Shown here: one piece after another, positions 1-64,000 of the stretch
How positions within the stretch are numbered: the first letter of the stretch is position 1
Layout of the letters: each line of letters starts with the position of its first letter
DNA from: Candidatus Freyarchaeum deiterrae
GTDB taxonomy: Archaea > Asgardarchaeota > Jordiarchaeia > Jordiarchaeales > Jordiarchaeaceae
Reading direction: 5' to 3'
Assembly: GCA_037305845.1 (NCBI GenBank)
Contig: CP147778.1
Coordinates: forward strand, 1,632,001 to 1,696,000
Length of the DNA stretch: 64,000 nucleotides
Program-made: the position numbers and the translations under genes
Notes under the pieces: generated by a model
What the model saw: only the letters and a program-made list of their open reading frames with translations
What the model was told of the DNA's origin: nothing
The model's database searches: none

Positions 1-1
1 A

Positions 2-220
2 GTATTTTTAGCACATAAAGGACAAGAACCTAAAGATTATGCAAATGCATTAGAATGGTTACAAAGAGCTATGGCCGAAGGCGCGAAGGTACGGGTCTGT
101 GGGGTGTGTGTCCAAGGAAGAGGATTAAAACAAGAGGAGTTAATAGAAGGAGCTGAAGTGACAACAATGGAAGGACTAACCGACTGGATACAAGAAAGCG
201 ATCAAACAATTTGGATATAG
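2..220 (+). CDS. DsrE/DsrF-like sulfur relay protein (5'-truncated by window edge)
   Basis: Manual translation of frame 2: VFLAHKGQEPKDYANALEWLQRAMAEGAKVRVCGVCVQGRGL...DQTIWI*; CxxC-RG pattern of DsrE family; adjacent to TusA. Confidence 0.75.
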   Translation, partial: VFLAHKGQEPKDYANALEWLQRAMAEGAKVRVCGVCVQGRGLKQEELIEGAEVTTMEGLTDWIQESDQTIWI

Positions 221-232
221 GAGATGGTTTGA

Positions 233-457
233 GTGGAGGCGGAGTATCATCTGGACGTGAAGCAAAAGGCTTGCCCAATTCCAGTAATATTGATGAGAGA
301 TAAACTTAAAGAAATGAAAGAGGGGGAAGTGATAGAAATTATTACTGACTTTCCCTCCTGCAAGAATAATATAGAAAGAGCTGCCACGAAAGCGGGACAT
401 GAAATTTTGGGAATAATAGAAGACAAAGGAAACTTCAAGATATATGTAAAGAAGTAG
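233..457 (+). CDS. tusA: Sulfur carrier TusA/SirA family protein
   Basis: LDVxxxxCPxP motif, 74 aa, GTG start. Confidence 0.85.
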   Translation: MEAEYHLDVKQKACPIPVILMRDKLKEMKEGEVIEIITDFPSCKNNIERAATKAGHEILGIIEDKGNFKIYVKK

Positions 458-630
458 GAATTAAAGAGTTAAAGAGCGTGGCATGTATATATTTTGGCTA
501 ACCAATTTTTTTACGGGAAATGATGTGAATTTCAGCATTAGATTTAAACCATCTAAATACTTATTTTGAATAAAGTATATTTTGATAATGTAATCTAGAA
601 TAGAATTCAACTTACTAGAGGAGAAATTCA

Positions 631-1521
631 TTGCGTATTGATTTTTTAAAAACCTTTTTGGAAGTTGTTTCTGCTGGAAGTTTCCTTGAAGCAGCGAAGA
701 GGTTGAAAGTAACACAAGCCACAGTAAGTAATCAAATAGCTTCTCTCGAGGAATATTTTGGAGTTAAACTTTTCGTGAGAACTAGAGATGGAGCTTACCT
801 TACAGAAGAAGGTAAAATTCTAAACAAAAGGGCTCAACAGATTTTGGGTCTGGTGAACATCACTAATAAAGAAATTAGCAACTCCTCAGAAAAATTGAGA
901 GGTATAATAAAGATTGCAGCGAGCACAACTCCCGGTGAAAACATCTTACCAATTATTGCAGGAAGCTTCAAAAAAGAGCACCCTGAGGTAGATATTGAAA
1001 TAGAAATTGGAGACACAGGAACTAGCCTAAAAAAGCTCGCTGAGGGACGCGTTGACTTCGCTGCAATTGGTAGTTTAATGGATACTCAAAACATGTTTGA
1101 AACCAAAGTAATCGTAAGAGAACGCTTAGTAATTATAACCTCGGTTAATCACGAACTATCTAATAAAAAAGCTCTCGAACTCTCAGAAATTTTAAATTAC
1201 CCTTTTGTGTCAAGGGAACAAGCTTCAGGTACCAGAAACGAAATTAACAAGATATTTACCGAGCAGCACATTGACCCCAAAAAATTAGACATTATATTAG
1301 AATTGGGAAGCACAGGGGCTGTGATTACCGCGGTTTCAGAAGGAATCGGAATTAGTATAGTGTCTTCAATAGCAGCGGAGAAAGCTAAGGCAGCAGGATT
1401 GGTGAATATAGTTGAAATAAAGAATGCGAGAAATTGGCGTGAATTATTTCTCGTTAGACAAAAAAAACCAGAATACCCAGAAACATTAGAAAAGTTCTGG
1501 GAAAGCGTAAAAAAAGTATGA
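631..1521 (+). CDS. LysR-family transcriptional regulator
   Basis: N-terminal HTH (GSFLEAAKRLKVTQATVSNQIASLEEYFGVKLF), substrate-binding domain with REQASGTR. Confidence 0.9.
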   Translation: MRIDFLKTFLEVVSAGSFLEAAKRLKVTQATVSNQIASLEEYFGVKLFVRTRDGAYLTEEGKILNKRAQQILGLVNITNKEISNSSEKLRGIIKIAASTTPGENILPIIAGSFKKEHPEVDIEIEIGDTGTSLKKLAEGRVDFAAIGSLMDTQNMFETKVIVRERLVIITSVNHELSNKKALELSEILNYPFVSREQASGTRNEINKIFTEQHIDPKKLDIILELGSTGAVITAVSEGIGISIVSSIAAEKAKAAGLVNIVEIKNARNWRELFLVRQKKPEYPETLEKFWESVKKV

Positions 1522-1603
1522 CCCCATTTTAATCATTCATCCAACTTTGGAAAATATACTTGTATTTAGAAGAACGTTAATTATAAATGTTGAACATTAA
1601 AAA

Positions 1604-2571
1604 CTAAGTTAAGTCAGCAATATCGATTCCACATTCGGCTATTCTGTCAAGCATATCCACTATAGTATTTAGTGGGGTTGCTAAAACTGGTGCTTGATTT
1701 AGGATTTCTTCGTATGCTTCGTTTAAAGCTTTTTCTAGTTCAGGTTTTTTATCTATGGTCTTAGCCGCTAAATTCACGTCTTTTCTCAATAGTGCCTCGA
1801 TTGCATTTGAGTGAATCTCTTGTGTTATTTTACTTGTTTCTAGAATTTTTTGCAGCACAGTTTGGGGTATTGGTGTTTTCTGGAGCAGTGTAATTTGCCT
1901 AGCCATTTTTACAGCATGATCCGCTAGGGTTTCGATGCTTTTTACCACCGCACGATAGTCTAGACATTCTATTGCAGTTACTCCCATTTTCTCTGCTAAC
2001 CGAGGGTCTTGTATTGCGGCTCTGAGTTGCCGAACTATTAAGAAATAAAGCCTATTGACTTCTTCGTCACGGTTAATAACGTTCTTTGCCAGTTTATCAT
2101 CAAGCTCTTTAAGAGCGGTAATTACCTCTTCCTGCATTTTGGCGGCGATTAGATAAGTCCTTTTCATTGTTCTCCTTAAAGGAACCGCAGATGGAGACAG
2201 TAAACATTGTAGGGTAATATCCCGAGCATCTTCCTCAACTATTTCCACGCCCACCAGCTGTTGCAATGATTTTTTAACCTCTTCTCTTTGGTAAGGATTT
2301 ATTCGAGGGCCCTTTGATTTTAAACGAATAATATCATAGCCATAAAGATACTTTGCTGTAATTTCACGGGTGAAACCTTCATCCATTTCAATTTCAGCGA
2401 CTCTCAAATTTTCTCTTTCCGAATATTTAGGATCTACTAAAAGGGCTCCATCTCCTCTTTCGGTGATTGCAACCAAATCTCCTCTTTTTAATCCAAGACG
2501 TTTTATCCATTCCTTAGGGAGACTTATAAAAAAGTGCTGCCTCCAGTTTTCTGCAATTTTCGGATTTCCAT
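1604..2571 (-). CDS. AbrB-PhoU phosphate uptake regulator, -1 frameshift at codon ~15
   Basis: ATG at 2571 gives family-typical MEIRKLQKTGGSTFL*; ISLPKEW plus two PhoU repeats continue in the -1 frame across T TTT TTA. Confidence 0.8.
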
Positions 2572-3000
2572 ATTTTTCAAACCCCATTTGATTAAAAGAT
2601 ACTGACTAGTTTACAATATGCTATCAGAATATCATAAAAAGTTAAAATTTATAGTTCTTTTAAATTATTCAACGGAATTCTTTAGAAGTATATATAGTTT
2701 TGGGTATCTTAATATAGTACTAATTTTTTGTCTTTACTACAAAGAGTTTAGAAGTATGACCCATCTCTTAAAGGGATGTAATGAAACACAGCAAGTTTAA
2801 ACACCGAAAAAAAGAAAAAAAGTAATAGGATATGCCCCACTGAAATAACAGGCAAATACTATTAACAGGACGGCGATGCGCCCACCCTAGGCCTAATAAT
2901 GATAGCCCTCTGACCCTTTGTATTTGGAATTAGGCCAGCAAAAGCTATATCTTCCCAATAAACTTGTAAAGAATTAGAGTTTAATAGAAGTTGAAGAATC

Positions 3001-4620
3001 GTGCAAGCCAAGGATAGAGTCAAGAAAACATTAAAAATTATTCTCGAGGCAGGTTATCAGGTAACTCCAGACGCGTTGAAAGCCTTTTCACTTTATGAAA
3101 ACCCTGAAGATCTTGCAAAGGAGTTAATTTCGAAAATCGAAGAAGACTCGGAAAACATCATTACTATAGACAACAAATACATTAACGCATTAGAAGAAAA
3201 CCTTGAAACGGATAAGGAAATAGAACCGTCGGACCCCTCGAAGATAAAAAATCAAATCAGTGAGATAGCAAAACCAGAAAAAATAACACCAAAAACCCAA
3301 GAAACCATTAACAAAAATACAGAAACCCAAGAAATCAATACTAACAATCAATCTCTGTTAACTCAAGCAAGCCCAAAGAAATATTTAGCGAAAGATATTG
3401 ACGCAAGATTCGAAGTGATATTTGATCCAACCGGAAGAATGAAGGGTAAAGGCACATTTGAAAATTTCATAAACTATTTCAGAGACAGATACATGAGAAT
3501 TTACAATATCTTCCTTAAAAGGGGGGATATGGAAAATATTTCAAAATTTTCGGAAATTCCACCAGGCAAAGATAAGCAAACCAAAATAATAGGAATAATA
3601 ACCTCAATACAAAAAACGAAGTCTGGCAATATTCTAATGGAATTAGAAGACCTTGAGGGCTCAATCAAAGCAATCATCAATGAGAAGAATAGCGATGTAA
3701 TAAAAAAGGCAGAATATGCAATGTTGGATCAGGTATTATGTTTTGAAGGATATTTATCTAACGATATGTTCATCGTAAATGATTTCTTGTGGCCAGATAT
3801 TCCAATTAAACGAGAAAGGAATAAGTCGGATGAACCAATCTGTGCAGCGTTCATTTCGGATACACACTTTGGTAGTAGGGAATTTCTATCCGACTCATTT
3901 AAACGGTTTACCCAATGGTTAAAAGGACAAGTAGGAGACGAGAGAAGTAGAGAATTGGCAGGGCGTGTAAAATACCTAATAATTGCCGGAGACATAGTGG
4001 ATGGTATAGGTATCTATCCCACGCAGGAAGAAGATCTAGTAGTTACTAATATCCATGAGCAGTACGAGCTAGCAGCAAAATATTTTGAAGAAGTACCAGA
4101 TTATGTAAAAATGATCGCGATACCTGGAGGCCATGATGCAACTAGAATAGCACTCCCTCAACCCGCAATACCTAAGGAATACGCGGAACCCTTATACGAA
4201 ATCGGTGTAGAGATGTTAGGAGACCCCGCCCAGATTTTAACCCACAACGTGGAAACACTAATTTTTCATGGTGAAAGCTTAAACGATGTCACAGCAGCTA
4301 TACCTATAGAACAAACAAAACCACACAAAGCAATGACAGAATTAATAAAAGGAAGACATCTGAATCCAATATACGGAAATACACCAATAGCCCCTGAACC
4401 ACAAGATTGGCTTGTAATAGAAAGAGTTCCAGACATAGTACACTGCGGCCATATACATATCAATGATACAGGAGGATATAGAGGAGTAATCCTATTAAAT
4501 TCTGGAACTTTCCAATCACAAACAGCATATCAAAAATCGATGGGGCTAGAACCAACCCCCGCAAAACCATTAATTCTCGACCTGCAGTCGTATAAAATGA
4601 TTCAATTAGATTTCCTCTAA
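3001..4620 (+). CDS. polB: DNA polymerase D small (proofreading) subunit DP1
   Basis: YFRDRY, OB fold, phosphoesterase motifs SDTHFGS, AGDIVDGIGIYP, FHG, GHIH; next to cdc6. Confidence 0.95.
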   Translation: MQAKDRVKKTLKIILEAGYQVTPDALKAFSLYENPEDLAKELISKIEEDSENIITIDNKYINALEENLETDKEIEPSDPSKIKNQISEIAKPEKITPKTQETINKNTETQEINTNNQSLLTQASPKKYLAKDIDARFEVIFDPTGRMKGKGTFENFINYFRDRYMRIYNIFLKRGDMENISKFSEIPPGKDKQTKIIGIITSIQKTKSGNILMELEDLEGSIKAIINEKNSDVIKKAEYAMLDQVLCFEGYLSNDMFIVNDFLWPDIPIKRERNKSDEPICAAFISDTHFGSREFLSDSFKRFTQWLKGQVGDERSRELAGRVKYLIIAGDIVDGIGIYPTQEEDLVVTNIHEQYELAAKYFEEVPDYVKMIAIPGGHDATRIALPQPAIPKEYAEPLYEIGVEMLGDPAQILTHNVETLIFHGESLNDVTAAIPIEQTKPHKAMTELIKGRHLNPIYGNTPIAPEPQDWLVIERVPDIVHCGHIHINDTGGYRGVILLNSGTFQSQTAYQKSMGLEPTPAKPLILDLQSYKMIQLDFL

Positions 4621-4679
4621 TTATCCAATTATTTTATAAAATATTAAGTTGTAAAAAATTATTTTAACTAAAAAGTCTA

Positions 4680-4711
4680 GATATCAATTTTAGATATCAA
4701 CCACTGATATC
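4680..4711. repeat. GATATC array (3 exact copies, 13-bp period)
   Basis: GATATC at 4680, 4693, 4706 between convergent DP1 and cdc6. Confidence 0.9.
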
Positions 4712-4715
4712 ATCA

Positions 4716-5954
4716 TTAGCCTTGTGGGAGAGGAGGAACGTAATTAACCGTTTTTTTAATGTGATAATCGTTTTCGAGTATCCCTTTTATCTGTTCAGGA
4801 GGCATGTTGATCTTAATTTGTTTAGTCATGCCGTAACGACCCTCACTCTTGAGCTTAGCAATTATTATTCCGAGCATATCTAACTCTGCGATAAGTCCAC
4901 TGACACGCCTTTCTCCCAATATTTCCAGATTAACAATTTTACAAAGATCCGAATATACATCATAAACCAAACCAGTGGTTATTTTTGAGGATTTATTCCT
5001 GTCTAATAAGTAAATACTATAGAGGACAAGCTTAGATTGAATAGGAAGAGTTGAAATCACTTCCGAAACACGATCAGTCTCTAAAATACTTTGAGCCAGC
5101 TTAACACATTCCTGAGTAATTTTAGTCGCTCCCAGTCTTTCACCCTGCTCACCCGCAACACGCAAAAGATCCAAAGCGCGTCTAGCATCACCATGCTCTC
5201 TAGCCGCAAGAGCAGCGCAAAAATTAATCACGCCCGGTTCATCTAACACACCATCAGCGAAACTCATTTTCGCCCTCTCCCTAAGAATATCCTGCAACTC
5301 CAAGGCCCCATAAGGCGGAAAAACCAGCTCCTCTTCGCCCAAACTACTCAAAACCCGGGGATCCAAATTTTCTTTGAACTTTAGATTATTGGTAATGCCA
5401 ATAATACTGACACAAGCCGCCTTCAAAATAGAATGGTTAATCCTTGTTAAGTCATAAAGTACAGAATCTCCATCTTTATCCACTAATTTATCAACTTCAT
5501 CTAAAACAATAATCATAAGTCCCTTTCTAGAGTCCATTGCCGAGATAAAACGGTTGTAAACCTCGTCAGTAGGCAACCCTGTGAAGGGCACCTCAACACC
5601 AAGATTCTCACACAAATGAGCCAAAACACGATAATTAGTGTTAACAGTACTACAGTTCAAGTAAACATAATTGGGCGTTGAAACACCCATCTCTCTACAC
5701 TTTTCAGCCAAGTGTTTTAAAACATATTTAACCACTGCTGTTTTACCGGTTCCAGTTTTTCCATAAAGGAATACGTTAGACGGAGTTCCACTCTTTAGAG
5801 CAGTGGCTAAAATAATTCCCACTCGCCCTATCTCCTTAACACGATGCGGCAAGTTATCTGGAATATAAGTCGGACGAAGGACCTCCCGATCTTTGAATAT
5901 TCCTGGTCCCGAAAGGTATTTTTCGAATATGGAATCAAGGGGCTTCTCGCTCAT
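4716..5954 (-). CDS. cdc6: Orc1/Cdc6 replication initiator (origin-associated)
   Basis: YIPDNLPHR, Walker A GKTGTGKT, Walker B VLDEVD, GDARRALDLLR, C-terminal wHTH. Confidence 0.96.
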   Translation of the reverse strand: MSEKPLDSIFEKYLSGPGIFKDREVLRPTYIPDNLPHRVKEIGRVGIILATALKSGTPSNVFLYGKTGTGKTAVVKYVLKHLAEKCREMGVSTPNYVYLNCSTVNTNYRVLAHLCENLGVEVPFTGLPTDEVYNRFISAMDSRKGLMIIVLDEVDKLVDKDGDSVLYDLTRINHSILKAACVSIIGITNNLKFKENLDPRVLSSLGEEELVFPPYGALELQDILRERAKMSFADGVLDEPGVINFCAALAAREHGDARRALDLLRVAGEQGERLGATKITQECVKLAQSILETDRVSEVISTLPIQSKLVLYSIYLLDRNKSSKITTGLVYDVYSDLCKIVNLEILGERRVSGLIAELDMLGIIIAKLKSEGRYGMTKQIKINMPPEQIKGILENDYHIKKTVNYVPPLPQG

Positions 5955-6213
5955 GCTTCAACCTCTATTATTTGATGTCTACGATTTAAACTTTAATCTT
6001 GGTATTACACCCGTAGGATACTCCAACCTCTATTAGTTGATGGTTTCCTCAAGTAGCTAAGCAGCTGAATAAGAAACCGTTTCAACACCAAGCTCTTGAG
6101 AAAACAGTCCATCCTCCAGGGAGGGAACTAGCAAAAATTGCTTTGGAAATCAAGGTAATAAAGGTTGCGCAGAGGTATAATAATAAATAATTGAATAACA
6201 GACGCGAAATGAT

Positions 6214-6284
6214 GAAATCATTAAAAGATATCAAGCTAGATATCATAAAAAGTAATCCAAAAAAGGATACCAGAACAGGATATC
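6214..6284. repeat. GATATC-like array (6 units, 12-14 bp period)
   Basis: GAAATC 6214, GATATC 6227, GATATC 6239, GTAATC 6252, GATACC 6266, GATATC 6279. Confidence 0.85.
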
Positions 6285-6290
6285 AACAGT

Positions 6291-6782
6291 TCAAGTAAAC
6301 AGATAATCAAGTTGAGAGACGGCCTCAATCCTATCCTTCACTTTTTCTGTTCTAAGACGGTAACGATACTGTTTACGAGTACCAGTTCTCTCAAGCATAG
6401 ATTCCTTACTCTCGTCATAAATTCTAGCAAGGTAAGTAGACATAGTACTCAGAGGAAGACCCTCTTTAAAGAGATTAACATACTGCTCCTGAACATCATT
6501 AGAAGTAAACCACCCATGCTTGAAACACTTCAATAAAACAATCTCCACCTTCTCCTTCAGAGAGAGACTATCCAAATCAGTATAGGTGGCAGACACAGAA
6601 CTATCGCCAGAAGAACTATTACTAGAAACTTCGGACTCAACTTCAAACGAAGAAAATTTTTTTGATAGCGCCTCTACCAATGAGGCTGCTAAATGGGGTG
6701 GTATATCCCCCTCTAGGGTAAGCGTTACTTTGCGATCTGTTTCCGAATCCGAAATCTCAAACTTGTATTTTCTTTTTGGCAA
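6291..6782 (-). CDS. Hypothetical protein with probable C-terminal winged helix, origin-flanking
   Basis: 163-aa ORF, TTG start after GGTGG; WFTSxDVQEQY...LSTMSTYLARI...RQYRY resembles wHTH; Ser-rich linker. Confidence 0.7.
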   Translation of the reverse strand: MPKRKYKFEISDSETDRKVTLTLEGDIPPHLAASLVEALSKKFSSFEVESEVSSNSSSGDSSVSATYTDLDSLSLKEKVEIVLLKCFKHGWFTSNDVQEQYVNLFKEGLPLSTMSTYLARIYDESKESMLERTGTRKQYRYRLRTEKVKDRIEAVSQLDYLFT

Positions 6783-7071
6783 GCAGTTCCACCCGAAATT
6801 GAGGTACGGTAATAATTGTATTCACATGTATATATAGTTTATCTTTTAATAAGAAATTTGTGAACCAACCGATAAAAGAATCATAAAGAAAACAATAAAA
6901 CATAGTATAATATTTTACAAAATAAACACGAAATATTGACCAAAATACAAAAAAGAGGAAAAAATAAACCTTAAACAAAAAATAGAGTGCATTTTCCATA
7001 TTTTTTTATATTCACAGATTCACAAAAACACCATACTTAAAAACAATAAAAAAGAATTTTTATTAACAATC

Positions 7072-7091
7072 TCCACTGGAAACAAAGGGGT
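7072..7091 (+). promoter_or_regulatory. ORB element 1
   Basis: TCCACTGGAAACAAAGGGGT. Confidence 0.88.
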
Positions 7092-7300
7092 AAGTAATAA
7101 AAATGACATTAACACAAAAAGCCGAAATCTTTTCTAAAAATAACCAATTTAAAGCCTTATTTCAACAATCAGATTAACAAATGACGCGTCAACTGTGAAT
7201 GACATTAACACTGGAGATCCCAAGGAAAATTCTACTAATAATCAAAACACCGCCCCAGGAAGGTGAGAAAACAAGTTTCCTGAAGATAATTTCAAGATAT

Positions 7301-7332
7301 GATACCAATTTCAGATATCAATATTTGATATC
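7301..7332. repeat. GATATC-like array (3 units, 13-bp period)
   Basis: GATACC 7301, GATATC 7314, GATATC 7327. Confidence 0.8.
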
Positions 7333-7494
7333 ATGGTTTTTTTAAACAATTAAAAAGCTTGGAACACATGTTCTAACAAAAACATCTGGGGCATATCAAA
7401 TTTTAATATGTCTTATACCTAAAAGAAAAATCAAACTGACTATAAAGAGGGACTTGAAATTAATTACATTTATGTATATGACATTCTACCGGGC

Positions 7495-7746
7495 ATGAAA
7501 AGAGATCCAGTGAGGATGAAGTTTTATAAAGAGTTGTTCGGCTTCAATTATTCTTGGGAAACAAAGAACCAAAGAAAAGTTAAATATCAACCCGGTTTGC
7601 TAGACTATGAGGGATGCGAGACGGCGGGTGACAGCGCAATATTAGTTCCTGAAGAGTATGTAGAAGAGTTCAATTCCTTTTTCAGAAAGTATCGGAATAT
7701 TATCTCATGCCGAGTTTTTATAGTACAAGAGGAAGTAAAACTATAG
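7495..7746 (+). CDS. Small hypothetical protein, possibly Cas2/VapD-like fold; true start may be upstream (non-AUG)
   Basis: Frame open from 7423; YIYVYDIL...RMKFYKELFG...SAILVP; GAGGG at 7447. Confidence 0.55.
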   Translation: MKRDPVRMKFYKELFGFNYSWETKNQRKVKYQPGLLDYEGCETAGDSAILVPEEYVEEFNSFFRKYRNIISCRVFIVQEEVKL

Positions 7747-7814
7747 AAATTAGAACACGTGTTCTAATTAATTAAAATTCGGCCCTCAAAAGGTAAAAAG
7801 TCAATCAAACCCCT

Positions 7815-7836
7815 ACCCCAACATTTCTACTGGAAA
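7815..7836 (-). promoter_or_regulatory. ORB element 2
   Basis: Minus strand TTTCCAGTAGAAATGTTGGGGT. Confidence 0.85.
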
Positions 7837-7991
7837 TACTAACTACCCTTAGCATGGTATTTGTTTGTTAGTTAGTAACTACTCCCCCGTTTAAAATTGT
7901 TTCTTTCTATATTTAAACATACTTATCAAAGTTTTTCGATTAACAACTCAAGATTTATTTCCAATAAAATTTGTAATCAACAGTAAACAGT

Positions 7992-8013
7992 TTTCCAGTA
8001 GAAACCAAGGGGT
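7992..8013 (+). promoter_or_regulatory. ORB element 3
   Basis: TTTCCAGTAGAAACCAAGGGGT, inverted relative to ORB2. Confidence 0.88.
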
Positions 8014-8311
8014 GCGTTTTTAAAACTTTCCAAGTCACCTTCCAGGATTAGAGAACCGAACTAAACTTTTCAAAAAATAGTAAACCCATTGGAATAGCTC
8101 TTAGAGTTAATTTATGGTAACTAAATGAGCAGCATACAAATTAAAGAACTGTGGTCAGTAAAGAATGGTTTCATTTCTTGTATTAGTGAACAATGTGAAT
8201 CTTTCTGAAAAAGAAAGTTACGAGTATCAAAAAAGTAATATCTGGATCCGCGTCGTCATTATTTTTTCGAACGATGTTTAACCGGTAACTAATGCTATAC
8301 CTCATCAGCAC

Positions 8312-8382
8312 GCTATCTATTTTTGATTTCGAGAGTAGACATCATTGTCTGATATCAATTTTTAGCATCATTTTTTGATGTC
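8312..8382. repeat. GATATC-like array (6 units, exact 13-bp period)
   Basis: GCTATC 8312, GATTTC 8325, GACATC 8338, GATATC 8351, AGCATC 8364, GATGTC 8377. Confidence 0.8.
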
Positions 8383-9043
8383 AAGGTATTCTTAGTAGTC
8401 GGATTAGAATTTGTGCTGATAATCAAATCGAGTAGTACAATCTAATTCCTTTGAAATTGGTTGCAAACATGTAGTTCTTGACCGTTCAGGCACTATGAGA
8501 ACCTGAGTTAATTGTCCTGTAATCATAATTCCTGTAATTTAGTTTACTGCAGCTCTCAAAATTATTCTAAATTGTCAAATATTAAAAGTTTAAACCAATG
8601 GAACTAGGTGGATCTGTTTTTATGAATTGGATATATTTGGGGGCTTTTATTATTTCGAGAATATTGAAGATTGTAACTGCTATCCTTTTTACGAAGATCA
8701 AAGCAAGAAAACCTCATCACCTCTCAAAAGGTAGGGAATAAATTTACAGGGTTTAAAATGCAAAAAGGAAAAAAGTATAATGGGACTGGATTACCCTGAA
8801 AGTTGGGAAGATATTAATTTGAGGGTGATATGCCCCGCATTTCTAACTATAATTCAGAAGTGTAGATCCTAACCTTCAATTTTTTGGGGTATTCCAGAAT
8901 AAGCAGACAGCAATATTTGGGGGCATTCCCTCTTTCTATATATTGATTCAAAAACTCGCGTGGGATTGATCCGGAAAAGATAATTTCATTTTCTTACTTT
9001 TATTCGCCCCTATTTAATGTAAATTTGGAAGAGCCGAAATTTT

Positions 9044-9120
9044 GATATCAAAAGATGTAATCCATAAATGATATTTAATGCAGATATCAGATATCTTAAA
9101 TAGATATCAAAAATGATATC
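9044..9120. repeat. GATATC-like array (7 units)
   Basis: GATATC 9044, GTAATC 9057, GATATT 9070, GATATC 9083, 9090, 9103, 9115. Confidence 0.88.
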
Positions 9121-9884
9121 AAGCAGTTAGAGGAATAAGAAATCAGCGGCAGGACCAGGACTTACAAGACGTTGGCCTGCTTTACTTTAATCGAGGTAGA
9201 AAAGCTGAAGAATAAAAACAAAAAGATATCATTGTTATTGCTCTTAATCTGAAAGAATTATCTAGAAAATTTAGAAAAATGTTTACAAAAGTGTATACGG
9301 AGAACCCTCCTCCGTAGGAACCGCGAAAATTTCTTACTATATTAAGGGAGTAATATCTAGATAGTCTATATGGGTTAAAAAACGCATAAAAACCGATATT
9401 TTAACCGAACTCATTGAGATAATAGACAAAAAAGATTTTTAAAAAAGAAAATAATAGAGCTTTTCAACAAAAATAACGAATTTTAATCTTTGAATTTTCG
9501 TAAAATGAATGATATTAAGCGAGGCAATAACCCTTGGTAGTAATTTTTGAAACATAGATTTTGAGAATTAGCCTGGGGCTACTATCAAAATATACCAGCG
9601 CTTGCAAATCTTATCATATCTACGACTGGTTCCTATTTTTTCATTGTTTTTTAAAAAGACCACTGGTAAACCTGTTGCTTGAGTAAAGCTGAAAATTATA
9701 ATTCCAGCAATTGTAACGCTTGGCTTCGGAAATTGCACGCATGGAAAATTCTTTCGGATTAACGGTCAGGGTCTTGATCCCTTTTAGTTTTTAACTTTTT
9801 TATTATTTGAGTTGGTTTTCTACTATTACTGTTCCTCTCGTTTGTAGCTCTTTGATGCATTTTTTTATTACGTCTCGACCCTTT

Positions 9885-9935
9885 GATATCTCTTTCTGAT
9901 ATCTTTTTCTGAAATCAGTATCTGATTTCGATATC
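9885..9935. repeat. GATATC-like array upstream of AAA+ gene
   Basis: GATATC 9885, 9898, GAAATC 9911, GATTTC 9924, GATATC 9930. Confidence 0.85.
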
Positions 9936-10099
9936 TTTATCAATTATGAGTAATAATAAAATATTTGCCAATTGTTATTTATTCCGTAGCCAGTTGGAAA
10001 TCATTTGAGTATATCATTAAATAATGGTTGAAATGTTATCCAAGGGCGTTGTTTCGTCTTTATTGTATGGTTGAAGCATTTAATTTAGAGGTGATACTC

Positions 10100-11161
10100 A
10101 TGGAAGAAAAGTCTGGTGTTGTTGGTAAGCTTTATCCTGGTGTGGCTGAGGCTAGAAATGCTTATTATGAGCGTGTTGGATGGAAGTGGAATCCTTTTGC
10201 TAAGGTTCGCTTGAGCGACCCTGAACTCTTTGTTGCTTCTACCGATGTGATTTTAGAGATTGATGATTATATTAAGGCGAAGGAAAGGCATCTCCTAATT
10301 ACGAGTGAAGAACCTGGTATGGGTAAGACTATGCTTTTGGAGCTGATTTTTAATGATCTTATTCTGTTGTCTAAGCAGGAGAATAAAGAGTATTTGTTTA
10401 ATCCCATAGTGGTGAATCAGAGTAAATTGTTTGTGCGTCAGATGGGAGAGGTGATAGCGAAGAAGTTGGATATAAAATACACGAGTAAAATGAGTTCTGA
10501 GGATATTTACACGTTGATTAAGAAGGATATTATGACGCGTTTTCTTTTGACGAATTGGATGACTCTGATTTTTATTGATGATTTTGGTGATAATGATTCC
10601 GAGGTTTTTATTAAGCTTAAGGAGTTGGGTGATCTAACCCAGAAAGACGCTAATAATTATCTTTTTAACCAAGAATCTGATTTTAAGAAGTATGCTAGTT
10701 CTGCGAATTATCAATTATCTAAGGACAAATTGAATGAGCTGAAAAAAAACGCTTTGGATCCTGAAAGTAGGGATCAAATGATTTGTATGCTGATACTTAC
10801 TGGAACTAAATCTCATGCGTTGGGGCTAAAGACCGGGGTTCCTCATCTTTATGATCGTTGCTGGGAAATTGAACTCGACAGACTGGATAGAAAAAAGGTT
10901 CGGGAGCTTATTGGAAGAAGATTGTATTGGGCAGGTGGAAAACTGGCGAGTTTTAAAGAGGACAACTTTGAAACTTATCCCTTTGATGAGGACGCCATTT
11001 CTGTTTTGACGGAAAAGGCTCACGGCGTAGGGCGGGACCTACGTCTGCTTTGTAATCAGGCAGTGTTTGTTGCAGCTTCAAACTTGAAGGACGGGCGAAG
11101 CGAAAGGATTACCAAAGAGATAATCGAATCTTTGCCACCGGTAGAAAAATTAGTAGATTAA
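10100..11161 (+). CDS. Uncharacterised AAA+ ATPase (ExeA/AAA_22-like)
   Basis: ATG at 10100 after GAGGTGA; YYERVGWKWNPF, Walker A EEPGMGKT, Walker B LIFIDD, HLYDR, GVGRDLRLLC lid. Confidence 0.85.
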   Translation: MEEKSGVVGKLYPGVAEARNAYYERVGWKWNPFAKVRLSDPELFVASTDVILEIDDYIKAKERHLLITSEEPGMGKTMLLELIFNDLILLSKQENKEYLFNPIVVNQSKLFVRQMGEVIAKKLDIKYTSKMSSEDIYTLIKKDIMTRFLLTNWMTLIFIDDFGDNDSEVFIKLKELGDLTQKDANNYLFNQESDFKKYASSANYQLSKDKLNELKKNALDPESRDQMICMLILTGTKSHALGLKTGVPHLYDRCWEIELDRLDRKKVRELIGRRLYWAGGKLASFKEDNFETYPFDEDAISVLTEKAHGVGRDLRLLCNQAVFVAASNLKDGRSERITKEIIESLPPVEKLVD

Positions 11162-11168
11162 CTATAGT

Positions 11169-11280
11169 GATATCTAAAAGAGATATTTAATGAAACAATA
11201 ATGACCGATATCTTAATATTGACATCCTGATAATGATATCTTAATAATGATATCAAAAAATGGTTTCAGGAGTAGATATC
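11169..11280. repeat. GATATC-like array between AAA+ and RHH genes, overlapping RHH start codon
   Basis: GATATC 11169, GATATT 11182, GATATC 11207, GACATC 11221, GATATC 11235, 11249, GGTTTC 11262, GATATC 11275. Confidence 0.88.
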
Positions 11281-11727
11281 TTGCCTAGGCTTACTAAAAT
11301 CGCCGAGAAGGCGCGTGAACAAGAAGCTTTAAAGCAAGCGTCTGAGGATGCTTCTAAATCTCTTAGTACTGAAAACGTTGAAATTGCAAATTTAAAAACT
11401 TCAGATGCCATTGGTCGATTAACTGCGAGCGGTGGATTAGCTGGATTAGAGCACAGCCCCGAAGGCGTTAAGATTGTTGAGAAGATTGTTTATCGTTATG
11501 TAAGAAAGGATCCTGACACTCGGCTCGATACTAATTTTAATGTTAGAATGCCCAGTAACTACTTGGATTTTTTAAAAGGTAGATTTGGAGAAAGAGGCGC
11601 AACTGTTTTTTGTAGGATAGCAATTCTTGAGAAAATGGAGAAGGCTTTTTCAAAACCAGAGCTTGATCCTCTTAAGCTTTTTGAGTTATTGGATGAGCAA
11701 AAACAGAATCTCTCTCGAAAATCGTAA
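11260..11727 (+). CDS. Hypothetical protein with probable C-terminal ribbon-helix-helix DNA-binding domain
   Basis: TNFNVRMPSNYLDFLK...GATVFCRIAILEKME fits RHH strand-helix-helix pattern; extended N-terminus. Confidence 0.65.
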   Translation: MVSGVDILPRLTKIAEKAREQEALKQASEDASKSLSTENVEIANLKTSDAIGRLTASGGLAGLEHSPEGVKIVEKIVYRYVRKDPDTRLDTNFNVRMPSNYLDFLKGRFGERGATVFCRIAILEKMEKAFSKPELDPLKLFELLDEQKQNLSRKS

Positions 11728-11753
11728 ACATTTTTTTATTTTCCCTAATTTTT

Positions 11754-11785
11754 GATATCATTTTTTGGTATCTTTTTGTGCTATC
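11754..11785. repeat. GATATC-like array (3 units, 13-bp period)
   Basis: GATATC 11754, GGTATC 11767, GCTATC 11780. Confidence 0.7.
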
Positions 11786-11962
11786 TTATTTATTTTTGCA
11801 TTTATATAATTTGACAATTTGCTTTTTAGTATATTATATTTGCAGTATACTTTTCTGGAAATAGGAAATGAGAAAGCAATGGACGCTAGTCCTCGCTATA
11901 AAAGATTTGGTAGGTTACGAAAGAGATTGTATTGAAGAAAAAACTGAGGGATGTGATGCGTG

Positions 11963-12511
11963 TTACTCTTTTCGTCCGGTTAGGAAGAAGGGGTTTGCGT
12001 ATTTTTGGATCATGTCTAGTAGGTTTTTTTCTAGTATTTTGAGTGCCGCTTTTTTCTCTTTGGTTTGTTCCTTTTCGTGACTTAGTTCCATCTGCTCCAT
12101 GTAGTTGCTTATAATGTTGGACATGTCGAGATATGGATGTAAGCTTGGGCTATCCAGAATACCGACGTAGCCCAATAGCACGAGAGAGTATATTGCTTCT
12201 ATTAGGTTGGTACAGGCCTGTCCTAGAACTCTTCTAAAGGCGCCACGTGTAACCCCTTTTGTTTTTAATGGTGCGCGAAATTTACGCTTCTGGCTAGGCG
12301 CTCTTAAGAATCCTTTAATTTTATACTTTACAGGTTTGCCGGCGCCTTCATCCAGTAGGAAATTAATCATGAGGGTCTCAAATTGGACTGGCGTAATATT
12401 AGATGAACTGAGTAGTTTACTAACGATAGGATCTGCTAATATATTCTCAACATATTCCCGAACTTTCTCAATATCTCGCTTTTCTGAATCACTGTCATTT
12501 TTAGATAGCAT
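11963..12511 (-). CDS. Hypothetical protein, possible HTH, origin-flanking
   Basis: 182-aa ORF with GGGAG RBS; GVTRGAFRRVLGQA helix motif. Confidence 0.75.
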   Translation of the reverse strand: MLSKNDSDSEKRDIEKVREYVENILADPIVSKLLSSSNITPVQFETLMINFLLDEGAGKPVKYKIKGFLRAPSQKRKFRAPLKTKGVTRGAFRRVLGQACTNLIEAIYSLVLLGYVGILDSPSLHPYLDMSNIISNYMEQMELSHEKEQTKEKKAALKILEKNLLDMIQKYANPFFLTGRKE

Positions 12512-12547
12512 CTTATGCTCCCTTCTTTAAATTTTTATTATAGTAAT

Positions 12548-12579
12548 GATGTCACTAATTGATATCATTTCACGAAATC
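12548..12579. repeat. GATATC-like array (3 units, 13-bp period)
   Basis: GATGTC 12548, GATATC 12561, GAAATC 12574. Confidence 0.7.
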
Positions 12580-12581
12580 TT

Positions 12582-14897
12582 TTAGTTTTGAGCTGCGACT
12601 ATTGCTTGCCCGATGCTAACGCCTGCGTCTCCTGGAGGAGTTTTTTGGTGCTGAATGAATTTTAGGTTATTTTCTTTTACTAGTTTGCTTATTATCTTGT
12701 TTATGGCTTCGTTGTATGCTACACCGCCCGTAAATCCTATAGTTTTTATTCCTGTTTTCTCCGCTGCTATTATTGCCATTTGTGCTAGCCCTTCTGCGAA
12801 TGCTCTTTGGCCTGAAGCTGCTAGGTCTTGGATTTTGTGCTGATTTATTTTTTCTAGAATGTCATTTAATAGTTTTGTAGTGTCGAATATATGCACGCCA
12901 TTTTGTTTGATTATTTCTGGGGTGATTCTTATGGAATCGTTGCCTTTCGCAGCCATTGATTCCAGTCTTATGGATGGTTCTCCTTCGTATGTTTTTTCTA
13001 GACAAATTTTTAGTAGTGCCGAGATTGCGTCTAGAACTCTCCCTGAGCTAGTAGTTGTGATGTAATCTTTTTTTCTTAAAATATTAAGAACTGCTTCCAT
13101 CTCCTGTTTGCCGTATTTAAATCCATCTAGATAGTTCTTAACTAGCATTTCTCTGAGTTCGTCTTCTGGTATTGCATCGCTGAGTATTGCGGTTAACATG
13201 CGTGTGGGGTATTTAGTACTAACATCCCCCCCTGGCATAGGTTGCGATTTTAGGTGTGCTAGTCTTTCTATGGAATTGTATGAGGTAAGCAGAATTTCGC
13301 CACCCCATATTGTTCCATCTAGTCCGTATCCTACTCCGTCGCTGGCTATGCATATTATTGGCTCCTCGATGTTGTTTTCAGCCATTAGTTTTGCTGCGTG
13401 GGCATGATGGTGTTGAACTCTTACCAATTGAATATTGTGAGAATCCGCGAATTCTTCCGCGTATCTTGTGGTGTAAAAATCAGGATGCAAATCACAAGCA
13501 ATCAAGTCGGGTTCTACGAGAGTTAATTTCAACATTTGATTGACTACACTTTTGTGGAATTCTATGGTTTCTAGGTCTCCTGATAAGTTTCCTATATGTT
13601 GGCTTGGAAAGCATCTGTTCCTTTTCATTACAGTTATAGTTGCAGTTAGTTCAGGGCCTACTGCTAAAATGCCTTGTCCTTTATACTCTATGATTGTGTC
13701 TATTGGTTCTGGTACATAACCTCGGGATCTGCGGATAATTTTTGGATTGCCGTCAATTATTCTTATAACGGAGTCGTCACACCTCTGATAGATTTCTCTG
13801 TTATGCAGTAAGAAGAAATCAGCGAGATGCGCTAATTGTGAAATTATCTCATTATTTGACGTCGCCATAGGGTTGTCTGTCAAGTTGCCACTTGTCATCA
13901 CAATAGCTGGATCATTAATTTGTTGAAGAATTAGGTTGTGAAGTCCAGAGTATGGAAGCATTACGCCGACATTGTGAAGCCCGGGGCTTATCTCCTCGGA
14001 TAGGTTGTAGTTTTCAGATTTTTTGAGTAAAACTATTGGGCGTCTAAACGAAGTAATCATATCTTCTTCATATTCATTTACAAAGGCATATTCTCGGACT
14101 TTATCAAGGTTTAGAGACATTATTGCGAAAGGTTTGTATTTTCTCTTTCCTTTTCGTCTGCGTAATTCTAGTATGCATTCGTCGTTGGTTGTTAGGGTAG
14201 CTAGATGGGTGCCACCGATTCCTTTTATCGCTAGAATCCTTCCCTCCTCAATTAAATTTGCAGTTTCTTTTATAGGATTCTCACAATTTACAGTATTACC
14301 GTTTTTGTCATAAAGAGTTAATTTCGGCCCACATATCGGGCAGCAAATACCTTGAGCATGATATCTTCTGTCTAGGGGGTTCTTATATTCCTGATTACAG
14401 TACGTGCATAAAGGGAACTTGCTCATGGTGGTTCTCATTCTATCATATGGTAACTCAATAATTGAAGTGAACCTAGGACCGCAGTCCACGCAACATGTAA
14501 AAGCATAGTTATAATGGCGGTCCGCCGGATTAAGGATGTCATTTAGGCAATTGCCACAGATTGAAATGTCGGGAGGAATATATGAACTTTTTAGAGTGCC
14601 TTCCTTTGAGCTTTTTCTGATATTGAAAGTTTTAAAGCGCCCTTGGTACCGTTTCCAATTTACATCTATTTTTTCATATCTAGCCATGGGCGGTTTTTCT
14701 TTTTCCAAATCTTGAATAAAGTTCTCTATCGCACTTCTCTCCCCTTCAACTACGATGCGAACCCCTGCGTCGCCAAGGTTAAGAACATATCCAGTAAGCC
14801 CCCACTTAACCGCAATTCTATAAACAAAAGGCCTCATCCCAACTCCTTGTACAATACCACTGCAGTTAATTTCACAAGAAGCTTTCAAGAAAATCAA
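12582..14897 (-). CDS. hypF: Carbamoyltransferase HypF ([NiFe]-hydrogenase maturation)
   Basis: GIVQGVGMRPFVY acylphosphatase domain, two CxxC zinc fingers, QHHHAH, DGVGYG, PPGDAGVSIGQ. Confidence 0.96.
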   Translation of the reverse strand: MIFLKASCEINCSGIVQGVGMRPFVYRIAVKWGLTGYVLNLGDAGVRIVVEGERSAIENFIQDLEKEKPPMARYEKIDVNWKRYQGRFKTFNIRKSSKEGTLKSSYIPPDISICGNCLNDILNPADRHYNYAFTCCVDCGPRFTSIIELPYDRMRTTMSKFPLCTYCNQEYKNPLDRRYHAQGICCPICGPKLTLYDKNGNTVNCENPIKETANLIEEGRILAIKGIGGTHLATLTTNDECILELRRRKGKRKYKPFAIMSLNLDKVREYAFVNEYEEDMITSFRRPIVLLKKSENYNLSEEISPGLHNVGVMLPYSGLHNLILQQINDPAIVMTSGNLTDNPMATSNNEIISQLAHLADFFLLHNREIYQRCDDSVIRIIDGNPKIIRRSRGYVPEPIDTIIEYKGQGILAVGPELTATITVMKRNRCFPSQHIGNLSGDLETIEFHKSVVNQMLKLTLVEPDLIACDLHPDFYTTRYAEEFADSHNIQLVRVQHHHAHAAKLMAENNIEEPIICIASDGVGYGLDGTIWGGEILLTSYNSIERLAHLKSQPMPGGDVSTKYPTRMLTAILSDAIPEDELREMLVKNYLDGFKYGKQEMEAVLNILRKKDYITTTSSGRVLDAISALLKICLEKTYEGEPSIRLESMAAKGNDSIRITPEIIKQNGVHIFDTTKLLNDILEKINQHKIQDLAASGQRAFAEGLAQMAIIAAEKTGIKTIGFTGGVAYNEAINKIISKLVKENNLKFIQHQKTPPGDAGVSIGQAIVAAQN

Positions 14898-15160
14898 CCG
14901 TTTAATTTAATTTCAATTTAATCTTAATTTTTATTAATTCTCCAATTTTAGAGCATTACTAGAATTATATAATTTTTCTCGGTTGCTAGACCGCTAAATC
15001 TTTTATTATCTTTTTGAGCTTCCCTTTCTAGAGAATTATAGAGAGGTCTTTATCATGCCTAACGAACGACAAAGGTGAAATTAATATTCTCATGAGTAAT
15101 ATTCTTAAGGGTAATATTCCAAATATGTTTAGAGTTATCTTTTATTAGGGTGGGTTTAAT

Positions 15161-15715
15161 TTGTTTCGACTTCCAACTCCAGAAGATGTTAAAAAACTTA
15201 GGAAAAAGGTGGGTCTAACACAAACTGAATTGGCAGAAAAGGCAAGTGTAAGTCAATCTCTTATAGCTAGAATAGAAAGCGGCTCAGTGGATCCCCGCTT
15301 ATCTACACTACAAAAAATTTTGAATGCCATGCAAATAGCGGATGAGGGATCCTTAACTGCAAAAGACATTATGTTTTCTCCAGTCGTAACAATAGATTCA
15401 GATGCACAGATTCTTGAAGCCACCGAATTAATGAGAAATAAAGACATTTCCCAGCTTCCTGTTGTTAAACAGGGGCGGCCAGTAGGAAGTGTAAATGACC
15501 AGATCATAGTTCAGCATCTGTCCAACGGGCAACAAATTTTCCAGAAGAAGGTAGAGGAAATAATGGAAGAAGCTTTTCCCAGTGTAAGCCCATCAACTAA
15601 GGTAGAAATTATACACCAATTACTCGCAAGAGGCCACCCAGCTGTATTAGTGACAGACAAGGGCGCAATTGTAGGAATTGTTACAAAAATAGATTTAATA
15701 TCAGGCGCAAGATAA
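15161..15715 (+). CDS. XRE-HTH plus CBS-pair transcriptional regulator
   Basis: GLTQTELAEKASVSQSLIARIESG plus two CBS domains. Confidence 0.92.
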   Translation: MFRLPTPEDVKKLRKKVGLTQTELAEKASVSQSLIARIESGSVDPRLSTLQKILNAMQIADEGSLTAKDIMFSPVVTIDSDAQILEATELMRNKDISQLPVVKQGRPVGSVNDQIIVQHLSNGQQIFQKKVEEIMEEAFPSVSPSTKVEIIHQLLARGHPAVLVTDKGAIVGIVTKIDLISGAR

Positions 15716-15847
15716 AACCCAATTCAGATACCAAAATCAAAAATTTATACGATATTTTGTTCCTTAAAAAAAGAAAAAACAACAAATTAATATATGGGTT
15801 AATTCTTAAACCAAGTCTTGAAAAAATTATAAAATCAAAATATTTTT

Positions 15848-16026
15848 GCAGGGTTAGCCAAGATTCCACATAGTTTTGTGTGGAATGGGAACGGTACGGC
15901 GGTAGAAACAGCCTCTATTATGAGATGTTGCAGAAGCTCGAGATCACCTATGGCCAATAAAGTGGGTCAGAACGTGAAACTTACTGGCGGGTTTCCGCCG
16001 CGTGAGTTCAAATCTCACACCCTGCG
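15848..16026 (+). tRNA. tRNA-Ser(CGA) with three introns (15/16, ~30/31, 37/38)
   Basis: Acceptor GCAGGGT/ACCCTGC+G73, long variable arm GGCGG-GTTT-CCGCC, T arm GTGAG-TTCAAAT-CTCAC; introns 15863-15891, 15906-15935, 15943-15978; loop CT CGA GA. Confidence 0.85.
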
Positions 16027-16088
16027 CTTACAAACAATATCAAATATGGGTAGGTATTCTTTTTGGAGACTATTTTACTTCGGTGTTT

Positions 16089-16120
16089 GTAATCTTTTTT
16101 CGATATCAAAAAAAGATATC
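16089..16120. repeat. GATATC-like array (3 units, 13-bp period)
   Basis: GTAATC 16089, GATATC 16102, 16115. Confidence 0.75.
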
Positions 16121-16220
16121 TGAATGCGGTGTGTTTTCCTCTCATCCTGCGTTTTTGCTTTTCAAAGTAGGCTTGTAATTATTTTTTGGCGCCTTTTAGA
16201 CATTTATTCCCAAAGATATG

Positions 16221-16718
16221 TTACCCCAGTAGGTACCCCAGTTTTTTTACAAGGTCTCTTCTTTCTTGTCTTTGTTTTTCGTTTTCGATGGCGGTCACTT
16301 TTTGGCCGTCGACTGCACCAAGTATTGCTCTACCGAGCGAAGTTTCTGCTAAAATTATCTGAACCGGATTCGCTGATGCTACTGTGATGTTGCAAACTGT
16401 GGCTACGTTTTTTAAGGCTCCTAAAACATGTATTGGGTAAGCGTTCGTCATTAGAATAACGAATGCGTGGGATGCTCCGATTGCTAGTGCGTTTTTCGCT
16501 GCGAGTTTGGCTAATCTATCATCGTTTCCATTGAATCTTACCAATTTTGGGACTGCTTCATTCATCGCGACTCCAAATTTAATACCCGGAGCCGCTGCGA
16601 CAATTTCCCTGAAAAGATAGTCAACAGTATAAATAGAAAAATTAGCCATACCGCAAATAAACTGGTCATCTTTTTCTTTCTCGATATCCAACGTTATTAT
16701 TTTAATATCCTGAGCCAT
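16221..16718 (-). CDS. Adenosine-specific kinase family (DUF355) protein
   Basis: PGIKFGVAMNEA, NAYPIHVL, ASANPVQII, GRAILGAVDG, ERRDLVKKLGY. Confidence 0.85.
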   Translation of the reverse strand: MAQDIKIITLDIEKEKDDQFICGMANFSIYTVDYLFREIVAAAPGIKFGVAMNEAVPKLVRFNGNDDRLAKLAAKNALAIGASHAFVILMTNAYPIHVLGALKNVATVCNITVASANPVQIILAETSLGRAILGAVDGQKVTAIENEKQRQERRDLVKKLGYLLG

Positions 16719-16899
16719 ATTATCACCAACACTTTTATCTCTTTAAGAATTTCAAATTCTAAACTCCTCTAATATAAACTGTCACAAAAAAACTTTATGT
16801 TTGTGATATTTGAGTTGTAAAAATAAAATTTTTATCGGTAACAGTAATTAACATTTTTTATCGATTTTGTGGTGTCTCTGGTAATGTTTATTAACTGAG

Positions 16900-18189
16900 T
16901 TAGTATGAAATTTTTGCACTGTAAGGTAGTCCTAGGACTTTTTCTGTTGCTTTTGCTACTGCTTCCCTATTATCCTTATCCGTGTATACTCTTATAATAT
17001 TTAGAAAGCCTTTCATAACTTCAACTATGTTAGAAACTTCTGATAGACTGCGTGGTACTTTTTCACCTTCTTGTGTTACTTGAAATATAGGGATTTCCAT
17101 TGGTTCTAGACTTATTGAATGATGGTACGGCACGGAGGGCAGTGTTGGTACATCTATGTAGACTTTTTCTCTTTCAACTCCTGCCTTTTCCGCAACTTCT
17201 CCTTCTATTTCGTGGCGTATTTTATCTTTGGTTATAATTGTTGAGAAAGCTTCATCCTTCGCAAAAGAGATTCTTTCGTACGCGACCTTTAGCAACTTTC
17301 TATTTTTCAAACAATTAATTATCTCTTTTGAAGCCTCACATTGTTCTAACATTGTCCACATAGTATAATCGTCTAACTTCAAGTAGTCGTATACCGATTC
17401 AAAGTTCATGAATTCTAATTGTTCATTTGCTTTCTCCATAGCTGTTTCTAGCATGATTTGAGCGGCACGAGAAGCTTTGTGGAAATAAATTGTTTTAAAA
17501 AGTTCTAAACGAGCAACAAAAAAAGTTTCTAGAGTAGATATGGAATTCAAATTTACTGCGAGGTTTTCGTCTAAAAGATCCATAGTGTAAATCAAACGAA
17601 AAATATCAATAGAACCAAAATCGCCACCAGTATGATAACTATCCCTCAGGCAGTAATCAAATTTATCCACATCTACCGCACTAGAAATAATTTGATCCAA
17701 AAACAATCTATTTTTTTCCTCCAGTTTTCCAACAGCTAGCCTAGCAATCTTCTCAGTATCTAAACCCAAAGTGCTTATTATATCATTTAATTCAGAGTTT
17801 CTAATCATCCAAGAGGTGAAATCCTCGTGGGTCTTTTCTAAATGCCTTAATAATAAAGCTTCAAAAATGTGCGAATAAGGCCCGTGACCGACATCATGCA
17901 ATAGACTTGCGATTTTTGCCATTGTTATTTCTAAGGGGTCGATCTCAACTTTTTGTGCGAGAGAATTTAATAATTGCTCTGCTAGGTACATGGTTCCTAA
18001 AGAGTGTTCGAATCTTGTATGCACTCCTGCTGGATAAACGTATTCGCTTCCTGCTAATTGTCTTATGCGCCGTAGTCTTTGGACGGGTTCGGCGTCAATT
18101 ATTTTTTTCTCGTCATATGAAATGTTTATGTAGCCAAAAATTGGGTCTTTAATGAATGACCATTTCCCCTTTTTTCTATTTTCTATCAT
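16900..18189 (-). CDS. HD-domain phosphohydrolase (dNTPase/SAMHD1-like)
   Basis: IKDPIFG, QRLRRIRQL, HTRFEHSLG, LLHDVGHGPYSH, DVDKFDY; ATG at 18189 preferred (GGGGA upstream), ORF extends to 18222. Confidence 0.92.
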   Translation of the reverse strand: MIENRKKGKWSFIKDPIFGYINISYDEKKIIDAEPVQRLRRIRQLAGSEYVYPAGVHTRFEHSLGTMYLAEQLLNSLAQKVEIDPLEITMAKIASLLHDVGHGPYSHIFEALLLRHLEKTHEDFTSWMIRNSELNDIISTLGLDTEKIARLAVGKLEEKNRLFLDQIISSAVDVDKFDYCLRDSYHTGGDFGSIDIFRLIYTMDLLDENLAVNLNSISTLETFFVARLELFKTIYFHKASRAAQIMLETAMEKANEQLEFMNFESVYDYLKLDDYTMWTMLEQCEASKEIINCLKNRKLLKVAYERISFAKDEAFSTIITKDKIRHEIEGEVAEKAGVEREKVYIDVPTLPSVPYHHSISLEPMEIPIFQVTQEGEKVPRSLSEVSNIVEVMKGFLNIIRVYTDKDNREAVAKATEKVLGLPYSAKISY

Positions 18190-18600
18190 TCTAAATCCCC
18201 TATTCTGTATTACTTTATGCATAATGTTACTTTATAATTTTGATAGATGTATTCCGAATCTTCTCTAATAACTTTTCTATTATATCTCTGGATTTATAAG
18301 CCAAATGCTTTTTCTCACATTAATACTTGACTTTTTGGGTTGTTTCTTCGTGTTTTATACATATTTGAGGTATAGGTGTAAATTGTAGTTGGGCTGACTT
18401 CCATAATTTTCGGAATTTTATTTTTTTATTCTCAGTAATCGCGTATTAGAAACCAGTCTACCCTTTCATCCGCTAAGATTGGAAAAAATAAAACCCCCAC
18501 GAAAATATGGAAAATACCATAATTAAAATAAGAAATGAGAAGCCATAAAATGCTTCATGAAAAATTAGGCTAATAACCTCTCAACTAATATTTTTGAGAT

Positions 18601-18909
18601 TTATAAAAGTTCGACTTCAATATAAACATCTTCGGGTACACGGATACGCATAATCTGCCTTAATGTTCTTTCATCAGCGTCAAGATCAATCAATCTCTTG
18701 TGAATCCTTATTTCCCACCTTTCCCAAGTGGCATTACCCTCACCACTGGGGCTTTTACGGACAGGGACTCTTAGCCTCTTAGTGGGAAGAGGAACTGGAC
18801 CGGACATTCGAATTCCGGTTTTCTGAGTAATATTCTTAACCTGATTGCAAACCGTGTCCAACTTTGAAGGATTAGTACCGGAGAGTCTGATTCTAGCCTT
18901 TTGTACCAT
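18601..18909 (-). CDS. rps10: 30S ribosomal protein S10 (uS10)
   Basis: [30 protein letters not shown]. Confidence 0.97.
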
Positions 18910-19331
18910 TGTTTATTCGTCCAGAATATTTTTTCCACATGTAATTGCAAAGCCTTCATAAAATTTGAAGCTTAAAAAACTTTTCCCCAAATTCAATTTT
19001 CGGCAAAGTACTTCAGCAGGGGGGACTTTCAATAAGTAATTCTTTTTTTAAAAGATAAGAATTCTCTACAAATGTGTCTGGTTTCGAGCTTTTTTTGAGC
19101 GAATTATTCTTAAATTTTTAAGGTTCATTTATTGGATTGGGGTAATAACCCAAAATTAAGAGAATTTTCTTCTAAAAATGCTGGATTTTTTAAAGGGGAC
19201 GACGCGTTGTTAAACGTTCTGTGGCGTTTATAGAAGGAACTAATAGTAAAGTATGCTAAATGAGTAGAATAATCTTTTAGAAAAAGAAAAGTTTAAGAGG
19301 GATTAATACACATTTTTGTTCGCAAAGGGTT

Positions 19332-19462
19332 GCCGAGGTAGCTCAGTTGGTAGAGCGTCAGGCTGTTAACTTGATGGTCAAGAGGTCTGTTTAAGATCTC
19401 TCCACAAGCAGGTCCGAGATGATATTGAAGCGTTTCATATCACGGATATCCTGTCCTCGGCG
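19332..19462 (+). tRNA. tRNA-Asn(GTT) with two non-canonical introns (48/49, 59/60)
   Basis: GCCGAGG/CCTCGGC acceptor, TCAGG-CT GTT AA-CTTGA anticodon arm; BHB introns 19380-19407 and 19419-19448. Confidence 0.9.
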
Positions 19463-19651
19463 CCTTTATTTAGTTAGTTTATGGCATATAAGACTTCATA
19501 GTTTGGTTGTTTTTAGGTTCGCTTCATATTTTTATAAAAAAGTATATAATAAAATCCGTATAGTTATAATATTCCACTCGAATAGGTGTTGCAAAACTTT
19601 TAATAAGTAATAAGAAAACTTGTTTGATATCCTTATAATAACATTTGCAAA

Positions 19652-19957
19652 ATGGAGAGATGCTTTATGAAGAAATCAAGGGGTTATCGTTCTGGAACTC
19701 GGAATGTATTAAAGAAGTCTGTTAGGGAACGTGGGCTTCCACCTCTAAGTAGGCTTTTACGAACATATGAGCCAGGGGAGAAGGTTAGCATTGTTATCGA
19801 CCCTAGTATTCACAAGGGCCAACCGCATAGAAGATTTCATGGAAGGGTTGGAACCGTATTAGAGAGACGTGGACGAGCTTATGTAATTTCTGTTTATCTT
19901 GGAAATAGTAAGAAGACTCTCATTTCTAGACCTGAACATATGAGGCCTATTAAATAG
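19652..19957 (+). CDS. rpl21e: 50S ribosomal protein L21e
   Basis: MKKSRGYRSGTR, IDPSIHKGQPHRRFHGRVG; start probably 19667. Confidence 0.96.
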   Translation: MERCFMKKSRGYRSGTRNVLKKSVRERGLPPLSRLLRTYEPGEKVSIVIDPSIHKGQPHRRFHGRVGTVLERRGRAYVISVYLGNSKKTLISRPEHMRPIK

Positions 19958-19970
19958 GAGGTAGGTCCTT

Positions 19971-20300
19971 TTGCCTGTTAAAATTTTGAAAGAAAAACTT
20001 CTTAATTTAGCAGAGGTTAAAAAAATTTTGGAGGAGCGTAGCGCAAAGGGAGAGTTAAGCTATGTTCAACGTGTCACATTAGATTATGCTACTAAGTTTT
20101 CACAATTTCCTGTTGAAAAGTCTGTAGAAATTATTAGAAAGTTAATCGAAACCTTTGGAATAAGCGAGAGTACTGCTATCCAAATTGTTAATGCAGTTCC
20201 AAAGAGTATTGATGAGCTTCGTGCCTTTTTAACAAACGAGCAAAAGACTTTCACTGAGGGTGAATTAGGAGAACTTTTAAAGATTCTGGAAGAAACATAA
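19971..20300 (+). CDS. rpoF: RNA polymerase subunit F (Rpo4)
   Basis: ELSYVQRVTLDYATKFS, HRDC-like; conserved rpl21e-rpoF-DUF655-rsmA order. Confidence 0.9.
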   Translation: MPVKILKEKLLNLAEVKKILEERSAKGELSYVQRVTLDYATKFSQFPVEKSVEIIRKLIETFGISESTAIQIVNAVPKSIDELRAFLTNEQKTFTEGELGELLKILEET

Positions 20301-20337
20301 CTCTAATTCTACTTACTATCGGAGGCGGGAGTAGAGA

Positions 20338-20919
20338 ATGATGTTTAGTTCTAAGAAGTATGAAGAGTTTGCATACGTGTTAGACCATCTACCAACAGGA
20401 CATGCAGAAGACCCGCGGCCCTCTTTTCAGAGGGAACCCCTTACACAAGCTCTTGGAGAAACATATTTCACATTACTAGAACTTGTCCCAAGAAAAGGAG
20501 CTACATTTTCTTTACATGAAAGAATTTACATCGGAAAAGGCTCTCGTAAAAAAATTGATCATGTTCAAAGGCGTATCCGTTATGAGGATATCACTTCAAC
20601 CGCTAAATCCGAACTTCCATTTGTTATTGAAAAAATAGTACAGCTAAGAGAAAAGGAATTTGTATACTTCTTCAATAATGCTCGTCCAATTACTACAAGA
20701 ATGCATCAGTTAAAGCTTATTCCTGGTATAGGAAAAAAGACAATGTGGCTCATTCTTGAGGAAAGAAAGAAGGCCCCCTTTAAAAGCTTTGAAAACATTA
20801 GCGAAAGGGTGCGAATGCCTGAACCCAAAAAGACCATAGTCAATCGAGTAATGAGTGAATTAAAAGGAGAAGACAAATATTACCTATTTACCCGCCCATA
20901 CACAACTAGCCAAGAATGA
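20338..20919 (+). CDS. DUF655 putative RNA-binding protein
   Basis: EEFAYVLD, GETYFTLLE, TTRMHQLKLIPGIGKK (HhH). Confidence 0.9.
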   Translation: MMFSSKKYEEFAYVLDHLPTGHAEDPRPSFQREPLTQALGETYFTLLELVPRKGATFSLHERIYIGKGSRKKIDHVQRRIRYEDITSTAKSELPFVIEKIVQLREKEFVYFFNNARPITTRMHQLKLIPGIGKKTMWLILEERKKAPFKSFENISERVRMPEPKKTIVNRVMSELKGEDKYYLFTRPYTTSQE

Positions 20920-20926
20920 TTTAGAA

Positions 20927-21760
20927 TTGAATAAGAACAATCTATTTTTAGAAACCATAAAAACATTGAGAAACCACAATATTAAAGTAAGCAAGAAAAA
21001 GGGGCAACATTTTCTAGTCAGCTCTAACCTGCTTAAAAGGGAGATAGAATACTCGGAAATGCAATCCTCCGATACGGTACTTGAAATAGGTGCGGGACTA
21101 GGAACGCTAACGAGAGCTCTGGCGGAGAAAGCAAAAAAGGTTTTTGCTATAGAAAAAGATCAAAAGTTACTCCAAGCCCTAAGAGACAATTTATCTAGTT
21201 TCAATAACGTTGAAATAATTTCTGGTGACGCCTTAAAGTTAGAGTTCCCACCAACTCAAAAAATCGTCTCAAACATACCCTACTCTATATCTTCTCCGTT
21301 AACTTTCAAAATACTCTCAACAAAGTATGAAAGAGCTGTTTTAACCTATCAACTTGAATTTGCAGAGCGTTTGGCTGCAAAACCTGGTACAAAAAATTAT
21401 GGTAGAATAACTGTTGGGGTATACTATAAGGCAGAAGCGAAGTTACTGGAGAAGATTCCAAGAATCGCATTTTATCCTCCACCAAAAGTCGAATCGGCAA
21501 TAGTTATGCTGAAACCCAAGCCGCCGCCATTCGAAACATTAAACGAAAAAACATTCTTTGAGATAGTGCGTTTTCTATTTATGCACCCCAATAAAAAGGC
21601 AAAACATGGTGTAAGATATTATCTAGAAAATAAGAATGGTACAGATATCAAACTTTCTGATCTAGAATTCCTCCCTGAAATTTTGGAAAAACGAGTAAGG
21701 AACCTAACGCCGAGTGAAATAAACGAAATCTCAAACATCCTAATTTCGGAGTATGAATAG
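20927..21760 (+). CDS. rsmA: 16S rRNA dimethyladenosine transferase RsmA/KsgA
   Basis: GQHFL, LEIGAGLG, VSNIPY, FYPPPKVES. Confidence 0.95.
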   Translation: MNKNNLFLETIKTLRNHNIKVSKKKGQHFLVSSNLLKREIEYSEMQSSDTVLEIGAGLGTLTRALAEKAKKVFAIEKDQKLLQALRDNLSSFNNVEIISGDALKLEFPPTQKIVSNIPYSISSPLTFKILSTKYERAVLTYQLEFAERLAAKPGTKNYGRITVGVYYKAEAKLLEKIPRIAFYPPPKVESAIVMLKPKPPPFETLNEKTFFEIVRFLFMHPNKKAKHGVRYYLENKNGTDIKLSDLEFLPEILEKRVRNLTPSEINEISNILISEYE

Positions 21761-21763
21761 TCC

Positions 21764-22378
21764 ATGAAAAACTTCGAGTATAAAGGCTTCAAATTTCAAG
21801 TCTTTAAAGATGTTTATGCCCCCTCAGATGATACCTTCTTGTTAGCGGAGAATTTAAATGTTTTCGAAAGTGACTATGTTCTTGATATGGGTACAGGCTG
21901 TGGTATTTTGGCTATTATTGCGGGGAACCTAGCCGCAAAGGTGGTAGGCGTTGATATCTCCGAAAGAGCCGTTATGAATGCGAGAATAAATGTGACTTTA
22001 AACAATATGGAGAGTCGTGTTGAAATACGTTTAGGAGATTTATGGAACGCTTTAAAATCTGATGAGCGGTTCAATTTGATACTGTTTAACCCGCCTTATT
22101 TACCGATTTCAAAATCTGAGACGAATACAGGTGTACTTGAAAAGGCATGGAACGGAGGCGAGAATGGGAGAGAAATAATTGATGTATTTCTCGCAAAATT
22201 TGATGATTTTTTAGAGGGAGAAGGGCGCGTACAGATGGTTTTGTCTTCATTATCCGGAATTGAAACCACTCTATCTTACCTTGAAAAGAAAGGATTTCAA
22301 GTTGAAAAAAAGACTGAAAAGAAATTTTTCTTTGAGAAATTGGTTTTAATTAAAATCAAAAGAGTGCAATTTGTTTGA
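21764..22378 (+). CDS. HemK2/MTQ2 family protein methyltransferase
   Basis: VYAPSDDTFLL, LDMGTGCG, FNPPY, GGENG. Confidence 0.9.
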   Translation: MKNFEYKGFKFQVFKDVYAPSDDTFLLAENLNVFESDYVLDMGTGCGILAIIAGNLAAKVVGVDISERAVMNARINVTLNNMESRVEIRLGDLWNALKSDERFNLILFNPPYLPISKSETNTGVLEKAWNGGENGREIIDVFLAKFDDFLEGEGRVQMVLSSLSGIETTLSYLEKKGFQVEKKTEKKFFFEKLVLIKIKRVQFV

Positions 22379-22424
22379 ATCTTAATATTAGACATATTTA
22401 AAAATATAACAATTTTTTATTTTA

Positions 22425-23639
22425 ATGAAGGTTAAGACTCTACCAGTAAGAAATACTTTGATTCTTGAAGGGACCGGGTTGCCAATAAATTTACATCCTG
22501 AAGCTCAGAAGGCTCTGAGAAAATTAGAAGAAGCAGAAACAAAGGAAGAGAAAGTCGTTGCTATACAAGAGTTATTACAGCACCTGAACAAGCATAAAGG
22601 AACAGAAAAATTTGAAAATCAGCTCAAAAAGCGATTGACGAAACTTAGAGCTGAACTTGAAAAAGAAAAATTAAGGAAATCTGGTGCATCTTCTGTTTTT
22701 AGTGTCAAGAAACAGGGGGCGGGGCAGGTAATTTTAGTTGGTTTAACAAATACCGGGAAGAGCGCTATTTTAAACCATCTCACAAGAGCTAAAGCTAGAG
22801 TTGATGATTATCCCTTCAAGACAACTCGCCCTGAAGTTGGAGTTTTAGATTTTAACTCAGCCCCCGTACAGATAGTCGAAGTTCCCGCGCTTTTTGAAGG
22901 TTTCAGCGGAAGTGAAAGTGGCCCTCAAATACTGTCCACTATTAGAAATGCTGACTCCATAGTTTTGGTCATTGACTTATCTCAGGACGTTTTGGAGCAG
23001 GTTAAAATTTTGTTGAATGAATTGGAGTCTGCTGGAATACTACTTAATCTAAGTCATCCCCCCGTTGAAGTAAAGAGGACTGGGAGTGGCGGAATCCAAT
23101 TAAGGGGAATTCAGTTTTTTGACGGGTCGCCTGAAGAAATTACAAATTTTTTGAATAAGAAACGCCTGGTTAACGTGGTGGTTCGTATTAGGGGTAAGGT
23201 TTCCTTAACTGATATCGAATTAGCTATGGATACTGGTATATTATACAAGAAGGCCATAATGGTTGCTACCAAGGGAGATTTGGTTGGGTCTTCAGAGAAT
23301 TATCAAAAGCTTCTGGATACTTACGGTCAAAGATTTGATATTTATCCTATATCTGTTTTAAAGGAAAAGGGGGTTGAGGAGTTTAAAGAGGGGATATTCA
23401 AATCACTCAGTGTTATTCGAATTTACACTCGGGAGCCTGGAAATGTTATTTCTGATAAACCACTAATTATTGAAAGGGGCGCCAGCGTCGAGGATGTAGC
23501 AAAAAAGCTTCATACACGTTTCATTAAAAATTTCAAGTGCGCTCGCATCTATGGCAAATCTGCGAAGCATGAGGGTGAAAGAGTAGGATTGGACCACGTG
23601 CTCGAAGATAATGATACTGTTCAGTTTTATCTCAATTGA
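22425..23639 (+). CDS. DRG/OBG-family GTPase with TGS domain
   Basis: KHKGTE, VGLTNTGKS, YPFKT, TKGD, C-terminal HVLEDND TGS; start probably TTG 22479. Confidence 0.9.
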   Translation: MKVKTLPVRNTLILEGTGLPINLHPEAQKALRKLEEAETKEEKVVAIQELLQHLNKHKGTEKFENQLKKRLTKLRAELEKEKLRKSGASSVFSVKKQGAGQVILVGLTNTGKSAILNHLTRAKARVDDYPFKTTRPEVGVLDFNSAPVQIVEVPALFEGFSGSESGPQILSTIRNADSIVLVIDLSQDVLEQVKILLNELESAGILLNLSHPPVEVKRTGSGGIQLRGIQFFDGSPEEITNFLNKKRLVNVVVRIRGKVSLTDIELAMDTGILYKKAIMVATKGDLVGSSENYQKLLDTYGQRFDIYPISVLKEKGVEEFKEGIFKSLSVIRIYTREPGNVISDKPLIIERGASVEDVAKKLHTRFIKNFKCARIYGKSAKHEGERVGLDHVLEDNDTVQFYLN

Positions 23640-23644
23640 AGTAG

Positions 23645-24364
23645 ATGGTAATATTGCTAAAAACTAAAGTGGTTGTTTTAGAACCGGAAAATGCGGGAAA
23701 TGTTGGTGCAATAGCGCGCGCCATGAAAAATTTTGCTTTAGAAGAACTTGTACTTGTTAATCCCAAATTTGAGGATATGCTTGAAGCCGAAATACGCACG
23801 ATGCATGGCATAGATGTTCTCAAAAATATGAAGGTGGTTAATAGCTTCGAAGAGTCGATTTCGGACGTGGATTTTATAGTAGGTACAACAGCAAAAACTG
23901 GAATGAATTATAATGTTCTTAGAACTACTATCACTCCCGATTTGCTAGTAGAAAGACTTGTGAGTGTTAATGGAAAAATTGCTTTACTATTTGGGCGAGA
24001 AAGCATGGGGCTAACTAATGAAGAATTAGCGAAAGCGGATACCATTGTTACAATCCCGGCTTCAAATTATTCCACTCTAAATGTTTCACATGCTGCTGCA
24101 ATTATATTTTATGAAATTTACAAAAGCCAGGCGCATAAGAAAAAGGGCGCCCCAAGAAGCGCCTCAAAAGTGGAAAAAGACAAGGCCTTAGACTACTTTT
24201 CCCTTATTTTGAAGGACATAAAATATCCTTCTTTTAAATATGGAATTGCGGAAAGAGTTTTTCATAATGTTATTTCAAGAGCATTTATTTCAGGGCGCGA
24301 AATTTACACCCTAATAGGCGTTCTTCGTAGAATACATTCATTTTTATCTTCAAAAAATACATAA
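23645..24364 (+). CDS. trmJ: tRNA C32/U32 2'-O-methyltransferase TrmJ (SPOUT)
   Basis: EPENAGNVGAIARAMKNF, FGRESMGLTNEEL, LNVSHA. Confidence 0.9.
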   Translation: MVILLKTKVVVLEPENAGNVGAIARAMKNFALEELVLVNPKFEDMLEAEIRTMHGIDVLKNMKVVNSFEESISDVDFIVGTTAKTGMNYNVLRTTITPDLLVERLVSVNGKIALLFGRESMGLTNEELAKADTIVTIPASNYSTLNVSHAAAIIFYEIYKSQAHKKKGAPRSASKVEKDKALDYFSLILKDIKYPSFKYGIAERVFHNVISRAFISGREIYTLIGVLRRIHSFLSSKNT

Positions 24365-24423
24365 AGATAGGTTAATAAATCAGAATAAATTGAATCTCTT
24401 AGTTTAAAGTATTTCTGTTATAC

Positions 24424-26241
24424 TTGCAGAGGTATCTTAGTGGATTATGGTGCTTTGACATGATGGTTCAAAACGAGTTATCTGAGTTATCAATTTTATT
24501 TGAGGTTGGTTTCCTTTCTGATAAAATTGTAAAATCCATTCTCAGTTCCGCCTCTGGATTACCGCTAATAAATGAAGATGTTTTGAAGGAAGCCTTAACA
24601 TTCCTTGAAATAGTTAAGAACGTTAAAGACAATTTCCCTCCAAAGACCCTTGAAGAAGTCACAACTACACATTTAACAATCTACCGCCTCGCATTGTTTG
24701 TCTATTCAGGGCTAGATGAAAAGAGTTTCATGATTGAAATCTCCAATATGATAAAAAAATTAGAAAAACTAATAGTTGAAAAAAATACTAACGAAGATTT
24801 AACTAATATAGTAAATTTTTTTAGTAAAATTAGCCAAAAAACTTTAGAAGAAAGCGATGAATTTTTCAAAGTATTCGAGTCTTACAAAGAATTCGCTAAC
24901 GCTAAAAAACTCATAGAATTTGAAATAGAAAAAAATTTATCGCAAAACCGTTTATTGAGTCGGCTTCGATCAGAAGAGTTCCCAACAGATGCGCAAGTGA
25001 AGGCCATAAACCTACTATTAAAAACCTCTTCAATGTTATATACAAAGTTGTTTTCCATTTTAGGAGAACTTGAAAGCGCGGATAAATTGCCTCATGAGAA
25101 GCAAGAGCAATTATGTCAGATAATTGAAACTACTGGAGAAAGATATAACCACATTACCGAGATAATACGAAGAATAACCAAATTTATAGAAGCATCTAAC
25201 ATAAGAAACTTCCCACTGGGCATATTCTACACTCTGGAAAATGTGATAAACACGTTTCAAAAAAATATCCTTCTAATTGTGAGTGTTTCAGGCGAGAACA
25301 GCTTTTCATATATAGATCTTTTGGTCATCTTAAAAGGCCTATTAAAAAATGCTCTAGATAAAGAAGAAATAAAAAAATTGGAAGAGGGCTGCTCTCAATG
25401 TATCCTGCTTTTTAATCTTCCAGTGCTTGAAAAAGAGAATATACTTTTACAATGCCTTGTAGCAAATCCGATAGGTAACTACATAATTGAATGCAATAAC
25501 CTTTTTCAAAAAATAGTGAAGACAGAAGATTTCTCTAAATTTCTCCATTTTTCTAAATCAAACTCTTTTCCGAATTTTAAAGAAAAAGAATTAGAAAATG
25601 TTAGAATCGTTGAACAAACTCTAGAAAAAATTAAAAATTGGATTACATTTATTTCCTCAGACTTGTTAGCAATTCACACTTTTGGGCCATCATACCTATT
25701 CGCTTTTTTCAAACACATTTTTTATATCAACAACTACAAATTGAATGCCCCACCAAAAAGTCGTTTAAAAGTTATGGTGGAAGAAATTAAACAGTTGAAT
25801 TATACAAAAAACATTCAAATAAGTAAAGAAATTCAAAAATTAGAAAAATACACCGAAGATGAAACCAGCTACGCAAAGGACGAAATAACGAATCTAATTC
25901 CCAAAATTATAGAGGAAATAAAAAAATTGACGAAGGGAAAGCGGTATACTCTTCAAATTTTTGAAGAAGAAGTTCCTTTCTTAATTTCATCGCTTCTAAA
26001 CCTTATACCTCCAAACGAGATTCTAGATTTTAGAAATAAAACTAGTCGCCCTGCAAGAATAATCTCAATTTTAAACGCAGGCTGGTTATTGATACTAACC
26101 CAAATAAATAAAGTATATCAAATGCTTAGTGCCAAAACCCCCGAAGAAAAAAGCCAAGTAGATATTAAACTAAACCGTCTAATACAAAAGTCAATAGAGC
26201 TAAGCGAAATACACAGAAAGATGGGAGAGGTAGCAGAATGA
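24424..26241 (+). CDS. Large helical hypothetical protein, possible degenerate zincin fold
   Basis: 605-aa ORF (start probably ATG 24460/24463) overlapping dcd by ATGA. Confidence 0.75.
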   Translation: MQRYLSGLWCFDMMVQNELSELSILFEVGFLSDKIVKSILSSASGLPLINEDVLKEALTFLEIVKNVKDNFPPKTLEEVTTTHLTIYRLALFVYSGLDEKSFMIEISNMIKKLEKLIVEKNTNEDLTNIVNFFSKISQKTLEESDEFFKVFESYKEFANAKKLIEFEIEKNLSQNRLLSRLRSEEFPTDAQVKAINLLLKTSSMLYTKLFSILGELESADKLPHEKQEQLCQIIETTGERYNHITEIIRRITKFIEASNIRNFPLGIFYTLENVINTFQKNILLIVSVSGENSFSYIDLLVILKGLLKNALDKEEIKKLEEGCSQCILLFNLPVLEKENILLQCLVANPIGNYIIECNNLFQKIVKTEDFSKFLHFSKSNSFPNFKEKELENVRIVEQTLEKIKNWITFISSDLLAIHTFGPSYLFAFFKHIFYINNYKLNAPPKSRLKVMVEEIKQLNYTKNIQISKEIQKLEKYTEDETSYAKDEITNLIPKIIEEIKKLTKGKRYTLQIFEEEVPFLISSLLNLIPPNEILDFRNKTSRPARIISILNAGWLLILTQINKVYQMLSAKTPEEKSQVDIKLNRLIQKSIELSEIHRKMGEVAE

Positions 26242-26843
26242 CTGTACTTTCAACAAAGAGTATAACAGAAAGACTTTTCCACGAAGACCCCTTGAAAAGG
26301 CTGGTTATTACACCAATAATTCGTCACGAAACTCAAATAGCTCACGGTTCAATAGACCTAAGACTGGGAACGGAATTTATCATCACAAAAAGAACTAAAT
26401 ATCACCTTTTGGATCCCCTGCAGGAAGACGTCGAATCACAAATAGAACAATACCAAGATAAAATCTACATAGGGTACAAAGGAAAACTTATCCTCCAACC
26501 CCACCAATTCGTGTTGGGAAGCACCTTAGAATATATAAGATTACCCAACGACCTTCTAGGATATGTAATCGGAAGATCCTCTTGGGGGCGCGTTGGACTA
26601 ATAATTGCTACGGCAACAATGGTGGGACCGGGCTTCGCAGGATCACTAACGCTCGAGCTTGTCAACTTGGGTGAAGCCGATTTAGCATTATACCCCGGAA
26701 CCAGAATAGCCCAATTAGTACTCCATACCTTGGATCAGGAAGATGCTGGATACATTAGCAAACCTGAGTCAAAATATATAGGCGCTGTGGGCCCAGAATT
26801 CAGCAAAATATACACAGACAGGGAATGGAAACTCCTGAGATAG
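26238..26843 (+). CDS. dcd: dCTP deaminase
   Basis: SIDLRLG, GRSSWGRVG, PGFAGSLTLEL, RIAQL. Confidence 0.92.
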   Translation: MTVLSTKSITERLFHEDPLKRLVITPIIRHETQIAHGSIDLRLGTEFIITKRTKYHLLDPLQEDVESQIEQYQDKIYIGYKGKLILQPHQFVLGSTLEYIRLPNDLLGYVIGRSSWGRVGLIIATATMVGPGFAGSLTLELVNLGEADLALYPGTRIAQLVLHTLDQEDAGYISKPESKYIGAVGPEFSKIYTDREWKLLR

Positions 26844-26926
26844 AAAATAACACAAAAACAAGTGGAGAAAAATAGTTAAAGAATTAGGAATGCATTAGAC
26901 AAAAATTAAATGGGAGAAGAACATCC

Positions 26927-27472
26927 CTAACTTTTATTTTCTTCAGATACAAGCTTAACTCTGGAGGGTCTAGGGAGTTTCATGCCACCTATGTGAAGAA
27001 TTTTCTTTAACACTTCTCTGTTCTTTGGTGAATCATTCACCCAAGCACTGCAAATAACCTGGTTTTCATGAACGCGAGCTGCACTGCCAACAGGCTTACC
27101 AAACGCCCGACGCATGCCGTCCTGCAAACGGTCTGCACCCGCAAAAGCCATCATCCTGTTTTCTCTGATAACATGGTATGGTTTTACATGTATGACGAAG
27201 TGGAAGTCATTATTTCCCATCATATTTGTAAGGTTTCTGTTAACTGAGATACGCAAAGCTTCAAGCGCCTTGTGGCTAATTTGGCACCTCTCGTTCATGA
27301 GAAGGTCGCCTCTTAGATTTAATTTTACTTGACGATTACCCATGTCATAGATTCTTATTTTCGATTCTGGACCACCACGGACGTATTCCCTTCTAGTGTA
27401 GGGCGGGCGGTCAATTTCGGTATAGCATTTTGCGGGTCTCTTAGACATTTTCTTCACCTCTGTGTAAGTCAC
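26927..27472 (-). CDS. rpl10e: 50S ribosomal protein L10e/uL16
   Basis: PYTRREY, AGADRLQDGMRRAFGKPVG; start probably 27448. Confidence 0.96.
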   Translation of the reverse strand: MTYTEVKKMSKRPAKCYTEIDRPPYTRREYVRGGPESKIRIYDMGNRQVKLNLRGDLLMNERCQISHKALEALRISVNRNLTNMMGNNDFHFVIHVKPYHVIRENRMMAFAGADRLQDGMRRAFGKPVGSAARVHENQVICSAWVNDSPKNREVLKKILHIGGMKLPRPSRVKLVSEENKS

Positions 27473-27621
27473 AAAAATAAACTTCAGAATCCCATATTAA
27501 TCTTTCCATGTTTCCAATTTTTTCTAGCAAATTCTTTGTAATACTGTAGAACGACTAGTCATTGTAGTATATTTCATTTAAGCATTTTATTAAAAAAAAT
27601 GGGTGGTGAGTGATGTAACTA

Positions 27622-30063
27622 TTAGTCCTCAATCAACTTCCAGAACTCCACATCATCCATAAAGCTCTTACCCACCCGTATACGCGAAGGCCCCGTAACA
27701 TTTTCCAATAATAACTTGCGTTCGATTTTGTCGACCATGCGACGCGAGAACAAAACTGTATCTGGATTTACACTAATGCTGTTAGCTCCTAATCGAACTA
27801 GAAACTCCAAATAATCAGGGTAAACACTGGGGGCCTGTCCACAGATAGAAGTAGTTACTCCGTATTTTTTACATATCTTAATAGTAAATGCTATTGCACG
27901 TAGAACTGCTAAATTACGCTCATCATATATCTCTTGAACACTAGCATCGTTTCTATCTACACCCAGAATTAACATTGTTAAATCGTTAGTACCAAAGCTA
28001 ACTCCATTGATTCCTTCTTGACAGAATTTGTCTATTAATAGTACACAGCTTGGAACCTCAACCATAATCCAGATTTGGAAGTCTGGGTCTACTCCCGGAT
28101 CTAGTCCTTCTTCTTTCATAATCTGTTTTACTTTCCTGAAAACGTCTACTGATTGCACAAAGGGTAGCATTACCCAGAGATTTCTCAGCCCGAATTCTTC
28201 TCTGACTTTTTTTATTGCTCTACATTCAAGTCGAAAAACATCGGGTTCTTTTATGTATCGGAATTGCCCTCTGTATCCTATCATAGGATTGGGGCCTACA
28301 TGCCCCGTTTCTTCCTCGTATTTCCTTCCACCTTCTAAAGCCAAGAATTCATCGGGTTTAAAGTCTAGAAATCTGTACACCACTGGACCTGGGCTGAAGG
28401 CATCGGCGACTTTTCTTACTCCGTCTGCAAATTGGTCTATCATTTCTTGTTCCCCGCCTTCTTCAATGAGTTTTCTTGGGTGTTTCCCTAATGTTATCAT
28501 CAAGTGCTCTGCTCTGAGTAGTCCAACACCATCCGCCTGTGTCTGTTTTGCAACTCTTTCTGCTATTTCAGGCATCGATAAGTTCACGTAGATTTTAGTA
28601 GCTGTAGATGCTGTCGTTGTGCCTACAGGCGCGGCTACGGTTTCTTCTTCCTTTTCGGCTTTTAGAATTCCTCGATATATCAGTCCTTTTCCACCATCAA
28701 CAGTTATTTGCCTCTCGCTTTGTAGAACATTGGTTGCCTTTTTTGTTCCTACTACACAGGGGATTCCGAGTTCTCGGGATACTATTGCCGCGTGGCATGT
28801 GTACCCTCCTTCGTCAGTTACTATCGCGGCTGCTTTTTTCATTACTGGAACCCAATCAGGTGTAGTCATTCTAGTCACTAAAATGTCTCCTTCCTTCAAT
28901 TCTCCTATGTGATTAATGTCTTTAATGACTCTCACCGGGCCAGCTCCTATTCCTGGGGATACGCCTAGTCCCTTAAGTATCATCTCTCGTTCCGTAGTAG
29001 TTTCTGGTTGGTTGGTTTTGGTATTTTTTTTTGCGGGTCCTGTGCTTGAACCATGTACTGTTTCCGGCCTAGATTGAAGTAAGTATATTTCTCCCTTTTG
29101 ATCTACTGCCCACTCGATGTCTTGAGCTGTTTTATAATGTTTTTCGATTTGTTTGCCATACTGGGCTATTCTCTTTATTTCTTCATCTGTTAAGGCTGGG
29201 ATATTTTGTCTTTCCGGAGGGATTTCTAAATGTTCAGTCTTTTCTGTACTAGGGTTTAATGCGTACTCGAGCTTTTTGGTTACAATGTGTTTTTCGACTA
29301 TTTCTAGATTAGATTTGTTCACTACATACGTGTCTGGTGTTACTGCCCCACTTACTACCGCTTCTCCCAGCCCCCAATTAGCTTCTATCATTATTTTTGT
29401 ATTATCCCCCGTTGCTGGGTGAAGTGTAAACATAACTCCCGCTGATTTTGGCTCAACCATAAGTTGAACAGCCACGCTAATGAGGACGTCTTGATGTCTG
29501 AATCCCTTTTCTTCTCTGTAAGTTATGGCTCTTTTTGTAAATAGGCTACTCCAACATTTTTCTACGGCTTCCAGCAACCCTTCTCTATTTTCGTTTAGAA
29601 AGGTCTCCTGCTGTCCTGCAAAAGAAGCGCCTGGCAATAGGGGAAGAATGGTTTAACCCATTACTTTATCCTCTGCGGAGGCGCTCGATCTGACCGCTAC
29701 TAATGGCTCTTTCTCTTTTACTCTCTTAGCTAGTTCGTCATAACTTTTCATTATTGCTTCTTGAATCTCTTCAGGGATTGGTGTAGATTCAATAAGTTGC
29801 CTGATTTTGTTTGATGCTTCTTCAAGTTGTTGGAAGTCTTTAGTGTCGGCTTTTTCAAGTATTTTGAATACTTTATTTTTTATATTTGTGTCTTCTAGGA
29901 ATTTCTTGTAGGCATAGGTAGTAATTGAAAAACCTGGTGGAACTGGGACTTTGGCTTTTGTTATTAGTTCACCCAAATTAGCGTTTTTTCCTCCTACCTT
30001 GGACACGTCTTCCTTTCCTACCTCTTCAAACCATAAGATTAAATCATTTTCATCGCGGCTCAT
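27622..30063 (-). CDS. ppsA: Phosphoenolpyruvate synthase, two exons (30063-29668 and 29637-27622), about 803 aa after splicing
   Basis: VGGKNANLGEL, AVRSSASAED|LPGASFAGQQET, EGGYTCHAAIVSRELG, FGTNDLT; 30-nt BHB insert separates D and L. Confidence 0.92.
29638..29667 (-). other. Putative BHB (tRNA-type) intron in ppsA mRNA
   Basis: AAAGTAATGGGTTAAACCATTCTTCCCCTA; in-frame TAA; folds GCA-GAGG-AT^A-AAGtAATGG/CCATTCTT-CCCC-TA^T-TGC. Confidence 0.85.
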
Positions 30064-30227
30064 ATTCACACCCTTAGCTTTAAGTGTACTATGTCAATTG
30101 ATACAACTTTTTTATTAATGTTTTGTACCTAGGCGATATGAAATGGTTTTTCCAAATTGCTTAATAACTTATATTACTATAAAATAGAATATTAAAAAAT
30201 ATCAAATCATGTTTTCTTTATCTATTT

Positions 30228-30668
30228 TTACCCTTCTTTAATCTGAAAAATGTTTAATACTGTTTTTTTATAATTTATGATTCTGTGTTTTGGATGATTA
30301 ACACAAACGGTCTCATTTGTTAGTAATCTGAGTATTAGGTCTGATTTTACGGTGTTTGCTATTCTCAAAAGATAATATTGCAATTCGGGCGGTGGGCGAA
30401 TAGAATAGATAAGGTCACTATTCTTGTATATTCTCATATTCGGTGAGGTTACGTCATCAATGACGGATTTAATATGGTGGCAATTTGATAGTTGTACTAG
30501 AATATTAGGAATTACGTCTGTAACTATGATTTCTGCATCTGGTAGTTTCTCCTTAAGTGCAATAGCTATTTCAGGGAGCCTTCCTACTCCTACTTCAACA
30601 ATTTTTCTAGAGTTACTGTAATTACTCACAATGTACTCAATTATGTTTTCAGTATCTATTAGCTTCAT
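30228..30668 (-). CDS. UPF0146 family protein
   Basis: KIVEVGVG, DDVTSP, LIYSIRPPPELQ. Confidence 0.88.
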   Translation of the reverse strand: MKLIDTENIIEYIVSNYSNSRKIVEVGVGRLPEIAIALKEKLPDAEIIVTDVIPNILVQLSNCHHIKSVIDDVTSPNMRIYKNSDLIYSIRPPPELQYYLLRIANTVKSDLILRLLTNETVCVNHPKHRIINYKKTVLNIFQIKEG

Positions 30669-30716
30669 TTTCTCAACATTGGGTATTTTTTTACAGAGAT
30701 GAGTTCTAAAACTTTT

Positions 30717-31955
30717 TCAAATTGGAGGTTTAGACATAGGTATCTTGAGTGTATCCTCTATTCTGATAAGCTCATTGATCTTAGCCATGCGTTCCCCTCC
30801 CATTATCCCTATTTTAATTATTGGACAGTTTAGCCCAACGGCAATATGTGCTAAGGCTGGATCTGTTGTTTCTCCTGATCTGTGGGATGCAGCTGGGATT
30901 ACTTTGCTTTTATGACATAGCTCAACAGTGGATTTGGTGTCTGTTAGGGTGCCTACCTGATTAGGTTTTATTATGGACCCAGTTATCGAATTTTTTTCTA
31001 TTGCTGTTTGAAGACGTTTTTTATTGGTTACTATGAGATCATCCCCTGTTATTATACATTTATTTTTAGTATTTGCGGTTAACTTCGCGAAATACTCAAA
31101 GTCCTCTTCTCGAAATGGATCTTCAAAGAATGTAATTTCATAGTTGTGTATAAGTTCTAGTACATACTCCAGTTGTTGTTCTGAGGTTAATCTTTTGTTT
31201 TCTTTTTTGTAAACATATTCCTCTTTTCCACTATCCCATAATTCTGATGCTGCTGCATCTATCCCTATTTTTGCTCTTACTCCGGTCTCTTCTTCCACTT
31301 TTTCTATTGCTTTGGTTAGTATTTCTAAGGCTTCGTTTATTGTTAGTGGAGCTGCCCATGCTCCTTCGTCATTTCTTCCGAGTACATAGTTTGGATATGT
31401 TTTTGTAATTATTTCAGCTACTGCTCGGTGAACCATTACATTGGTTTCCGCTGCCACTTCAAATGTTTTGGCCCCTAATGGTAGAACCAAAAACTCTTGA
31501 AAGTCTATAGCGTCACCTTTTGTGTGAACTCCGCCTCCGATAACATTACTCAGAGGGAAGGGAAGTTTTAGGTTACTGCCTAAATATTGACAAAGCATTA
31601 GATTTTTGTTTTTAGATGCGGCTTTGGCTACAGCAATAGAAGTGGCTATTGCTGCATTTCCGCCAATTTTACTCAGATTTTTTGTGTCATCAACTTTCCA
31701 TATAATTTTGTCAATTTCTGCTTGATTTTCTGTGTTCATTCCTTTTATTTTAGTGGACAACTCATTTTCTATAAGTTTTATTGAACTTTCCACTCCTCCT
31801 TCAGGAAAGGCTTGAGCTTCGAATTTTCCAACACTAGCTCCTGATGGAGCGCAGGCAGCTATTTTAAAACTTTTAGTGTGGATTACAACTTCTATTGTGT
31901 ATTTACCTCGAGAATCAAGAATTTTACGCGCAGAAATCCCTTCTATTGAAGACAA
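30717..31955 (-). CDS. eno: Enolase
   Basis: ILDSRG, PSGASVG, DFQEF, EDPF, GDDL, KPNQVG, SHRSGET. Confidence 0.95.
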   Translation of the reverse strand: MSSIEGISARKILDSRGKYTIEVVIHTKSFKIAACAPSGASVGKFEAQAFPEGGVESSIKLIENELSTKIKGMNTENQAEIDKIIWKVDDTKNLSKIGGNAAIATSIAVAKAASKNKNLMLCQYLGSNLKLPFPLSNVIGGGVHTKGDAIDFQEFLVLPLGAKTFEVAAETNVMVHRAVAEIITKTYPNYVLGRNDEGAWAAPLTINEALEILTKAIEKVEEETGVRAKIGIDAAASELWDSGKEEYVYKKENKRLTSEQQLEYVLELIHNYEITFFEDPFREEDFEYFAKLTANTKNKCIITGDDLIVTNKKRLQTAIEKNSITGSIIKPNQVGTLTDTKSTVELCHKSKVIPAASHRSGETTDPALAHIAVGLNCPIIKIGIMGGERMAKINELIRIEDTLKIPMSKPPI

Positions 31956-32133
31956 TTTCTATCACCTCTCCGAAAATTTTGCTTCTGCGATAAGTTAAAT
32001 TATTTTAGTTTATTATATTTGCTCCTTTCTGAAGTAGCTTCTTCAGCTATTAATAACCATTCGATTCTCATAAGAACAATTATTTATTATTTTTTTAAGA
32101 AAAATTAATAGATATTCCAAAACTAGGTAACTC

Positions 32134-33141
32134 ATGGAAATTAACTATGCTATGGAATTAGATCGAATTATATCTGAAATTAAGAAAAGAAACTTTAAAA
32201 GAATTCTTCTGCAGTTTCCAGAAGGTTTACGGGGTTCTGCCACAAAAATTAGTAAAAAGCTTGAATTAGAAACTGGAGTGGAAACGTTAATTTCTGTGGA
32301 TCCTTGTTGGGGTGGGTGCGATATAGCAGAAACTGCCGCCTTAACACTTAATGCTGATCTTTTAGTACACTTCGGGCACTCTTCTTGGTCTAAGAAACCC
32401 AAAATTCCCACATTATTTATTGAAGCACATTCTGAGGTTGAAATTAGGGAAGTTGTATTAAAGGCAGTCAGCTTACTAACTGCTGGAAAAGTGGGCGTTG
32501 CGACTACTGTTCAGCATATTCATAAATTGGGTGAAATAAAAAATCTACTCGAAGAAAAAGGTTTTGAGGTTTTAACAGGCAAACCTAGTGGCAGAGCCAA
32601 ATATGCTGGTCAAGTATTAGGTTGTGATTTATCCAGTGTTGAGAAACTAAATGTAGATCAATTCCTATTTGTAGGTGGGGGAACTTTTCATCCTTTAGGA
32701 ATTGCCTTAGCTACCGGTAAGAGCGTTATTGCAGCTGATCCCTATTCTGATAAAATTGGTGATATGAAAGAAGAAACCAAAAGAACTCTCATGCAGAGAT
32801 ACGCCCAAATAGCAAAGGCTAGAAATGCAAAAAGGTTTGGTGTAGTTATTGGTTTAAAGTTTGGTCAGATGAACTTAGAATTAGCTAGGCAAATTAAAAA
32901 TAAAATTGAAAGCAAGGGAGGAGAAGCCTACTTACTGGCCGCTGAGGAAATATCTCCTGAAAGATTTTATGCGTTAGCCGATATAGAAGCGCTCGTAATA
33001 ACTGCCTGCCCAAGAATAGTAATCGAGGACGGCCCTCAATTTAAAATTCCTGTTATAACCCCCAAAGAACTTGATATTTCACTCGGATTTGAAAATTGGA
33101 AAGGGAGTGAAGGCGAAGACTCTTTGAATTACAAATTATAA
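32134..33141 (+). CDS. dph2: Diphthamide biosynthesis protein Dph2
   Basis: LQFPEGL, CWGGCD, HFGHS, GQVLGC, TACPR. Confidence 0.94.
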   Translation: MEINYAMELDRIISEIKKRNFKRILLQFPEGLRGSATKISKKLELETGVETLISVDPCWGGCDIAETAALTLNADLLVHFGHSSWSKKPKIPTLFIEAHSEVEIREVVLKAVSLLTAGKVGVATTVQHIHKLGEIKNLLEEKGFEVLTGKPSGRAKYAGQVLGCDLSSVEKLNVDQFLFVGGGTFHPLGIALATGKSVIAADPYSDKIGDMKEETKRTLMQRYAQIAKARNAKRFGVVIGLKFGQMNLELARQIKNKIESKGGEAYLLAAEEISPERFYALADIEALVITACPRIVIEDGPQFKIPVITPKELDISLGFENWKGSEGEDSLNYKL

Positions 33142-33241
33142 TTTAATTCATTATACATACTTACTTATTTTAAAAAACGTATAAGATAAATAAATTAAAA
33201 ATTTAATCGTTTGCTTACAAAAAAGTTAAAAGTGAATCATA

Positions 33242-33898
33242 ATGACGTTAGAGCAGAGACTTAAGAAGAAAGACCTCGAGAGATTATTAAGTGAACTGGA
33301 AGTTAACCCTTCACCGAAAGTTGAATGGGAGCAGTACACATCCTCTAGTGAGGTTGCAGCAAATCTCTTATTTATTGCTGCTTTCACGTTCAATGATATT
33401 GTTGGGCGTGAAGTATTCGACTTGGGATGTGGCAATGGCGTGCTCGGTATCGGGGCAACTTTAATCGGGGCAAAACGTGTAGTAGGACTAGATTTGGATC
33501 CAAGAGTTTTAACCATTGCAAGGAGAAACTCTGTGAAGGCCGGCGTTTCTGATTTAATCGATTTTATAGCCATGGATGTAACTGATATAACTGGTTCCGC
33601 TGATACCGTGTTACAAAACCCTCCATTTGGAGTTCAAAGGAAATCTAGCGATAGAATATTTTTGAAAAAAGGAATAGAGCTGGCTGATGTGACATATACT
33701 ATTCATAAATTTGGTTTGGAAAACAGAAAATTTATTACGCAGTTTGTGTTGAAGAATGGAGGCCTAGTTGATAGAATTATTTGTATGAGGATGTCTCTAC
33801 CACAGTCCCTCCCTTTTCACACAAAAAGAAAACATATGATCGATGTGGACATTTATCGAATACTTAAAAGTGAAAGAAACCATGCTTCATCTCAATAA
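33242..33898 (+). CDS. METTL5-family RNA methyltransferase
   Basis: EQYT, DLGCGNG, QNPPFG, DRIFL. Confidence 0.88.
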   Translation: MTLEQRLKKKDLERLLSELEVNPSPKVEWEQYTSSSEVAANLLFIAAFTFNDIVGREVFDLGCGNGVLGIGATLIGAKRVVGLDLDPRVLTIARRNSVKAGVSDLIDFIAMDVTDITGSADTVLQNPPFGVQRKSSDRIFLKKGIELADVTYTIHKFGLENRKFITQFVLKNGGLVDRIICMRMSLPQSLPFHTKRKHMIDVDIYRILKSERNHASSQ

Positions 33899-34002
33899 TC
33901 GATGATTTTAAGGAAAATAGTCAATAACCTTTATTCCCTTGGCATGATATTGGATTAATGTTGAAATGTGATTATTCCTATGTTTGAAAAAAGTATGGAG
34001 AC

Positions 34003-34584
34003 TTGAAGTTGCAAGACGTAAGTAAACCGAAAACTGGAAGTCTAGTAATCCCTGGCGACTGGCTAGGTGTTATAGAAGAATTTACCCCGGGAGAGGGTAC
34101 ATATGAAGAAAATGGAATTGTTTACGCGTCGAGTATTGGGCGCGTTTTAATTGATAATATTGAAAAAAGGGTGAAAGTAATACCAATAGAGGCTCGTGCT
34201 TTACCAAGAAAGGGAGATCTGGTTTTGGGTAAAGTTACTCAAATTAATAAAATGTTGACATTTGTGGATATCGCTCGAGTGAGAGGACAGACCATAGCTA
34301 ATCCTTTTTCAGCGGTGATACACATTTCCCAAATCAGTCCTGGATATGTGGAAAACACTTCTGACGCGTTGAAACCAGGAGACATTATAAGAGCTAGAGT
34401 AGTTGAGGAGCAGGGAGAACTCATTCAATTAACAACAACTGAGAAAAATTTGGGAGTTGTATACGCTGCATGCTCCAAGTGTGGGTTTGAATTAGAAAGA
34501 AAAGGGAATATCCTTTCCTGTGCGAATTGTGAAGCAAGAGAAACTAGAAAAATAGCAAGTGATTATGGACGAGTAAAAATATAA
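34003..34584 (+). CDS. csl4: Exosome RNA-binding subunit Csl4
   Basis: PGEGTYE, S1 domain, C-terminal CSKC/CANC zinc ribbon, ETRKIA. Confidence 0.93.
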   Translation: MKLQDVSKPKTGSLVIPGDWLGVIEEFTPGEGTYEENGIVYASSIGRVLIDNIEKRVKVIPIEARALPRKGDLVLGKVTQINKMLTFVDIARVRGQTIANPFSAVIHISQISPGYVENTSDALKPGDIIRARVVEEQGELIQLTTTEKNLGVVYAACSKCGFELERKGNILSCANCEARETRKIASDYGRVKI

Positions 34585-34811
34585 TGTACCTTCACTCTAA
34601 AAAAAATTACACATTTAATTATCTGCCGACAAATTTATAGTTATTTAACAATTTGTAAAACATAAAAACGGTAATCACATATTTATTGAATATCTATGAA
34701 CATTAATAATATGATGATTATGAAGTTTATCAACAAGACTATGCTAAAAATTAGGAATTAATCTTGAGGTTCCGATAATTTTCTAGTAAAAACAAAAGAA
34801 GTTGGTGTTAT

Positions 34812-35099
34812 ATGAATATAAAAATTGTTGAAAAAAAGGGTAATGATCTAAGAGTAGAAATAGAAGGGGAAGGGCACACCTTATGTAACGCCATAAAATC
34901 TGTTATCTTTGAAGATGAAACCGTAGTCTTTGCAGGCTACCGAATAGAGCATGCATTGCTTTCAAAGCCTGTCCTGTACATTACAACAAATGGCAAAAAG
35001 GATCCTTTGGTTTTATTAAATGAAACTCTCAAAAAATTAGTGGACCGTTCGGAAGAATTCAAGGAAAAATTTCAGAAGGAACTTGAAAAATTTAATTAA
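34812..35099 (+). CDS. rpoL: RNA polymerase subunit L (Rpo11)
   Basis: IEGEGHTLCNAI, AGYRIEH. Confidence 0.93.
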   Translation: MNIKIVEKKGNDLRVEIEGEGHTLCNAIKSVIFEDETVVFAGYRIEHALLSKPVLYITTNGKKDPLVLLNETLKKLVDRSEEFKEKFQKELEKFN

Positions 35100-35140
35100 A
35101 ACCACTAAGAATCAATCTTTTTATCAAAAAGGGTGATACC

Positions 35141-35590
35141 ATGGGTTTTTCCGGAAAAGAAACTGGATGCAATCTAATAACTTTTGAGCACAAGCCTATA
35201 AAAGAAATATTAACCGATAAAAACTTAGCGAAACTTGGAGATAGTATTGTAAATCTTCTATATTCTTTGGTAAAATCAAAATTGGCCGGAAGACCTGATG
35301 GCGCCAAAATGCCTGATAGCTTTCTGGCTGAAGCGTTTAGAAAAGCGGGTCTCAGAAAATATGTTTCTACTAGGCAAGATGCTCATAGTTTAGGTGACGC
35401 AGCGGAGGCATTAATTGCTTATTCTTGGTTAAAAGACCACTTTGAAATAAAGGAAACCGCAGAAAATTTTAATCCCCTAATAGCTCACGAAAAAATAATT
35501 ACCCGCAAGACTGAAAGAGAAGTAAGTATCCTAATTTTTACATCTCTTCTTCAAGAACTTTTCGAGAAAATTGTAAAAGAAAAAATTTAA
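35141..35590 (+). CDS. Archaeal ribonuclease III-like family protein
   Basis: LAKLGDSIVNLLYSL, GDAAEALIAY. Confidence 0.82.
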   Translation: MGFSGKETGCNLITFEHKPIKEILTDKNLAKLGDSIVNLLYSLVKSKLAGRPDGAKMPDSFLAEAFRKAGLRKYVSTRQDAHSLGDAAEALIAYSWLKDHFEIKETAENFNPLIAHEKIITRKTEREVSILIFTSLLQELFEKIVKEKI

Positions 35591-35648
35591 AATAAAACGT
35601 GATATTATCAACCATTACTTTATTATAAAATAATTTTCAAATAAATAT

Positions 35649-36005
35649 TTGAAGGTGAAGCTAATGAAGTTCTGCCCTCAGTGTAACTCAATAATGCTAC
35701 CAACAAAAAACAATGAAGGGGTTATCACACTAAAATGTAGAAATTGCAATTATACCAGTGAATTAGAAAAAGAGTCTACTGAAACATATAAAATAACTAA
35801 AGAAATTAAACACAGCGCTCGCGATAAAACAACTATTATAGAAGACGCAGATGCAATTCAAACTATGCCCACTGTAAAAGCTGCTTGTCCTAAATGTAAT
35901 TATGACAAAGCGGCGTACTGGCAGGTTCAAACTAGAAGTGCTGATGAGGGTTCTACTCTATTCTACCGATGCCTTAAGTGTGGTTATACCTGGAGATCCT
36001 ATTAA
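35649..36005 (+). CDS. tfs: Transcription factor S (TFS/RpoM)
   Basis: FCPQC, CPKC, QTRSADEG, CLKCGYTW; start probably 35664. Confidence 0.93.
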   Translation: MKVKLMKFCPQCNSIMLPTKNNEGVITLKCRNCNYTSELEKESTETYKITKEIKHSARDKTTIIEDADAIQTMPTVKAACPKCNYDKAAYWQVQTRSADEGSTLFYRCLKCGYTWRSY

Positions 36006-36231
36006 AACCCTACTTTAGTGAAATGCATGCTACGCTATTATATTTTATAATTTTATTCCTATTGAATAAAATATTAGATAACTATTTTTAATAACAATTT
36101 AACGAATGAATTTTTTAGAAGTATATATCAGAGCACTGAATGTCCTCAGCAATACACCGATAACACTAAGGTTCAAAATACTAAATCAATTTCTTATATT
36201 TGGTTTGTATCACTAAAGAGAGGGTTATAAA

Positions 36232-36717
36232 ATGAAACATGAGAAAGTGGCTTTTATCGGACTTCCTTCTGTCGGCAAAACCAGTATTATAACCTTGTTA
36301 AGTGAAAAAAGGGCAGTCACCCAGTACGATCCCACAATTGGCATCAACTTTGGTTTCGTAACTTTTGGTGAATGTGAGGTTAGTCTTTTTGATGTTGCAG
36401 GGCAGGACAGATTTAAATTTTTGTGGGATGGGTTTATGCGGGGAGCAAAAGTTATTTTCGTGGTTACTGATTCAACCCCTAAAAATGTTTTAAACACTCG
36501 AAAGATAATTGACGAGTTCGGAAATAAATCAAATTCAATGGTTTTGGCGATAGCGAATAAGCAGGATTTGCCTGGCGCCATGAAACCATCACAGGTAGAA
36601 GATCTTCTAAAAGTAAAAACCTATGGAATGGTTGCAATTGACCCAAGTAAACGGGTTTCGATGTGTCGTCTTCTGAAAAAGGCTCTGGAACAACTCGTAA
36701 TTGAAAATTCTAATTAA
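36232..36717 (+). CDS. Arf-like small GTPase
   Basis: GLPSVGKT, PTIG, DVAGQDRFKFLW, ANKQD. Confidence 0.88.
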   Translation: MKHEKVAFIGLPSVGKTSIITLLSEKRAVTQYDPTIGINFGFVTFGECEVSLFDVAGQDRFKFLWDGFMRGAKVIFVVTDSTPKNVLNTRKIIDEFGNKSNSMVLAIANKQDLPGAMKPSQVEDLLKVKTYGMVAIDPSKRVSMCRLLKKALEQLVIENSN

Positions 36718-36839
36718 ATTTTTAATCAATAATATACTTATTTTTCTGGTAGTGAAAATCTTTTAAGGAAGAGGAAAAGTTATTCAGATGAGAGGAGTAC
36801 CTTTAATAATTGACCTTTATATTCCCAAATACTTAAGGG

Positions 36840-37220
36840 TTGAGTTTAATGTCTTGGAATCCAAAGGTTGAGGGCGGTTCATGGAAGCCTAAGCCCCCTG
36901 CTATCGAAAAACAGATTAAGGATATCTCTTCTGGTGAAGTTTCTTTTATTAAAGTTCTTGGGGTCGTTTTGGAAAAAAAGCAAAATATTGCGCTTATTGA
37001 TGATGGAACTGGGAAAGCAAGAATTGTGGCTTTGGATGAAGAGCTTATAAGCAAAGTTAAAGTGGGTGATAAGATAAGAGTATTTGGGACAGTCTTACCA
37101 GGAGGAGAAGAAGGCGAAATACAGATTAATGCCAATATAATTCAAGACATGAATAAACTTAACATTAAATTACGCTCGCAAGTAGAACAACTAAAGAAAT
37201 CCAACGATAATTCATCTTGA
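36840..37220 (+). CDS. Single OB-fold protein (RPA small-subunit-like)
   Basis: LIDDGTG, VGDKIRVFG, IIQDMNKLN plus C-terminal helix; upstream of PCNA. Confidence 0.7.
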   Translation: MSLMSWNPKVEGGSWKPKPPAIEKQIKDISSGEVSFIKVLGVVLEKKQNIALIDDGTGKARIVALDEELISKVKVGDKIRVFGTVLPGGEEGEIQINANIIQDMNKLNIKLRSQVEQLKKSNDNSS

Positions 37221-37385
37221 ATACGAATTGAAGGTGCTTATAAAGAAAGTCATCATATTTATAATGACAAACGTTTAAATTTGAGCCTGATTAGATAAGT
37301 CTTCGTTCAGAGTCAATATTTAAAAAGATGCTAACTATACTAATTCGATTTGTTTGTACCAATCTAGGGTAGTAACCAAAAAAAG

Positions 37386-38150
37386 GTGATACATATGGTA
37401 TTTAAATTCGCCTTTACGGATGCGAAGCTTTGGAAAAATATTATTGACGCGTTATCCGGTTTAGTCGATGAACTTGTTTTTATAGCTGATGAAAATTCCT
37501 TACATGCAAGAGCGATGGATCCTAGTCATGTAGCTATGGTTGATTTCGAGTTGCCAAAAATGGCTTTCAGCGAATATGACTGTAGCGGAGAAGTTAAGCT
37601 GGGAATAAACCTTGAAGATATGTCTAGAATAATGAGGAGAGCTGGTGGCGGGGATGCGCTAGAATTGTCGCTCGATCCAGAAAAGAATAAACTTAATGTT
37701 ACGTTTAAAGGAACATCCACACGTACCTTCCACATTGGTTTGCTCGATTTGACACATGAGGAAACTCCCGTTCCATCCCTTAAATTTAATGCTGAAATTA
37801 AAATGACTGCGGATGTCTTAAAGGAAGCTCTAAAAGATGCTGAGGTTGTAAGTGATCATGTAGAAGTTGATGCTTCTCCTGACGAGTTAGAAATTAATGC
37901 TGCTGGAGATACTGGGGGGGTTGAAGTCAAGTTAGACAAGTCCAGCGATGCTCTTCTTGAGTTGAATGTAACGGAAAAATCTAAAGCGATGTACGCTTTA
38001 AGCTACTTAACTGATATGATGAAAGCATCAACTGCAAGTGATACCGTCACTGTCCAATTTTCAGCAAGTATGCCAATAAAACTAGAATTCAATATTATTG
38101 GCGGCGGGCGTTTAACTTATTGGCTAGCTCCTCGAATAGAAGCAGAATAA
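37386..38150 (+). CDS. pcn: DNA sliding clamp PCNA
   Basis: AMDPSHVAMV, YWLAPRIE; start probably 37395. Confidence 0.96.
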   Translation: MIHMVFKFAFTDAKLWKNIIDALSGLVDELVFIADENSLHARAMDPSHVAMVDFELPKMAFSEYDCSGEVKLGINLEDMSRIMRRAGGGDALELSLDPEKNKLNVTFKGTSTRTFHIGLLDLTHEETPVPSLKFNAEIKMTADVLKEALKDAEVVSDHVEVDASPDELEINAAGDTGGVEVKLDKSSDALLELNVTEKSKAMYALSYLTDMMKASTASDTVTVQFSASMPIKLEFNIIGGGRLTYWLAPRIEAE

Positions 38151-38416
38151 TTAATAAAATTCTTTAGAAAGAGAAATAGCATTTTTAAACTAAATTAACA
38201 TTATAATATTAGAAGAAATATGAAAATTCCATTTTATTTAAAAAAAAGGCTTAACGAGAGTTTTTAAGGAAAACTTCCAATGAAAAAACTTTGAAAGCCC
38301 ATCCAATTCCTCTAGCAGAGAGAGCATGTTTAATTTCTGAAGCTAGAGTTTCTTACAAATCTCCAAAAATTTTTAAAAAATTAAAGTTCTGCCTATTAAC
38401 CAAGTAGGTAGGCTTC

Positions 38417-39457
38417 TTGGAAATGATGAACAAGTATTCTAAAGTTGATTTGGCCAAGTACCCCTTCACAAGGGAAGCACAAGAATATATTGAAAAGCTC
38501 AATTTGGATATCGAGGATCTGGCCTCCTCTGAATATTCTTCTGTTCTAGAAAGAGGTCGGGAGCGCGTAATGGAGGCTCTAGAGAGTGGTTATGTTTCTT
38601 ACAGAGAAGATGCTTATGTAGAACTTCTTTCTTTTCCCCTTGCCCGTCTATTTGTTGAATCATTGGATGATGAATATTTAAGGAGAAGATATGCGGTTGC
38701 AGAGTCTAAACGTGCAGATAAACTTTTGGAAAATGAAGAAAATGACAAATCTATGCAAATTGCGAGAGAAACATTTGAATGGGATATTAAAAAAGAGTCG
38801 CAAAGAGTCGGGGGGCGCTTTTACGAGTATAAACTAAATGTTACTAATTATTTGACCTACGCTCCATATTTTCAGGATAAATACTGGAAACTAGTTAACA
38901 GAGTTTTAGATAAGGGGTATGTGTATCTTCGAAAAATTGATGTTGCTAGATTAATATCCGAAGCGGTAAAATGGCGGCTTATGGAAAAGAAAGGAAAAAC
39001 ACCCGATTTACCACCAATGATGAAAGAAATGATCGATAAAATACGAATTAAATTAGAAAATCAGAAGAAAGACAGAGGAATTGATCAAGGTTTTAGTGAG
39101 GTTTCACGAGAGTGTTTTCCTCCCTGCATCTCAAAAATGTTATCCGAAGTTCTCGCTGGTAAAAACATATCCCACCAACCAAGATTTACTCTCACCTCTT
39201 TTCTCATAAAAGTAGGTCTATCCGTTGATGAAGTTGTACAAATATTTAGCAATGTTCCCGATTTTGATGAAAACCTAACGAGATATCAAGTAGAACACAT
39301 AGCTGGAATTAAGGGAGGTGGAACAAAATACACCCCCCCTTCATGTAATACTTTAAGAACATATAATCTCTGTGAAAAAAATGAATTTTGCAAAAACATA
39401 AATCATCCATTAACTTGTTATCGCAACATTCTCAGAATTCGGCAGAAAGGCGGTTAA
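38417..39457 (+). CDS. priL: DNA primase large subunit PriL
   Basis: AKYPF, WKLVNR, FPPCI, TRYQVEHIAG, YTPPSC, HPL. Confidence 0.94.
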   Translation: MEMMNKYSKVDLAKYPFTREAQEYIEKLNLDIEDLASSEYSSVLERGRERVMEALESGYVSYREDAYVELLSFPLARLFVESLDDEYLRRRYAVAESKRADKLLENEENDKSMQIARETFEWDIKKESQRVGGRFYEYKLNVTNYLTYAPYFQDKYWKLVNRVLDKGYVYLRKIDVARLISEAVKWRLMEKKGKTPDLPPMMKEMIDKIRIKLENQKKDRGIDQGFSEVSRECFPPCISKMLSEVLAGKNISHQPRFTLTSFLIKVGLSVDEVVQIFSNVPDFDENLTRYQVEHIAGIKGGGTKYTPPSCNTLRTYNLCEKNEFCKNINHPLTCYRNILRIRQKGG

Positions 39458-39517
39458 AAAAATCATTTAGTTAAGATTATACCATTTAATAATGATTATC
39501 CTTGTTGAATTGATTTT

Positions 39518-40774
39518 ATGGGAAGACGCAAAATGGATAGTAGTGATTTTTTAATTCGTTTATTCGGAAAATACTATAATGATAATCTCGATAAAATAAA
39601 CCCTCCCTCAAGTCTGTCTAAAAGGGAATTTGGTTTTATGTTTTTTGAACACGGCTCAGTGATTAGGCACTTGGGTTTTGAAAATGATAACCAGCTTAGA
39701 ACATTTCTCATTAGAGAGACCCCCTCCGATGCTTTTTACTCGGCAGCGTACTATCTACAACCAAGTATGCCGAAAATGCCAATGAAAGGTTGGGAAGGAT
39801 GCGATTTAATATTCGATATAGACGCAGACCACATTGAAACAAGTTGCAAAAATACACATGATAAATGGAAGTGCCAAGTCTGTGGGAAGGGAGGAGAAGG
39901 GGTTAAACCAGAAAAGTGTCCTGCATGTGGAGAATCTAAAATCGAAGAAGTGAAATGGCTTTGTGATGTTTGCTTGGAAGCCGCTAAAAGTGAAACCTTT
40001 AAAGTTGTTGAGGATTTTCTGATTCCTGATTTTGGTATAAATCAAAGCGAAATTAGTGTCTGTTTTTCAGGGCATAGAGGATATCACATACACGTGGAAT
40101 CGGATACTGTTAGAGAATTTAGCTCTCAAACAAGGAGGGAAATTATCGATTATATTAAAGGAAATGGAATAAATCCAGAGTTTCACGGACTCCAAGAGGT
40201 TGGGCGCGAAAGGCTGATCATAGGACCCGATACCGAAGGCAAGGGTTGGAGCGGGCGGGTAGCAAGATATGTTGTCAAATTTATTTCCGAATTAGATGAA
40301 AACCAAATTATGAGAGAAGACAAGTCTGTAAGGAAAAAACTGTTAACTCTCTTAAAAGAAAAACAAAAAATGGTAAATTATTTGAGTCAGCATCCCCCAC
40401 TTTGGGATGCACTGAGGAATATCGACATTGATTTTTGGCTTTTTATTGCTGAACGGGCTATAAATATAGCTAAAGGAGAAATTGACGAACCCGTTACCGC
40501 AGACATTCATAGACTTATACGTCTTCCAACCTCTCTAAATGGAAAAACTGGCTTTGAAGTAAAACCCTTAAAAATAAATGAACTAGCCAACTTTGATCCC
40601 TTTAGTGAATCACAAGTTTTTCAAGGCCAATTAATGGTGTACGCTACAGATGTGCCTACATTCAGAATTGGTGAAGAAATATTTGGTCCATATACCGAAG
40701 AAAAAGTTGAACTCCCATTGTCTGCCGCTGTATTTCTTTTGTGCAAGAAGGTTGCCAAAATCGCCCAAACTTAG
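39518..40774 (+). CDS. priS: DNA primase catalytic subunit PriS
   Basis: REFGF, DLIFDIDAD, FSGHRGYH, DEPVTADIHRLIRLP; zinc-ribbon insert. Confidence 0.95.
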   Translation: MGRRKMDSSDFLIRLFGKYYNDNLDKINPPSSLSKREFGFMFFEHGSVIRHLGFENDNQLRTFLIRETPSDAFYSAAYYLQPSMPKMPMKGWEGCDLIFDIDADHIETSCKNTHDKWKCQVCGKGGEGVKPEKCPACGESKIEEVKWLCDVCLEAAKSETFKVVEDFLIPDFGINQSEISVCFSGHRGYHIHVESDTVREFSSQTRREIIDYIKGNGINPEFHGLQEVGRERLIIGPDTEGKGWSGRVARYVVKFISELDENQIMREDKSVRKKLLTLLKEKQKMVNYLSQHPPLWDALRNIDIDFWLFIAERAINIAKGEIDEPVTADIHRLIRLPTSLNGKTGFEVKPLKINELANFDPFSESQVFQGQLMVYATDVPTFRIGEEIFGPYTEEKVELPLSAAVFLLCKKVAKIAQT

Positions 40775-40790
40775 CAGGAGGATTTGAATA

Positions 40791-41321
40791 ATGTATGAAA
40801 AAATTTATAATGCTTGGGAAAAGGAGCAAAAAGGTGAAACTATGCAAAAACTTGAAGACGGCTTTTATAACGAAGCTAAAAAATTTTTAGAAGCTCTCGT
40901 GAGCGACAAAAACGAATCTGAACCACTTCTAAATAAACTTGCTAGAAAAGAGTATAGTAATATTTCCTTCATGCTGAATGATTTAATGAATATCCGTCTT
41001 GCTAAAATTTTGAGAAATATTCGTGATGGAAAAGAACTAAATAAAGAAAAATTGTCTTATGAAGAAAAAATATTATATGAGCGATTAAAAAGTGACTCGT
41101 CACAACTTTTTGGTGAAAAACCTCTCCCTCCAGAGGTTAAAGAAATCGAAGAAAAAAATGAATCATTCCTCCTTATTCGATTTCTAAGACAACTCCCTGC
41201 TATAGTCGGAAGTGATATGAAAGTTTATGGACCTTTTCAAGTTGAGGATATAGCTACCTTACCCAAAGAAAATGCTAAGGCATTAATCTTAAAAAAGGCT
41301 GCAAAGCTTGTCCATTTCTAG
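40791..41321 (+). CDS. GINS subunit (Gins51 type)
   Basis: Helical A domain then B domain LPAIVGSDMKVYGPF..EDIATLP.ENA; follows priS. Confidence 0.88.
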   Translation: MYEKIYNAWEKEQKGETMQKLEDGFYNEAKKFLEALVSDKNESEPLLNKLARKEYSNISFMLNDLMNIRLAKILRNIRDGKELNKEKLSYEEKILYERLKSDSSQLFGEKPLPPEVKEIEEKNESFLLIRFLRQLPAIVGSDMKVYGPFQVEDIATLPKENAKALILKKAAKLVHF

Positions 41322-41534
41322 TACTAATTTTTTAAAAAAATATCAATTTTTTAATTTTATTAAATTTTATGCTTTTTTTTAAAATAACGTAAGTAAGTTT
41401 TTTAAACCTAGCGTTCTTTTTATGTTCAATAGTCGAAAGATATAAAATAAGTCGTGAATATTGCTCAGATTACATAACTAGTCAGAATTCTGGATATCCA
41501 GTTTAAATTTACTTAATTTAAAGGGTGTATACTC

Positions 41535-41810
41535 ATGCGGTATCCTAAAGAAAAACGCACTTACTGTCCAAAATGCAAAACGTATACTGATCACTCCGTT
41601 TCTCTATATAAGAAGGGTAAGGATAGTAAAATGGCACAGGGCGCCCGGCGTTATCGCCGAAAGAAACAAGGTTATGGTAGTCAGCCTAAGCCAATACAGA
41701 AAAGATTTTCTAAAACTACCAAAAAGTTCTCCATCAAATTAAAATGCAAAAATTGTGGTTATATTATTCAAAAGAAAGGGATGCGTCTCAAAAAACTGGA
41801 AATAGAGTAG
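41535..41810 (+). CDS. rpl44e: 50S ribosomal protein L44e
   Basis: TYCPKC, GYGSQPKP, KTTKK, CKNC. Confidence 0.96.
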   Translation: MRYPKEKRTYCPKCKTYTDHSVSLYKKGKDSKMAQGARRYRRKKQGYGSQPKPIQKRFSKTTKKFSIKLKCKNCGYIIQKKGMRLKKLEIE

Positions 41811-41825
41811 GAGAGTGTTCTACAC

Positions 41826-42029
41826 ATGGTTAAAAATAGAGAAGTGTTACCACAACCCGAGAGCAAGTTTATTAACGCTCAATGTCCAGACTGCGGCTCA
41901 GAACAAATTATTTTTGATAGGGCCAGTACCGTAGTCAAATGTAATGTATGCGGTAAAACTCTAGTTAGACCAACTGGAGGAAAAGCGATAATAATGATTA
42001 AAAAAAGCAAGCAGCAGCTCCTAGGTTAG
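41826..42029 (+). CDS. rps27e: 30S ribosomal protein S27e
   Basis: CPDCGSEQIIF, CNVCG, PTGGKA. Confidence 0.96.
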   Translation: MVKNREVLPQPESKFINAQCPDCGSEQIIFDRASTVVKCNVCGKTLVRPTGGKAIIMIKKSKQQLLG

Positions 42030-42034
42030 ATTAG

Positions 42035-42835
42035 GTGGTAAATGTGGTTAAGTCAAGAAGAGAATACCCAGAGAAGGGGGACTTGGTGATTGGAACAGTA
42101 ACGAGAATTGCTAATCACGGAGCCTATGTTCAACTCGATGAATATGACAACAAGGAAGGAATGATTCACATATCCGAAATTGCCCTGAGCTGGGTTCGAA
42201 ATATACGAAACTTTGTTAGAGAAAAACAAAAGGTAGTAGCAAAGGTTCTCAGAATAAATTCCCAAAAAGGTTTTATAGACTTGTCTTTGAGACGCGTTAC
42301 AGAACAGCAAAAGCGTCAAAAAATACAGGAATGGAAAAGAATTCAAAAGTCAGAAAAACTTCTTGAAATGGCAGCCACTAAAATAGGAAGAACCTTGGAT
42401 GAAGCGTACGAGGAAGTAGGTAAGAAGTTAGAGGAAGCTTATGGGAGCATATACAACGGATTTGAATTAATATCTGAAAAAGGATCAAAACCTCTAGAAG
42501 ATTTAGGGATTAAAAAGGATTGGATTGAAATAATTACTGAAATAGCAAAAACCCATGTAGAACCTCCCAAAGTTAACATCGCTAGAACAGTAGAAATGAC
42601 TTGCTGGAAGCGTTCCGGTATAGACGCCATAAAAAAGGCCTTGAGAGAAGCAATTGATGTTGTTCACGACGGTGAAACACTTGTAAATATCTATACTCTT
42701 GGTTCTCCAAAGTATCGTATAGAAATAACTGCCGATGATTACAAACAAGCCGAAACAACCCTAGAAAAAATTATTAACACTGCTCAAGCGAGTATTGAGA
42801 GTGAGGGCGGGGTACTCACACTCCCAAAAAGCTAA
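42035..42835 (+). CDS. eif2a: Translation initiation factor 2 alpha
   Basis: S1 domain GAYVQLDEY..EGMIHISE, KGFIDLSLRRV, GSPKYRI. Confidence 0.95.
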   Translation: MVNVVKSRREYPEKGDLVIGTVTRIANHGAYVQLDEYDNKEGMIHISEIALSWVRNIRNFVREKQKVVAKVLRINSQKGFIDLSLRRVTEQQKRQKIQEWKRIQKSEKLLEMAATKIGRTLDEAYEEVGKKLEEAYGSIYNGFELISEKGSKPLEDLGIKKDWIEIITEIAKTHVEPPKVNIARTVEMTCWKRSGIDAIKKALREAIDVVHDGETLVNIYTLGSPKYRIEITADDYKQAETTLEKIINTAQASIESEGGVLTLPKS

Positions 42836-43033
42836 TCATGCTACCCCTTTATTGGTAGAGTTGTTCGCTTCTTTGTAAACCTCTTTTTTTAGCTGACGTC
42901 TCCACTTACCAACTCGATCCTCAATTGAGAATCTTGCAGGATGAGGAACTCTGACCTTACCCCCGCAGTAGGGGCAAATCTCTTTAAACGTGTACTCTCC
43001 GCAATCTACACACTTTCGAAGCAAATACCTCAT
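42836..43033 (-). CDS. nop10: H/ACA RNP protein Nop10
   Basis: RKCVDCGEYTFKEICPYCGG, PHPARFSIED. Confidence 0.92.
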   Translation of the reverse strand: MRYLLRKCVDCGEYTFKEICPYCGGKVRVPHPARFSIEDRVGKWRRQLKKEVYKEANNSTNKGVA

Positions 43034-43194
43034 TTTTAAAACCCCAGTTAATGAAGAATTTAAAATATTTTAAAATTTCGCAAGTACTCTTATTCGATTA
43101 AATCAAAAAACATTTTTTTAAAAAATAAAAAATTAAAATATAATATATCAGACCTACAGTATTCAATGAAAGCAATTTTGGATTACTAAACTCA

Positions 43195-45816
43195 CTAGGT
43201 TACAGTAACAGTTTCTTGTTCAAAAAACCCTGGAATGCTAGTAGCTACTTTTATAATCAGCGTATCGCCTGCGATGACACTTTGTGGCACTGTAAAGCTG
43301 ATTGTTGTCATCTCTGCTGGTGCTAAACTTAATGGAAGTGTTGTATTTAGACTTGTAATAAGCGTATTGTTTGAAAGTATTTGGGTAATATTGTATGTGG
43401 TGGTTCCCGTATTGTTCAGAGTTACACTGCCTGTTTTATTAGCAAATACCGCTGCGTTTGTAATGTTTAATCCAGAGTCTAGAACCGAGTAATCTATCTG
43501 ATAGATTTTTATCATTCCTGCGCTTGATGTAAACACTGGTTTGAAATAGTTCAAGTTTTCAAAACCTGCTGACCAACTTGGTATGTATTGGTAAACACTC
43601 GAACTTTCGTTTCCACCGATAACTAAGGGATAACTGCTACTTTGCATATAGTTAATCAGATTGCCGCTCAATGAGTTGTACTGAGAGGTGGGGGTAGCTG
43701 GATCCGGGGAATGATAGTAGAGTAATTTGTAAATTGTGGTGTTGAAGAAAGCTGGTAGAATTGGTGATGTTCCGGGCAGTACGTATGGATTATAGAACTC
43801 ATACTCGTATGGCGTATTAGCAATGAAACTATTTATGTAATCTTGAGTCGCTCCACTTTCATAGAGGTTTTCTACCATGTATGGCAGCTCCTGCTGGGAA
43901 ATCCTCACCATCACTATCCATTTGCTATCGTCACCACCTATACCTGGGTCGTAATTAGGTAAGACGCTGTACCCGAAAAATACCATTACATAAGTAGCGT
44001 TGAATCTCCGGAAATCCTGTAAAGAATATGTTTCATTAGTTTCCATAAAAGCGCGTCCAATCCAGCCTATTTGTGTAAAGTTACGAGTGTTTCCATCCGC
44101 TAAAGTTATTTTTCCTCCATAGACAGTAATTGAATAACCGTAATCCCACCACGCCGCTACCACAGCATTCGCTGGGAGTTGATTTCTCATAAAAGAGAAC
44201 GCTTGATTCCAATCCAAGTACCCATTACCGTAAGGATCCCTAATTATCCTTGAAGGCGGAGAAGAGTATATCTGAGCCTGTACTCCCATAAAAAAGGCGG
44301 CTACTAGAAGTATTCCTACCAATGCAAAAACTACCAAAGCGGAATCACGTCCTAGAGGGACGCTGATTCTCATACGTCTTCTTCTAGCTATGGTGGTTGC
44401 TCTTTTAGTAATGACTTGAGCTAACGGTCTAAATATTGTTGATAAGGCGTAAGCGCTTAGTATAGCTGCAACTGGGGCTAATATGATTATAATACGAATA
44501 AATGATCCTGTAAAATAGGTTGCAGTGACCCCGTACACTATTAATAGTAAGTCTTCTTCATATCGTCTTTTAAATGCGAAGTACAACCCTACTGGAAAAA
44601 GAACTACTAGAATGTTGAGGTCGTAAAAGAATATTCCCCAGGGAGTTGGCACCTGTTCTCCAACACTTGCGATAATATATTGCTGTTGTGCGTAAGGGGG
44701 ATAAACTATTGCAATAAACTTTCCAGCAAGCCCGCCAATATTACTAAAAAGGTTTAAATGAGTTGTTGCAATTGCAACTATCAAAATTGCGGTTACACCG
44801 CCAACTAGTAATAGAAACCTTTGTCTATTTTCAAAAAACCATTCAATTCTTTCTTGAGCTTTTCCCTTTAAGGGGATGTACCTTTTGACAGTTTCTAGAA
44901 TCATCGTTCTCTGTGTATTCAGACGAAGGAAAAGCTCGTAGAATAAGAGAATTATCAGGACAATTAGAGGGGGTAGAATCATCCCTGATAATAATGCGTG
45001 CGCCCCTCCATCGACTTGAAGTCGTGTATCAATAAAGATTGCTAAAGTTATTGTAATACTATAAGTCATAAAAAGACGAGATGTGTACTTTTTTAATAGT
45101 ATTAGGAGGATAGCTGTCAGAGGGAATATGTACATTAGATATACGCTGGATCCCCAGGTTGCTTCTAGTCCTCCTAAGCAAAGGCCTGCAAGAATGGCGG
45201 ATATTATTGAACCTCTTTTTAGGGATCGTATGAAGAAGTACAGGATGAGTACTATGAATAGCATTCCTAATCCTTCATTGCGGAAGAATCCAACTGTAGT
45301 ACGTTCAATGAAAGCTGGTGTAAATGCGAGCAAAAAGGCGGCGATTAGTCCCGTTTTTTTGTCTAGGATTTCTTTTCCTAGGAAATAGGTGGCTATACAT
45401 GTGAAGGCGCCCATGAATGCTGGAAAGAAGTAACATACCGTGTAAACGTCTACGCTGAAACCTAAAGCATGTAATAGGAAGTATATGAAAGCTGCAGCGA
45501 ATGGTGTTCCCGGTTGGAATGATGCGGATATGTCTCGACCGAGGGGGTACCATGAATTATGGTCGTACCAAGCGAACCATGAGTTAAAACCAAATGTTGT
45601 TGTATATAAGGTCATTTCATAGTGAAACTCAGGATCATAGGATTGTAGGAATTCTGTGTAGATGTAGAAGGGCATGCATCTTATGCTAAGTGCTATTACA
45701 AAAATGGAAACGAGTGAGAGTGCTATTAATATCCCTTGTCTGCTTACTTGGACTTTGGGTATAGGGATTAACTTTTTCGCTTCGTATATAAAATCCTGCA
45801 GTTTAGACACTCTCAA
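43195..45816 (-). CDS. aglB: Oligosaccharyltransferase AglB/STT3
   Basis: YDPEFH, WYPLGR, multiple TM helices, SVGEQ, WWDYG, DGNT. Confidence 0.93.
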   Translation of the reverse strand: MRVSKLQDFIYEAKKLIPIPKVQVSRQGILIALSLVSIFVIALSIRCMPFYIYTEFLQSYDPEFHYEMTLYTTTFGFNSWFAWYDHNSWYPLGRDISASFQPGTPFAAAFIYFLLHALGFSVDVYTVCYFFPAFMGAFTCIATYFLGKEILDKKTGLIAAFLLAFTPAFIERTTVGFFRNEGLGMLFIVLILYFFIRSLKRGSIISAILAGLCLGGLEATWGSSVYLMYIFPLTAILLILLKKYTSRLFMTYSITITLAIFIDTRLQVDGGAHALLSGMILPPLIVLIILLFYELFLRLNTQRTMILETVKRYIPLKGKAQERIEWFFENRQRFLLLVGGVTAILIVAIATTHLNLFSNIGGLAGKFIAIVYPPYAQQQYIIASVGEQVPTPWGIFFYDLNILVVLFPVGLYFAFKRRYEEDLLLIVYGVTATYFTGSFIRIIIILAPVAAILSAYALSTIFRPLAQVITKRATTIARRRRMRISVPLGRDSALVVFALVGILLVAAFFMGVQAQIYSSPPSRIIRDPYGNGYLDWNQAFSFMRNQLPANAVVAAWWDYGYSITVYGGKITLADGNTRNFTQIGWIGRAFMETNETYSLQDFRRFNATYVMVFFGYSVLPNYDPGIGGDDSKWIVMVRISQQELPYMVENLYESGATQDYINSFIANTPYEYEFYNPYVLPGTSPILPAFFNTTIYKLLYYHSPDPATPTSQYNSLSGNLINYMQSSSYPLVIGGNESSSVYQYIPSWSAGFENLNYFKPVFTSSAGMIKIYQIDYSVLDSGLNITNAAVFANKTGSVTLNNTGTTTYNITQILSNNTLITSLNTTLPLSLAPAEMTTISFTVPQSVIAGDTLIIKVATSIPGFFEQETVTVT

Positions 45817-45937
45817 CCGCCACGGAATTCACATATTGGTTTTTATTTTATTCCGCTTTAATTATTTTTAAGACTATCTATTATGAAGAATTCAATTTAG
45901 AAGGATTTATCTTAATTAACTCTTTTAGGTTTTAATA

Positions 45938-47080
45938 CTATTGAATTTTCTTTATTGTTATTTGATGATATCCCGTAATTACTCGAATATACCCTTTTAA
46001 TTTCTCATCGAGTTCAAGAGAATTGGTGTCAACTCTTAGGATTGGTATCGTCGAGAGCTTGTAGGGAGTGGCTATGACAATAATATTATCAGTACCTACT
46101 TTTTTAATCACTTCGGCGCTTATTTGTTGATTTCCCCTTCCAAAAACGAACCCTTGGCGTCCTATGGGTGTTACGATTATTTTGGATTTTTTATTTTCTA
46201 TGGTTTTGAGAATTCCCTGTTCATTAGCGTCTTTGACAATAACTCTCCCCTCTTGGAGTAGGTCAACCCCTAATAAAGTCTTGTTTACCCCCATTAAATC
46301 AGTTACAGCTTTACAAGTGGTTCCAGGTCCAAGTATATAAACTGTATTTCGTTCGAGGCTTTCGACAATGTTACGAGCTATCGCCTTTTGCTCTTCTATC
46401 TCATCTGTTGTGTTCGGGCTCACCCCTTTAGAGCCTTGAAGATATTGAGGTTCATAAGGCGTTACTGCATAACCTTTCAATTCTACATGTAATTCATTTT
46501 TTCTAAATGACTCCTCATCAACATCCAAAACTTCGGCTTCTCTAACTGGTAATTCATCCCACAAAAAACGTAAAGTAATGAGACCAGCGGTTTTTGGATT
46601 CGTAGCAAAGGTGGCTGACCATATCTTTACACCCGATGGAATTCCTAAAATTGGAATCTTTTGATCTATAGCGTTGAGTATATCAACCGTCGTACCGTCG
46701 CCTCCTGCGTAAAGAATCATTGCTGCCCCCATCTCCAACATTATTTTTGCAGCTTTCTCAGTATCTTTTGAACTAGTTTTCGAAGACAAAATTTCACCAA
46801 CTACCTCTGGTTTAAAGCCGGTCTCTCTGGCCACATCCTCGCCCATAATACTTGGAAAAGTCAAGAGTCTCAAAACATTCTTTACTGGTTTAAGAATATT
46901 AAGAGCCTCTTTCGATCTTTCTGGTGAAACAGGTTTGGCTCCTAGTTCAATAGCCCTTTGAACTAATTTAGGATCATCTGAACCCTTAAAAGCGTATTTA
47001 CCAGCAATTCCCGCAATCGGATTTACAATCAGGCCTAGTGTTTTGTTTCTTATACTTGAGTAGTGTTGTTTTTTATTCAA
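45938..47080 (-). CDS. ATP-NAD kinase family protein
   Basis: VNPIAG, AGGDGT, GIPSGVK, GFVFGRGNQQ. Confidence 0.88.
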   Translation of the reverse strand: MNKKQHYSSIRNKTLGLIVNPIAGIAGKYAFKGSDDPKLVQRAIELGAKPVSPERSKEALNILKPVKNVLRLLTFPSIMGEDVARETGFKPEVVGEILSSKTSSKDTEKAAKIMLEMGAAMILYAGGDGTTVDILNAIDQKIPILGIPSGVKIWSATFATNPKTAGLITLRFLWDELPVREAEVLDVDEESFRKNELHVELKGYAVTPYEPQYLQGSKGVSPNTTDEIEEQKAIARNIVESLERNTVYILGPGTTCKAVTDLMGVNKTLLGVDLLQEGRVIVKDANEQGILKTIENKKSKIIVTPIGRQGFVFGRGNQQISAEVIKKVGTDNIIVIATPYKLSTIPILRVDTNSLELDEKLKGYIRVITGYHQITIKKIQ

Positions 47081-47101
47081 TTTTTATTTCCCGCCACTAA
47101 T

Positions 47102-47257
47102 CTACATTTTTTTGAAAAGTATGGCGCCAGGCTTTGTTTTAAGAGTTAAAACTTCCTTATCCTCTCCTTTATATATTTTAGCGAAATTTAAATTCGACGC
47201 TGGCTCACTGTGTGGCCTTACATAAATTTTTGTTGTACAGCTTACAGCCATTAACAT
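47102..47257 (-). CDS. Small hypothetical ORF (51 aa)
   Basis: AGGAG 8 nt before ATG; MLMAVSCTTKIYVRPH...ILFKKM*; ends just upstream of NAD kinase gene. Confidence 0.4.
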   Translation of the reverse strand: MLMAVSCTTKIYVRPHSEPASNLNFAKIYKGEDKEVLTLKTKPGAILFKKM

Positions 47258-47498
47258 TTTTTAACTCCTTTTCGGTAGGGCAATGCACTACGAAGAGATA
47301 GTCTATACTAGAGACAAAAATAGGTTGAGAATCAAGTATTCAACTATTTTAAGAGTTCAACTTTTGAATACGTGATTCCTGTATAAAGGTTCTAAAAAAA
47401 GGTTATTTGGTTTTACAGCTAATAATCGCTATTTTTCTAGTCTTGCCCTTTATTCTGAATTTAAATATAAAAATAACAGAAAATAACGAAATAATGGA

Positions 47499-48800
47499 TT
47501 AAGTTTCTTTAGGGACTATTTCTTTGACTACACCAACCGCCACTGTAGTTCCTGAATCTCTCACAGCGAATCTACCTAGTTGGGGTATCTCCTTGTATAG
47601 TTCTATGCACATTGGTTTCGTTGGTTCTAATTGTACTAATGCTGCGTCACCTCGTTTAATGTAATCTGGATTATCTTCCATTACCTGACCTGTGCGTCTG
47701 TCAATTTTTGCTATTAGTTTTGTGAATCTGCAAGCAACTTGTGCAGTATGGGCATGAACTACTGGGCAGTACCCTACTGAAATTGCTGAAGGAAACTGAA
47801 TGACTACCATTTGCCCTGTAAACTCTTTTGCTACTGTTGGGGGGCTATTTTTGGATCCTGCTACGTCCCCTCTTCTGAGGTCTTTTTTGGCTACTCCTCT
47901 TACGTTAAATCCTATGTTATCTCCTGGAAGGGCTTCTTGTATGGTTTCATGGTGCATTTCAATAGATTTTACTTCTCCTTCCACGTTCGATGGCTGGAAA
48001 ACTACCGTGTCCCCTGCTTTTAAAACACCGGTTTCAACTCTTCCGACTGGAACTGTACCAACACCGGTAATTGTGTAGACGTCTTGTATGGGGATTCTGA
48101 GCGGTTTATCTACGGGTTTGGGCGGAATAACTAGTTTGTCCAGAGCTTCAATTAGATTGGGCCCTTTGTACCATTTCATTTTATCGCTGGCCTTAACAAT
48201 GTTGTCGCCAAGCCATGCTGAAATTGGGACAAAATCTATGTTTTCTACTTTGAAACCTACGCTCTTAAGTAATTCACTAACTTCCTTCACGATTTCGTTG
48301 TATCTGTCTTGGCTCCAATTAACTGAGGTATCATCCATTTTGTTAATGGCAACGATGATCTGGTTTACTCCTAGGGTAAACGACAAGTATGCGTGTTCCC
48401 TAGTCTGTCCTCCGAGACCGATACCTGCCTCGAATTCTCCTTTTCTTGCTGAAACAACAAGAATTGATGCGTCAGCTTGACTTGTGCCTGTAATCATGTT
48501 CTTTATAAAGTCGCGATGTCCTGGGGCGTCAATAATTGTGAAATAGTATTTGGGGGTTTCAAATTTCCAGAAGGATATATCTATAGTTAAACCTCTTTCT
48601 CTTTCTTCCTTGAGTTTATCTAAGACCCATGCGAATTTGAAGCTGCCTTTACCGATCTTCTCTGCTTCTTGTTCGTATTGCTTTATTGTTCTTTCATCGA
48701 TTGCTCCCATTAGATATAGTAAATGTCCTACCATTGTGCTCTTTCCGTGGTCTACGTGTCCGTTGATGACGAGATTCATATGTGGTTTTTTTTCTGACAT
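47499..48800 (-). CDS. tuf: Elongation factor 1-alpha
   Basis: [30 protein letters not shown]. Confidence 0.98.
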
Positions 48801-48975
48801 TTTTCTTCCACTTCCTCTATTTTTTCACTTTTCTTGTTCTGTTTATCCTTATTCTACTGTATTTAAATTTTTTTTGGGAATTTATACTTTAAAAACAGAA
48901 GATTTTAAGTTTTCCGTATTTTTATCTTCAAAGCGTTTTCTTTACTCCTTTATTTCGAAGATTTTCCACTTAATA

Positions 48976-49347
48976 TTATCCGTATATGTTAGATTTATTT
49001 GGGGGATTTGAATGAATTATTGTATTCCTTTTATAGTATTCTCTTTCCATTTTGGTGCTTTCCCAAATCTCGAATAAATTTTTAATAGCCTGCGCCTTTA
49101 TATTTTCTGCTTTGAATCTAAAAATCCTTATTCTTCCAAATATCTTTTCTTGAACTAGTCCTACCTTTTTCAGAAAATTCAGGTGTTGATTAGTTGTAGA
49201 ATAGTTAAGGTTTGCACGTTTCGCTATTTCCGAGATGTTTAGTTCTCCCTCTTGGGCAAGGATTTTCACTATTTTTATACGTCCTTTCGAAGAAAAGATT
49301 TTTTCTAGAGAATTTTCTTCAATCGCTTCAGCTCTTTCGATCATCAA
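48976..49347 (-). CDS. ArsR-like winged-helix protein
   Basis: FSSKGRIKI, ELNISEIAKR..LNY, FGRIRIF; overlaps cdc6 stop. Confidence 0.85.
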   Translation of the reverse strand: MMIERAEAIEENSLEKIFSSKGRIKIVKILAQEGELNISEIAKRANLNYSTTNQHLNFLKKVGLVQEKIFGRIRIFRFKAENIKAQAIKNLFEIWESTKMEREYYKRNTIIHSNPPNKSNIYG

Positions 49348-50531
49348 ACTCCTCCTAACAGATTTAGTATCTCTTGTTCCAAGATTGAAGTAGGAATATC
49401 TGGTAAACTTATGAGAGTTGTTTTGCCTTTCATCCCGGTTCCAGAAATCTTCGTGGTAATAATACCTTGCTTTTCCAATTCCTTAAGGTGCTCCCAGAAC
49501 TGGGTGTGCCTTCTAGGCTCAATATTGTATTCCTCGCACACTACTCTGTATATCTTCTCCGTTTCACTCGTAGTTACGTATGCTTTTTCTATAGTAAGCG
49601 CCCTTGAAATTGCTAATAATAGTGCTTTATGTTGAAATGGTAGATCTCGTAGTACATCCTTTCGAACAACTGGATAAATCTCTGATTTGACTTCTCTTAT
49701 ATGCTCAGGCGAGATAAGTGTCTTGTTTTGCGCGTCAGCGATTTTTCCAGCACGCCATAAAATCTCTAAGGCGTATCTAGCATCTCCTTGTCTTGCTGCT
49801 ATGTCTGCAATAAATTTTATTTCTTCATCGGTTATAGCGTCAGTCTGAAACGCTTCCTTAACTCGCTCGCTTAGGATGGTTTCAAGTTGGACAGCGGAAT
49901 ATTCTTTTAAACGAATGATATTCTGTTGTAAGCTACTAATGATACTTGAATCCAATCCTCTAAAAAGAGCTTCACTTCTCATTATTCCTATAAGTGAGAG
50001 ACGTTGAACTGCATTTAGTTGCTCTTCAAAAAGTCTTATAAGTGAGTATAAGAGCTCTTCACCTTCTCTTTTTAATAAAAAGTCTAACTCATCAAGGGTG
50101 AGAATTATATGCATATCTTTTTCAACCAAAATTTCCTTCATAATCTGAAGCAGTTCTTCTGTGGAAAATCCTCGTCTGGGTATACGAGGGTGTAGTGTTT
50201 TAACCAATCTGTTAAGAATGATAAAACTAGTTCTTTCTCGTCTACAATTTATGTGAATATAGTGGAGATTAATCCCTCTTTTATTTGCTATAGTCACAAT
50301 TTGGTTCCCAAAACTTTTGGCTAGTGCCGTTTTTCCCGTACCTATGTTTCCAGTAATGATAACTCTTTGACTATTTCCTAGTTTTTCCAAGGTCACCCTG
50401 AAAATACTAGCTAGTTGTTTTAACTCGCTTTCCCTGTGTGGAAGGTGTTCTGGAACATAATCAATGGACAGTTTAGACTCGTCCTTAAATATTGAGGGAC
50501 GAGTTAATTCATCTTCTACTATATTAGGCAT
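49344..50531 (-). CDS. cdc6: Orc1/Cdc6 paralogue
   Basis: YVPEHLPHRE, GNIGTGKT, LDELD, GDARYALE. Confidence 0.94.
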   Translation of the reverse strand: MPNIVEDELTRPSIFKDESKLSIDYVPEHLPHRESELKQLASIFRVTLEKLGNSQRVIITGNIGTGKTALAKSFGNQIVTIANKRGINLHYIHINCRRERTSFIILNRLVKTLHPRIPRRGFSTEELLQIMKEILVEKDMHIILTLDELDFLLKREGEELLYSLIRLFEEQLNAVQRLSLIGIMRSEALFRGLDSSIISSLQQNIIRLKEYSAVQLETILSERVKEAFQTDAITDEEIKFIADIAARQGDARYALEILWRAGKIADAQNKTLISPEHIREVKSEIYPVVRKDVLRDLPFQHKALLLAISRALTIEKAYVTTSETEKIYRVVCEEYNIEPRRHTQFWEHLKELEKQGIITTKISGTGMKGKTTLISLPDIPTSILEQEILNLLGGV

Positions 50532-50660
50532 TGCCTGCCCTTCCCTTGCAAAGTAAACTTTTTATTTCATATAATTATAAAAATACTCTTAACAGTATAA
50601 AATATCATGTGTATGTGTCATTTCCAATATTTCCGCTGACCTTACCACTACTAACTAAAA

Positions 50661-51890
50661 ATGATTAACCAAAAAGAAACTCATTTTTGTGAAAAATCTT
50701 TATTTTTCATATCGCCGTTACAATTAAGTATGATTAAATCATCAGTGTTTAAAGATGAAAGTACATTTTTCCCAGAGTATGTGCCTCCCACTCTCCCCCA
50801 TAGAGAGAAACAACTGGATCAGCTAATGCGTATTTACCGCCCGTTGCTCTCAGATAAACTGGTAAGCGTGAATAGTGCCTTGGTGGGGCAAGCAGGCCTC
50901 GGAAAGACTGCTACTTCGAAATTGTTTGGTCAAAAAATACAGGAAGTGTCAAAACAGTTTAACTCGAAAATACTCTTCGAATATATGTATTGCAGTACTG
51001 TGCGTACTTTGCCCGCTGTTTTAAGACAGATAATTATGAAAAATTGGAAGAAAGTACCTATTATGGGCGTTACTGGGAACGAATTAATCATTGAATTAAA
51101 CGATAGACTCAAGAGAGAAAATACACGGCTCATAATCGCGTTAGATGAAGCTAAACTTCTGGGCGGGGAAGCAATACACGGTTTAATTCGTAGTGCAGAG
51201 TACTTTGGATACGGAAACGCGTGGGTGAGCACCATGATTATAAGTAGACCCGAGGATTGGGCAGCCTACCTATATCCTCATTTAATAGAGGATGTTCACT
51301 CTGTAACAGAATTTTTGCGATACACAGAATCGGAATTGCAGGAGATACTTATGTATCGGGCGTCTCTGGGTTTCTATGAAGGCGTGCTTTCTCCAGAAAA
51401 TTGTAATATGGTTGCAAAGATAGCGAGTGAAACAGGAAATGCACGGCATGGAATAGAAATACTACGTCATGCATGCTATTTAGCCGAAAAAAACGAGGAA
51501 AAAAGAATAACCCCCGAAATGATAAGAATTGCAAAAAACGAGGTTTACCCAGAAACAGCCCCCGAAATACTTCGTGGTTTACATAGACATGAACTAATTG
51601 CTGCACTATCCACTGCCACCACCTTAAAACAAGAGGTTGCAGTACCAATGCATAAGGCTTACGAACAGTACTGTATTGTTTGTGAAGAATATCAAGTTAG
51701 TCCGCGATCCACAAGAAATTTCAGAAACTACATTAGAGTTCTAGCTGAAATAGGATTAATTAACGCAGTGGTGAAAAATCTTAAACGCGGTAGACGGACA
51801 GTTATAACCCTAACAGATATTCCTGCATCTATTCTAGAAGAAAGAGCCAGAAAACTATTAGAACAAAAAAGTAAAAACGACTTTGATTAA
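50661..51890 (+). CDS. cdc6: Orc1/Cdc6 paralogue (divergent)
   Basis: YVPPTLPHRE, GQAGLGKT, LDEA, GNARHGIE; start probably ATG 50730. Confidence 0.9.
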   Translation: MINQKETHFCEKSLFFISPLQLSMIKSSVFKDESTFFPEYVPPTLPHREKQLDQLMRIYRPLLSDKLVSVNSALVGQAGLGKTATSKLFGQKIQEVSKQFNSKILFEYMYCSTVRTLPAVLRQIIMKNWKKVPIMGVTGNELIIELNDRLKRENTRLIIALDEAKLLGGEAIHGLIRSAEYFGYGNAWVSTMIISRPEDWAAYLYPHLIEDVHSVTEFLRYTESELQEILMYRASLGFYEGVLSPENCNMVAKIASETGNARHGIEILRHACYLAEKNEEKRITPEMIRIAKNEVYPETAPEILRGLHRHELIAALSTATTLKQEVAVPMHKAYEQYCIVCEEYQVSPRSTRNFRNYIRVLAEIGLINAVVKNLKRGRRTVITLTDIPASILEERARKLLEQKSKNDFD

Positions 51891-52090
51891 AAAATAAATT
51901 ATAAACAACCTTCATAACTACATACTACATCTATTAAAATTCTCAACAAATGTTAAAATTATTTCAAATATCAAATCAACTTTTAACAATTACAAAATGA
52001 TTTAAAGAATATTATTGGGGTAATTTTCGCCTTAAGGTTCTTCTTGAGTGTACAGAAATTCTTAATCACACAATTATTGAGGGGATAAAC

Positions 52091-53173
52091 TTGAAAGTGA
52101 ATAGGGGCAAGCTTGACAAAGGAGAAGTCACATTAACACCCGAATCGCTTACAGATCTTTGGCATTTATACAACATTATATTAAAAGGAGACAACGTTTA
52201 TGCTAGAACATATAGACGCATACGAAGCCCTGATGAATCTTTGAGAGCCGATAAAGGAGAAAAAATCCCAGTATACTTAGGTATTACTGTAGAGGATACC
52301 TCGCTCCATAAGTATTCTAACAGATTAAGAGTAAAAGGAATTATAACCAGCGCTCCAGAGACTGTTCCCCGAGGTTCGCATCATACAATAAATGTTGAGA
52401 TAGGAACTCCCATTAAAATTGTAAAAGATAAATGGCCAAAATATATTCTTACACGTATAGAAGAATCTGAAAAAACGAAGGACGAATCAAAATTAGCCAT
52501 AGTATCGATAGAAGATGGAGAAGCAAGTATAGCAATAGTTGATAGATATAGTGTAGACATTATAAATAATATTAACCTGAACATACCAGGAAAAAGGTTT
52601 GTAAATCAACACGATGAAGCAATTAAAGCCTTTTTTAGTGAATTATCCAAGGCTCTTATACAGATACAAATGGATAAGGATGTACGCAAAATAATAATAG
52701 CGGGCCCCGGCTTCACTAAAGAGAATTTTCTAAAATATTTGACTAACAAATCTCCGGACCTGAAAAATAAGTTAATTTTAGAAAATGTAAGCTACGGGGG
52801 AGCAAATGGAATTTACGAAGTGATCAACCGAGGAGTAATAGAAAAAATTTTAGAAGAAAACAAGGTAATTGAGGATACACGCCTAGTAGAAGAATTTTTC
52901 ACACATCTGGCTAAGGAGGACAAAAAAGTCACATATGGACTTGACAATGTTAAGAAAGCTATTCTATACGGAGCTGTAGACAAGTTACTGATAACAGATG
53001 AAAAATTAAAAAACACTGATTTTGAGGAAAGAACAAAAAATGATGAAATTTTGCGTCAAGCCGAAGAGATGGGCGGGAAAATCCATATAATAAGCACACT
53101 CCATAGAGCTGGAGAACGCCTTCAAGCATTTGGGGGGATGGTTGCGTTTTTAAGATTCCCCATTTCTGAATAA
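52091..53173 (+). CDS. pelA: Ribosome rescue factor Pelota
   Basis: DLWHLYNII, RLRVKG, GSHHT, AGPGFTK, FGGMVAFLRF. Confidence 0.95.
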   Translation: MKVNRGKLDKGEVTLTPESLTDLWHLYNIILKGDNVYARTYRRIRSPDESLRADKGEKIPVYLGITVEDTSLHKYSNRLRVKGIITSAPETVPRGSHHTINVEIGTPIKIVKDKWPKYILTRIEESEKTKDESKLAIVSIEDGEASIAIVDRYSVDIINNINLNIPGKRFVNQHDEAIKAFFSELSKALIQIQMDKDVRKIIIAGPGFTKENFLKYLTNKSPDLKNKLILENVSYGGANGIYEVINRGVIEKILEENKVIEDTRLVEEFFTHLAKEDKKVTYGLDNVKKAILYGAVDKLLITDEKLKNTDFEERTKNDEILRQAEEMGGKIHIISTLHRAGERLQAFGGMVAFLRFPISE

Positions 53174-53234
53174 TTTTTATGAAAAGTAATCTAAAAATGT
53201 GGAAAGCTGTGCATAAATCATCTAATAGAACAAG

Positions 53235-54323
53235 TTAAAAGGGTGTATAAGCGGTTTCCAATCGGGGGGGGTCCGTTGGATACTCTTCTAAAATGCCCAC
53301 CCTAAATCCTTTCTTTTTAGCTTCTTCTGCAATTCTTTTGGCTATTTCTATTGATGTTTCAATTCTAGATTTTCTAGGGTTAAAGTAAATTAACTTGTCA
53401 GGAGTCTTGTATTTTTTAAGAATCGAATACAGTAAATTTATGTCTTCATCTGATTTGTCAAAGATGATTACTCCCTTTAAAAGAAGTCCTTCTCTAGTAA
53501 TCTTTTCATAAGGTTTGGCAACGTTTTTCGCCCGCCTCAATAATCTGTTCTTAAGCTGCACTCCACCTTTTAATTTCGATGGGCAGTAATGGATGTTTAA
53601 ATCCGTGTTACTCTCCGCCCATTTGAGTAACTCCATTGCAACATTTTCGCTTCCTTCCGCAGCTGCAATACTATTATTTTCTAGTTTGAAACCTCTTTCT
53701 TTCAATTGGAAAGCATTTGTTTCCGCAAATTCAAGCTCATTAATATTCAAAAAGTCGACTCTATATTTTTCAAGTGATTTAATTAGCTTCTTCATGGGCT
53801 CTGTTCCCCCCGGTATCGCTGGTATTTCAACCCCAACGTTTAAGGAACTGTCTACTGAAGCTAAAACCTCACTTGCTTTTTCACTTGAAATATGGAAGCG
53901 CATCTCATCGAGCCCAGCATCAGCCAATCTTTTGATATCATGTTTGTTAATTCGTTTCATTGCCGTGTAAAGATGTATGTGATGAGCTTCTCCAAAGTAA
54001 TCTTTTAAGAGCTGAACGTAGTGAATGGAGCGATTCAATACTAAAAGTGGTTCCCCCCCAGTTATTCCAGTTCCATCCGCACTACTAAGTATCGCTTCAT
54101 TAATTATATCCTCATCATCATGAACTAAACGCTCATTAGCATAAATAACGTCTCTTCCCTTTCGTTCGTACGAAATTGGGCAGTACCATGAACAAGTTAC
54201 CGGATTTTCGCATAAACCAGTCACAAACAAAACCAGTTTACCTCCCCTCATACACAACTGGCAACCCTGAGAAAGCCCCCCGATAAAAATTGACCCGCCT
54301 ATAGTTTTGGTAAGTTTACGCAA
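53235..54323 (-). CDS. Radical SAM protein
   Basis: GCQLC..GGKLVLFVTGLC, ITGGEPL, GLDEMRFH, NINELE. Confidence 0.88.
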   Translation of the reverse strand: MRKLTKTIGGSIFIGGLSQGCQLCMRGGKLVLFVTGLCENPVTCSWYCPISYERKGRDVIYANERLVHDDEDIINEAILSSADGTGITGGEPLLVLNRSIHYVQLLKDYFGEAHHIHLYTAMKRINKHDIKRLADAGLDEMRFHISSEKASEVLASVDSSLNVGVEIPAIPGGTEPMKKLIKSLEKYRVDFLNINELEFAETNAFQLKERGFKLENNSIAAAEGSENVAMELLKWAESNTDLNIHYCPSKLKGGVQLKNRLLRRAKNVAKPYEKITREGLLLKGVIIFDKSDEDINLLYSILKKYKTPDKLIYFNPRKSRIETSIEIAKRIAEEAKKKGFRVGILEEYPTDPPRLETAYTPF

Positions 54324-54333
54324 AACATCACCT

Positions 54334-55071
54334 TCACTTAGCCCTCATACGGTTACGCACAACAGAATCCTTATCCGAGATTCTTTTTAATACTTGTTCA
54401 AAGTTCTCATCTCTATCCAGAACTTTTTTAAGATAAACTCCTGTCCGCCCAACTTTATCACGCTTCATTAGCACCCTCACCCTCTGATTAACTATATCCA
54501 AACTAACACCCAAAATTTTGGCTGCGAGCGCTTCTCTTCCTACTACCGGGCTTTCTAAATGGCCTTTTTCAGTAGGTTCTATCAACATCAATCTTTTATC
54601 AACCCCAGGGACTCTTTTTTCTTGTTTCAAACCTTCTAAATATAATGCCCCACCAAAAAAATAAAATTCGTTTTCCAAGCGTCTGAGGTTTACCAACGGG
54701 AAGGATAAACTCACTTTATCTTCGAGATATATGTACGCCTTGGGAGCATATTGAGGAGTTGCTTGAACAATTTCTCTAGAAAAAAAATCCGTTTTAATTT
54801 TTTGAAGGGCACGTTCGACCATAAAGGATGAAACTACATAAGGTATGAAAATGTCTATATCGCTGCTTTCTTTTACATCTCCTCTAGCTAGACTACCATG
54901 GGTAATTGTTGAAATACTATATTCAGATAGATCTTCCATAATGTTAATTGCCTTCTCTCTTAACCTTTTCAAAAGTTTCCATCTTTTAGTATTATATAAT
55001 ATTTCGATTTTATCTCCGACAATTATTGGCTTTTCTACCATCGGAAACCACCTAAATTTAAACTTTAACAC
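54334..55071 (-). CDS. Nucleotidyltransferase domain protein
   Basis: HGSLARGDV..SDIDI, RVPGVDKRL, GRTGVY. Confidence 0.88.
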   Translation of the reverse strand: MLKFKFRWFPMVEKPIIVGDKIEILYNTKRWKLLKRLREKAINIMEDLSEYSISTITHGSLARGDVKESSDIDIFIPYVVSSFMVERALQKIKTDFFSREIVQATPQYAPKAYIYLEDKVSLSFPLVNLRRLENEFYFFGGALYLEGLKQEKRVPGVDKRLMLIEPTEKGHLESPVVGREALAAKILGVSLDIVNQRVRVLMKRDKVGRTGVYLKKVLDRDENFEQVLKRISDKDSVVRNRMRAK

Positions 55072-55417
55072 AATCTTCTAATACGTTTAAAACAAGGCTT
55101 ATGCTCCCTTACTAGCGAGGTTTTAACTTAATCCCATCTAAATACACACTTAAATCCCTAATACTTTTATAGATATTTACTTCAGGTGCCCCCAAAGATG
55201 AATTTAGAAAGACTATTTTTTAAAAAATTTTTTAAATAGTCAAATTTAACATTTAAAATCCTTTGTAAAAAAACTGGGTTCTTTTTCAGAGGATAATTTT
55301 TTAAGCAGTACTTAATCTGTTATTCTAAAATATTCTGAAAGTTGTTAAACGTTTAAACACTAAATTGAAATTCCACTAATTATAAACTTTGATTCTAAAA
55401 GAATGAAGGGGTAATCT

Positions 55418-56617
55418 TTGGCCGACACTTATTTTATTCTTGCGGCGGTTTTTATTTTTTGGATTATTTTATTTATTATAGCTAGGTATTTGCATCTAGA
55501 AAAATATGGTTTGGACGCATTCCCCGGCGTTTTAATGTATAGAACCAAGAGATTTAATAACATTATTTCGAGAATTGCCAAAAAATCCCCAAAAACCTGG
55601 AAAGCCATTGGGACTTTAGGGGTGGCATTAAGTTATGCTGCGCTCGGCTACGGTATTATTCTCTTTCTATCAAATTTAATTAACGCTTTTGTTCAACCAC
55701 AATTATCAGGTCCATTGGTACCAATAATCCCTGGAATTACCATAACTGGCATCTCAATAATCTACGTATTAATAGCTATTGCTATAACACTAATAACTCA
55801 CGAACTAGCACACGGAATAGCTGCCATTGCGGAAGGACTTCCCATAAAGTCAGCAGGCCTATTGCTTCTCATCATTATACCTGGTGGCTTCGTAGAATTA
55901 GATGAAAAAGCGATGAAAAAATCCTCTTCACGTTCTCGATTTAGAATATTTAGTGCCGGATCAGCAACTAATATTGCAACCGCCCTATTAGCGTTCTTGA
56001 TTGTCACCAACTTTGCGTTTGCTATATCCCCTTGGTACGGGCCTTCAATTGGTGCTTATGTTTATAATGTTGCTCCCTACTCTCCTGCAAACTTTAACAT
56101 CCCACCCTCTACAGTAATATATGCAGTAAATGGCACCCCAATAATTTCGGACTCCGGCCTCAGCTTATATCTCGCAAATGTTAAACCCTTTGAAACAATA
56201 GTATTAGACACCAGCATAGGTAGAATTACCCTAAATACAACCATCAACCTCCAAAATCCAACTCGTGGATATATTGGAATTTACACCCACCCATTTTATT
56301 TGCCATACCCTTCAGTATGGGGGCTAGGAATAAGCTTTCAAAACTACCTCTATTTCACATTATTTTGGATTTTTATTGTTACATTTAGCGTAGCCATGTT
56401 CAACATGCTTCCCATCTACGCCTTTGACGGAGATAAGCTGTTTGAAGAAGTGATAAGAAACATAGTGCCAAAAGAGAATAAACTAAAAATTGGGAAAAAA
56501 TCCTATTCGAAAAGAAAAATTTTAATTAATGTTGCACGTATAGTTGCAATCTCCCTGATTGTAGCTAATTTTATTTTCCCTCTGCTAGCTGTAGGCTATA
56601 CCCCCTTCCCCTTCTAG
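55418..56617 (+). CDS. Site-2 protease (M50) with PDZ-like insert
   Basis: THELAHG, GGFVE, AGS, NMLPIYAFDG. Confidence 0.92.
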   Translation: MADTYFILAAVFIFWIILFIIARYLHLEKYGLDAFPGVLMYRTKRFNNIISRIAKKSPKTWKAIGTLGVALSYAALGYGIILFLSNLINAFVQPQLSGPLVPIIPGITITGISIIYVLIAIAITLITHELAHGIAAIAEGLPIKSAGLLLLIIIPGGFVELDEKAMKKSSSRSRFRIFSAGSATNIATALLAFLIVTNFAFAISPWYGPSIGAYVYNVAPYSPANFNIPPSTVIYAVNGTPIISDSGLSLYLANVKPFETIVLDTSIGRITLNTTINLQNPTRGYIGIYTHPFYLPYPSVWGLGISFQNYLYFTLFWIFIVTFSVAMFNMLPIYAFDGDKLFEEVIRNIVPKENKLKIGKKSYSKRKILINVARIVAISLIVANFIFPLLAVGYTPFPF

Positions 56618-56649
56618 TTTACCCTCTTAAAATAGGAGGATAATATTTA

Positions 56650-57576
56650 TTGAACTCGTGCAAAAAATGCTCAAAAAACGCAGTGGTTTTCTTGCCCTAC
56701 TCAGGAGAAAAACTATGCCGTAAATGTTTTCTAAACTCTATTGAAAAAAGAGTTCAAAAAGAAATATCTCAATCTAAACTACTAAAAAGATCAGATAGTA
56801 TCGGAATTGCTTTATCCGGCGGAAAGGATAGCGTAACACTTTTACACATTTTGCATAAAATTGAAAGCGTTTTCCCTGAAAGCAAATTATCTATAATTCA
56901 TATCGATGAGGGCATATCTCAATACAGTGAAAAAAATCTAAAAGCAGTCAAGGAGAATGCCTCTGAATTAGATATACCCCTCATCAACGCTTCTTACAGA
57001 AAAATATACGGTAAAACACTCGACGAAATTATTAAACATGCTGAAAAAAGTGAGAATAAACGATTAGGCGCCTGTTCCTACTGTGGAGTGCTTAGACGAA
57101 AAGCTCTGAACAAAACCGCTTACGAAGCTAACGTAGATTGTATCGCTACCGCTCATAATCTAGATGACGAAACCCAAACAATAATCCTAAATCTTCTTAG
57201 AGGTGACCTAAACCGGCTTGTAAGAAACAATCCAACACCCAGAAAAATACACCCAAAACTAGTTCCACGTATAAAGCCTCTAAGGACGGTTCCAGAAAAA
57301 GAAACCACCCTATACGCATTCTACAAAAACTTGAAACACAATTCAAAACCATGCCCCTACGCAACCGAAGCATACCGAGATGATATACGCGTCTTCCTTA
57401 ACCAAATAGAAAGAAAAAGACCCGGCACAAAATACAGCATATTACGCCTTTATGACAAACTAAGCCCTCAAATCACAATTGACAAAAATTCAATTCAGGA
57501 ATGCGCAGTCTGCGGGGAGCCTTCCGTAGAAAAAACATGCAAATCATGCCAACTATTAGAAAAAATATCACCATAA
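56650..57576 (+). CDS. tRNA 2-thiolation protein (TtuA/NcsA/Ctu1, TIGR00269-like)
   Basis: N- and C-terminal CxxC fingers, SGGKDS PP-loop, CSYCGVLRR, TAHNLDDE. Confidence 0.9.
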   Translation: MNSCKKCSKNAVVFLPYSGEKLCRKCFLNSIEKRVQKEISQSKLLKRSDSIGIALSGGKDSVTLLHILHKIESVFPESKLSIIHIDEGISQYSEKNLKAVKENASELDIPLINASYRKIYGKTLDEIIKHAEKSENKRLGACSYCGVLRRKALNKTAYEANVDCIATAHNLDDETQTIILNLLRGDLNRLVRNNPTPRKIHPKLVPRIKPLRTVPEKETTLYAFYKNLKHNSKPCPYATEAYRDDIRVFLNQIERKRPGTKYSILRLYDKLSPQITIDKNSIQECAVCGEPSVEKTCKSCQLLEKISP

Positions 57577-57627
57577 AACCAGTAGTCTCAAAAAATATTT
57601 TTTTAATCACACGGATAATTTATTATA

Positions 57628-57995
57628 GGTGGCGAGTCCTGAAGCTCGACATCCCGCACTACCAGCGTATCTGACACCTATTCTCCAATCCGGGATTCTG
57701 GAAGCACCGAGCGTTCAGAGTTAGGTTGCTCCATCAGGGCGCCGACCTAAATTATGCCAGCGTTCTCCCGGGCCTAACCGGTTTCCCTAATGAAGGATAA
57801 ACATACTTTCCCTACGAAAAGCTGTTACCCACCGTCGATCCTCCAGTGCGGATTTTCACTGCCTCGGAGACAGACCGTTTTGGCAGATTGGATATGCCTC
57901 ACATCAGCTTTCGGCCCGCCATATAGAGGATTTGCGGTCGAGAGGAGAACCTCTCTCAGGCAACCCCTATTTGCCCGCCTAGACAAGCCACCACC
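57628..57995 (-). ncRNA. ffs: Signal recognition particle (7S) RNA with an intron in helix 8
   Basis: End-pairing helix 1, Alu domain (ATAGGGG / CCTCTAT loop complementarity), long helix 5, helix 6 GCTTTTC-GTAG-GGAAAGT, helix 8 AGG-CCC-GGGA-G[intron]GG-AGCA; TTTATAT about 25 nt upstream. Confidence 0.9.
57733..57764 (-). other. Putative 32-nt BHB intron in SRP RNA
   Basis: CGGG-AG^A-aCGCTGGC/GTCGGCGc-CCTG-AT^G; removal restores CCC-GGGA-GGG. Confidence 0.85.
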
Positions 57996-58129
57996 TAATT
58001 GAAGTCCCTCACAAAAATATAAACATTTCTTTTCCATATTTTAATCAACCATTAAGCAGTTTAAATAAAAAAATAACAAAATATTACTCTTTAAAAATCA
58101 TAATCAGAATATAGCTTCAAAGAGAGAAA

Positions 58130-58305
58130 TGGCGCAGAGAGCGGGGATTTCCTGACCAAAAAATTTTTTTGACCACTTCGAACCCGCGTTCCCCTCACGG
58201 GGAACTGGCTTAGCAGGCGTGCACCCGAAGAACAGTTGCTCCTCTAGTCAGCGCCGTACCGTTCCCATTCCACACAAAGCTAGGTGAAATCTTGGCTATC
58301 TCTGC
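58130..58305 (-). tRNA. tRNA-Ser(GCT) with three non-canonical introns (15/16, 29/30, 59/60), CCA encoded
   Basis: GCAGAGA/TCTCTGC+G+CCA; CTGGC-CT GCT AA-GCCAG; variable arm TTCCCC-GTGA-GGGGAA; introns 58262-58290, 58219-58248, 58147-58176. Confidence 0.9.
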
Positions 58306-58498
58306 GCCTTTTTTTAGATGGTTATTCATAGTTCTGTACTTGTTTTTAACTTTTTTTGGTGCTTATTATTTTTGGATGGTATACCGAGTCTAGTGGATAG
58401 AAAAAGTTAAGTGTTGTATTAGATTACCATATTTTGCGAAGTATTGGTGTTGATGAGTTTATTATATTGCGGCATGTTAATCGACTGGAGGCCCGGAC

Positions 58499-59143
58499 TT
58501 GTCTAATGAATTACTTCCCGGTATACATCCTACGCGAATGGAACTTCTAATTCTCAAGAAAAGAAAGAATCTTGCCGAAAAGGGACATGACTTATTGAAG
58601 GAAAAGAGAGACGCTCTGATAATGGAGTTTTTTGATATTCTGGAAGATATCCGAAAATTGAGGACCGATGTTAATAATGCGCTTAAAGAAGCCTATGATG
58701 CATTAGCTACTGCTAAAATGGTAATGGGGCCTCTTAAGGTGGAAGAAGTCGCCACAAGCGTCCCTCCTATACTAGAGTTGGACGTAAGTACTAGAAATGT
58801 TATGGGTGTTCGCGTTCCCCTCTTAAGGGTGGAAGAAAAATCCGAGTCTACCTCAATTTCTTCTTATGGGTTTACAGATACTTCTGCAAAACTGGATGAA
58901 GCGGTTGAAAAATTCAGAAATGCTTTAAAAGCAATAATCCGGTTGGCAGAAACTGAAGCTGCGGTTAAACGGTTAGCCGAAGAAATTGAAAAAACTAAAA
59001 GACGTGTTAACGCCTTAAAGTACATCATTATCCCTCGCATAACAAACACCATTCAATTCATTGAATTGCACTTAGAGGAGAGGGAACGAGAAGACTTGTT
59101 CCGAATGAAAAGAATAAAATCAATTTTGGCCGCAAAAGCCTAG
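58499..59143 (+). CDS. atpD: A/V-type ATP synthase subunit D
   Basis: PTRMEL, GHDLLKEKRDAL, NVMGVRVP, KTKRRVNAL. Confidence 0.95.
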   Translation: MSNELLPGIHPTRMELLILKKRKNLAEKGHDLLKEKRDALIMEFFDILEDIRKLRTDVNNALKEAYDALATAKMVMGPLKVEEVATSVPPILELDVSTRNVMGVRVPLLRVEEKSESTSISSYGFTDTSAKLDEAVEKFRNALKAIIRLAETEAAVKRLAEEIEKTKRRVNALKYIIIPRITNTIQFIELHLEEREREDLFRMKRIKSILAAKA

Positions 59144-59248
59144 AAGCTGCCCCATTAATGCTTCATGAAACAATTTTGAGAATTGATGACCTTGAGCGGC
59201 AATCAATTTTTTTTAAAAGTTTTTAGAAAAGTAATGAAGATAAAAAAA

Positions 59249-59590
59249 CTATTTTTTAACCAAAAGTATTGCTTTGGCTAGATTTCCGTCTGCTTGTATG
59301 AGTGCCTGCTTTGCTTCTTCCTCTGTTACGTCTGCTTGTTGTGCCACTAGTTGTATATCTGCTTGTGAAATTTCTTTTTCTCTACTTTCCTGCGGCTCTT
59401 TTTCTTGGACGTTTCCAGTAATCTGAAAAACAGTTTGTTTTGCAATCTCGAGTCGGGTGACTTGGGGGGAGCTTATGATTATGTCCTTGTTAGGGCACTT
59501 GATTACCACTTCGCTAGCATTTATCTCTACAGGTTTAATACCCATTTGTTGCATTGCTTTCTTCATTTGTCGTGGATTTACATGACGCAT
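59249..59590 (-). CDS. nac: Nascent polypeptide-associated complex protein
   Basis: NPRQMKKAMQQMGI, C-terminal UBA-like DIQLVAQQA...GNLAKAI. Confidence 0.92.
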   Translation of the reverse strand: MRHVNPRQMKKAMQQMGIKPVEINASEVVIKCPNKDIIISSPQVTRLEIAKQTVFQITGNVQEKEPQESREKEISQADIQLVAQQADVTEEEAKQALIQADGNLAKAILLVKK

Positions 59591-59647
59591 TTAGTAACCT
59601 CCATTCAAATCTACCATTAATTCTTAAACATTTTTTGGGGCAGAGTC

Positions 59648-60127
59648 CTATAATTTGCTAATCCTAATTTTAACAGCAACCCCTGCTTGGAATGCCCGCA
59701 TTTCTTTTTCGCTAAGGATTGCTTTGCCAACTGCTATTAAATTGTCATCAGGGTCTACAACTATCACTTCATCGCCTGGTCTTATATTAGGATCCGCATC
59801 TATAATATGTTTGGCAAATACACTACGCCCTTGTATTATAAAAGGAACTATATCTTTTAAAATTATTACTCTTAATTTTGGTTTTTTAGTGTTTTCTAGT
59901 ATCATTTCTGCTCCTTTAAGATGAAGTGCTATTTTTCCATCGTTTGCACGGATGGTTGCGAGCAAGTTCCCATCAAGATAAACAAATCTAATCTTGCCTG
60001 TTTTTGGTGAATGCGATATGGTAATTTCCCTTGGAAACAGTTTATCTCCGATTCCCGGAAAAAATTGGTAATCCGCAATGCATCGGAGTTTTCTAAGTGT
60101 CTGATACTTCGCCTCAATTGTTTTCAA
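59648..60127 (-). CDS. PUA-domain protein (archaeosine TGT C-terminal-like)
   Basis: IADYQF, SPKTGKIR, GRSVFAKH, IRPGDEV, GVAVKIR. Confidence 0.88.
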   Translation of the reverse strand: MKTIEAKYQTLRKLRCIADYQFFPGIGDKLFPREITISHSPKTGKIRFVYLDGNLLATIRANDGKIALHLKGAEMILENTKKPKLRVIILKDIVPFIIQGRSVFAKHIIDADPNIRPGDEVIVVDPDDNLIAVGKAILSEKEMRAFQAGVAVKIRISKL

Positions 60128-60983
60128 TCAAATTACATCCTTTTGCTCGAACTTCCAAGTCGAAAACCATATGGTCGATGCTTGGGGCGTATTTTTTTAC
60201 TCTTTTAAAATTCAAGCGTTTAATTTTAAAAGATTTCTGTTCGACCATCATTTTTATTATCTTTAACTTTTCTTGTAGTTGCCTCTTTGGAAATGCTTCA
60301 TGGTAGTGTATGATACCGCCGCTTTTTTTAAGGGAATTAAACGCGGTATCTAAATAGTTTTCAGTTCCAGTTACCAAGCCCATAATTACCCTGTCAGCAA
60401 CGCCAACCGGCGCGACTTCTCTGCAATCCCCTAGAATTGGTTCAACTATACCAACAACTTTATTCAATAAAATGTTTACAACTAAATATTTATACGCTTC
60501 AGGATTTATTTCAACTGCATACACTTTAAAAGGTTTAGAATGTACTGCAATTGGAATCGAGAATTGACCTACACATGAAAAAAGATCAACTACTACTTCT
60601 CCTTCTTGTACTAGCTGACCCAATCTTAAACGTTCATTACTATTGCCTGGCGAAAAAAGTATTTTAAATGGATCCAGTTTAAAAACGCAGTGGTTTTCCT
60701 TATAAAGGGTCTCTGTGCTGCCCCCTCCGGCTATTATCTTTAGCTGGGGGATACGCATCTCTCCTTGCGGGGGAGTAAGCTTTCTCGCTACAATTTTCGC
60801 TCGTTTTTCTATTTTAGTGAATTCAACGCCAATTTCATGTTCATAAGGCAAAAGTTCCGGTTTAATATTACAAATTAAAATATCACCTAAAAGTTGCCAA
60901 CAGTGAGGAATAAGATCTAAAAGTTCATCAGGAATAACTGGTTCCAAGAGCTTTTTTAACCGCTTCCAAGAAGGACTTACCAA
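60114..60983 (-). CDS. Trm5/Taw2 (Met-10+) family SAM-dependent tRNA-modifying enzyme
   Basis: FSPGNSNER, DLFSCVGQFS, EINP, ADRVIMG, GIIHYH. Confidence 0.88.
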   Translation of the reverse strand: MVSPSWKRLKKLLEPVIPDELLDLIPHCWQLLGDILICNIKPELLPYEHEIGVEFTKIEKRAKIVARKLTPPQGEMRIPQLKIIAGGGSTETLYKENHCVFKLDPFKILFSPGNSNERLRLGQLVQEGEVVVDLFSCVGQFSIPIAVHSKPFKVYAVEINPEAYKYLVVNILLNKVVGIVEPILGDCREVAPVGVADRVIMGLVTGTENYLDTAFNSLKKSGGIIHYHEAFPKRQLQEKLKIIKMMVEQKSFKIKRLNFKRVKKYAPSIDHMVFDLEVRAKGCNLIENN

Positions 60984-61087
60984 AAGAATCCACCCTGCGA
61001 GAAATTCAACTTAAAAATGAGTTTTGTTTGCCTAAAGTTAAAAATAATTTTTGATTAATAAGGTGAGTCCAATAGTATTTAGATAAG

Positions 61088-62293
61088 TTAAGCATACATT
61101 CCCACTGGGCCTTCTCCACAGGAAATTGCTTTGCCGAGAACCTTTTTTATTGCTTCTTCGAACTCTTTTTGGCTCACGCTTATTTTGTTTTGGCGAATCG
61201 CGAACATACCTGCTTCAGTACAAATTGCTTTAATGTCCGCTCCAGAACAGTTTTCAGTTATTGGAACTAATTTTTTGAAATCAACTTCTTTCTCAACATT
61301 CATCCGCCGTGTATGTATTTTAAAAATATCTAACCTCGCTGTCTCACTAGGCAACGGGAATTCGATTATTCGGTCAAAACGTCCAGGGCGAAGAAGTGCT
61401 GAATCAAGGATGTCTGGGCGGTTTGTAGCTGCAATTACGCGGACTTCACCTCGGACATCAAATCCATCTAAAACGCTTAAGAGTTGCATCAAAGTCCTTT
61501 GAACCTCACGGTCTCCACTAGTGGCGATTTCAAGTCTCTTGCCTCCAATAGCGTCAATTTCATCAAGGAACACTATACTAGGCGATTTATTTTTAGCCAT
61601 CTGAAAAATCTCTCTAACCAGCCTTGCGCCTTCACCGATAAACTTCTGAACCAATTCTGATCCAATAACTCTTATGAAGGTCGCTTTAGTTTCATGGGCT
61701 ACAGCTCTCGCAAGAAGCGTTTTACCCGTACCTGGGGCACCAGTCAAAAGTACTCCTTTCGGAGGGTCTATTCCAACTTTTTCAAATAATTCTGGATGGC
61801 TTAGGGGCAACTCAACGGTTTCTTTCATTTCCCTAATTTGCTCTTCTAATCCACCAATGTCAGCATATGCAACTGGTGGGGCTTCCTCAACCTCCATTCC
61901 TCTAACAAATGGATCTCGAGTTGCTGGCAATATTTCTACCACTGCAAATGTTCTTTGGTTTAAGGCTACTCTCGTTCCTGGCGATAAATCTTTTTCGGGT
62001 ATGCTTTTAGAGACATGAACAACAAAGTGCGGTCCAGTTGAACTTTTTACTACTATCCGATTATCCGTTAGCACGTCTATTATGGTCGCTGCGATTAGAG
62101 GCGGTTGTCTTATTTTGTCAATTTCAGTTCTAAGCGAATGAATTTCACGTTCAAGTCTCATACGCTCCGCATCGAGCCATTGTTTTTCGGTCTCAAGCGC
62201 TCTAAGTCTTTTCTCAATATGCCGTGTATAAGAGAGCAGATAAGACGTATCAGAATTGTAAACATGTTTTCCCGAATCAGTAGAATCTGGCAA
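61088..62293 (-). CDS. pan: Proteasome-activating nucleotidase
   Basis: Coiled coil plus [26 protein letters not shown]-terminal HbYX (MYA). Confidence 0.96.
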
Positions 62294-62629
62294 TAGACTA
62301 CCTCCAAGTTGACATTAACCTTCCAAATATATTTAATATTTTTGGTAAATTCAAGAATTCCAGGTACTTTTTTCCCAATATTATCCCCAAATAAATAAAT
62401 ACAAGAGTATTTTTTGCTCGTTTAATATATATTAAATTTACAGAAAAATATTATTAAATAATTTTAGAAATAAAAAAAAGATGTTAATTAAAACCTGTTT
62501 TTGTATACTTAAAACTAGTCTATAGTTATACTAACTCTCAGTGAATGTATGGCTCTAGTTAAAGTCATGATTCCATAACATACTTTATTATACAGTATTC
62601 CTATAATTATTTTAGAGGAGGCCTTATTC

Positions 62630-63166
62630 TTGTTGTGTGAGGTCTGTGGTCAAAAGATAATAGGAAAAGGCAAATACGTGAATATCGAAGGTGCTAATCT
62701 AATTGTTTGTGAAAACTGTGAACGGTTTGGAGATTCTTCAAGGATATCAGTTACACGCCCTCCAAAGCCCAAAATAAATAAAATTACTAGCCCCCCAAAA
62801 ATTATGACGCTTAAAAAACCTAAGACCAAAAGTTTTGTTAAAAAAGATTTCCTTCCGAATTCCTATGAATTAGTAGATGATTATATGGACAAAATTCGAA
62901 AAGCTCGAGAAGAAAAGGGTTTATCTCATGAAGAATTAGCAAAGAAAATCAATGAGAGAGTTTCCATTATAAAGAAAATAGAAACAGGCAAAATGTACCC
63001 ATCTGAAAAAATAATCAGGAAACTGGAAAAAGAACTTCAAATTGATATTTATACTCCTCTAGATTCTAAGGATGAAGCTGTCGGGACCAAGGAAGATCGT
63101 AAAGGGTTAACATTAGGTGATGTTGTTAACATTAAAAAGAAAAATAGCAACAATATACAACAGTAA
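62630..63166 (+). CDS. Multiprotein bridging factor aMBF1
   Basis: CEVCG...VCENC zinc ribbon, HTH, TLGD. Confidence 0.9.
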   Translation: MLCEVCGQKIIGKGKYVNIEGANLIVCENCERFGDSSRISVTRPPKPKINKITSPPKIMTLKKPKTKSFVKKDFLPNSYELVDDYMDKIRKAREEKGLSHEELAKKINERVSIIKKIETGKMYPSEKIIRKLEKELQIDIYTPLDSKDEAVGTKEDRKGLTLGDVVNIKKKNSNNIQQ

Positions 63167-63326
63167 GCTGCTTATCAAGCGGGATCTAATTTCTAAAAAA
63201 TGAATTATAAAACTTATCTTAAGCAATAGAAGTAAAAAATATTATTGACTATTTATATACAATATCTAAGAAACACATTAAAAAACTGGTTCCTTAACTG
63301 TCCTTCTGTTTCTGAGGTTTTCAAAT

Positions 63327-63920
63327 ATGGAAAAGGCATCAAACAATTATACTTCTGATTCAAATCTTGTTGCAAATACATCAAAGACATCAAAACAAAA
63401 ATTATTTGCTTTAAGATTAGATCATCGTCCTCACAGAGACATGCGTGTGTCGACCCATATCGCGCTCGTTGCAAGAGCTTTTGGTATGGACGGCATCTTT
63501 TTTAGTGGCGTTCCTGATACAAAATTACGCGAAAAAATTAACGAGGTTAGCAAAAACTTTGGAGGCGATTTTTTAATAAAAACCGGTTGTGAGTGGAAAA
63601 AAGTTATAAAAGATTGGCAAGCACAAGGAGGAGAAATAATTCATCTCACAATGTATGGACTGCCTCTTCCAGAAGTTATTGAAAAAATTGTCAAATCATC
63701 AAAAGATAAGCTAATAGTGGTAGGCGGACCAAAGGTCCCAAGTGAATTTTATTCTATTGCAAACTATAACGTATCTATAACTAATCAACCACATTCAGAA
63801 ATAGCTGCACTGGCGGTTTTTCTAGATTATTATAGTAAAGGAAATGAATTTAATTTAGAATTTAAAAATGCGAAATTAAAAATAATTCCATGCGAAAGGG
63901 GGAAAAAATTCGCAACTTGA
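63327..63920 (+). CDS. trm56: tRNA (cytidine56-2'-O)-methyltransferase
   Basis: LRLDHRPHRDMRVSTH, HLTMYG, NQPHSEIAAL. Confidence 0.93.
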   Translation: MEKASNNYTSDSNLVANTSKTSKQKLFALRLDHRPHRDMRVSTHIALVARAFGMDGIFFSGVPDTKLREKINEVSKNFGGDFLIKTGCEWKKVIKDWQAQGGEIIHLTMYGLPLPEVIEKIVKSSKDKLIVVGGPKVPSEFYSIANYNVSITNQPHSEIAALAVFLDYYSKGNEFNLEFKNAKLKIIPCERGKKFAT

Positions 63921-64000
63921 AGTATCAATTTTCTTTTTAATAAAACTTAAAGAGGAGCTTGGAAAATCATTTCATGAAAGCTTTGATACTTTTGGGAAGA

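Follow-up and report, generated by a model that had tools for sequence, protein, structure and literature searches.

Phased GATATC boxes surround an origin-linked AAA+ ATPase operon in the Asgard archaeon Candidatus Freyarchaeum deiterrae

The analysed window, a 64,000-nucleotide stretch of the complete 3.58-Mb genome of Candidatus Freyarchaeum deiterrae, contains a canonical archaeal replication origin. The gene encoding the small subunit of PolD (DP1; 3001..4620, forward strand; DNA_pol_E_B, 2.3e-14) adjoins the gene of the initiator Orc1/Cdc6 (4716..5954, reverse strand; Cdc6_C, 1.9e-28; Cdc6_lid, 9.3e-23). Motif matching identified two origin recognition boxes on the forward strand, ORB1 (TCCACTGGAAAC-AAA-GGGGT) at 7072..7091 and ORB2 (TCCAGTAGAAAC-CAA-GGGGT) at 7994..8013, versus 0.03 matches expected in the window, and matching boxes were found near Orc1 in relatives. 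The skew profile suggests that the origin lies at the maximum of the cumulative GC skew and not at its minimum; the extreme of the curve is the site of all Orc1/Cdc6 genes, and gene orientation diverges from there. The conserved Asgard gene p163 (6291..6782, reverse strand) adjoins Orc1, while the small conserved gene p83 (7495..7746, forward strand) is located between both ORBs. Further along, an AAA+ P-loop ATPase gene (10028..11161, forward strand) and a gene for a 155-aa protein (11260..11727, forward strand) form an operon, followed by p182 (11963..12511, reverse strand), a conserved gene of Asgard origin neighbourhoods, which in the sister family is the third gene of the same operon. The origin locus is a chromosomal neighbourhood conserved across Asgard classes.

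This origin is surrounded by a field of GATATC boxes (4680-16120), the arrays of which occupy nearly every intergenic gap over approximately 11.4 kb and reach 8 kb past the ORBs. All ten array starts listed in the first-pass annotation of this DNA were recovered, with the one placed at 7301 beginning at 7288 in our chaining. Array 1 (4680..4711) contains three exact GATATC units, phased at 13 bp, where the convergent PolD-DP1 and Orc1/Cdc6 genes face each other, and three in-phase units are kept there in genomes G002, G003 and G004. Array 2 (6214..6284; six in-phase units, three exact) lies downstream of p163 and precedes the Orc1/Cdc6 start by 260-330 bp, with orthologous arrays at loci L023, L024 and L031. 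Between ORB1 and the p83 gene lies array 3 (7288..7332; four units; orthologues at L023, L024 and L029). The six units of array 4 (8312..8382) are mostly degenerate (GCTATC, GATTTC, GACATC, GATATC, AGCATC and GATGTC) and all spaced 13 bp, while array 5 (9044..9120) consists of two chains, of four and three units, with a 7-bp slip (GATATC-A-GATATC). Array 6 (9885..9935; 4-5 units) precedes the AAA+ gene by approximately 100 bp, a position in which an array was found in both families of the order; its flanks read GATATCT, in the orientation opposite to arrays 1-5. Array 7 (11169..11280; two plus six units, lags 13-14) fills the gap from the AAA+ stop to the probable TTG start of the 155-aa gene at 11281, and a footprint alignment (A4) revealed invariant hexamers in five species. 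Array 8 (11754..11785; three units) directly follows the stop of the 155-aa gene, convergent with p182, and array 9 (12548..12579; three units) is located between the p182 start and the hypF stop; both have orthologues at L023, L024, L029 and L030. Array 10 (16089..16120; three units, two exact) occupies the convergent gap before an adenosine-kinase-like gene, and the same GATATC-N7-GATATC pair was seen at G003:C176:2864, G004:C160:173 and G001:C1:10652. The earlier assignment of arrays 1, 8 and 10 to gaps between convergent genes was thus correct.

The clustering and phase of the boxes are far beyond chance. The window contained 45 exact copies of GATATC versus 14.8 expected from shuffled sequences, none of which reached 45; 28 of them fell in the field, none before it and 17 after it, close to the approximately 27 copies within and 15 isolated copies beyond that had been counted at first pass. 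The density of 28 copies in 11.6 kb compares with 2.9 expected (Poisson P = 1.5e-18). Across the genome, the hexamer occurs about as often as expected (888 observed versus 941 expected under a Markov model), and the excess in the field is therefore a matter of local clustering. The majority of the exact copies in the field (26 of 28, approximately 93%, versus 0.84 expected from the genome non-coding rate) were non-coding. One exact copy, at 14360, is inside hypF; the longest ORF of the 155-aa gene also includes the copy at 11275, which probably precedes the true start, a TTG at 11281. When up to one mismatch was allowed, 21 pairs at lag 13 were counted in the field, whereas 200 local dinucleotide-preserving shuffles averaged 0.44 and never exceeded 5. 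The entire remaining genome yielded 83 such pairs, a count equal to that of neighbouring lags. Neither are the arrays spread equally over the chromosome, as 11 of the 12 best chains in a scan of all 3.58 Mb were located in the field, which makes it unique in the Freyarchaeum genome. At a lower threshold, the scan returned 12 chains with 45 in-phase units (25 exact), separated by lags of 13 (27 times), 14 (four times) or 12 bp (twice). The remaining 20 units were degenerate (GACATC, GAAATC, GATTTC, GCTATC), yet kept the phase. The chains comprised 2-6 units, fewer than the 3-8 per array previously noted, and sizes of 7-8 were reached when neighbouring chains were merged. TRF independently reported period-13/14 arrays at 7301, 9089, 9884, 11207 and 11749.

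The box field is centred on the conserved operon next to the origin. The first-pass annotation had called the arrays origin-centred; they do lie next to the origin, but their centre is the AAA+/155-aa operon, because the arrays of the sister family are all within approximately 2 kb of it. The AAA+ gene always adjoins the 155-aa gene in the same orientation. Its product is of the AAA_22/NB-ARC/Orc-like type (AAA_22/ExeA/Orc-like) with the motifs PGMGKT, not KGGxGK, and IFIDD, which rules out a ParA-type Walker ATPase or ParM as the partner; no ParA-type gene was present in the locus, the nearest CbiA/ParA-type gene being more than 45 kb away. AAA+ ATPases of this Orc/ExeA-like class are not known to act in partition or origin organisation. 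As the ATPase is not of the ParA, ParM or TubZ type, no precedent links its class to segregation.

The 155-aa protein, probably 148 aa long when started at the TTG, is the candidate box binder. A conserved helix at its N-terminus, in which R10 is invariant, is joined through a variable linker to a C-terminal domain that is likewise conserved and carries an Arc-like FNVRMP strand motif. The strand residues N92, N94 and R96 are invariant across both families, to which the box is also common. No Pfam match over threshold was obtained; the Arc model matched 8 of 17 family members, all below threshold, and its best six-frame match in the Freyarchaeum genome was the 155-aa gene itself. The nearest language-model neighbours were CB_ParB_C, RHH_1, DUF5371 and DUF3950 (0.85-0.88). 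The family profile matched no ribbon-helix-helix (RHH) protein in the PDB, nor any of the SegB chains there at E values up to 10, and a Foldseek search found nothing. Two AlphaFold models were poor (pLDDT 55 and 63), with one long helix over residues 99-129 and no strand. On these sub-threshold matches, the C-terminus looks like an Arc-type RHH domain, and the arrangement of tail, linker and putative RHH matches that of SegB, ParG and omega (PMC8682754).

The boxes, their phase and their gap-by-gap positions are kept in both families of the order, and across the genus the arrays occupy the same gene gaps. Footprint alignments of four to five species showed invariant hexamers and variable spacers, and the sister family retains GATATC and the 13-bp phase at 46% GC. 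This drift of the spacers around fixed hexamers, together with the uniqueness of the field, supports the proposal that the boxes are specific to the origin region and under selection there. In both families, arrays precede the AAA+ gene, separate it from the 155-aa gene and follow the latter. The sister family additionally carries a five-unit in-phase array within the AAA+ gene itself, across the codons of the Walker B region; there, the Freyarchaeum gene specifies an almost identical peptide and has no boxes. The 155-aa family was present in 9 of 10 genomes of the two families and in none of 20 other Asgard genomes, and it formed only two clusters among 1.84 billion representatives. GATATC pairs near Orc1 were likewise found only in genomes with the 155-aa family, a co-distribution that counts as one evolutionary event, since the two families are sisters. 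Orc1/Cdc6 was found in all Asgard genomes searched and the boxes in one order only, whereas the p163, p83, p182 and AAA+ families range far wider than the boxes. The 155-aa gene, singled out at first pass, is therefore the sole neighbouring gene whose distribution matches them.

Among the closest known systems are omega/delta of pSM19035 and ParG/ParF-parH of TP228, type Ib plasmid partition systems with RHH centromere-binding proteins, in which short units at fixed phase likewise form several arrays before and around an operon. Phased tandem units beside the operon for the candidate binder and its NTPase are traits that the field shares with the RHH-type centromeres of type Ib/II systems (omega heptads, parH, parC). 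The plasmid arrays serve as both operators and centromere, and a small dimeric protein contacts the ATPase through a flexible N-terminal tail; proteins of the omega/ParG type do not spread and hence use many units. The Freyarchaeum field differs in being chromosomal, origin-linked and Asgard, in its unit (a 6-bp palindrome at 13 bp instead of 7-bp heptads or 4-bp boxes), in its extent (approximately 45 units in 10-12 arrays over 11.4 kb) and in its partner, an AAA+ protein in place of a ParA Walker ATPase; its RHH fold is putative. Bacterial ParABS shares the origin-proximal centromere sites beside a partition operon. However, ParB spreads from parS, one 16-bp palindrome, whereas the Freyarchaeum boxes are phased tandem arrays; identity with ParABS is rejected, as ParB_N has no match anywhere in the complete genome and no ParA is nearby. 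Plasmid iterons, whose direct repeats of 17-22 bp accompany a rep gene, are ruled out by the period of 13, the palindromic 6-bp core, the lack of a Rep gene at the locus and the conserved chromosomal position. SegAB of Sulfolobales is, like the Freyarchaeum module, an archaeal chromosomal system with a site built from 6-bp palindromes. SegB is an RHH protein whose disordered N-terminus stimulates its ATPase, and its dimers pack into a superhelical array on sites concentrated upstream of the operon (PMC8682754, PMC12284271). The SegB site is a 13-bp motif (TCTAGA-S-TCTAGA), present in 39-49 copies scattered chromosome-wide and approximately 84% intragenic (PMC12284271); the Freyarchaeum arrays, in contrast, have another motif and lie in one 11-kb field, approximately 93% non-coding, and SegA is a ParA, whereas the Freyarchaeum partner is an AAA+ ATPase. 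Identity with SegAB is excluded by the different motif and by the lack of a SegB match in the PDB profile search and of a SegA (ParA) operon at the locus; no sequence relation between the 155-aa protein and SegB was detectable. ORB and mini-ORB repeats are also gathered at archaeal origins by the initiator gene, and some origins have many short repeats (PMC4010727, PMC1904270). The GATATC units share this location but are palindromic, in phased tandem, and reach past the ORBs; they have no TCCA..GGAAA dyad, the mark of ORB-type sites irrespective of a G-string, and the true ORBs are separate from them.

The boxes are best read as tracks on which a dimeric protein binds cooperatively, and the 155-aa protein is probably that binder. 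One dimer would read one 6-bp palindrome, probably via an Arc-type two-stranded ribbon, and adjacent dimers would touch at the 13-bp register with a twist of approximately 86 degrees per step, so that four dimers would make approximately one turn around the DNA. Because proteins of the RHH-like type do not spread, many short arrays, present in nearly every gap of the 11-kb stretch, would assemble into a single large nucleoprotein domain at oriC. The operon would also be autoregulated by the arrays that precede, separate and follow its two genes, and the N-terminal peptide with the invariant Arg10 may engage the adjacent AAA+ ATPase. The two proteins would most likely form a centromere-like partition or origin-positioning complex; a role in segregation or positioning is favoured only tentatively, at somewhat less than even confidence. 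For the whole chain, from RHH-like dimers on boxes through ATPase coupling to a centromere-like role, our confidence likewise falls just short of even.

The complex might instead serve the control of initiation, which we consider unlikely. The RHH-like protein would then coat the origin flanks and recruit or restrain the AAA+ ATPase, with initiation at oriC licensed, timed or sequestered, or MCM loaded or excluded, as the outcome. Arrays are present to either side of the ORBs and the Orc1/Cdc6 gene, the AAA+ gene lies within a few kb of Orc1 even in distant lineages, and the Orc/ExeA-like nature of the ATPase fits origin handling equally well. On the other hand, the sister-family arrays hug the operon and not the ORB or Orc1, the Freyarchaeum arrays reach far from the ORBs, and another class has a bona fide parAB operon at the corresponding position.

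That the arrays are a plain operator network, with the small protein a repressor of its own operon and the neighbouring origin genes and without any architectural or mechanical role, appears quite improbable. The arrays upstream of the AAA+ gene, the 155-aa gene, Orc1 and p182 would fit, RHH repressors with tandem sites are common, and aCcr1-3 of Sulfolobales are known RHH cell-cycle regulators (PMC13199686). Repression would not account for three arrays in convergent gaps at positions conserved across species, for the sister-family array inside a coding sequence, or for the confinement of the best chains to the field, and 45 units far exceed its needs. The chance of a different binder is slimmer still. 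The p163, p182 and p83 proteins, an Orc1/Cdc6 paralogue and a nearby AbrB-PhoU regulator are all encoded by conserved origin neighbours, and the RHH fold of the 155-aa protein, which would then do something else, is a candidate with poor AlphaFold models; yet the genes in question occur in many Asgard genomes without GATATC pairs near Orc1, and 6-bp palindromes suit two-fold ribbon readers better than helix-turn-helix dimers. Methylation marking, with GATATC (a known methyltransferase and restriction target, EcoRV) modified by an orphan N6-adenine methyltransferase and hemimethylated arrays read in a SeqA-like manner, is very improbable: the genome encodes several N6_N4 methyltransferases, but no Dam/EcoRV-type (PF02086) gene over cut-off, the degenerate units would not be methylated, the genome-wide GATATC count is unremarkable, and no support was found for the Dam/SeqA alternative raised at first pass.

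The boxes and operon look like a centromere-like or origin-organising device of a kind not described before, in an archaeon closely related to eukaryotes; the searchable literature yielded no description of the box field or module, and no paper mapping Asgard replication origins at sequence level. For a complete Asgard genome, the locus defines oriC at sequence level. It also offers a DNA-protein pair that is precise and easy to test (13-bp-phased GATATC and a 148-155-aa protein) and a candidate partition or origin-organising AAA+ ATPase with lineage-specific pairs of box and adaptor. An initiator-like ATPase tied to centromere-like origin DNA would, if true, bear on the linkage of replication and segregation before eukaryotes.

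Independent support for the putative centromere function comes from one source, the canonical parAB operon found at the equivalent position in another Asgard class. In the single genome concerned (G021), the order is DP1, Orc1, ORB, then parA-parB (ParA, 1.4e-53; ParB with ParB_N and HTH_ParB) in place of the AAA+/155-aa operon, then p182. Few of these Asgard genomes have ParB, and its occurrence is not cleanly complementary to that of the module, as one genome (G025) has both. With considerable reserve, we suggest that Asgard archaea may carry an undescribed class of origin-linked partition machine. Its parts would be an Orc/ExeA-like AAA+ ATPase acting as motor or organiser, a tailed RHH adaptor that evolves fast, and fields of phased palindromic boxes specific to each lineage, and it would occupy the slot that holds ParAB in Atabeyarchaeia-like genomes. 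The box fields differ by lineage, with GATATC at 13 bp in Jordarchaeales/Freyarchaeia and GTAWTAC at 9 bp in another, distantly related Asgard family (f7). In the latter, a distant AAA+ gene and a small ORF of strand-helix-helix appearance lie inside the field, and 17 of 18 and 6 of 6 genome-wide matches to its box, GTAWTAC-N2-GTAWTAC, were located on the contig carrying the module.

The hexamer GATATC occurred 45 times in the window, a count never reached in shuffled sequences (14.8 on average), with 28 copies at 4680-16120, none upstream of 4680 and 17 beyond 16120. Across the whole genome, 888 copies were seen where a Markov model predicted 941, so the hexamer is ordinary genome-wide and the signal in the window is one of local clustering. 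The field at 4680-16120 held 28 copies in 11.6 kb versus 2.9 expected (P = 1.5e-18), 26 of them non-coding (0.84 expected), and one 10-kb bin contained 21 copies, the mean being 2.5 per bin. GATATC pairs at a lag of 13 bp (up to one mismatch) numbered 21 in the field and 83 in the other 3.56 Mb, where they did not rise above the neighbouring lags; counts at 26 and 39 bp were raised as well. Local dinucleotide-preserving shuffles averaged 0.44 lag-13 pairs and never exceeded 5, which confirmed the 13-bp periodicity described in the first-pass annotation. Its view that the arrays are special to the origin region was borne out too: when chains were scanned genome-wide by dynamic programming, 11 of the 12 best fell within 4680-16120, and no equal density appeared elsewhere. 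A lower chain threshold yielded 12 chains comprising 45 units (25 exact), with lags of 13 (27 times), 14 (four times) and 12 (twice), and arrays of period 13/14 were called independently by TRF. Every base of the G-A-T-A-T-C consensus was kept in 37-44 of the 45 units, which were flanked by a weak T on the 5' side and a weak A on the 3' side and separated by A/T-rich spacers; the flanks of the array at 9885 were oriented opposite to those of the five arrays before it. Genome-wide counts, the chain scan and the shuffles ruled out chance, low complexity and restriction-site avoidance as the cause of the boxes. A sigma-70 promoter and terminator scan was set aside as inapplicable to an archaeon. 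At 9083-9095, a pair of boxes with a 7-bp spacing makes up GATATC-A-GATATC, a 13-bp palindrome composed of two palindromes and the sole case in the field; the SegB site TCTAGA-S-TCTAGA (PMC12284271) is built in the same way.

The field encloses an archaeal oriC, with the genes for PolD-DP1 (3001-4620) and Orc1/Cdc6 (4716-5954), a 4-kb gene-poor stretch and two origin recognition boxes (ORBs) at 7072 and 7994 (two matches versus 0.03 expected), a layout that agrees with general archaeal origin architecture (PMC4010727). The Orc1/Cdc6 genes of the genome all lie at 1.637-1.684 Mb, apart from one weak match at 1.925 Mb. Gene orientation diverges outward from this zone, and beside it the cumulative GC skew has its maximum, one of two extremes, at 1.678 Mb (genome position 1,677,765; window position ~45765); the assembly starts at the skew minimum. 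Since the skew maximum is where the ORBs and all Orc1/Cdc6 genes lie and where gene orientation diverges, the Freyarchaeum origin seems to occupy the place assigned to the terminus by bacterial convention. In the genome paper, bidirectional replication was inferred from GC skew only (PMC11291895). Two more, divergent Orc1/Cdc6 paralogues (49392-50531, minus strand, and 50739-51860, plus strand) are located ~4 kb from the exact skew maximum; the pair is also present in genus relatives, and neither GATATC arrays nor ORB matches were detected at 49392-51860.

The gene order AbrB-PhoU, DP1, Orc1, p163, p83, AAA+, 155-aa, p182, HypF, HTH-CBS was kept in the Freyarchaeum genus, which represents its family here, and in a sister family of the same order. 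Within the genus, arrays occupied the same gaps, including the convergent DP1/Orc1 gap, and cross-species alignments showed invariant hexamers and drifting spacers. The sister family retained GATATC and the 13-bp phase despite a GC content of 46%, and all of its arrays lay within ~2 kb or less of the operon formed by the AAA+ ATPase gene (10028-11161, plus strand) and the 155-aa gene (11260-11727, plus strand). In four sister-family genomes, a five-unit in-phase GATATC array was situated inside the AAA+ coding sequence, spanning Walker B (KYDIMLRYLL..LIFIDDF; extracted loci L025:8880-8975, L027:7590-7690, L028:8295-8395 and L032:9370-9470). The Freyarchaeum AAA+ gene encodes a nearly identical peptide in the Walker B region without boxes. 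Since a peptide repeat cannot yield a 13-bp period, this intragenic array reflects selection acting on the DNA. Among the relatives, 22 of 29 exact GATATC-N6-8-GATATC pairs were on Orc1 or operon contigs, and no such pair was found near Orc1 in the 20 Asgard genomes outside the two families.

The neighbourhood contains five conserved uncharacterised genes, namely p163, p83, p182 and those for the AAA+ and 155-aa proteins, and only the 155-aa family matched the range of the boxes. It was present in 9 of the 10 genomes of the two families and in none of the 20 other Asgard genomes, and amounted to two 50%-identity clusters among 1.84 billion representatives; the p163, p83, p182 and AAA+ families reach many other Asgard families, where they are also near Orc1. 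The densest array precedes the 155-aa gene in every genome. p163 (6291-6782, minus strand), p83 (7495-7746, plus strand) and p182 (11963-12511, minus strand), which lack a Pfam family yet adjoin Orc1 in many Asgard families, constitute a gene set of the origin neighbourhood that is conserved but uncharacterised. The two ORBs enclose p83, which has GAACAC(A/G)TGTTC palindromes on its flanks.

The longest ORF of the 155-aa gene opens at ATG 11260. Its true start is likely TTG 11281, because most homologues begin MPRL; the whole array would therefore lie upstream of the start, with the last GATATC (11275) in the leader and not in codons 6-7. Three segments make up the protein: the N-terminal helix is conserved and carries an invariant Arg, the linker after it is variable, and the C-terminal domain is again conserved. 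The core of this domain (TNFNVRMP-SNYLDFLK-GERG-ATVFCRIAILEKM) resembles Arc in its succession of strand, helix A, turn and helix B. The two-fold ribbon of ribbon-helix-helix (RHH) proteins reads 6-bp palindromes, and N92, N94 and R96, presumed to make the contacts, were invariant in both families, which share the same box. The Pfam Arc model gave a below-threshold match in 8 of 17 family members, its best match in a six-frame genome search was the 155-aa gene, and the language-model neighbours of the protein were RHH families, CB_ParB_C among them. AlphaFold2 modelling reached a pLDDT of 55 with the 17-sequence alignment and 63 with the C-terminal domain, both as one long helix without the strand, and Foldseek found no match to the model in the PDB at E <= 0.001. 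Neither the family profile nor the 52-aa core retrieved more than chance matches from the PDB, and a HMMER profile run against the 1.84 billion representatives recovered the family itself and two repetitive false matches, with no RHH relative. The Pfam and language-model indications of an Arc-type RHH fold in the C-terminal domain are weak but consistent; the AlphaFold2, Foldseek and PDB results did not confirm such a fold.

In the most likely mechanism, each hexamer would be occupied by a dimer of the 155-aa protein that touches its neighbours at the 13-bp register, which corresponds to ~86 degrees per step, so that four dimers would cover ~five helix turns. Many short arrays could build one origin-proximal nucleoprotein domain, which may also autoregulate the AAA+/155-aa operon and engage the ATPase via the N-terminal tail of the 155-aa protein. 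A centromere-like role for this complex is favoured over control of initiation at the origin, with a probability a little short of even, because of the operon-centred layout in the sister family and the equivalence of the slot to that of parAB elsewhere. In G021, a closed 2.8-Mb genome of another Asgard class, the slot running from DP1, Orc1 and ORB to p182 contains ParA (AAA_31, 1.4e-53) and ParB (ParB_N and HTH_ParB) in a canonical parA-parB operon located between Orc1/ORB and p182 (L067:6885-8478, i.e., G021:C1:642885-644478); the AAA+/RHH-like pair occupies this slot in Freyarchaeum. ParB_N was found nowhere in the Freyarchaeum genome, and no ParA-type gene within 45 kb of the locus. Across the 31 genomes, ParB was rare, and its presence did not alternate cleanly with that of the module. 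The boxes might also constitute a plain operator network or be bound by another protein. Methylation marking of GATATC is a weak explanation, since 20 of the 45 in-phase units are degenerate, no Dam-type methyltransferase over threshold is present in the genome and the hexamer has no genome-wide bias.

Phased boxes for a small dimeric protein of the centromere-binding type are a known kind of element. The omega/delta, ParG/ParF and SegB/SegA systems have a layout parallel to that of the Freyarchaeum locus (PMC8682754), but differ from it in the unit and phase of the boxes and in the class of the partner ATPase; SegB sites are dispersed and for the most part intragenic (PMC12284271), in contrast to the single field of Freyarchaeum boxes. 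As a variant of this kind of element, the locus stands out by its position at a chromosomal origin, its scale, its Asgard host and its AAA+ partner. In the literature searched, we found nothing linking GATATC to archaeal origins or describing Asgard origins or the AAA+/155-aa box module.

The AAA+ ATPase gave only generic AAA_22, NB-ARC and ORC-CDC6-like matches and had no informative relative in the PDB. In two other Asgard families (f3 and f7), the ORF after a distant AAA+ homologue is small, and its sequence reads as a basic tail plus a core resembling strand-helix-helix. Pfam gave no RHH match for the small partners in other lineages, and their RHH-like appearance is therefore a reading of sequence only. 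No homology was detected by hhalign between the 155-aa protein and the small partner in genome G011 (probability 0.1), and neither TRF nor a phase scan of exact hexamers detected an array of other boxes in G011 or G022. In f7, the box pair GTAWTAC-N2-GTAWTAC clustered around the AAA+/small-ORF module (G015:C28:6300-27900 and G025:C40:124800-132000), with 17 of 18 and 6 of 6 genome-wide matches on the module contig; the reversed control pattern matched 10 times in G015. The two types of box are thus associated with different small proteins. In another Asgard family (G020:C23, L068:4722-6430), the slot from p182 to p163/Orc1 holds a 434-aa ATPase_2/AAA_22 protein, followed by two ORFs without a family, of 130 and 189 aa.

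Follow-up and report, generated by a model that had tools for sequence, protein, structure and literature searches.

Next to the predicted replication origin of Candidatus Freyarchaeum deiterrae we identified a two-gene unit, encoding an ExeA-like AAA+ ATPase and a tailed partner protein of the likely ribbon-helix-helix (RHH) type, which together with a set of phased GATATC arrays probably forms a system for centromere-type partition or for the positioning of the origin, in which an AAA+ motor takes the place of ParA. Since the repeat cluster is unique to the origin region and since a parA-parB pair occupies the same spot in Atabeyarchaeia, the locus is probably a chromosome-partition machine. 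In a wider proposal, towards which the balance of the sequence comparisons tips just perceptibly, it would represent a further class of partition system, ancestral or widespread in Asgard archaea, with a motor of the ORC/Cdc6-TnsC-MuB type, a tailed RHH protein and an origin-centred, lineage-specific centromere, interchangeable with ParAB at this slot. The preliminary description had proposed the three-part logic of partition systems with a different class of motor; the co-occurrence of the parts, the tracking of the motif with the partner type and the sharing of the slot with parAB support this logic, whereas a function in segregation or origin control is what we infer from them.

The Freyarchaeota (Jordarchaeia) genome is a closed, single contig of 3,576,204 bp (~3.58 Mb), and the window is the whole stretch of 64,000 bp analyzed here (contig CP147778.1, positions 1,632,001 to 1,696,000), to whose numbering the coordinates below and in Table 1 refer. 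The genes are arranged in the order DP1, cdc6, a winged-helix-like (wH) gene, three ORB-like elements, about 2 kb without long ORFs, the ATPase-partner pair, orf182, and hypF. As hypF and other unrelated genes are also found in the origin block, linkage by itself weighs little. The position of oriC is a prediction from the ORB-like elements and the skews, the turning points of cumulative GC and AT skew lying at most ~40 kb from it. No Rfam family was matched across positions 4500-16500. An additional ORB-like element was found at genome position 287,377, where a second origin may be located.

Table 1. Features of the origin-proximal region (coordinates of the window; +/-, strand; a dot, no strand).
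Feature	Position	Strand	Remarks
Triple array, perfect	4680..4711	.	between DP1 and cdc6, at converging gene ends
orc1/cdc6 initiator	4716..5954	-	Pfam Cdc6_C and Cdc6_lid
Array	6214..6284	.	between cdc6 and wH gene
Winged-helix-like (wH) origin-linked gene	6291..6782	-	occurs in pair-less lineages too
Predicted oriC	7071..8013	.	ORB-like elements at 7071 (+), 7815 (-), 7993 (+)
Triple array	7301..7332	.	between ORB1 and ORB2, within predicted origin
83-aa ORF	7495-7746		enclosed by the three ORB-like elements
13-bp array, degenerate	8312..8382	.	just past ORB3
Dense array, 5 exact copies	9044..9120	.	two 13-bp registers interleaved
13-bp-phased GATATC array	9885..9935	.	upstream of ATPase gene; kept in four congeners
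Gene 1, ExeA-like AAA+ ATPase, 353 aa	10100..11161	+	ATG start, preceded by GAGGTGA RBS
Intergenic array, 13-14 bp period	11169..11280	.	5 exact copies plus 2 or more near-exact ones; ends at partner start codon
Gene 2, partner protein, 148 aa	11281..11727	+	TTG start, GGAG at 11269-11272; homologues share start residue
Downstream triple array	11754..11785	.	1 exact and 2 one-mismatch copies; at converging gene ends
orf182, conserved helical protein, HTH-like segment	11963..12511	-	beside AAA-RHH and parA-parB versions alike
Triple array	12548..12579	.	upstream of orf182
Outermost array	16089..16120	.	~4.4 kb past pair

The hexamer GATATC is present in 45 copies in the window (14.8 expected) and in 888 copies genome-wide (941 expected), i.e., without overall enrichment. 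All five clusters of at least three exact copies found in the genome are located at 4680-11280, and the region surrounding the pair and the ORBs (4680-16134) gathers 16 of the 22 GATATC pairs spaced by 13 bp and all 14 triple arrays of the genome, with no comparable concentration of control palindromes there. Per exact GATATC, there are 0.75 neighbours at exactly 13 bp in the region versus 0.012 elsewhere, and 0.46 near-matches 26 bp away versus ~0.01 elsewhere. The repeat cluster, confined to the locus and the origin region, comprises ~10 phased arrays with A/T-rich spacers over ~11.5 kb (4680 to ~16120), interleaved with cdc6 and the ORBs; the array between the two genes of the pair is the joint highest-scoring window genome-wide, and a weak additional GATATC pair (9997/10010) lies upstream of the ATPase gene. 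Originally, the pair was described as bracketed by arrays. The upstream, intergenic and downstream arrays are indeed present, although only one copy of the downstream triple is exact, and the last intergenic site directly borders on the start codon of gene 2 (TTG) instead of covering it. The phasing of GATATC at 13 bp is a correction to this description, and, as the arrays are interleaved with cdc6 and the ORBs, the feature should be understood as a set of phased arrays including the predicted origin, not as mere brackets.

All Freyarchaeum arrays are intergenic, and several of them are localized upstream of cdc6, the ATPase gene, the partner gene, and orf182. This would suit a transcriptional or cell-cycle module, in which the RHH protein would be an aCcr1/CdrS-like factor acting on operators in the promoters of origin genes, modulated by the ATPase; moreover, promoter repression is known for RHH partition proteins (PMC9499535), and aCcr1 and CdrS are of the RHH type, the array motif of Thor and Gerdarchaeales genomes being similar to the aCcr1 box AGTATTA (PMC9976892). 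We consider such a module quite unlikely, as arrays are found at converging gene ends too (4680 and 11754), other sites lie deep in unrelated coding sequences under synonymous constraint, and the phased sites are gathered in one region of 12-40 kb, whereas the aCcr1 motif occurs upstream of ~240 genes (PMC9976892). Proteins of the aCcr1/CdrS type also differ in being ~60-aa, stand-alone regulators of a dispersed regulon, with no tail, ATPase or phased arrays, and the motif of the window is different.

Both ORFs of the pair proved to be real, conserved genes. The gene 1 protein contains the Walker A motif EEPGMGKT (residues 70-77) and the Walker B motif IFIDDF (157-162), with R253 as the candidate arginine finger and R312 as sensor II; the Walker A lysine K76 and R312 are invariant, and a helical insert (~181-218) is specific to Jordarchaeia. 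Walker B shows DD in gene 1, ED in Thor and Gerdarchaeales, and the canonical DE in Odin. A Walker B without the usual catalytic glutamate makes the ATP turnover of gene 1 uncertain and hints at slow or partner-dependent hydrolysis. The AF2 model (pLDDT 89.7) consists of an AAA+ core, additional helices past strand 2, and a lid, past which the protein stops; a C-terminal winged helix is absent and there is no Cdc6_C match. The assignment to ExeA-like AAA+ proteins is likely to hold, TIGR03015 ranking first or among the top NCBIfam matches of gene 1, although below its cut-off (for four tested ATPases, E-values ranged from 1.6e-3 to 1.3e-22, all far under the 324-bit cut-off); the AAA_22 profile matches 21 of the 28 ATPase members. 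Likewise, the reported lack of the deviant Walker A of ParA/SegA (KGGxGK[TS]) agrees with the motif and fold found here, and the AAA_31 and CbiA profiles gave no match to gene 1. An NTPase of the actin or tubulin fold (ParM or TubZ type) was also considered for gene 1 and is excluded by the AAA+ model and its fold matches.

The AAA+ module of gene 1 is of the initiator type (Orc1/Cdc6). Cdc6 and ORC1 are the top fold matches (VIA Z 17-19.6, with 19.6 for Cdc6), the TnsC and MuB filaments reach 17.5 and 16.6, respectively, and the best structural matches share 10-19% identity with gene 1. For archaeal Orc1/Cdc6 proteins, the nearest solved folds (Z 17.8-19.6, rmsd 2.9-4.2 across ~250 residues) and origin-linked like the pair, the identity is 10-16%; a bona fide cdc6 is located 4 kb off. 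Such a fold, an ATPase conservation equal to that of Cdc6 within Jordarchaeia (61% vs. 62%), and arrays between the ORBs and flanking cdc6, which fit origin control equally well, are consistent with a control of origin firing, in which the array-bound partner would recruit a Cdc6-like ATPase devoid of the winged helix, and the latter, as a split initiator or co-initiator, would block, license or handcuff the origin. We find this unlikely: both sequence and tree put the ATPase in a separate clade, with ExeA-like proteins and far from Cdc6 (the tree is a quick version with long-branch warnings, so neither a donor nor an order of events is claimed). Furthermore, the arrays of Gerdarchaeales lie at most 3.5 kb from the pair, in 20-kb loci where no ORB was matched, those of Thor genomes are centred on the pair with the cdc6 orthologue 75-1000 kb off, and the slot of Atabeyarchaeia holds parAB, not a second initiator.

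The TnsC/MuB fold, as well as a Bathyarchaeia homologue with a tRNA-like sequence and a gene for a D5 primase-helicase in its vicinity, could also point to a domesticated or residual ATPase of a transposon or mobile element (TnsC/MuB/IstB-like) with an autoregulatory RHH protein. This explanation is extremely improbable: the locus is fixed and occupied by one copy (69 of 76 Thor genomes; nearly all Jordarchaeia, Odin and f20 genomes), no transposase adjoins the pair of the window, and conservation is strong. A present-day mobile element is largely refuted; the ATPase may descend from one, which does not explain its present role. With MuB-MuA and TnsC-TnsB (PMC3894238) the module shares the AAA+ fold neighbourhood (VIA Z 16.6-17.5), the lack of a site-specific DNA-binding domain in the ATPase and, as inferred here, the clearance of the ATPase from DNA by a site-bound partner; it differs by the absence of a transposase, the small partner, probably of the RHH type, and the fixed single copy at the origin.

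The alignment of the partner proteins shows a conserved N-terminal peptide (residues ~1-15, with invariant R3, L4, I7, and A8), a flexible linker that is variable in length and modelled with low confidence, and a highly conserved C-terminal domain of strand-helix-helix pattern (probable RHH at ~82-122, plus C-terminal helices). An extended N-terminus and an RHH-like C-terminus had been noted for gene 2; the tail is conserved, and an RHH protein is likely from the sequence, although the profile matches are sub-threshold (Pfam Arc, E 0.013, below cut-off). The Atlas neighbours of gene 2 include the centromere-binding ParB_C, MetJ and RHH_1 at 0.85-0.87, which, being under 0.9, are a lead only, and its positional equivalents in Gerdarchaeales pass the RHH_1 cut-off. 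Searches of PDB sequences yielded nothing with the Jordarchaeia partner profiles and only weak matches to Mnt and ORF56 with a mixed profile, and profile comparison linked none of the Jordarchaeia, Thor/Gerdarchaeales and Odin partner types to one another, whereas the Thor and Gerdarchaeales partners are homologous (hhalign 97.6%). RHH domains fold as dimers, and for this reason the poor single-chain AF2 model of gene 2 (pLDDT 61.6, pTM 0.47), computed for a monomer, speaks neither way; the same is true of a complex prediction with two ATPase copies, ATP, Mg and partner residues 1-40 (score 0.01). The architecture of the partner agrees with those of ParG, omega, and SegB.

The array motif follows the partner type, and the cross-table of motifs and partner types is diagonal. 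Jordarchaeia have GATATC at 13 bp, and Thor and Gerdarchaeales genomes, whose partners are homologous, have GTAWTAC at 9 bp; TCAWTGA at 9 bp was found de novo in family f12 after an array of its own had been predicted for it (all exact sites among those listed are at the locus, one-mismatch sites occurring beyond it). Odin and f20 have a weaker, short and degenerate 10-bp version, the Odin motif search being partly circular and noisy. A blind scan for palindromes and periods gave -log10 p of 6-30 for the Freyarchaeum, Thor, Gerdarchaeales and f12 loci and for three of the four loci of f2, while pair-negative origins and parAB loci did not exceed 4.3; one of four Odin loci reached 5.6, and Odin, f20 and f26 were at or near background. 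Pair-negative wH/cdc6 loci, 159 kb in total, contained no match to the phased motifs. In whole-genome searches, 12/12, 24/24 and 8/9 sites of three Thor genomes lay within 12-40 kb of the pair, and 11/12 and 15/17 sites of two Gerdarchaeales genomes within 3.5 kb, so that the clustering at the pair persists even with the cdc6 orthologue far off; 24 genomes outside these groups contained one chance site. Intragenic sites exceed those of synonymous-codon shuffles (52 vs. 5.2 in Thor, 8 vs. 0.5 in f2). When the spacing was left free, pairs of exact GTAWTAC sites were not diagnostic. No arrays were found in the f26 and f6 loci, in those of Bathyarchaeia, or in the surroundings of other ExeA-like genes. 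It should be stressed that genomes of one family are not independent, and therefore the effective sample is ~4-5 lineages.

The arrays might alternatively be read by orf182 or by the wH gene product, with the ATPase-RHH pair as a bystander in a conserved block. While orf182 has an HTH-like segment and is present with the pair in every pair-positive family examined, Atabeyarchaeia and f6 have orf182 without arrays, the wH gene occurs at many array-less origins, and Thor and Gerdarchaeales, which share partner and motif, differ in the orf182 helix; we therefore regard this reading as very improbable. The orf182 gene is missing from most other families, and, as it accompanies the pair, parAB (Atabeyarchaeia) or an orphan RHH gene (f6), its product is likely a shared accessory, probably the third component of the module, and unlikely to be the array reader.

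One argument for the partition reading is the occupation of the slot. The order cdc6-wH-ORBs-AAA-RHH-orf182 of Jordarchaeia corresponds, in position and orientation, to cdc6-[wH]-ORBs-parA-parB-orf182 in all three Atabeyarchaeia genomes, which encode a strong ParA (E 5e-55 to AAA_31) together with a ParB (E 1e-18 to ParB_N) and in which the ATPase of the pair and the phased arrays are both absent. In turn, the closed Freyarchaeum genome contains no ParB and no strong ParA, its weak ParA matches being read as CooC-, Mrp-, ArsA-, and RadB-like proteins, and a strong ParA was found in 0/17 genomes of f1, f2, f3 and f20, 0/19 of f12, and 1/26 Thor genomes. The replacement argument comes from one lineage, i.e., Atabeyarchaeia.

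A profile search of 301 Asgard genomes revealed one strong ATPase copy in f1 (4/5 genomes), f2 (5/5), f3 (Odin, 4/4), f7 (Thor, 69/76), f20 (3/3), f26 (1/1), and f27 (Gerdarchaeales/Heimdallarchaeia, 8/11); the pair, nearly always single-copy, is present in ~7 Asgard families. The search did not find the ATPase in, e.g., f9 (0/68), f5, and f21. Family f12 has a divergent, 435-aa homologue (hhalign 97.7%) with a C-terminal extension of ~100 aa and the same kind of partner, and a tailed partner of 90-160 aa directly follows every such ATPase examined. The distance between the pair and cdc6/ORBs is 1-5 kb in Jordarchaeia, Odin, f20, and f12 and ~9 kb in f26; ORB-like sites lie ~9-10 kb from the pair in three Thor loci, and in Gerdarchaeales a cdc6 paralogue is ~10 kb away. 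Many Asgard families, f9 and f14 among them, have neither the pair nor parAB, and thus such a system is not universally needed.

Pair, arrays and origin thus occur together in several Asgard classes, as expected by the preliminary description, with f26 and Odin/f20 as exceptions. Homologous pairs without arrays and away from origins, named there as evidence against the proposal, do occur in part: f26 is array-less, the arrays of Odin/f20 are weak, and the contig of the Bathyarchaeia homologue of the Thor-type ATPase contains neither arrays nor origin genes, which indicates that members of this ATPase family can serve otherwise. In this last cluster, a tail-less RHH gene lies upstream of the ATPase gene, and a KaiC-like gene after it begins with three copies of the N-terminal motif of the Thor partner, which suggests that the Thor-type peptide is an ATPase-docking element travelling with the ATPase.

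According to the mechanism that we propose, partner dimers would each bind one palindrome and pack cooperatively along the 13-bp arrays; the origin region would thereby be marked as a centromere, and the dimers would probably also repress the operon that encodes them. The ATPase, to judge by its MuB/TnsC-like fold, may form ATP-dependent oligomers or filaments on non-specific DNA, and docking of the partner N-terminal peptide would trigger hydrolysis and release. As a result, either the new origins would be pulled apart along a nucleoid gradient of the ATPase (diffusion ratchet), or the origin domain would be compacted and tethered; orf182 would likely act as an accessory subunit. The individual steps have precedents: the binding of RHH partition proteins to contiguous repeats is cooperative, and their N-terminal tail activates the ATPase (PMC9499535; PMC9178275), and they repress promoters too (PMC9499535); site-bound MuA clears the ATP-dependent MuB coat from DNA (PMC3894238), a logic that we equate with that of the ParA ratchet (PMC2950902); and SegB sites gather at segAB, for the most part within genes (10.1101/2025.02.07.637068).

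The known types of prokaryotic partition system are defined by the motor, i.e., ParA, actin, or tubulin. By its motor the module falls outside these types, by its lack of a winged helix outside Cdc6, and by its context outside transposons, whereas its layout resembles the type Ib and SegAB systems. As in SegAB/segS of Sulfolobales (PMC12139799; 10.1101/2025.02.07.637068), a chromosomal two-gene operon with the ATPase gene first encodes a small RHH partner (here probable) with an N-terminal ATPase-binding region (here predicted), the sites lie around the operon, often within genes, and a conserved third gene is nearby (SegC vs. orf182); however, SegA is a ParA-type Walker ATPase, not an AAA+ protein, the motif is different, the locus of the pair directly adjoins ORBs, and no sequence similarity of the partner to SegB was found. 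A partner of the RHH type (here probable) that bears a flexible tail at its N-terminus, and several arrays of short contiguous repeats, some over the operon promoter, are shared with the type Ib systems ParF-ParG/parH (TP228) and delta-omega/parS (pSM19035, PMC9499535), from which the module differs by its non-ParA motor, its chromosomal location, stable within classes, and its spaced palindromes with a period of 9-13 bp. The ExeA/GspA-like ATPases (TIGR03015, Pfam AAA_22) are the sequence family of gene 1, and some public records of its homologues are named 'ExeA family protein'; unlike them, gene 1 has no secretion or exopolysaccharide context and no membrane or peptidoglycan-binding domain, and is paired with a putative DNA-binding partner and arrays. 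Within the reach of our literature search, beyond which most subscription papers lay, no description of the module was found, and no mention of 'Cdc6' or 'segregation' was found in the paper on the complete Freyarchaeia genome.

For several Asgard classes a candidate motor, adaptor and centromere sequence can now be named. If the module serves partition, the known systems would gain a class driven by an AAA+ motor of the initiator/transposition type, and the clearance mechanism of MuB/TnsC would be tied to chromosome segregation; if it serves origin control instead, a Cdc6-like fold would be the basis of a new level of replication control in archaea.

At the origins of Atabeyarchaeia, the ORBs and cdc6 are directly adjoined by a bacterial-type parA-parB operon (loci L095, L096, and L097; see the table), and a quick scan of these three loci revealed no obvious common parS palindrome. 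The parAB versions and the AAA-RHH versions (ExeA-like ATPase and probable RHH partner) alike have as their companion orf182, which in the window lies downstream of the AAA-RHH pair. In three Odin genomes, the orf182 match is interrupted by one internal TAG, at a similar position.

Features of the predicted origin region and of Atabeyarchaeia origins
Feature	Location	Description
orf182	window 11963-12511 (-)	unnamed helical protein, HTH-like segment
parA-parB operon	L095:9652-11251	Atabeyarchaeia
parA-parB operon	L096:8885-10478	Atabeyarchaeia
parA-parB operon	L097:8834-10424	Atabeyarchaeia
orf83	window 7495-7746	small ORF between ORBs
Winged-helix-like gene	window 6291-6782	unnamed, adjoins cdc6

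Within Jordarchaeales, the ATPase coding sequence itself contains a GATATC array (L035:9637-9670, with equivalents in L036, L037, and L039), the sites of which are retained by synonymous codon choice.

A Bathyarchaeia module comprises genes for a small RHH protein, an ExeA-like ATPase, and a KaiC-like ATPase carrying three copies of the docking-like peptide of Thor-type partners (L093:3196-5021, L094:9290-11312, and L085); close to it are a sequence resembling a tRNA and a gene for a D5 primase-helicase. In Asgardarchaeia (family f6), an orphan f12-type RHH gene (L102:6995-7318), with neither an adjoining ATPase gene nor strong arrays, was found close to the origin and is possibly a decayed module.

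On the genome scale, the cumulative G-C skew shows a peak, not a minimum, near the predicted origin, its sign there being opposite to the usual bacterial one. A further ORB-like element with a G-string, at genome position 287,377 (beyond the window), may represent a second origin.

The small orf83 is kept at Jord, Odin, Thor, f20, and f26 origins; it has no Pfam match, and its pattern, judged by eye, is ferredoxin/Cas2-like. Between orf83 and the neighboring genes, f2 and f20 genomes encode a 115-120-aa protein, the gene having no match in the Freyarchaeum genome, where the corresponding ~1.8 kb (window 8100-9880) contains neither a conserved ORF nor an Rfam match. The winged-helix-like gene, present in 76 of 101 Asgard genomes, is a candidate origin-associated factor.

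Follow-up and report, generated by a model that had tools for sequence, protein, structure and literature searches.

Candidate BHB introns in tRNA, SRP RNA and protein-coding genes of the Asgard archaeon Candidatus Freyarchaeum deiterrae

A 64,000-nt stretch of the Candidatus Freyarchaeum deiterrae genome (the window) raises the question of whether the short hairpins that interrupt its tRNA genes, its SRP RNA gene and the protein-coding gene ppsA are introns. The host belongs to the Freyarchaeia/Jordarchaeia lineage of Asgard archaea, as a preliminary description of the window had thought probable. All ten inserts listed in that description are present at the lengths it gave (Table 1), and each is framed by a strict or relaxed bulge-helix-bulge (BHB) motif, as it had claimed. 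Most of the ten are relaxed since the central helix is 3/4 in seven (ppsA among them) and 4/4 in three. The inserts are, with a probability of about 0.9, archaeal BHB introns that are excised from the RNA, and protein-catalysed mRNA splicing is very probably routine in this archaeon and still spreading.

Table 1. Interrupted genes and their inserts, in window coordinates.
Feature	Position	Strand	Support
tRNA-Ser(CGA) gene, three BHB introns	15848..16027	+	ARAGORN 118.6 once introns excised
Ser-CGA D-loop intron, 29 nt, near-identical to Ser-GCT D-loop intron	15863..15891	+	
Ser-CGA anticodon-stem intron, 30 nt	15906..15935	+	
Ser-CGA anticodon-loop (37/38) intron, 36 nt	15943..15978	+	
tRNA-Asn(GTT) gene, two introns	19332..19464	+	Partial Rfam match; ARAGORN 119.2 once introns excised
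Asn-GTT variable-region intron, 28 nt	19380..19407	+	
Asn-GTT T-loop intron, 30 nt, strict BHB	19419..19448	+	
ppsA (PEP synthase), two exons	27622..30060	-	Pfam PPDK_N 2-113 then 115-324
ppsA BHB intron, 30 nt, in-frame TAA, within RSSASAED/LPGASFAGQ	29638..29667	-	Central helix 3/4
Archaeal SRP RNA gene	57630..57990	-	RF01857, 103.6 bits
SRP RNA BHB intron, 32 nt, helix-8 tetraloop	57733..57764	-	Central helix 4/4
tRNA-Ser(GCT) gene, three introns	58130..58305	-	ARAGORN 121.0 once introns excised
Ser-GCT T-loop intron, 30 nt	58147..58176	-	
Ser-GCT anticodon-stem intron, 30 nt	58219..58248	-	
Ser-GCT D-loop intron, 29 nt	58262..58290	-	

In the folded precursor, the last bases of the exon pair with the 3' end of the intron to form a helix of 4 bp, flanked by two 3-nt bulges that are mostly A-rich, and an intron hairpin, usually together with an exon-exon helix, closes the structure. 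Cutting between the second and third bases of each bulge gives the exact conserved mature product for the tRNAs, the SRP RNA and the protein motifs. The inserts do not belong to other intron classes. At 13-90 nt they are too short for the open reading frame of a homing-endonuclease rRNA intron and for the ribozyme core of group I or group II introns, of which there is no Rfam match in the window. Structure sets their ends, most of which read A...AA, unlike the GT...AG ends and branch point of spliceosomal introns. The chemistry and signals of spliceosomal and BHB introns differ, and the suggested bearing of these inserts on the origin of spliceosomal introns is therefore unsupported.

The tRNA genes are the most familiar part of the picture. 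ARAGORN calls no tRNA in the raw window and all three after excision at the BHB cut sites; removing the eight introns at these sites leaves normal tRNAs. Multi-intron tRNAs of Freyarchaeia, Jordarchaeia and Atabeyarchaeia are already published (PMC11291895; bioRxiv 10.64898/2026.10.13.758758), and the eight introns are of the same class as these and those of Thermoproteales. Two generalizations made from the window have to be narrowed. Every structural RNA gene in it is interrupted (no further Rfam structural RNA is found at E<=0.1), but three of the 23 tRNAs recovered genome-wide are intron-free. Similarly, a uniform length of about 30 nt holds in the window (28-36 nt) but is only a tendency in the genome (19-90 nt), where tRNA introns have a median of 29 nt and range from 19 to 47 nt.

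Excision of 32 nt from the SRP RNA leaves a 17-nt helix-8 tip as in intron-less Asgard SRP RNAs. A 30-nt reading of this intron leaves two extra bases and was discarded, as the 32-nt cut gives the consensus. Nine other genomes carry an insert of 18-31 nt at the same site, and these differ in length and sequence with the BHB pairing intact. One alternative, which we regard as highly improbable, holds that the SRP insert is a tolerated extension of helix 8 and that the interrupted protein genes are pseudogenes; the insert, however, disrupts a loop required for SRP function (PMC4731332). Plagens and coworkers (2015, PMC4731332) proposed that a simple intron at this loop was the ancestral form of the circularly permuted Thermoproteus SRP RNA. 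In contrast to the permuted RNA, the gene described here keeps a colinear order, with a simple intron in the loop concerned, and it appears to supply the form that was predicted, a likeness that need not reflect descent. RNase P RNA and 16S rRNA also carry inserts in a genome-wide search, one 16S insert being 90 nt. An extra stretch of 26 nt close to the RNase P RNA 3' end was rejected as an intron; it folds into no strict BHB, is found in each of the four matched genomes and is treated as a variable helix.

In ppsA, excision of 30 nt restores the motif that the insert interrupts. The gene is the sole PPDK_N gene of the genome, and its interruption is confined to the order (151 genomes searched), with an insert of 18-29 nt at the same site in seven relatives, all with a 4/4 central helix. 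The gene is also split in genome G010. Across orthologues the inserts are 18, 19, 20, 29 or 30 nt long and differ in sequence, and the BHB pairing is kept. In-frame stops and frameshifts, together with the absence of ppsA from many Asgard genomes, are what decay into pseudogenes would produce. Against this, ppsA is under purifying selection, with dN/dS values of about 0.15-0.18 and 0.08-0.10 for its exons; ppsA, kae1 and tyrS are each single-copy; and insert positions are common to several families.

The prediction that more genes would be broken genome-wide was borne out, and the ppsA and SRP inserts are not isolated cases. A genome-wide scan finds 28 BHB inserts in 26 protein genes (less than 1% of the genome's genes), of which 20 are backed by Pfam or intron-less orthologues and six (fdx, endoQ, queE, moaE, a RuBisCO-like gene and one hypothetical) by motif inspection alone. 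The mRNA inserts have a median length of 31 nt (range 21-73 nt), lie in conserved motifs and have a 4/4 central helix in 22 of 28 cases. Pfam coordinates run consecutively across inserts in NAD_synthase (4-136/138-242), TsaD (8-61/64-264), PCMT (2-59/61-208) and S26e (1-33/38-95). At frame-breaking sites, true BHB geometry exceeds mirror geometry by 5 to 1 without sequence training, and by 19 to 3 with partly trained bulge weights, where enrichment is to some extent circular, the bulge preferences having been derived from known cases. Energy-only relaxed scans do not separate true from mirror geometry, and stop-free in-frame candidates show no excess over the mirror, so none is claimed. The scan has false negatives as well as false positives, the latter including several top-scoring sites (genome positions 2197887, 1883212, 1591752, 807994 and 2061335) that are intact genes or operon junctions. 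The candidate at 1962377 was dropped since S8e has its own start, that at 1712724 since the frame is intact (IF-5A-like by eye), and those at 2672773, 2627581, 2568255, 1586883 and 3353605 are unsupported and left out of the count.

The genome is metagenome-derived, which would admit an assembly or sequencing artefact, but independent assemblies of other species have inserts at the same sites; the orthologues already refute this idea, whose probability is close to negligible. Orthologous introns vary in length and frame and keep the BHB pairing, as in kae1 (13, 14 and 28-32 nt, with compensatory exon-helix changes at synonymous sites), hypD (17 and 28 nt) and alba (27-40 nt), and intron-less orthologues align gap-free. 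In the sister family the orthologous introns of ppsA, kae1, SRP RNA and hypD are 13-24 nt, so that intron length varies with lineage. It is very unlikely that ribosomes skip the mRNA inserts by frameshifting, read-through or bypassing, as in T4 gene 60 and the yeast mitochondrial byps. The inserts are short stop-bearing hairpins that resemble byps in size, but orthologous inserts change the reading frame by 0, +1 or +2 and hold TAA, TAG or TGA stops, the majority split a codon, no matched take-off and landing codons are seen by eye in ppsA or gatE, and the geometry is identical in the untranslated SRP RNA, RNase P RNA and tRNAs.

The genes for a splicing machinery are present. One of two EndA genes encodes an alpha subunit with a Crenarchaea-type loop and the Tyr/His/Lys residues, which aligns, loop included, to 3P1Z (which we take to be an Aeropyrum-type EndA); the other encodes a beta paralogue without the His. 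The alpha and beta genes lie near genome positions 1921033 and 1733422. The pair is thus predicted to be of the (alpha-beta)2 type and to accept non-canonical substrates, and an RtcB gene accompanies it. From known EndA/RtcB chemistry, EndA would cleave both bulges behind their second base, and the exons would be ligated by RtcB. One protein-only pathway would mature tRNAs, SRP RNA, RNase P RNA, 16S rRNA and the mRNAs of 20 or more, and probably over 26, protein genes, with introns residing in conserved motifs where exact excision alone is tolerated.

The introns were gained or lost repeatedly, in some cases within the genus. The kae1 intron is common to three families. Those of HD, mvhD, nadE and hdrC are absent in congeners, which bears out the postulated intron gain as far as gains or losses within the genus go. 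No common donor sequence was found among the introns. Transposed families of the Thermoproteales type are not supported either, as a comparison of 72 introns puts only the paralogous tRNA pairs (Ser, Gly and Arg) at or above the shuffled maximum of 30, and the best mRNA-tRNA score, 25, lies within the null; the introns are otherwise unrelated in sequence. The preliminary description attributed generalised splicing to a relaxed EndA/RtcB system plus intron gain. The genes, the several RNA classes and the gains or losses agree with this, but relaxed EndA is widespread in Asgard and does not explain the intron load (bioRxiv 10.64898/2026.10.13.758758).

Most likely the introns are passengers that a permissive enzyme tolerates, and not regulatory switches. 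A switch by which the capacity of EndA/RtcB would gate genes of metabolism and translation is rather unlikely. It would suit the intron in rtcB itself and the in-frame stop in all 12 introns of relatives with a length of 3n (cases that are not independent), by which unspliced mRNA would give no full protein. Stop enrichment equally fits a fail-safe, however, the functions of the targets are mixed, and the four introns absent in congeners also argue against a switch.

An archaeal coding-sequence intron is published for one gene, cbf5, in searchable papers. The crenarchaeal cbf5 intron, likewise a short protein-free BHB intron, is cut by heteromeric EndA (Watanabe 2002; Yokobori 2009, PMC2738675), and introns in other genes were only predicted (Yokobori 2009, PMC2738675). 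A 2020 paper names cbf5 as the only mRNA case known before it and reports a further site in a Haloferax 5' UTR. The cbf5 insert of the present genome falls between the first and second bases of the catalytic Asp codon, at the crenarchaeal position, but here 20 to 26 or more unrelated genes are affected, with gains inside a genus. The intron passages of the 2024 paper (PMC11291895) all concern tRNA, introns in mRNA, SRP RNA, rRNA and RNase P RNA are not mentioned in bioRxiv 10.64898/2026.10.13.758758, and a literature search found no paper on the ppsA and other mRNA introns described here. The inserts in SRP RNA, in RNase P RNA and in 20 or more protein genes appear to be new; the tRNA intron load is already published.

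In eukaryotes, IRE1/RtcB splicing of XBP1/HAC1 mRNA is also protein-only excision of a short frame-shifting intron, and in animals it uses RtcB-type ligation. It differs in its nuclease and its signal (dual stem-loops), is regulated and is limited to one mRNA. Because the kae1 intron is shared by three families, the cbf5 insert is at the crenarchaeal position and rtcB bears an intron, protein-only mRNA splicing could be an old regulated expression layer in Asgard that predates eukaryotes and was the source of RtcB-dependent unconventional mRNA splicing, with the helix-8 SRP intron as the precursor state of permuted SRP RNAs; we hold this only tentatively and consider it doubtful.

If splicing does occur, dozens of mRNAs would have to be spliced in a close prokaryotic relative of eukaryotes, among them those of the essential genes tyrS, kae1, gatE and rtcB, along with its SRP RNA and RNase P RNA. 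Genes of this kind would be labelled frameshifted or truncated by standard annotation, distorting metabolic reconstructions and completeness estimates of Asgard genomes. How BHB introns arise is a question left open by bioRxiv 10.64898/2026.10.13.758758, and introns found in one species but not in its congeners would provide datable gain or loss events for testing it.

BHB introns in Candidatus Freyarchaeum deiterrae, whose genome (G000) is one contig of 3,576,204 bp with 40.7% GC, extend into dozens of mRNAs as well as the SRP and RNase P RNAs, a spread that is unreported in the literature searched. The mechanism appears from the sequence to be the known archaeal BHB pathway. The tRNA intron load is already published (PMC11291895; bioRxiv 10.64898/2026.10.13.758758), and the preprint makes no mention of mRNA, SRP, rRNA or RNase P. 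A literature search mostly outside subscription journals turned up nothing on introns in Asgard mRNAs or SRP RNA; in it, cbf5 is the only confirmed coding-sequence case, others having been predicted (PMC2738675).

The ten inserts listed in the preliminary description are all present at the lengths it gave, and seven of them have one mismatch in the central helix. ARAGORN called no tRNA in the raw window; after excision at the BHB cut sites it recognised all three (Ser-CGA, Asn-GTT, Ser-GCT), scoring 118.6-121.0. The two serine tRNAs have nearly identical D-loop introns (window 15863-15891, + strand, and 58262-58290, - strand), suggesting that the genes duplicated or underwent gene conversion. 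The same holds for the isoacceptor pairs of Gly and Arg. The T-loop of tRNA-Asn (window 19413-19418 and 19449, + strand) is TCCGAGT, where position 55 has C instead of the usual U, and these bases make up the perfect central helix of the intron in this loop. A selenocysteine tRNA (G000 810536-810384, - strand) is recovered only once a 28-nt and a 32-nt insert are excised. At locus L050 (G000 about 1426500-1426700) Rfam reported no match to 5S rRNA.

The only PPDK_N gene in the host genome is ppsA (PEP synthase), which reads RSSASAED, then ten codons including TAA, then LPGASFAGQ. By Pfam, exon 1 matches PPDK_N 2-113 and exon 2 matches 115-324. Its nearest relatives, labelled Freyarchaeota and Jordarchaeia (81-83% identity), are the same sequences as those of the same-genus genomes G001, G003, G004 and G005. 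These four are split at the same site by 29 nt, and genomes G006, G009 and G007 by 18, 19 and 20 nt, with a 4/4 central helix in all seven; ppsA of G010 is likewise split. Because length and frame differ between species while exon pairing persists, an intron is the best reading of the insert. In a search of 151 genomes of the phylum, only the two families of the host order gave split matches; ppsA is uninterrupted in eight Asgard genomes belonging to other families and at 74 named loci in other groups. Compared with congeners, dN/dS is about 0.15-0.18 for exon 1 and 0.08-0.10 for exon 2, values that indicate purifying selection.

Rfam alignment of the window SRP RNA places an insertion within helix 8. 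An insert at the identical base measures 31 nt in G001, G004 and G005, 30 in G002, 24 in G006, 19 in G008, 18 in G007 and G009, and 26 in G036, which belongs to another family; it is absent from eleven genomes, counting those with a readable motif. The SRP RNA of Thermoproteus is permuted and ligated at the helix-8 tip via a BHB, and it was suggested that its ancestor carried a simple BHB intron (Plagens 2015, PMC4731332); the host insert also lies in helix 8. The SRP RNAs of G031, G021, G040, G030, G020 and G033 (loci L065, L068, L069, L070, L072 and L079) are 338-344 nt long, and at least G021, G031 and G040 carry additional sequence close to the 5' end.

Inserts in ppsA and structural RNA genes (window coordinates unless a locus or G000 is named)
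Feature	Position	Strand	Description
ppsA intron	29667..29638	-	30-nt cut rejoins RSSASAED/LPGASFAGQ motif exactly
SRP RNA intron	57764..57733	-	32-nt cut, central helix 4/4; restores 17-nt helix-8 tip of intron-less Asgard SRP RNAs
RNase P RNA insert	L031:12729-12751 = G000 1698728-1698750	+	23 nt, 4/4 helix; common to G003
16S rRNA BHB insert	L311, G000 1805166-1805255		90 nt, central helix 4/4, exon helix 8 bp
16S rRNA second insert	L311, near G000 1806470		32 nt, in 3' terminal GGAA loop

Further broken genes had been predicted genome-wide, and 28 BHB inserts (median 31 nt) in 26 protein genes are now listed. Both strands were scanned for BHB motifs whose excision fuses two coding frames, with mirror-image geometry as the null. 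The first scan found cbf5, kae1, an HD-domain gene, pcm and a leuC-like gene; at the strictest energy, true geometry gave 5 hits and mirror geometry 1. From later scans came alba, rtcB, nadE, tyrS, hypD, fadH, a PflX-like radical SAM gene and a ychF-like GTPase, with 19 true to 3 mirror hits in a partly circular comparison. Further sequence-derived cases are gatE, porA, mvhD, hdrC, a ferredoxin, rps26e, endoQ, queE, moaE, fbp and a RuBisCO-like gene. Pfam or orthologues support 20 of the 26 genes and motif inspection alone the other six. Insert sites fall mostly in conserved motifs (e.g. GHSGTL/D, GPG/LGP, HDIGH/GPFSH, YP/ITP, CG/THE). The affected share, <1% of roughly 3,400 genes as estimated from genome length, is a lower bound.

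The host has two EndA genes and an RtcB gene that is itself intron-interrupted. One EndA aligns best to PDB 3P1Z and 3AJV, the Aeropyrum (alpha-beta)2 enzyme, and the alignment takes in its loop motif as well as its Tyr, His and Lys residues. The second lacks the His, which fits a structural subunit. The inserts and their BHB pairing, the exact repair of the products on excision, conservation among relatives, selection on the exons and the enzyme genes can all be read from sequence; in vivo, EndA would cleave these precursors and RtcB would ligate the exons. The preliminary description ascribed the introns to a relaxed EndA/RtcB system plus intron gain; the EndA pair, RtcB and recent turnover were found, but EndA is permissive, not causal, because this architecture is widespread in Asgard archaea and does not explain intron load (bioRxiv 10.64898/2026.10.13.758758).

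The kae1 insert is 28-29 nt in the genus, 13-14 nt in the sister family and 28-32 nt in a third family with 1.3-1.4 Mb genomes; it is absent in 13 other genomes. Its 8-bp exon helix shows compensatory changes across insert-bearing genomes. In G022, G032 and G011 (L155, L154 and L156), of the small-genome family outside the host order, the same-site intron has an AT-rich core. The uniform length of about 30 nt described earlier holds as a trait of this genome but not of the elements. Inserts in ppsA, SRP, hypD, alba and leuC are order-wide. Among the genomes searched the porA insert is confined to the genus, and that of tyrS is seen only there, the sister-family site being unreadable. The HD insert is absent from congeners G002 and G003, the nadE insert from G003, and the mvhD insert also from G003 though the protein is 92% identical; the hdrC insert is patchy in distribution. 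These patterns argue for recent and repeated turnover, by gain or loss. Except in paralogous tRNA pairs, the intron sequences are unrelated, in agreement with the preprint, which found no general copying route (bioRxiv 10.64898/2026.10.13.758758). Of the introns seen in relatives, 12 have a length of 3n, and each of these carries an in-frame stop; the cases are not independent and are suggestive only. The proposed bearing on intron origins, as a link to spliceosomal introns, is not supported.

A 31-nt BHB insert beginning at TGA (L262, G000 2434719-2434689, - strand) breaks a protein without a Pfam match. All 28 listed mRNA inserts lie mid-chromosome (G000 987065-2636190), and the recovered tRNA genes lie at 0.81-2.34 Mb; this clustering may come from the position of conserved genes or from a bias to recognisable motifs.

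What the first reader, a model, noticed from the sequence alone, without database searches (positions are those of the whole stretch)
29638..29667. BHB-type intron in a protein-coding gene (ppsA)
Seen: the two ppsA ORFs are in the same frame and are separated by exactly 30 nt (minus strand AAAGTAATGGGTTAAACCATTCTTCCCCTA) carrying an in-frame TAA. Removing them joins ...RSSASAED to LPGASFAGQ..., restoring the conserved PEP synthase motif. The junction folds as a bulge-helix-bulge: exon helix GCA/TGC, central helix GAGG/CCCC (one A.C mismatch), 3-nt bulges AT^A and TA^T, and intron stem AAG-AATGG/CCATT-CTT. Cutting after the second bulge nucleotide gives exactly the junction the protein requires. 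Known: the archaeal splicing endonuclease EndA cuts BHBs this way, and the textbook archaeal pre-mRNA intron is in crenarchaeal cbf5. Inference: this organism splices a central-metabolism mRNA, and annotation pipelines would miscall the gene as split or a pseudogene.
Basis: partly seen in the sequence, partly recalled or inferred. Interest (0 to 1): 0.95.

Follow-up and report, generated by a model that had tools for sequence, protein, structure and literature searches.

The report
tRNA-type mini-intron inside Asgard ppsA
The only PEP synthase gene of this Asgard archaeon is interrupted by a 30-base intron of the kind normally cut out of tRNAs; it is one of at least 28 such introns in this genome's protein genes, whereas the papers I could search document this kind of splicing inside a coding sequence for only one archaeal gene family (cbf5).

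Summary
Confirmed. A 30-nt stop-containing insert (29667-29638, minus strand) splits the single ppsA of a Freyarchaeum-like Asgard archaeon inside the SAED|LPGASFAG motif. Cutting after the second base of each bulge of the bulge-helix-bulge (BHB) gives an 803-aa PpsA (Pfam positions 113|115). All 16 distinct Jordarchaeia copies read carry an insert at this exact site (18-30 nt, frameshifting or stop-bearing, BHB kept); other Asgard families have none. New here: a public contig (SRR28530378) is identical over 15,470 nt to one from a sister run except that exactly these 30 nt are missing. That is the predicted splice product, but I could not learn whether the library is RNA or DNA. The genome holds at least 28 such introns in 24 genes, including cbf5 (at the crenarchaeal site), kae1, ahcY (three), queE (three) and the splicing ligase rtcB, plus a two-subunit EndA with an intact catalytic triad. 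Weak point: here the central helix has an A.C mismatch and the BHB is not the lowest-energy fold. This scan noted the same ppsA intron in another genome, and similar introns in other Asgard genomes, before.

The parts
29668..30063 (-). ppsA exon 1 (132 codons from ATG 30063; an in-frame GTG lies at 30069), ends ...RSSASAED
   Evidence: (PPDK_N 2-113)
29638..29667 (-). 30-nt phase-0 BHB intron with in-frame TAA (29655-29653)
27622..29637 (-). ppsA exon 2 (671 codons plus stop), begins LPGASFAGQ; holds the rest of the ATP-binding domain, the His swivel domain and the PEP-binding domain
29674..29676 (-). exon helix h, 5' arm (GCA); pairs with TGC at 29636-29634
   Evidence: sequence
29670..29673 (-). 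central helix H, exon arm (GAGG)
   Evidence: sequence; invariant in 16 copies
29667..29669 (-). bulge 1 (AT^A); predicted 5' cut between 29668 and 29667
   Evidence: BHB rule; junction seen in contig SRR28530378
29644..29666 (-). intron hairpin h' (AAG-AATGG / CCATT-CTT)
   Evidence: 100% of cells paired, changes on both sides in 2 of 3 pairs
29640..29643 (-). central helix H, intron arm (CCCC here; CCTC in 15 of 16 distinct copies)
29637..29639 (-). bulge 2 (TA^T); predicted 3' cut between 29638 and 29637
   Evidence: BHB rule
29634..29636 (-). exon helix h, 3' arm (TGC)
   Evidence: sequence; invariant

Best explanation
The 30 nt are an intron removed from the ppsA mRNA by the tRNA-splicing machinery. 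Shown: exon and intron bases together can form a BHB, and removing the intron at the standard cut sites is the only simple way to get a whole PpsA. Inferred from established EndA/RtcB biochemistry: the two-subunit splicing endonuclease cuts after the second base of each bulge, RtcB joins the exons, and the intron is released, probably as a circle. Unspliced mRNA stops 4 codons into the intron and gives a 136-aa fragment. The intron entered once, in the ancestor of the Jordarchaeia order, and persists because it sits in an invariant ATP-binding-domain motif where only precise removal is tolerated. It is one of at least 28 such introns in 24 genes of this genome, so mRNA splicing is routine in this lineage. 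I think it is most likely a tolerated passenger; a regulatory role is possible but untested.
For: (1) Same site in every Jordarchaeia copy with readable sequence: 8 GTDB genomes in two families plus metagenome contigs, 16 distinct sequences, lengths 18, 19, 20, 28, 29 and 30 nt, each frameshifting or stop-bearing. (2) The BHB is kept while the loop diverges: 93.7% of cells paired against 44-69% for slid registers; central helix 98.4%; inner helix 100% with A-U to G-C swaps (related sequences inflate the shuffle test). Of 23 chance pattern matches outside ppsA, none combines a 4/4 central helix with a 3/3 inner helix. (3) Contig SRR28530378_33318 encodes an unbroken 802-aa PpsA and equals SRR28530383_6004 at all 15,470 compared bases except the exact 30 nt, with no repeat to explain a collapse. 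(4) It is the only full ppsA in the genome. (5) Genome scan: at BHB energy <= -8, seven joins at the true geometry against at most one per shifted cut; five pass the stricter filter against 0/1/0/0 and 0 antisense. (6) 28 introns in 24 genes restore conserved motifs, with consecutive Pfam positions for kae1 61|64, pcm 59|61, nadE 136|138 and selD 48|49. The cbf5 intron lies in the catalytic Asp codon, the site proven in Crenarchaeota (PMC2738675). (7) Two EndA paralogs; one has Tyr, His+8, Arg+32, Lys+39, the spacing of the triad in PMC5829648.
Against: No library known to be RNA was examined. The library type of SRR28530378 is unknown, and its contig has the same ends as the intron-bearing one and spans genes on both strands, which looks DNA-like. 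In this genome the central helix has a mismatch and the BHB is 4.6 kcal/mol above the best fold; in relatives it is 0.1-3.2 above. Exon 2 begins with TTG or CTG in all copies. No second spliced gene was found (ahcY and porA attempts).
Confidence: 0.93

Rival explanations
1. Split gene: the two ORFs are translated separately (restart at TTG/CTG) and assemble as a two-chain enzyme; the insert is only a spacer.
For: Exon 2 starts with TTG or CTG in all 16 copies; databases call two genes.
Against: The break is inside a conserved motif. The first ORF has no conserved stop (0 to 23 extra residues), and no ribosome-binding site precedes exon 2 in this family. YTG is the Leu codon needed to pair in the exon helix. 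Only 1 of 28 introns in the genome is followed by a start codon, and 19 fall inside codons. An exactly joined version exists.
Confidence: 0.025
2. Translational recoding (hopping, frameshift or read-through) over a hairpin, without RNA cutting.
For: The insert is a hairpin; the cbf5 introns were once mistaken for frameshifts (PMC2738675).
Against: Lengths of 18-30 nt span all three frames at one site, so no single recoding event serves all. There are no matched take-off and landing codons (repeat slack 0). The BHB register is what is conserved.
Confidence: 0.015
3. The element is removed from the DNA (excision or precise loss) rather than from the RNA, and the intron-less contig is such a chromosome.
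For: The intron-less contig has DNA-like extent and the same ends as its sister. Precise presence/absence exists among relatives for alba and ahcY.
Against: No recombinase site or repeat at the ends. Every other Jordarchaeia copy keeps the insert. A one-off loss in that strain would not explain how the others make PpsA. For that contig alone I put RNA origin at about 0.65-0.7 and DNA-level loss at about 0.3.
Confidence: 0.02
4. Pseudogene or assembly error.
For: In-frame stop; metagenome-derived genome.
Against: The same 30 nt occur in an independently assembled run (L075). The site is shared across two families while both halves stay intact at 66-87% identity. It is the only full ppsA in the genome.
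Confidence: 0.01

Closest known systems
cbf5 pre-mRNA intron of Crenarchaeota (Desulfurococcales, Sulfolobales; PMC2738675)
   Same: Short BHB intron inside a conserved motif of a coding sequence, cut between the second and third bulge bases by hetero-oligomeric EndA. This genome has a cbf5 intron at the same codon position.
   Different: Different gene (central carbon metabolism) and phylum (Asgard). One of at least 28 in the genome, whereas the 2009 paper found no confirmed splicing beyond cbf5 (it cites predictions for other genes that I could not read). cbf5 splicing has cDNA and in vitro proof; this has none yet.
Non-canonical BHB tRNA introns of Freyarchaeia/Jordiarchaeia (PMC11291895; bioRxiv 10.64898/2026.10.13.758758)
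   Same: Same lineage, same motif, similar size, same presumed enzymes; repeated gains.
   Different: Those papers report introns in tRNA genes; term searches of their main texts found no mention of introns in protein-coding genes.
Haloferax volcanii HVO_1309 5' UTR intron (PMC7714728)
   Same: BHB intron in an mRNA, processed by EndA in vitro.
   Different: Lies in an untranslated region, so the reading frame does not depend on it; a single case.
XBP1/HAC1 non-spliceosomal mRNA splicing in eukaryotes (own knowledge, not tested)
   Same: A short frame-breaking intron removed by an endonuclease and joined by a tRNA ligase.
   Different: Uses Ire1 and twin stem-loops, not EndA and a BHB; stress-regulated single target.

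Membership tests
Archaeal EndA-spliced BHB intron in a coding sequence (cbf5 type) | Two 3-nt bulges on opposite strands, each 3' of a 4-bp central helix, flanked by exon and intron helices | tested here: met
   Geometry present; 3 of 4 central pairs here (relaxed form), 4 of 4 in 15 of 16 distinct copies
Archaeal EndA-spliced BHB intron in a coding sequence (cbf5 type) | Cutting after the second base of each bulge restores the conserved protein exactly | tested here: met
   holds for inserts of six lengths
Archaeal EndA-spliced BHB intron in a coding sequence (cbf5 type) | The BHB is the preferred fold of the precursor | tested here: inconclusive
   4.6 kcal/mol above the minimum here, 0.1-3.2 in relatives
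Archaeal EndA-spliced BHB intron in a coding sequence (cbf5 type) | Host encodes a two-subunit EndA with the catalytic triad, and RtcB | tested here: met
   Two paralogs, triad spacing; rtcB present but itself intron-split
Archaeal EndA-spliced BHB intron in a coding sequence (cbf5 type) | Spliced transcript observed | tested here: inconclusive
   Exact junction in contig SRR28530378_33318 of a relative; library type unknown
Archaeal EndA-spliced BHB intron in a coding sequence (cbf5 type) | Cleavage by EndA in vitro; circular excised intron | not testable with these tools
   Needs bench work or raw reads
Group I / group II self-splicing intron | Ribozyme core of hundreds of bases | tested here: not met
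   30 nt; no Rfam match at this site
Split gene (two polypeptides) | Conserved stop for part 1 and independent start signals for part 2 | tested here: not met
   Stop position varies by 0-23 codons; no SD-like match in this family

The most novel reading that the evidence does not exclude
In Jordarchaeia (Asgard), EndA/RtcB splicing of protein-coding mRNAs is a genome-wide, obligatory step for dozens of housekeeping genes, including genes with three introns and the RtcB ligase itself. Introns are still being gained, and contig SRR28530378_33318 is a direct record of a spliced non-cbf5 archaeal coding sequence.
Probability: 0.65. Interest if true: 0.93.

Novelty: new variant of a known kind. 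Interest (0 to 1): 0.87.

Why it matters
Archaeal coding sequences are treated as intron-free apart from cbf5. A lineage among the closest prokaryotic relatives of eukaryotes that splices at least two dozen mRNAs would show that intron-rich protein genes can exist without a spliceosome, and would make intron gain and loss directly testable at genus scale. It also corrects annotation: PpsA, RtcB, Kae1, Cbf5, GatE, TyrS, NadE and others are read as truncated or broken in these genomes. Metatranscriptomes from the soil that yielded the Freyarchaeia genome already exist (PMC11291895), so the test is cheap.

Tried and rejected
Unconstrained folding of the junction alone was not significant. Relaxed genome scans without the exon helix, or for introns of 40-420 nt, showed no overall enrichment over shifted-cut controls. 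I accepted only candidates that restore a recognisable conserved motif, so 28 is a curated lower bound, not a statistical census. Rejected as ordinary gene junctions or continuous coding: porA-porB at G000 735531, uvrA-uvrC at 564482, 335264, 784578, 2038429, 1322242, 1499513 and others. A search of JGI metagenome contigs for the junction with a 0-30 nt gap found five intron-bearing copies and no joined one. A second spliced gene was not found: full-length AhcY hits came from intron-less Jordarchaeales, and 392-aa PorA proteins were wrong-frame gene calls. The run accession was not found in papers or in one paper's supplements. A phylum-wide pattern search of 301 genomes showed this insert only in Jordarchaeia among the 30 loci examined; that is 'not found', not absent. 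The codon tally was faulty (lazy match) and is not used. Genomes G002 and G008 gave no ppsA match, and G010 has an assembly gap inside the intron. PMC3064391 could not be read.

Full report
Observation. The minus strand reads ...TCC GCA GAG GAT, then 30 nt (29667-29638) with an in-frame TAA, then TTG CCA GGC GCT.... The two ORFs are in one frame. They match Pfam PPDK_N at positions 2-113 and 115-324. Joined, they give 803 aa from ATG 30063 that align end to end with intact Asgard PpsA. It is the only full-length ppsA in the genome. Taken alone the fold is weak: the A.C mismatch lets a slipped register win by 4.6 kcal/mol, and the short-window z-score is -0.52.

Organism. The genome is one contig of 3,576,204 bases with 40.7% G+C. 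Named relatives of its PpsA are Freyarchaeota and Jordarchaeales. This fits the complete 3.58 Mbp Freyarchaeia genome of PMC11291895; the identification is my inference. That paper reports introns in 92-95% of tRNA genes, and my term search of its text found no mention of coding introns.

Conservation. All eight genomes of the order with readable sequence here, in two families, have an insert at the same codon boundary; eight genomes of other Asgard families have none. With metagenome contigs there are 16 distinct copies of 18, 19, 20, 28, 29 or 30 nt, each frameshifting or containing a stop. The loop diverges freely while the pairing is kept: 93.7% of cells paired against 44-69% in slid registers, the central helix GAGG/CCTC perfect in 15 of 16, and the inner helix 100% paired with A-U to G-C swaps. 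Related sequences inflate these counts, but chance matches to the flanking pattern elsewhere do not show the full motif. The 13 closest database proteins are 666-671 aa fragments, against 810-813 aa in Baldrarchaeia.

An exactly joined copy. One cluster member is 802 aa. Its contig, SRR28530378_33318 (15,894 nt), is identical at all 15,470 compared positions to SRR28530383_6004 (15,924 nt) once the 30-nt intron is removed at the two BHB cut sites. No repeat could cause a collapse. If that run contains RNA, this is a spliced mRNA. If it is DNA, it is a precise loss in an otherwise identical strain, which still confirms the boundaries. I could not find the library type. The shared contig ends and the coverage of both strands argue for caution; I put RNA origin at about two in three.

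A genome-wide set. A scan for BHBs whose removal joins two coding frames gave seven hits at energy <= -8, against at most one for each frame-shifted cut; with a stricter filter the counts were 5 against 0/1/0/0, and 0 antisense. Looser scans were not enriched overall, so I kept only cases that restore a conserved motif. Adding leads from earlier scan notes that I re-checked, the list is 28 introns in 24 genes: ppsA, cbf5, an HD hydrolase, leuC/hacA, kae1, pcm, porA, ahcY (3), rtcB, a YchF/Obg-type GTPase, alba, selD, an EndoQ-family gene, tyrS, gatE, a ferredoxin, moaE, nadE, hdrC, mvhD, fadH, hypD, queE (3) and one hypothetical gene. 23 have a 4/4 central helix; phases are 9, 13 and 6; only ppsA has a start codon after the intron. 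Pfam positions run on across the junctions of kae1, pcm, nadE and selD. The cbf5, kae1, rtcB, porA, alba and ahcY-2 introns recur in relatives, in the first five with varying loops and kept helices. The cbf5 intron lies after the first base of the catalytic Asp codon, where PMC2738675 places the crenarchaeal one.

Machinery. The genome has two EndA paralogs. One has Tyr, His+8, Arg+32 and Lys+39, the spacing given for the M. kandleri catalytic subunit, and PMC5829648 reports that Asgard EndA is two-subunit with the loop tied to relaxed substrates. A tRNA-Asn gene in this window carries a perfect 30-nt BHB insert in its T loop, which suggests the enzyme handles non-canonical sites.

Mechanism. 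Shown: geometry, frame restoration, conservation, the enzymes' genes, and an exactly joined sequence. Inferred: EndA cuts, RtcB ligates, the intron is released, and unspliced mRNA yields a 136-aa fragment. The intron probably arose once at the base of the order and is retained because only precise removal is tolerated in this motif. Split-gene, recoding, DNA-excision and pseudogene readings each fail on the variable lengths, the missing start signals or the conservation.

Against the literature. PMC7714728 (2020) names cbf5 as the only earlier mRNA case and adds one 5' UTR intron. PMC2738675 mentions unconfirmed predictions in other genes. Searches for Asgard mRNA introns returned nothing on point; most subscription journals are not in the library. 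Earlier notes of this scan describe the same ppsA intron in another genome and similar introns in Loki-, Baldr- and Jordarchaeia; they are leads, not independent proof.

Verdict. A real BHB intron, very probably spliced from the mRNA (0.93). It works like the cbf5 intron and meets every membership feature I could test except two that are inconclusive. The variant is new in scope: many genes, several introns per gene, an Asgard host. Interest 0.87.

Noticed in passing
G000:C1 1877066-1876203 (-), loci L056/L125: ahcY has three BHB introns of 56, 29 and 191 nt. The 56- and 191-nt ones are absent from all five same-genus genomes, so they are recent gains. They share similar ends (CCAYATG...CATRTGG). 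The 191-nt one is a long imperfect hairpin (-62 kcal/mol) with no Rfam match and no second copy.
   Followed up: partly
G000:C1 1877011-1877066 and 2337531-2337558: Two introns are flanked by a 6-base direct repeat whose first four bases are self-pairing (CCGGAA, GCGTAA). A hairpin inserted with a target-site duplication at such a site would create a BHB at once, a possible route of intron birth.
   Followed up: no
G000:C1 1452796-1452824 (-), L107: rtcB, the presumed splicing ligase, carries its own 29-30 nt intron at the PD|AH motif in all six genomes of the genus and in none of four from the sister family; a possible feedback loop.
   Followed up: partly
G000:C1 1483415-1483446 (-), L048: cbf5 intron at the crenarchaeal position in both Jordarchaeia families but not in five other Asgard genomes: shared ancestry with losses, transfer, or repeated gain at one site.
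   Followed up: partly
L200 (G011) and L190-L199: The kae1 intron (13-29 nt) occurs across the order and also in a genome of another Asgard family at the same site.
   Followed up: partly
window 19332-19460 (+): tRNA-Asn(GTT) missed by ARAGORN, with a perfect 30-nt BHB insert at 19419-19448 in the T loop and a second insertion of roughly 25-30 nt in the variable region whose ends I did not fix.
   Followed up: partly
window 57630-57990 (-): Archaeal SRP RNA match, about 45 nt longer than the 317-position model; not checked for an insert.
   Followed up: no
G000:C1 about 2278900-2278950 (+), L121: rps26e is frameshifted by a short insert between its cysteine motifs; my strict BHB test did not fix the boundaries, so it is not counted.
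   Followed up: partly
G000:C1 1294242-1294272 (-), 1819939 (+), 2701648 (+): Further strong BHB-shaped hairpins that join coding frames in genes I could not identify; not counted.
   Followed up: no
L168-L172: The alba intron is present in G006, G010 and G009 but precisely absent in G007 and G008 of the same family.
   Followed up: partly

Follow-up and report, generated by a model that had tools for sequence, protein, structure and literature searches.

A probable bulge-helix-bulge intron at the helix 8 tip of the SRP RNA of Candidatus Freyarchaeum deiterrae, and inserts at the same bond in other archaea

Helix 8 of the universal SRP RNA belongs to the most conserved RNA elements known. Archaeal rRNA introns of the bulge-helix-bulge (BHB) type, which often encode homing endonucleases, and the BHB intron of the cbf5 pre-mRNA are non-tRNA substrates of the tRNA splicing endonuclease. 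The closest described system is that of Thermoproteus tenax, with a permuted SRP RNA gene whose transcript undergoes ligation at the helix 8 tip (Plagens et al. 2015, eLife, PMC4731332). The oligonucleotides of that study give the ligated junction as CCGGGAG joined to GGAGCA, and the open construct as one that begins with GGAGCA and ends with CCGGGAG (PMC4731332). The BHB substrate, with a CGGG/CCCG helix and AG^A and AA^G bulges, is cut in vitro by recombinant T. tenax EndA (PMC4731332); because it carried an engineered exon stem, cleavage is demonstrated for the motif and not for the precursor described here. Left open at the same bond, the T. tenax RNA is a poor binding partner of SRP19 and SRP54, and Plagens et al. 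proposed an ancestor with simple BHB introns, of which none was reported (PMC4731332). The complete 3.58 Mbp genome of Ca. Freyarchaeum deiterrae has been described, with introns in 92–95% of tRNA genes (PMC11291895); SRP RNA is unmentioned in the main text of that paper and of bioRxiv 10.64898/2026.10.13.758758. The original prediction for the present locus had stated that the permuted Thermoproteus SRP RNA is joined via a BHB, in agreement with PMC4731332, where the bond is the same as here. It had also stated that no internal SRP RNA intron is known, and our literature search, thin in its coverage of subscription papers, likewise found no published report of one.

The window analysed here is a stretch of 64,000 nucleotides of the Ca. 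Freyarchaeum deiterrae genome (contig CP147778.1, positions 1,632,001 to 1,696,000), and the coordinates below are counted from its first letter unless indicated otherwise. The SRP RNA gene matches the Rfam covariance model over model positions 1–317 with a bit score above the gathering threshold (Table 1). The precursor would be ~361 nt long, and ~329 nt without the insert. The Rfam alignment places a long insertion at the helix 8 loop, while the exons retain all helices. The helix 6 tip is intact, and its GUAG tetraloop, the usual SRP19 site and the partner of the helix 8 tip, is also the loop found in T. tenax. The GNRA loop of helix 8 and the helix 8b motif are complete only once positions 57733–57764 are removed. 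The insert had been predicted to interrupt helix 8 as the SRP54-binding site; the assignment to helix 8 holds, but the interrupted part is the tip, which contacts SRP19 and helix 6 and adjoins the SRP54-binding helix 8b loop. A permuted circular SRP RNA of the Thermoproteus type was rejected, given the normal order of the gene, the match over model positions 1–317 and the paired ends.

Table 1. Coordinates of the SRP RNA gene, of the parts of its candidate intron and of other BHB-like inserts
Feature	Position	Strand	Remarks
SRP (7S) RNA gene	57630-57990	minus	Rfam RF01857, 103.6 bits, E 2e-22; gathering score 96.5
5' exon end, helix 8 motif AGGCCCGGGAG	57765-57775	minus	invariant in alignment A1; provides one side of the BHB central helix (5' strand, 57770-57767) and bases 1 and 2 of bulge 1
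3' exon start GGAGCA	57727-57732	minus	3' strand of helix 8, leading into the SRP54-binding helix 8b loop
Helix 6 tip, GNAR tetraloop (GUAG)	57811-57816	minus	Rfam alignment; intact
Extra hairpin, SRP Alu domain	57940-57957	minus	between helices 3 and 4; also in the sister family
Candidate 32-nt BHB-type intron	57733-57764	minus	one base 3' of the helix 8 GGGA tetraloop
BHB central helix, CGGG with CCTG	57770-57767 (5' strand), 57738-57735 (3' strand)	minus
BHB bulges, 3 nt each	57766-57764 (AG^A), 57734-57732 (AT^G)	minus
Hairpin of the candidate intron, 7-bp stem and 9-nt loop	57740-57762	minus	minimum-energy stem, 57762-57756 paired with 57746-57740; pair probability 0.96-1.0
3' end of the candidate intron, CCTG and AT	57733-57738	minus	AT, first two bases of bulge 2
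tRNA-Ser(GCU)-like gene	58130-58305	minus	missed by ARAGORN and Rfam
Three BHB-like inserts in the tRNA-Ser(GCU)-like gene	~58262-58290, 58219-58248, 58147-58176	minus
30-nt BHB-like insert with in-frame stop, PEP synthase (ppsA) gene	29638-29667	minus
BHB-like insert of ~23 nt, GCAG-AAA...CTGT-AAA	G000:C1 ~1698725-1698755		beyond the window end
Weak Rfam tRNA match, 30 bits	19332-19406	plus	missed by ARAGORN

The extra hairpin in the Alu domain was considered as a second intron and rejected: it is without a conserved BHB and nearly invariant in the genus, and its excision at BHB-like cuts would disrupt helix 4. It is probably retained in the RNA. At loci L015 and L243, SRP54 is situated near the SRP RNA gene, at a distance of ~15 kb in this genome (C1:1704961) and of ~16 kb, on one contig, in genome G004.

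The host genome is metagenome-derived and carries a contamination rating of 5.6%, a circumstance in favour of regarding the interrupted gene as an assembly artefact or a pseudogene, the working SRP RNA being encoded elsewhere. The assembly nevertheless consists of one contig of 3,576,204 bases, in which a whole-genome search found a single SRP RNA gene, the joined, insert-less junction being absent from the DNA. An alternative intact SRP gene, which the original prediction had held against itself, was thus not found in the genome. As the exons keep all their helices and four independently assembled congeners carry differing inserts at the identical bond, the artefact or pseudogene reading is largely refuted, and we regard it as verging on the impossible.

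The sequence, coordinates and BHB parse that had been predicted for the insert (CGGG/CCTG central helix, AG^A and AT^G bulges, intron stem) all proved correct, on the minus strand. The BHB is relaxed here, with a 7-bp intron stem that follows an A-C mismatch at its first position (57763/57739) and an exon-side helix of one C-G pair leading into the non-canonical helix 8b loop; the motif is flush in 18 of the 19 distinct inserts described below. The insert boundaries cannot slide. Shuffled inserts gave an equally good BHB at the same cuts in 0.6–0.7% of trials. Scored by nhmmer against a profile derived from SRP RNAs that lack an insert, the gene rose from 132.9 to 154.3 bits upon removal of the insert, as the original prediction had anticipated, and the exact junction outscored ten shifted 32-nt deletions, with a margin of 2.6 bits over the nearest. 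The predicted cuts do regenerate the motif, the joined form being identical to helix 8 of uninterrupted relatives, and in many uninterrupted SRP genes it is the native DNA sequence. A self-splicing group I or group II intron, or a mobile one, was rejected on the grounds of the 32-nt length, the lack of any other Rfam match and the lack of a second genome copy. A donor copy of the intron was not found in the genome either, the best match being 21 nt long with an E value of 0.84. In every sequence-level test of the class the insert behaves as a BHB intron, and we put the probability that it is an archaeal BHB intron that is spliced out at about 0.9.

Helix 8 was examined in 50 Asgard SRP loci that had been found via Rfam alone. 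An insert is located at exactly the same bond in 14 of them, and the other loci have no insert there. The 14 comprise all five loci recovered from the family of this genome, all four from its sister family, three from Baldrarchaeia and two from another family; 13 have the full 4-bp BHB, a result reached by shuffles of each insert in 0.2–1.3% of trials. A pattern scan of a genome collection, using a pattern that contained part of the BHB and not the intron stem, added one locus each from Thermoprotei, Bathyarchaeia and an unassigned archaeon. All three were confirmed as SRP RNA, and their intron stems are perfectly paired. A bacterial glycine riboswitch among the pattern matches was discarded, a further Bathyarchaeia 'insert' (L323) was a pattern error, and the matches to a loose phylum-wide pattern were mostly noise. 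Motif-free searches found three further same-bond inserts among 28 Bathyarchaeia relatives, one of them with a different exon base, and none among the 24 Thermoprotei relatives having a match. Altogether, 20 SRP loci carry 19 distinct inserts of 17–39 nt, in Jordarchaeia, Baldrarchaeia, another Asgard family, Bathyarchaeia, one Thermoprotei and one unassigned archaeon. The survey of related SRP loci suggested with the original prediction yields same-bond inserts, with the BHB kept, in several lineages. The helix 8 tip would be a recurrent site because half of the motif, CGGG-AG, is already present in the exon.

The tetraloop is GGGA in 20 of the 20 intron-bearing loci and GGAA in none (four of these loci come from a pattern that required GGGA), and GGAA is common among uninterrupted relatives; a G in this position may help the central helix to form. 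BHB-like inserts are also present at other sites of SRP RNA (L029 in G033, L016/L019 in G031 and G021, L020 in G040 and L296 in G410). They include a 31-nt insert within the 5' strand of helix 8 (L029); two families carry one of 31 nt in the Alu-domain loop, and a Thermoprotei relative has two candidates of 26 nt around helix 8.

All 19 distinct inserts start with A and end with the central-helix strand followed by AN. The four central pairs are complete in 17 of them, with one mismatch in each of the other two; bulge 1 is always AGA, and bulge 2 is AAG, ATG, ACG or AAA. The first stem pair varies among G-C, U-A, C-G and A-U, and some relatives have two G-U pairs in the motif. In a set of related genomes, which are non-independent samples and whose kinship inflates shuffle and covariation tests, 55 of 57 cells of stem pairs 1–3 are paired, against 27 on exchanging the halves among loci (0 of 20000); 25 of 27 are paired against 12 with one locus per lineage, the covariation score is 0.52 (0.20 for shuffled inserts, at most 0.14 for slid registers), and 97.5% of the cells of alignment A1 are paired under the structure, with 20 two-sided changes (at most 56% in slid registers). 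Identity to this genome amounts to 36–68% for the intron cores and 64–87% for the exons, and the insert sequence is conserved nowhere beyond the splicing motif. As judged from these alignments, the pattern is that of a segment under selection solely for its removal. The intron reading is supported since inserts of unrelated sequence at the same bond keep the BHB via compensatory change in several lineages.

Covariation speaks for the BHB in the precursor; in energy folding the BHB is not the predicted minimum-energy structure. The probability of the central pairs is 0.21–0.24 in a 68-nt context and 0 in a 77-nt context, slipped pairings competing with them, and it is near 0 in several relatives; a hand-built BHB and a fold that retains the insert as a branch are only 1.5 kcal/mol apart. 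These predictions, as well as the stable hairpin into which the insert folds on its own, would suit a lineage-specific extension of helix 8 that is never removed and is tolerated by SRP19 and SRP54, and the Alu-domain hairpin of the same RNA, lacking a conserved BHB, indicates that retained extensions occur. A hairpin that stays in the RNA, however, needs neither a 4-nt strand complementary to the tetraloop nor an AN bulge, and both are found in 19 of the 19 inserts (two of them with a single mismatch), the remainder being variable. Moreover, the tetraloop would be lost from the predicted ensemble if the insert were kept, the probability of GGGA closure being ~0 with it and 0.94 after its removal. 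The Alu-domain hairpin is near-identical across the genus, whereas the helix 8 insert drifts. This genome encodes ordinary SRP19 and SRP54, and the RNA-binding motifs of both proteins look ordinary in the intron-bearing lineages, with no evident lineage-specific change. Retention of the insert is thus highly improbable.

The genome encodes two EndA paralogues, an alpha subunit with candidate catalytic Tyr, His and Lys and a beta subunit without them, as well as the RNA ligase RtcB. Two-subunit EndA is among the enzymes able to cut relaxed motifs, although not every one does so (PMC5829648). The tRNA-Ser(GCU)-like gene, 140 bases upstream of the SRP RNA gene, contains three BHB-like inserts, the central helices of which are weaker than that of the SRP insert. 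Removal of the ppsA insert fuses RSSASAED with LPGASFAGQ in frame. Because the tRNA-Ser and ppsA inserts carry BHB-like motifs, two of the tRNA-Ser ones with only three central pairs, EndA of this organism very probably copes with weaker motifs than the SRP BHB. The weak tRNA match at 19332–19406 is probably another intron-interrupted tRNA. A real intron might also be spliced only in part, leaving precursor alongside spliced RNA, with the amount of active SRP set by splicing. The relaxed motif (the A-C mismatch, two G-U pairs in some relatives, one central pair broken at two loci) and the competing folds would agree with such an arrangement, but the absence of conservation beyond the splicing motif gives no sign of a regulatory element, and the neighbouring tRNA introns, with their weaker motifs, must be removed to obtain an essential tRNA. 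We consider partial splicing very unlikely.

The spliced junction with the flanks of this genus gave no exact match in metagenome contigs, a collection that may be without RNA. Among the matches listed for a broader pattern (at least 80 loci), all are uninterrupted genes on contigs longer than 1 kb, mostly ~70–80% identical to the reference set over long alignments. They were rejected as spliced copies and ascribed to other archaea by their identity and long contigs. RNA is possibly absent from this collection because the matches of the broader scan are long, gene-flanked contigs.

On the SRP54 tree, which represents a single gene and has nine open branches, the distribution of the insert needs five changes, of which well-supported branches require at least three; one family with the insert groups with a family that lacks it (support 98/90). 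Either repeated gain or an ancient gain with repeated loss may fit this distribution. The intron-bearing genes interrupted at the same bond fit the intron-bearing ancestor proposed for Thermoproteus SRP RNA (PMC4731332), and the permuted Thermoproteus RNA may derive from such a gene.

In the proposed pathway, the SRP RNA precursor would fold into the BHB at the helix 8 tip, the (alpha-beta)2 tRNA splicing endonuclease would cut after the second base of each 3-nt bulge (57765/57764 and 57733/57732), and RtcB would ligate the two exons. Ligation would rebuild the CCC-GGGA-GGG hairpin, the tetraloop of which could then dock on helix 6 and SRP19, opening the SRP54 site. The sequence, the motif and its conservation, the single gene copy and the genes of the enzymes are observed; that cleavage and ligation take place, and that SRP assembly requires them, we infer. 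SRP function would then depend on splicing, an idea that is helped by the poor binding of SRP19 and SRP54 to the T. tenax RNA open at the same bond (PMC4731332). With a slight preference, we favour the wider picture in which introns recur at the helix 8 tip throughout Asgard and TACK archaea: protein targeting would be splicing-dependent, and these genes would represent the stage ancestral to the permuted circular SRP RNA of Thermoproteus and form part of a wider BHB splicing in the lineage that includes mRNA and RNase P RNA. Splicing of the insert, if it occurs, would make EndA and RtcB SRP-maturation enzymes in close relatives of eukaryotes. The bond match with Thermoproteus makes the 2015 hypothesis of permutation from a simple BHB intron testable on real genes. 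Such inserts also depress the annotation scores of SRP RNA (103.6 bits here, with a cut-off of 96.5), and interrupted SRP genes may escape annotation because of these lowered scores.

Compared with the permuted SRP RNAs of T. tenax and T. uzoniensis (PMC4731332), the present locus concerns the same RNA and the same joined bond, with nearly the same BHB (CGGG with CCCG or CCUG; AG^A and AW^G bulges); the T. tenax motif (CGGG/CCCG, AG^A, AA^G) is that of the Baldrarchaeia and Bathyarchaeia inserts. The proposed enzymes, heterotetrameric EndA and RtcB, are also the same, and both hosts are rich in tRNA introns. Unlike in Thermoproteus, gene order is normal and helix 1 is preserved, and where the Thermoproteus RNA is a circle cut from a leader and trailer, the BHB here would close an internal intron, so that the predicted product is a linear spliced RNA. 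The BHB introns of rRNA and cbf5 reside in other host RNAs, and the SRP insert, at 32 nt, is non-coding. The non-canonical BHB tRNA introns of Freyarchaeia/Jordarchaeia and Atabeyarchaeia (PMC11291895; bioRxiv 10.64898/2026.10.13.758758) occur in the same organisms, are of similar size and have the same motif. Repeated gains on the tree, which may apply to the SRP inserts as well, and a two-subunit EndA are further points of agreement, the difference being that the host here is the SRP RNA.
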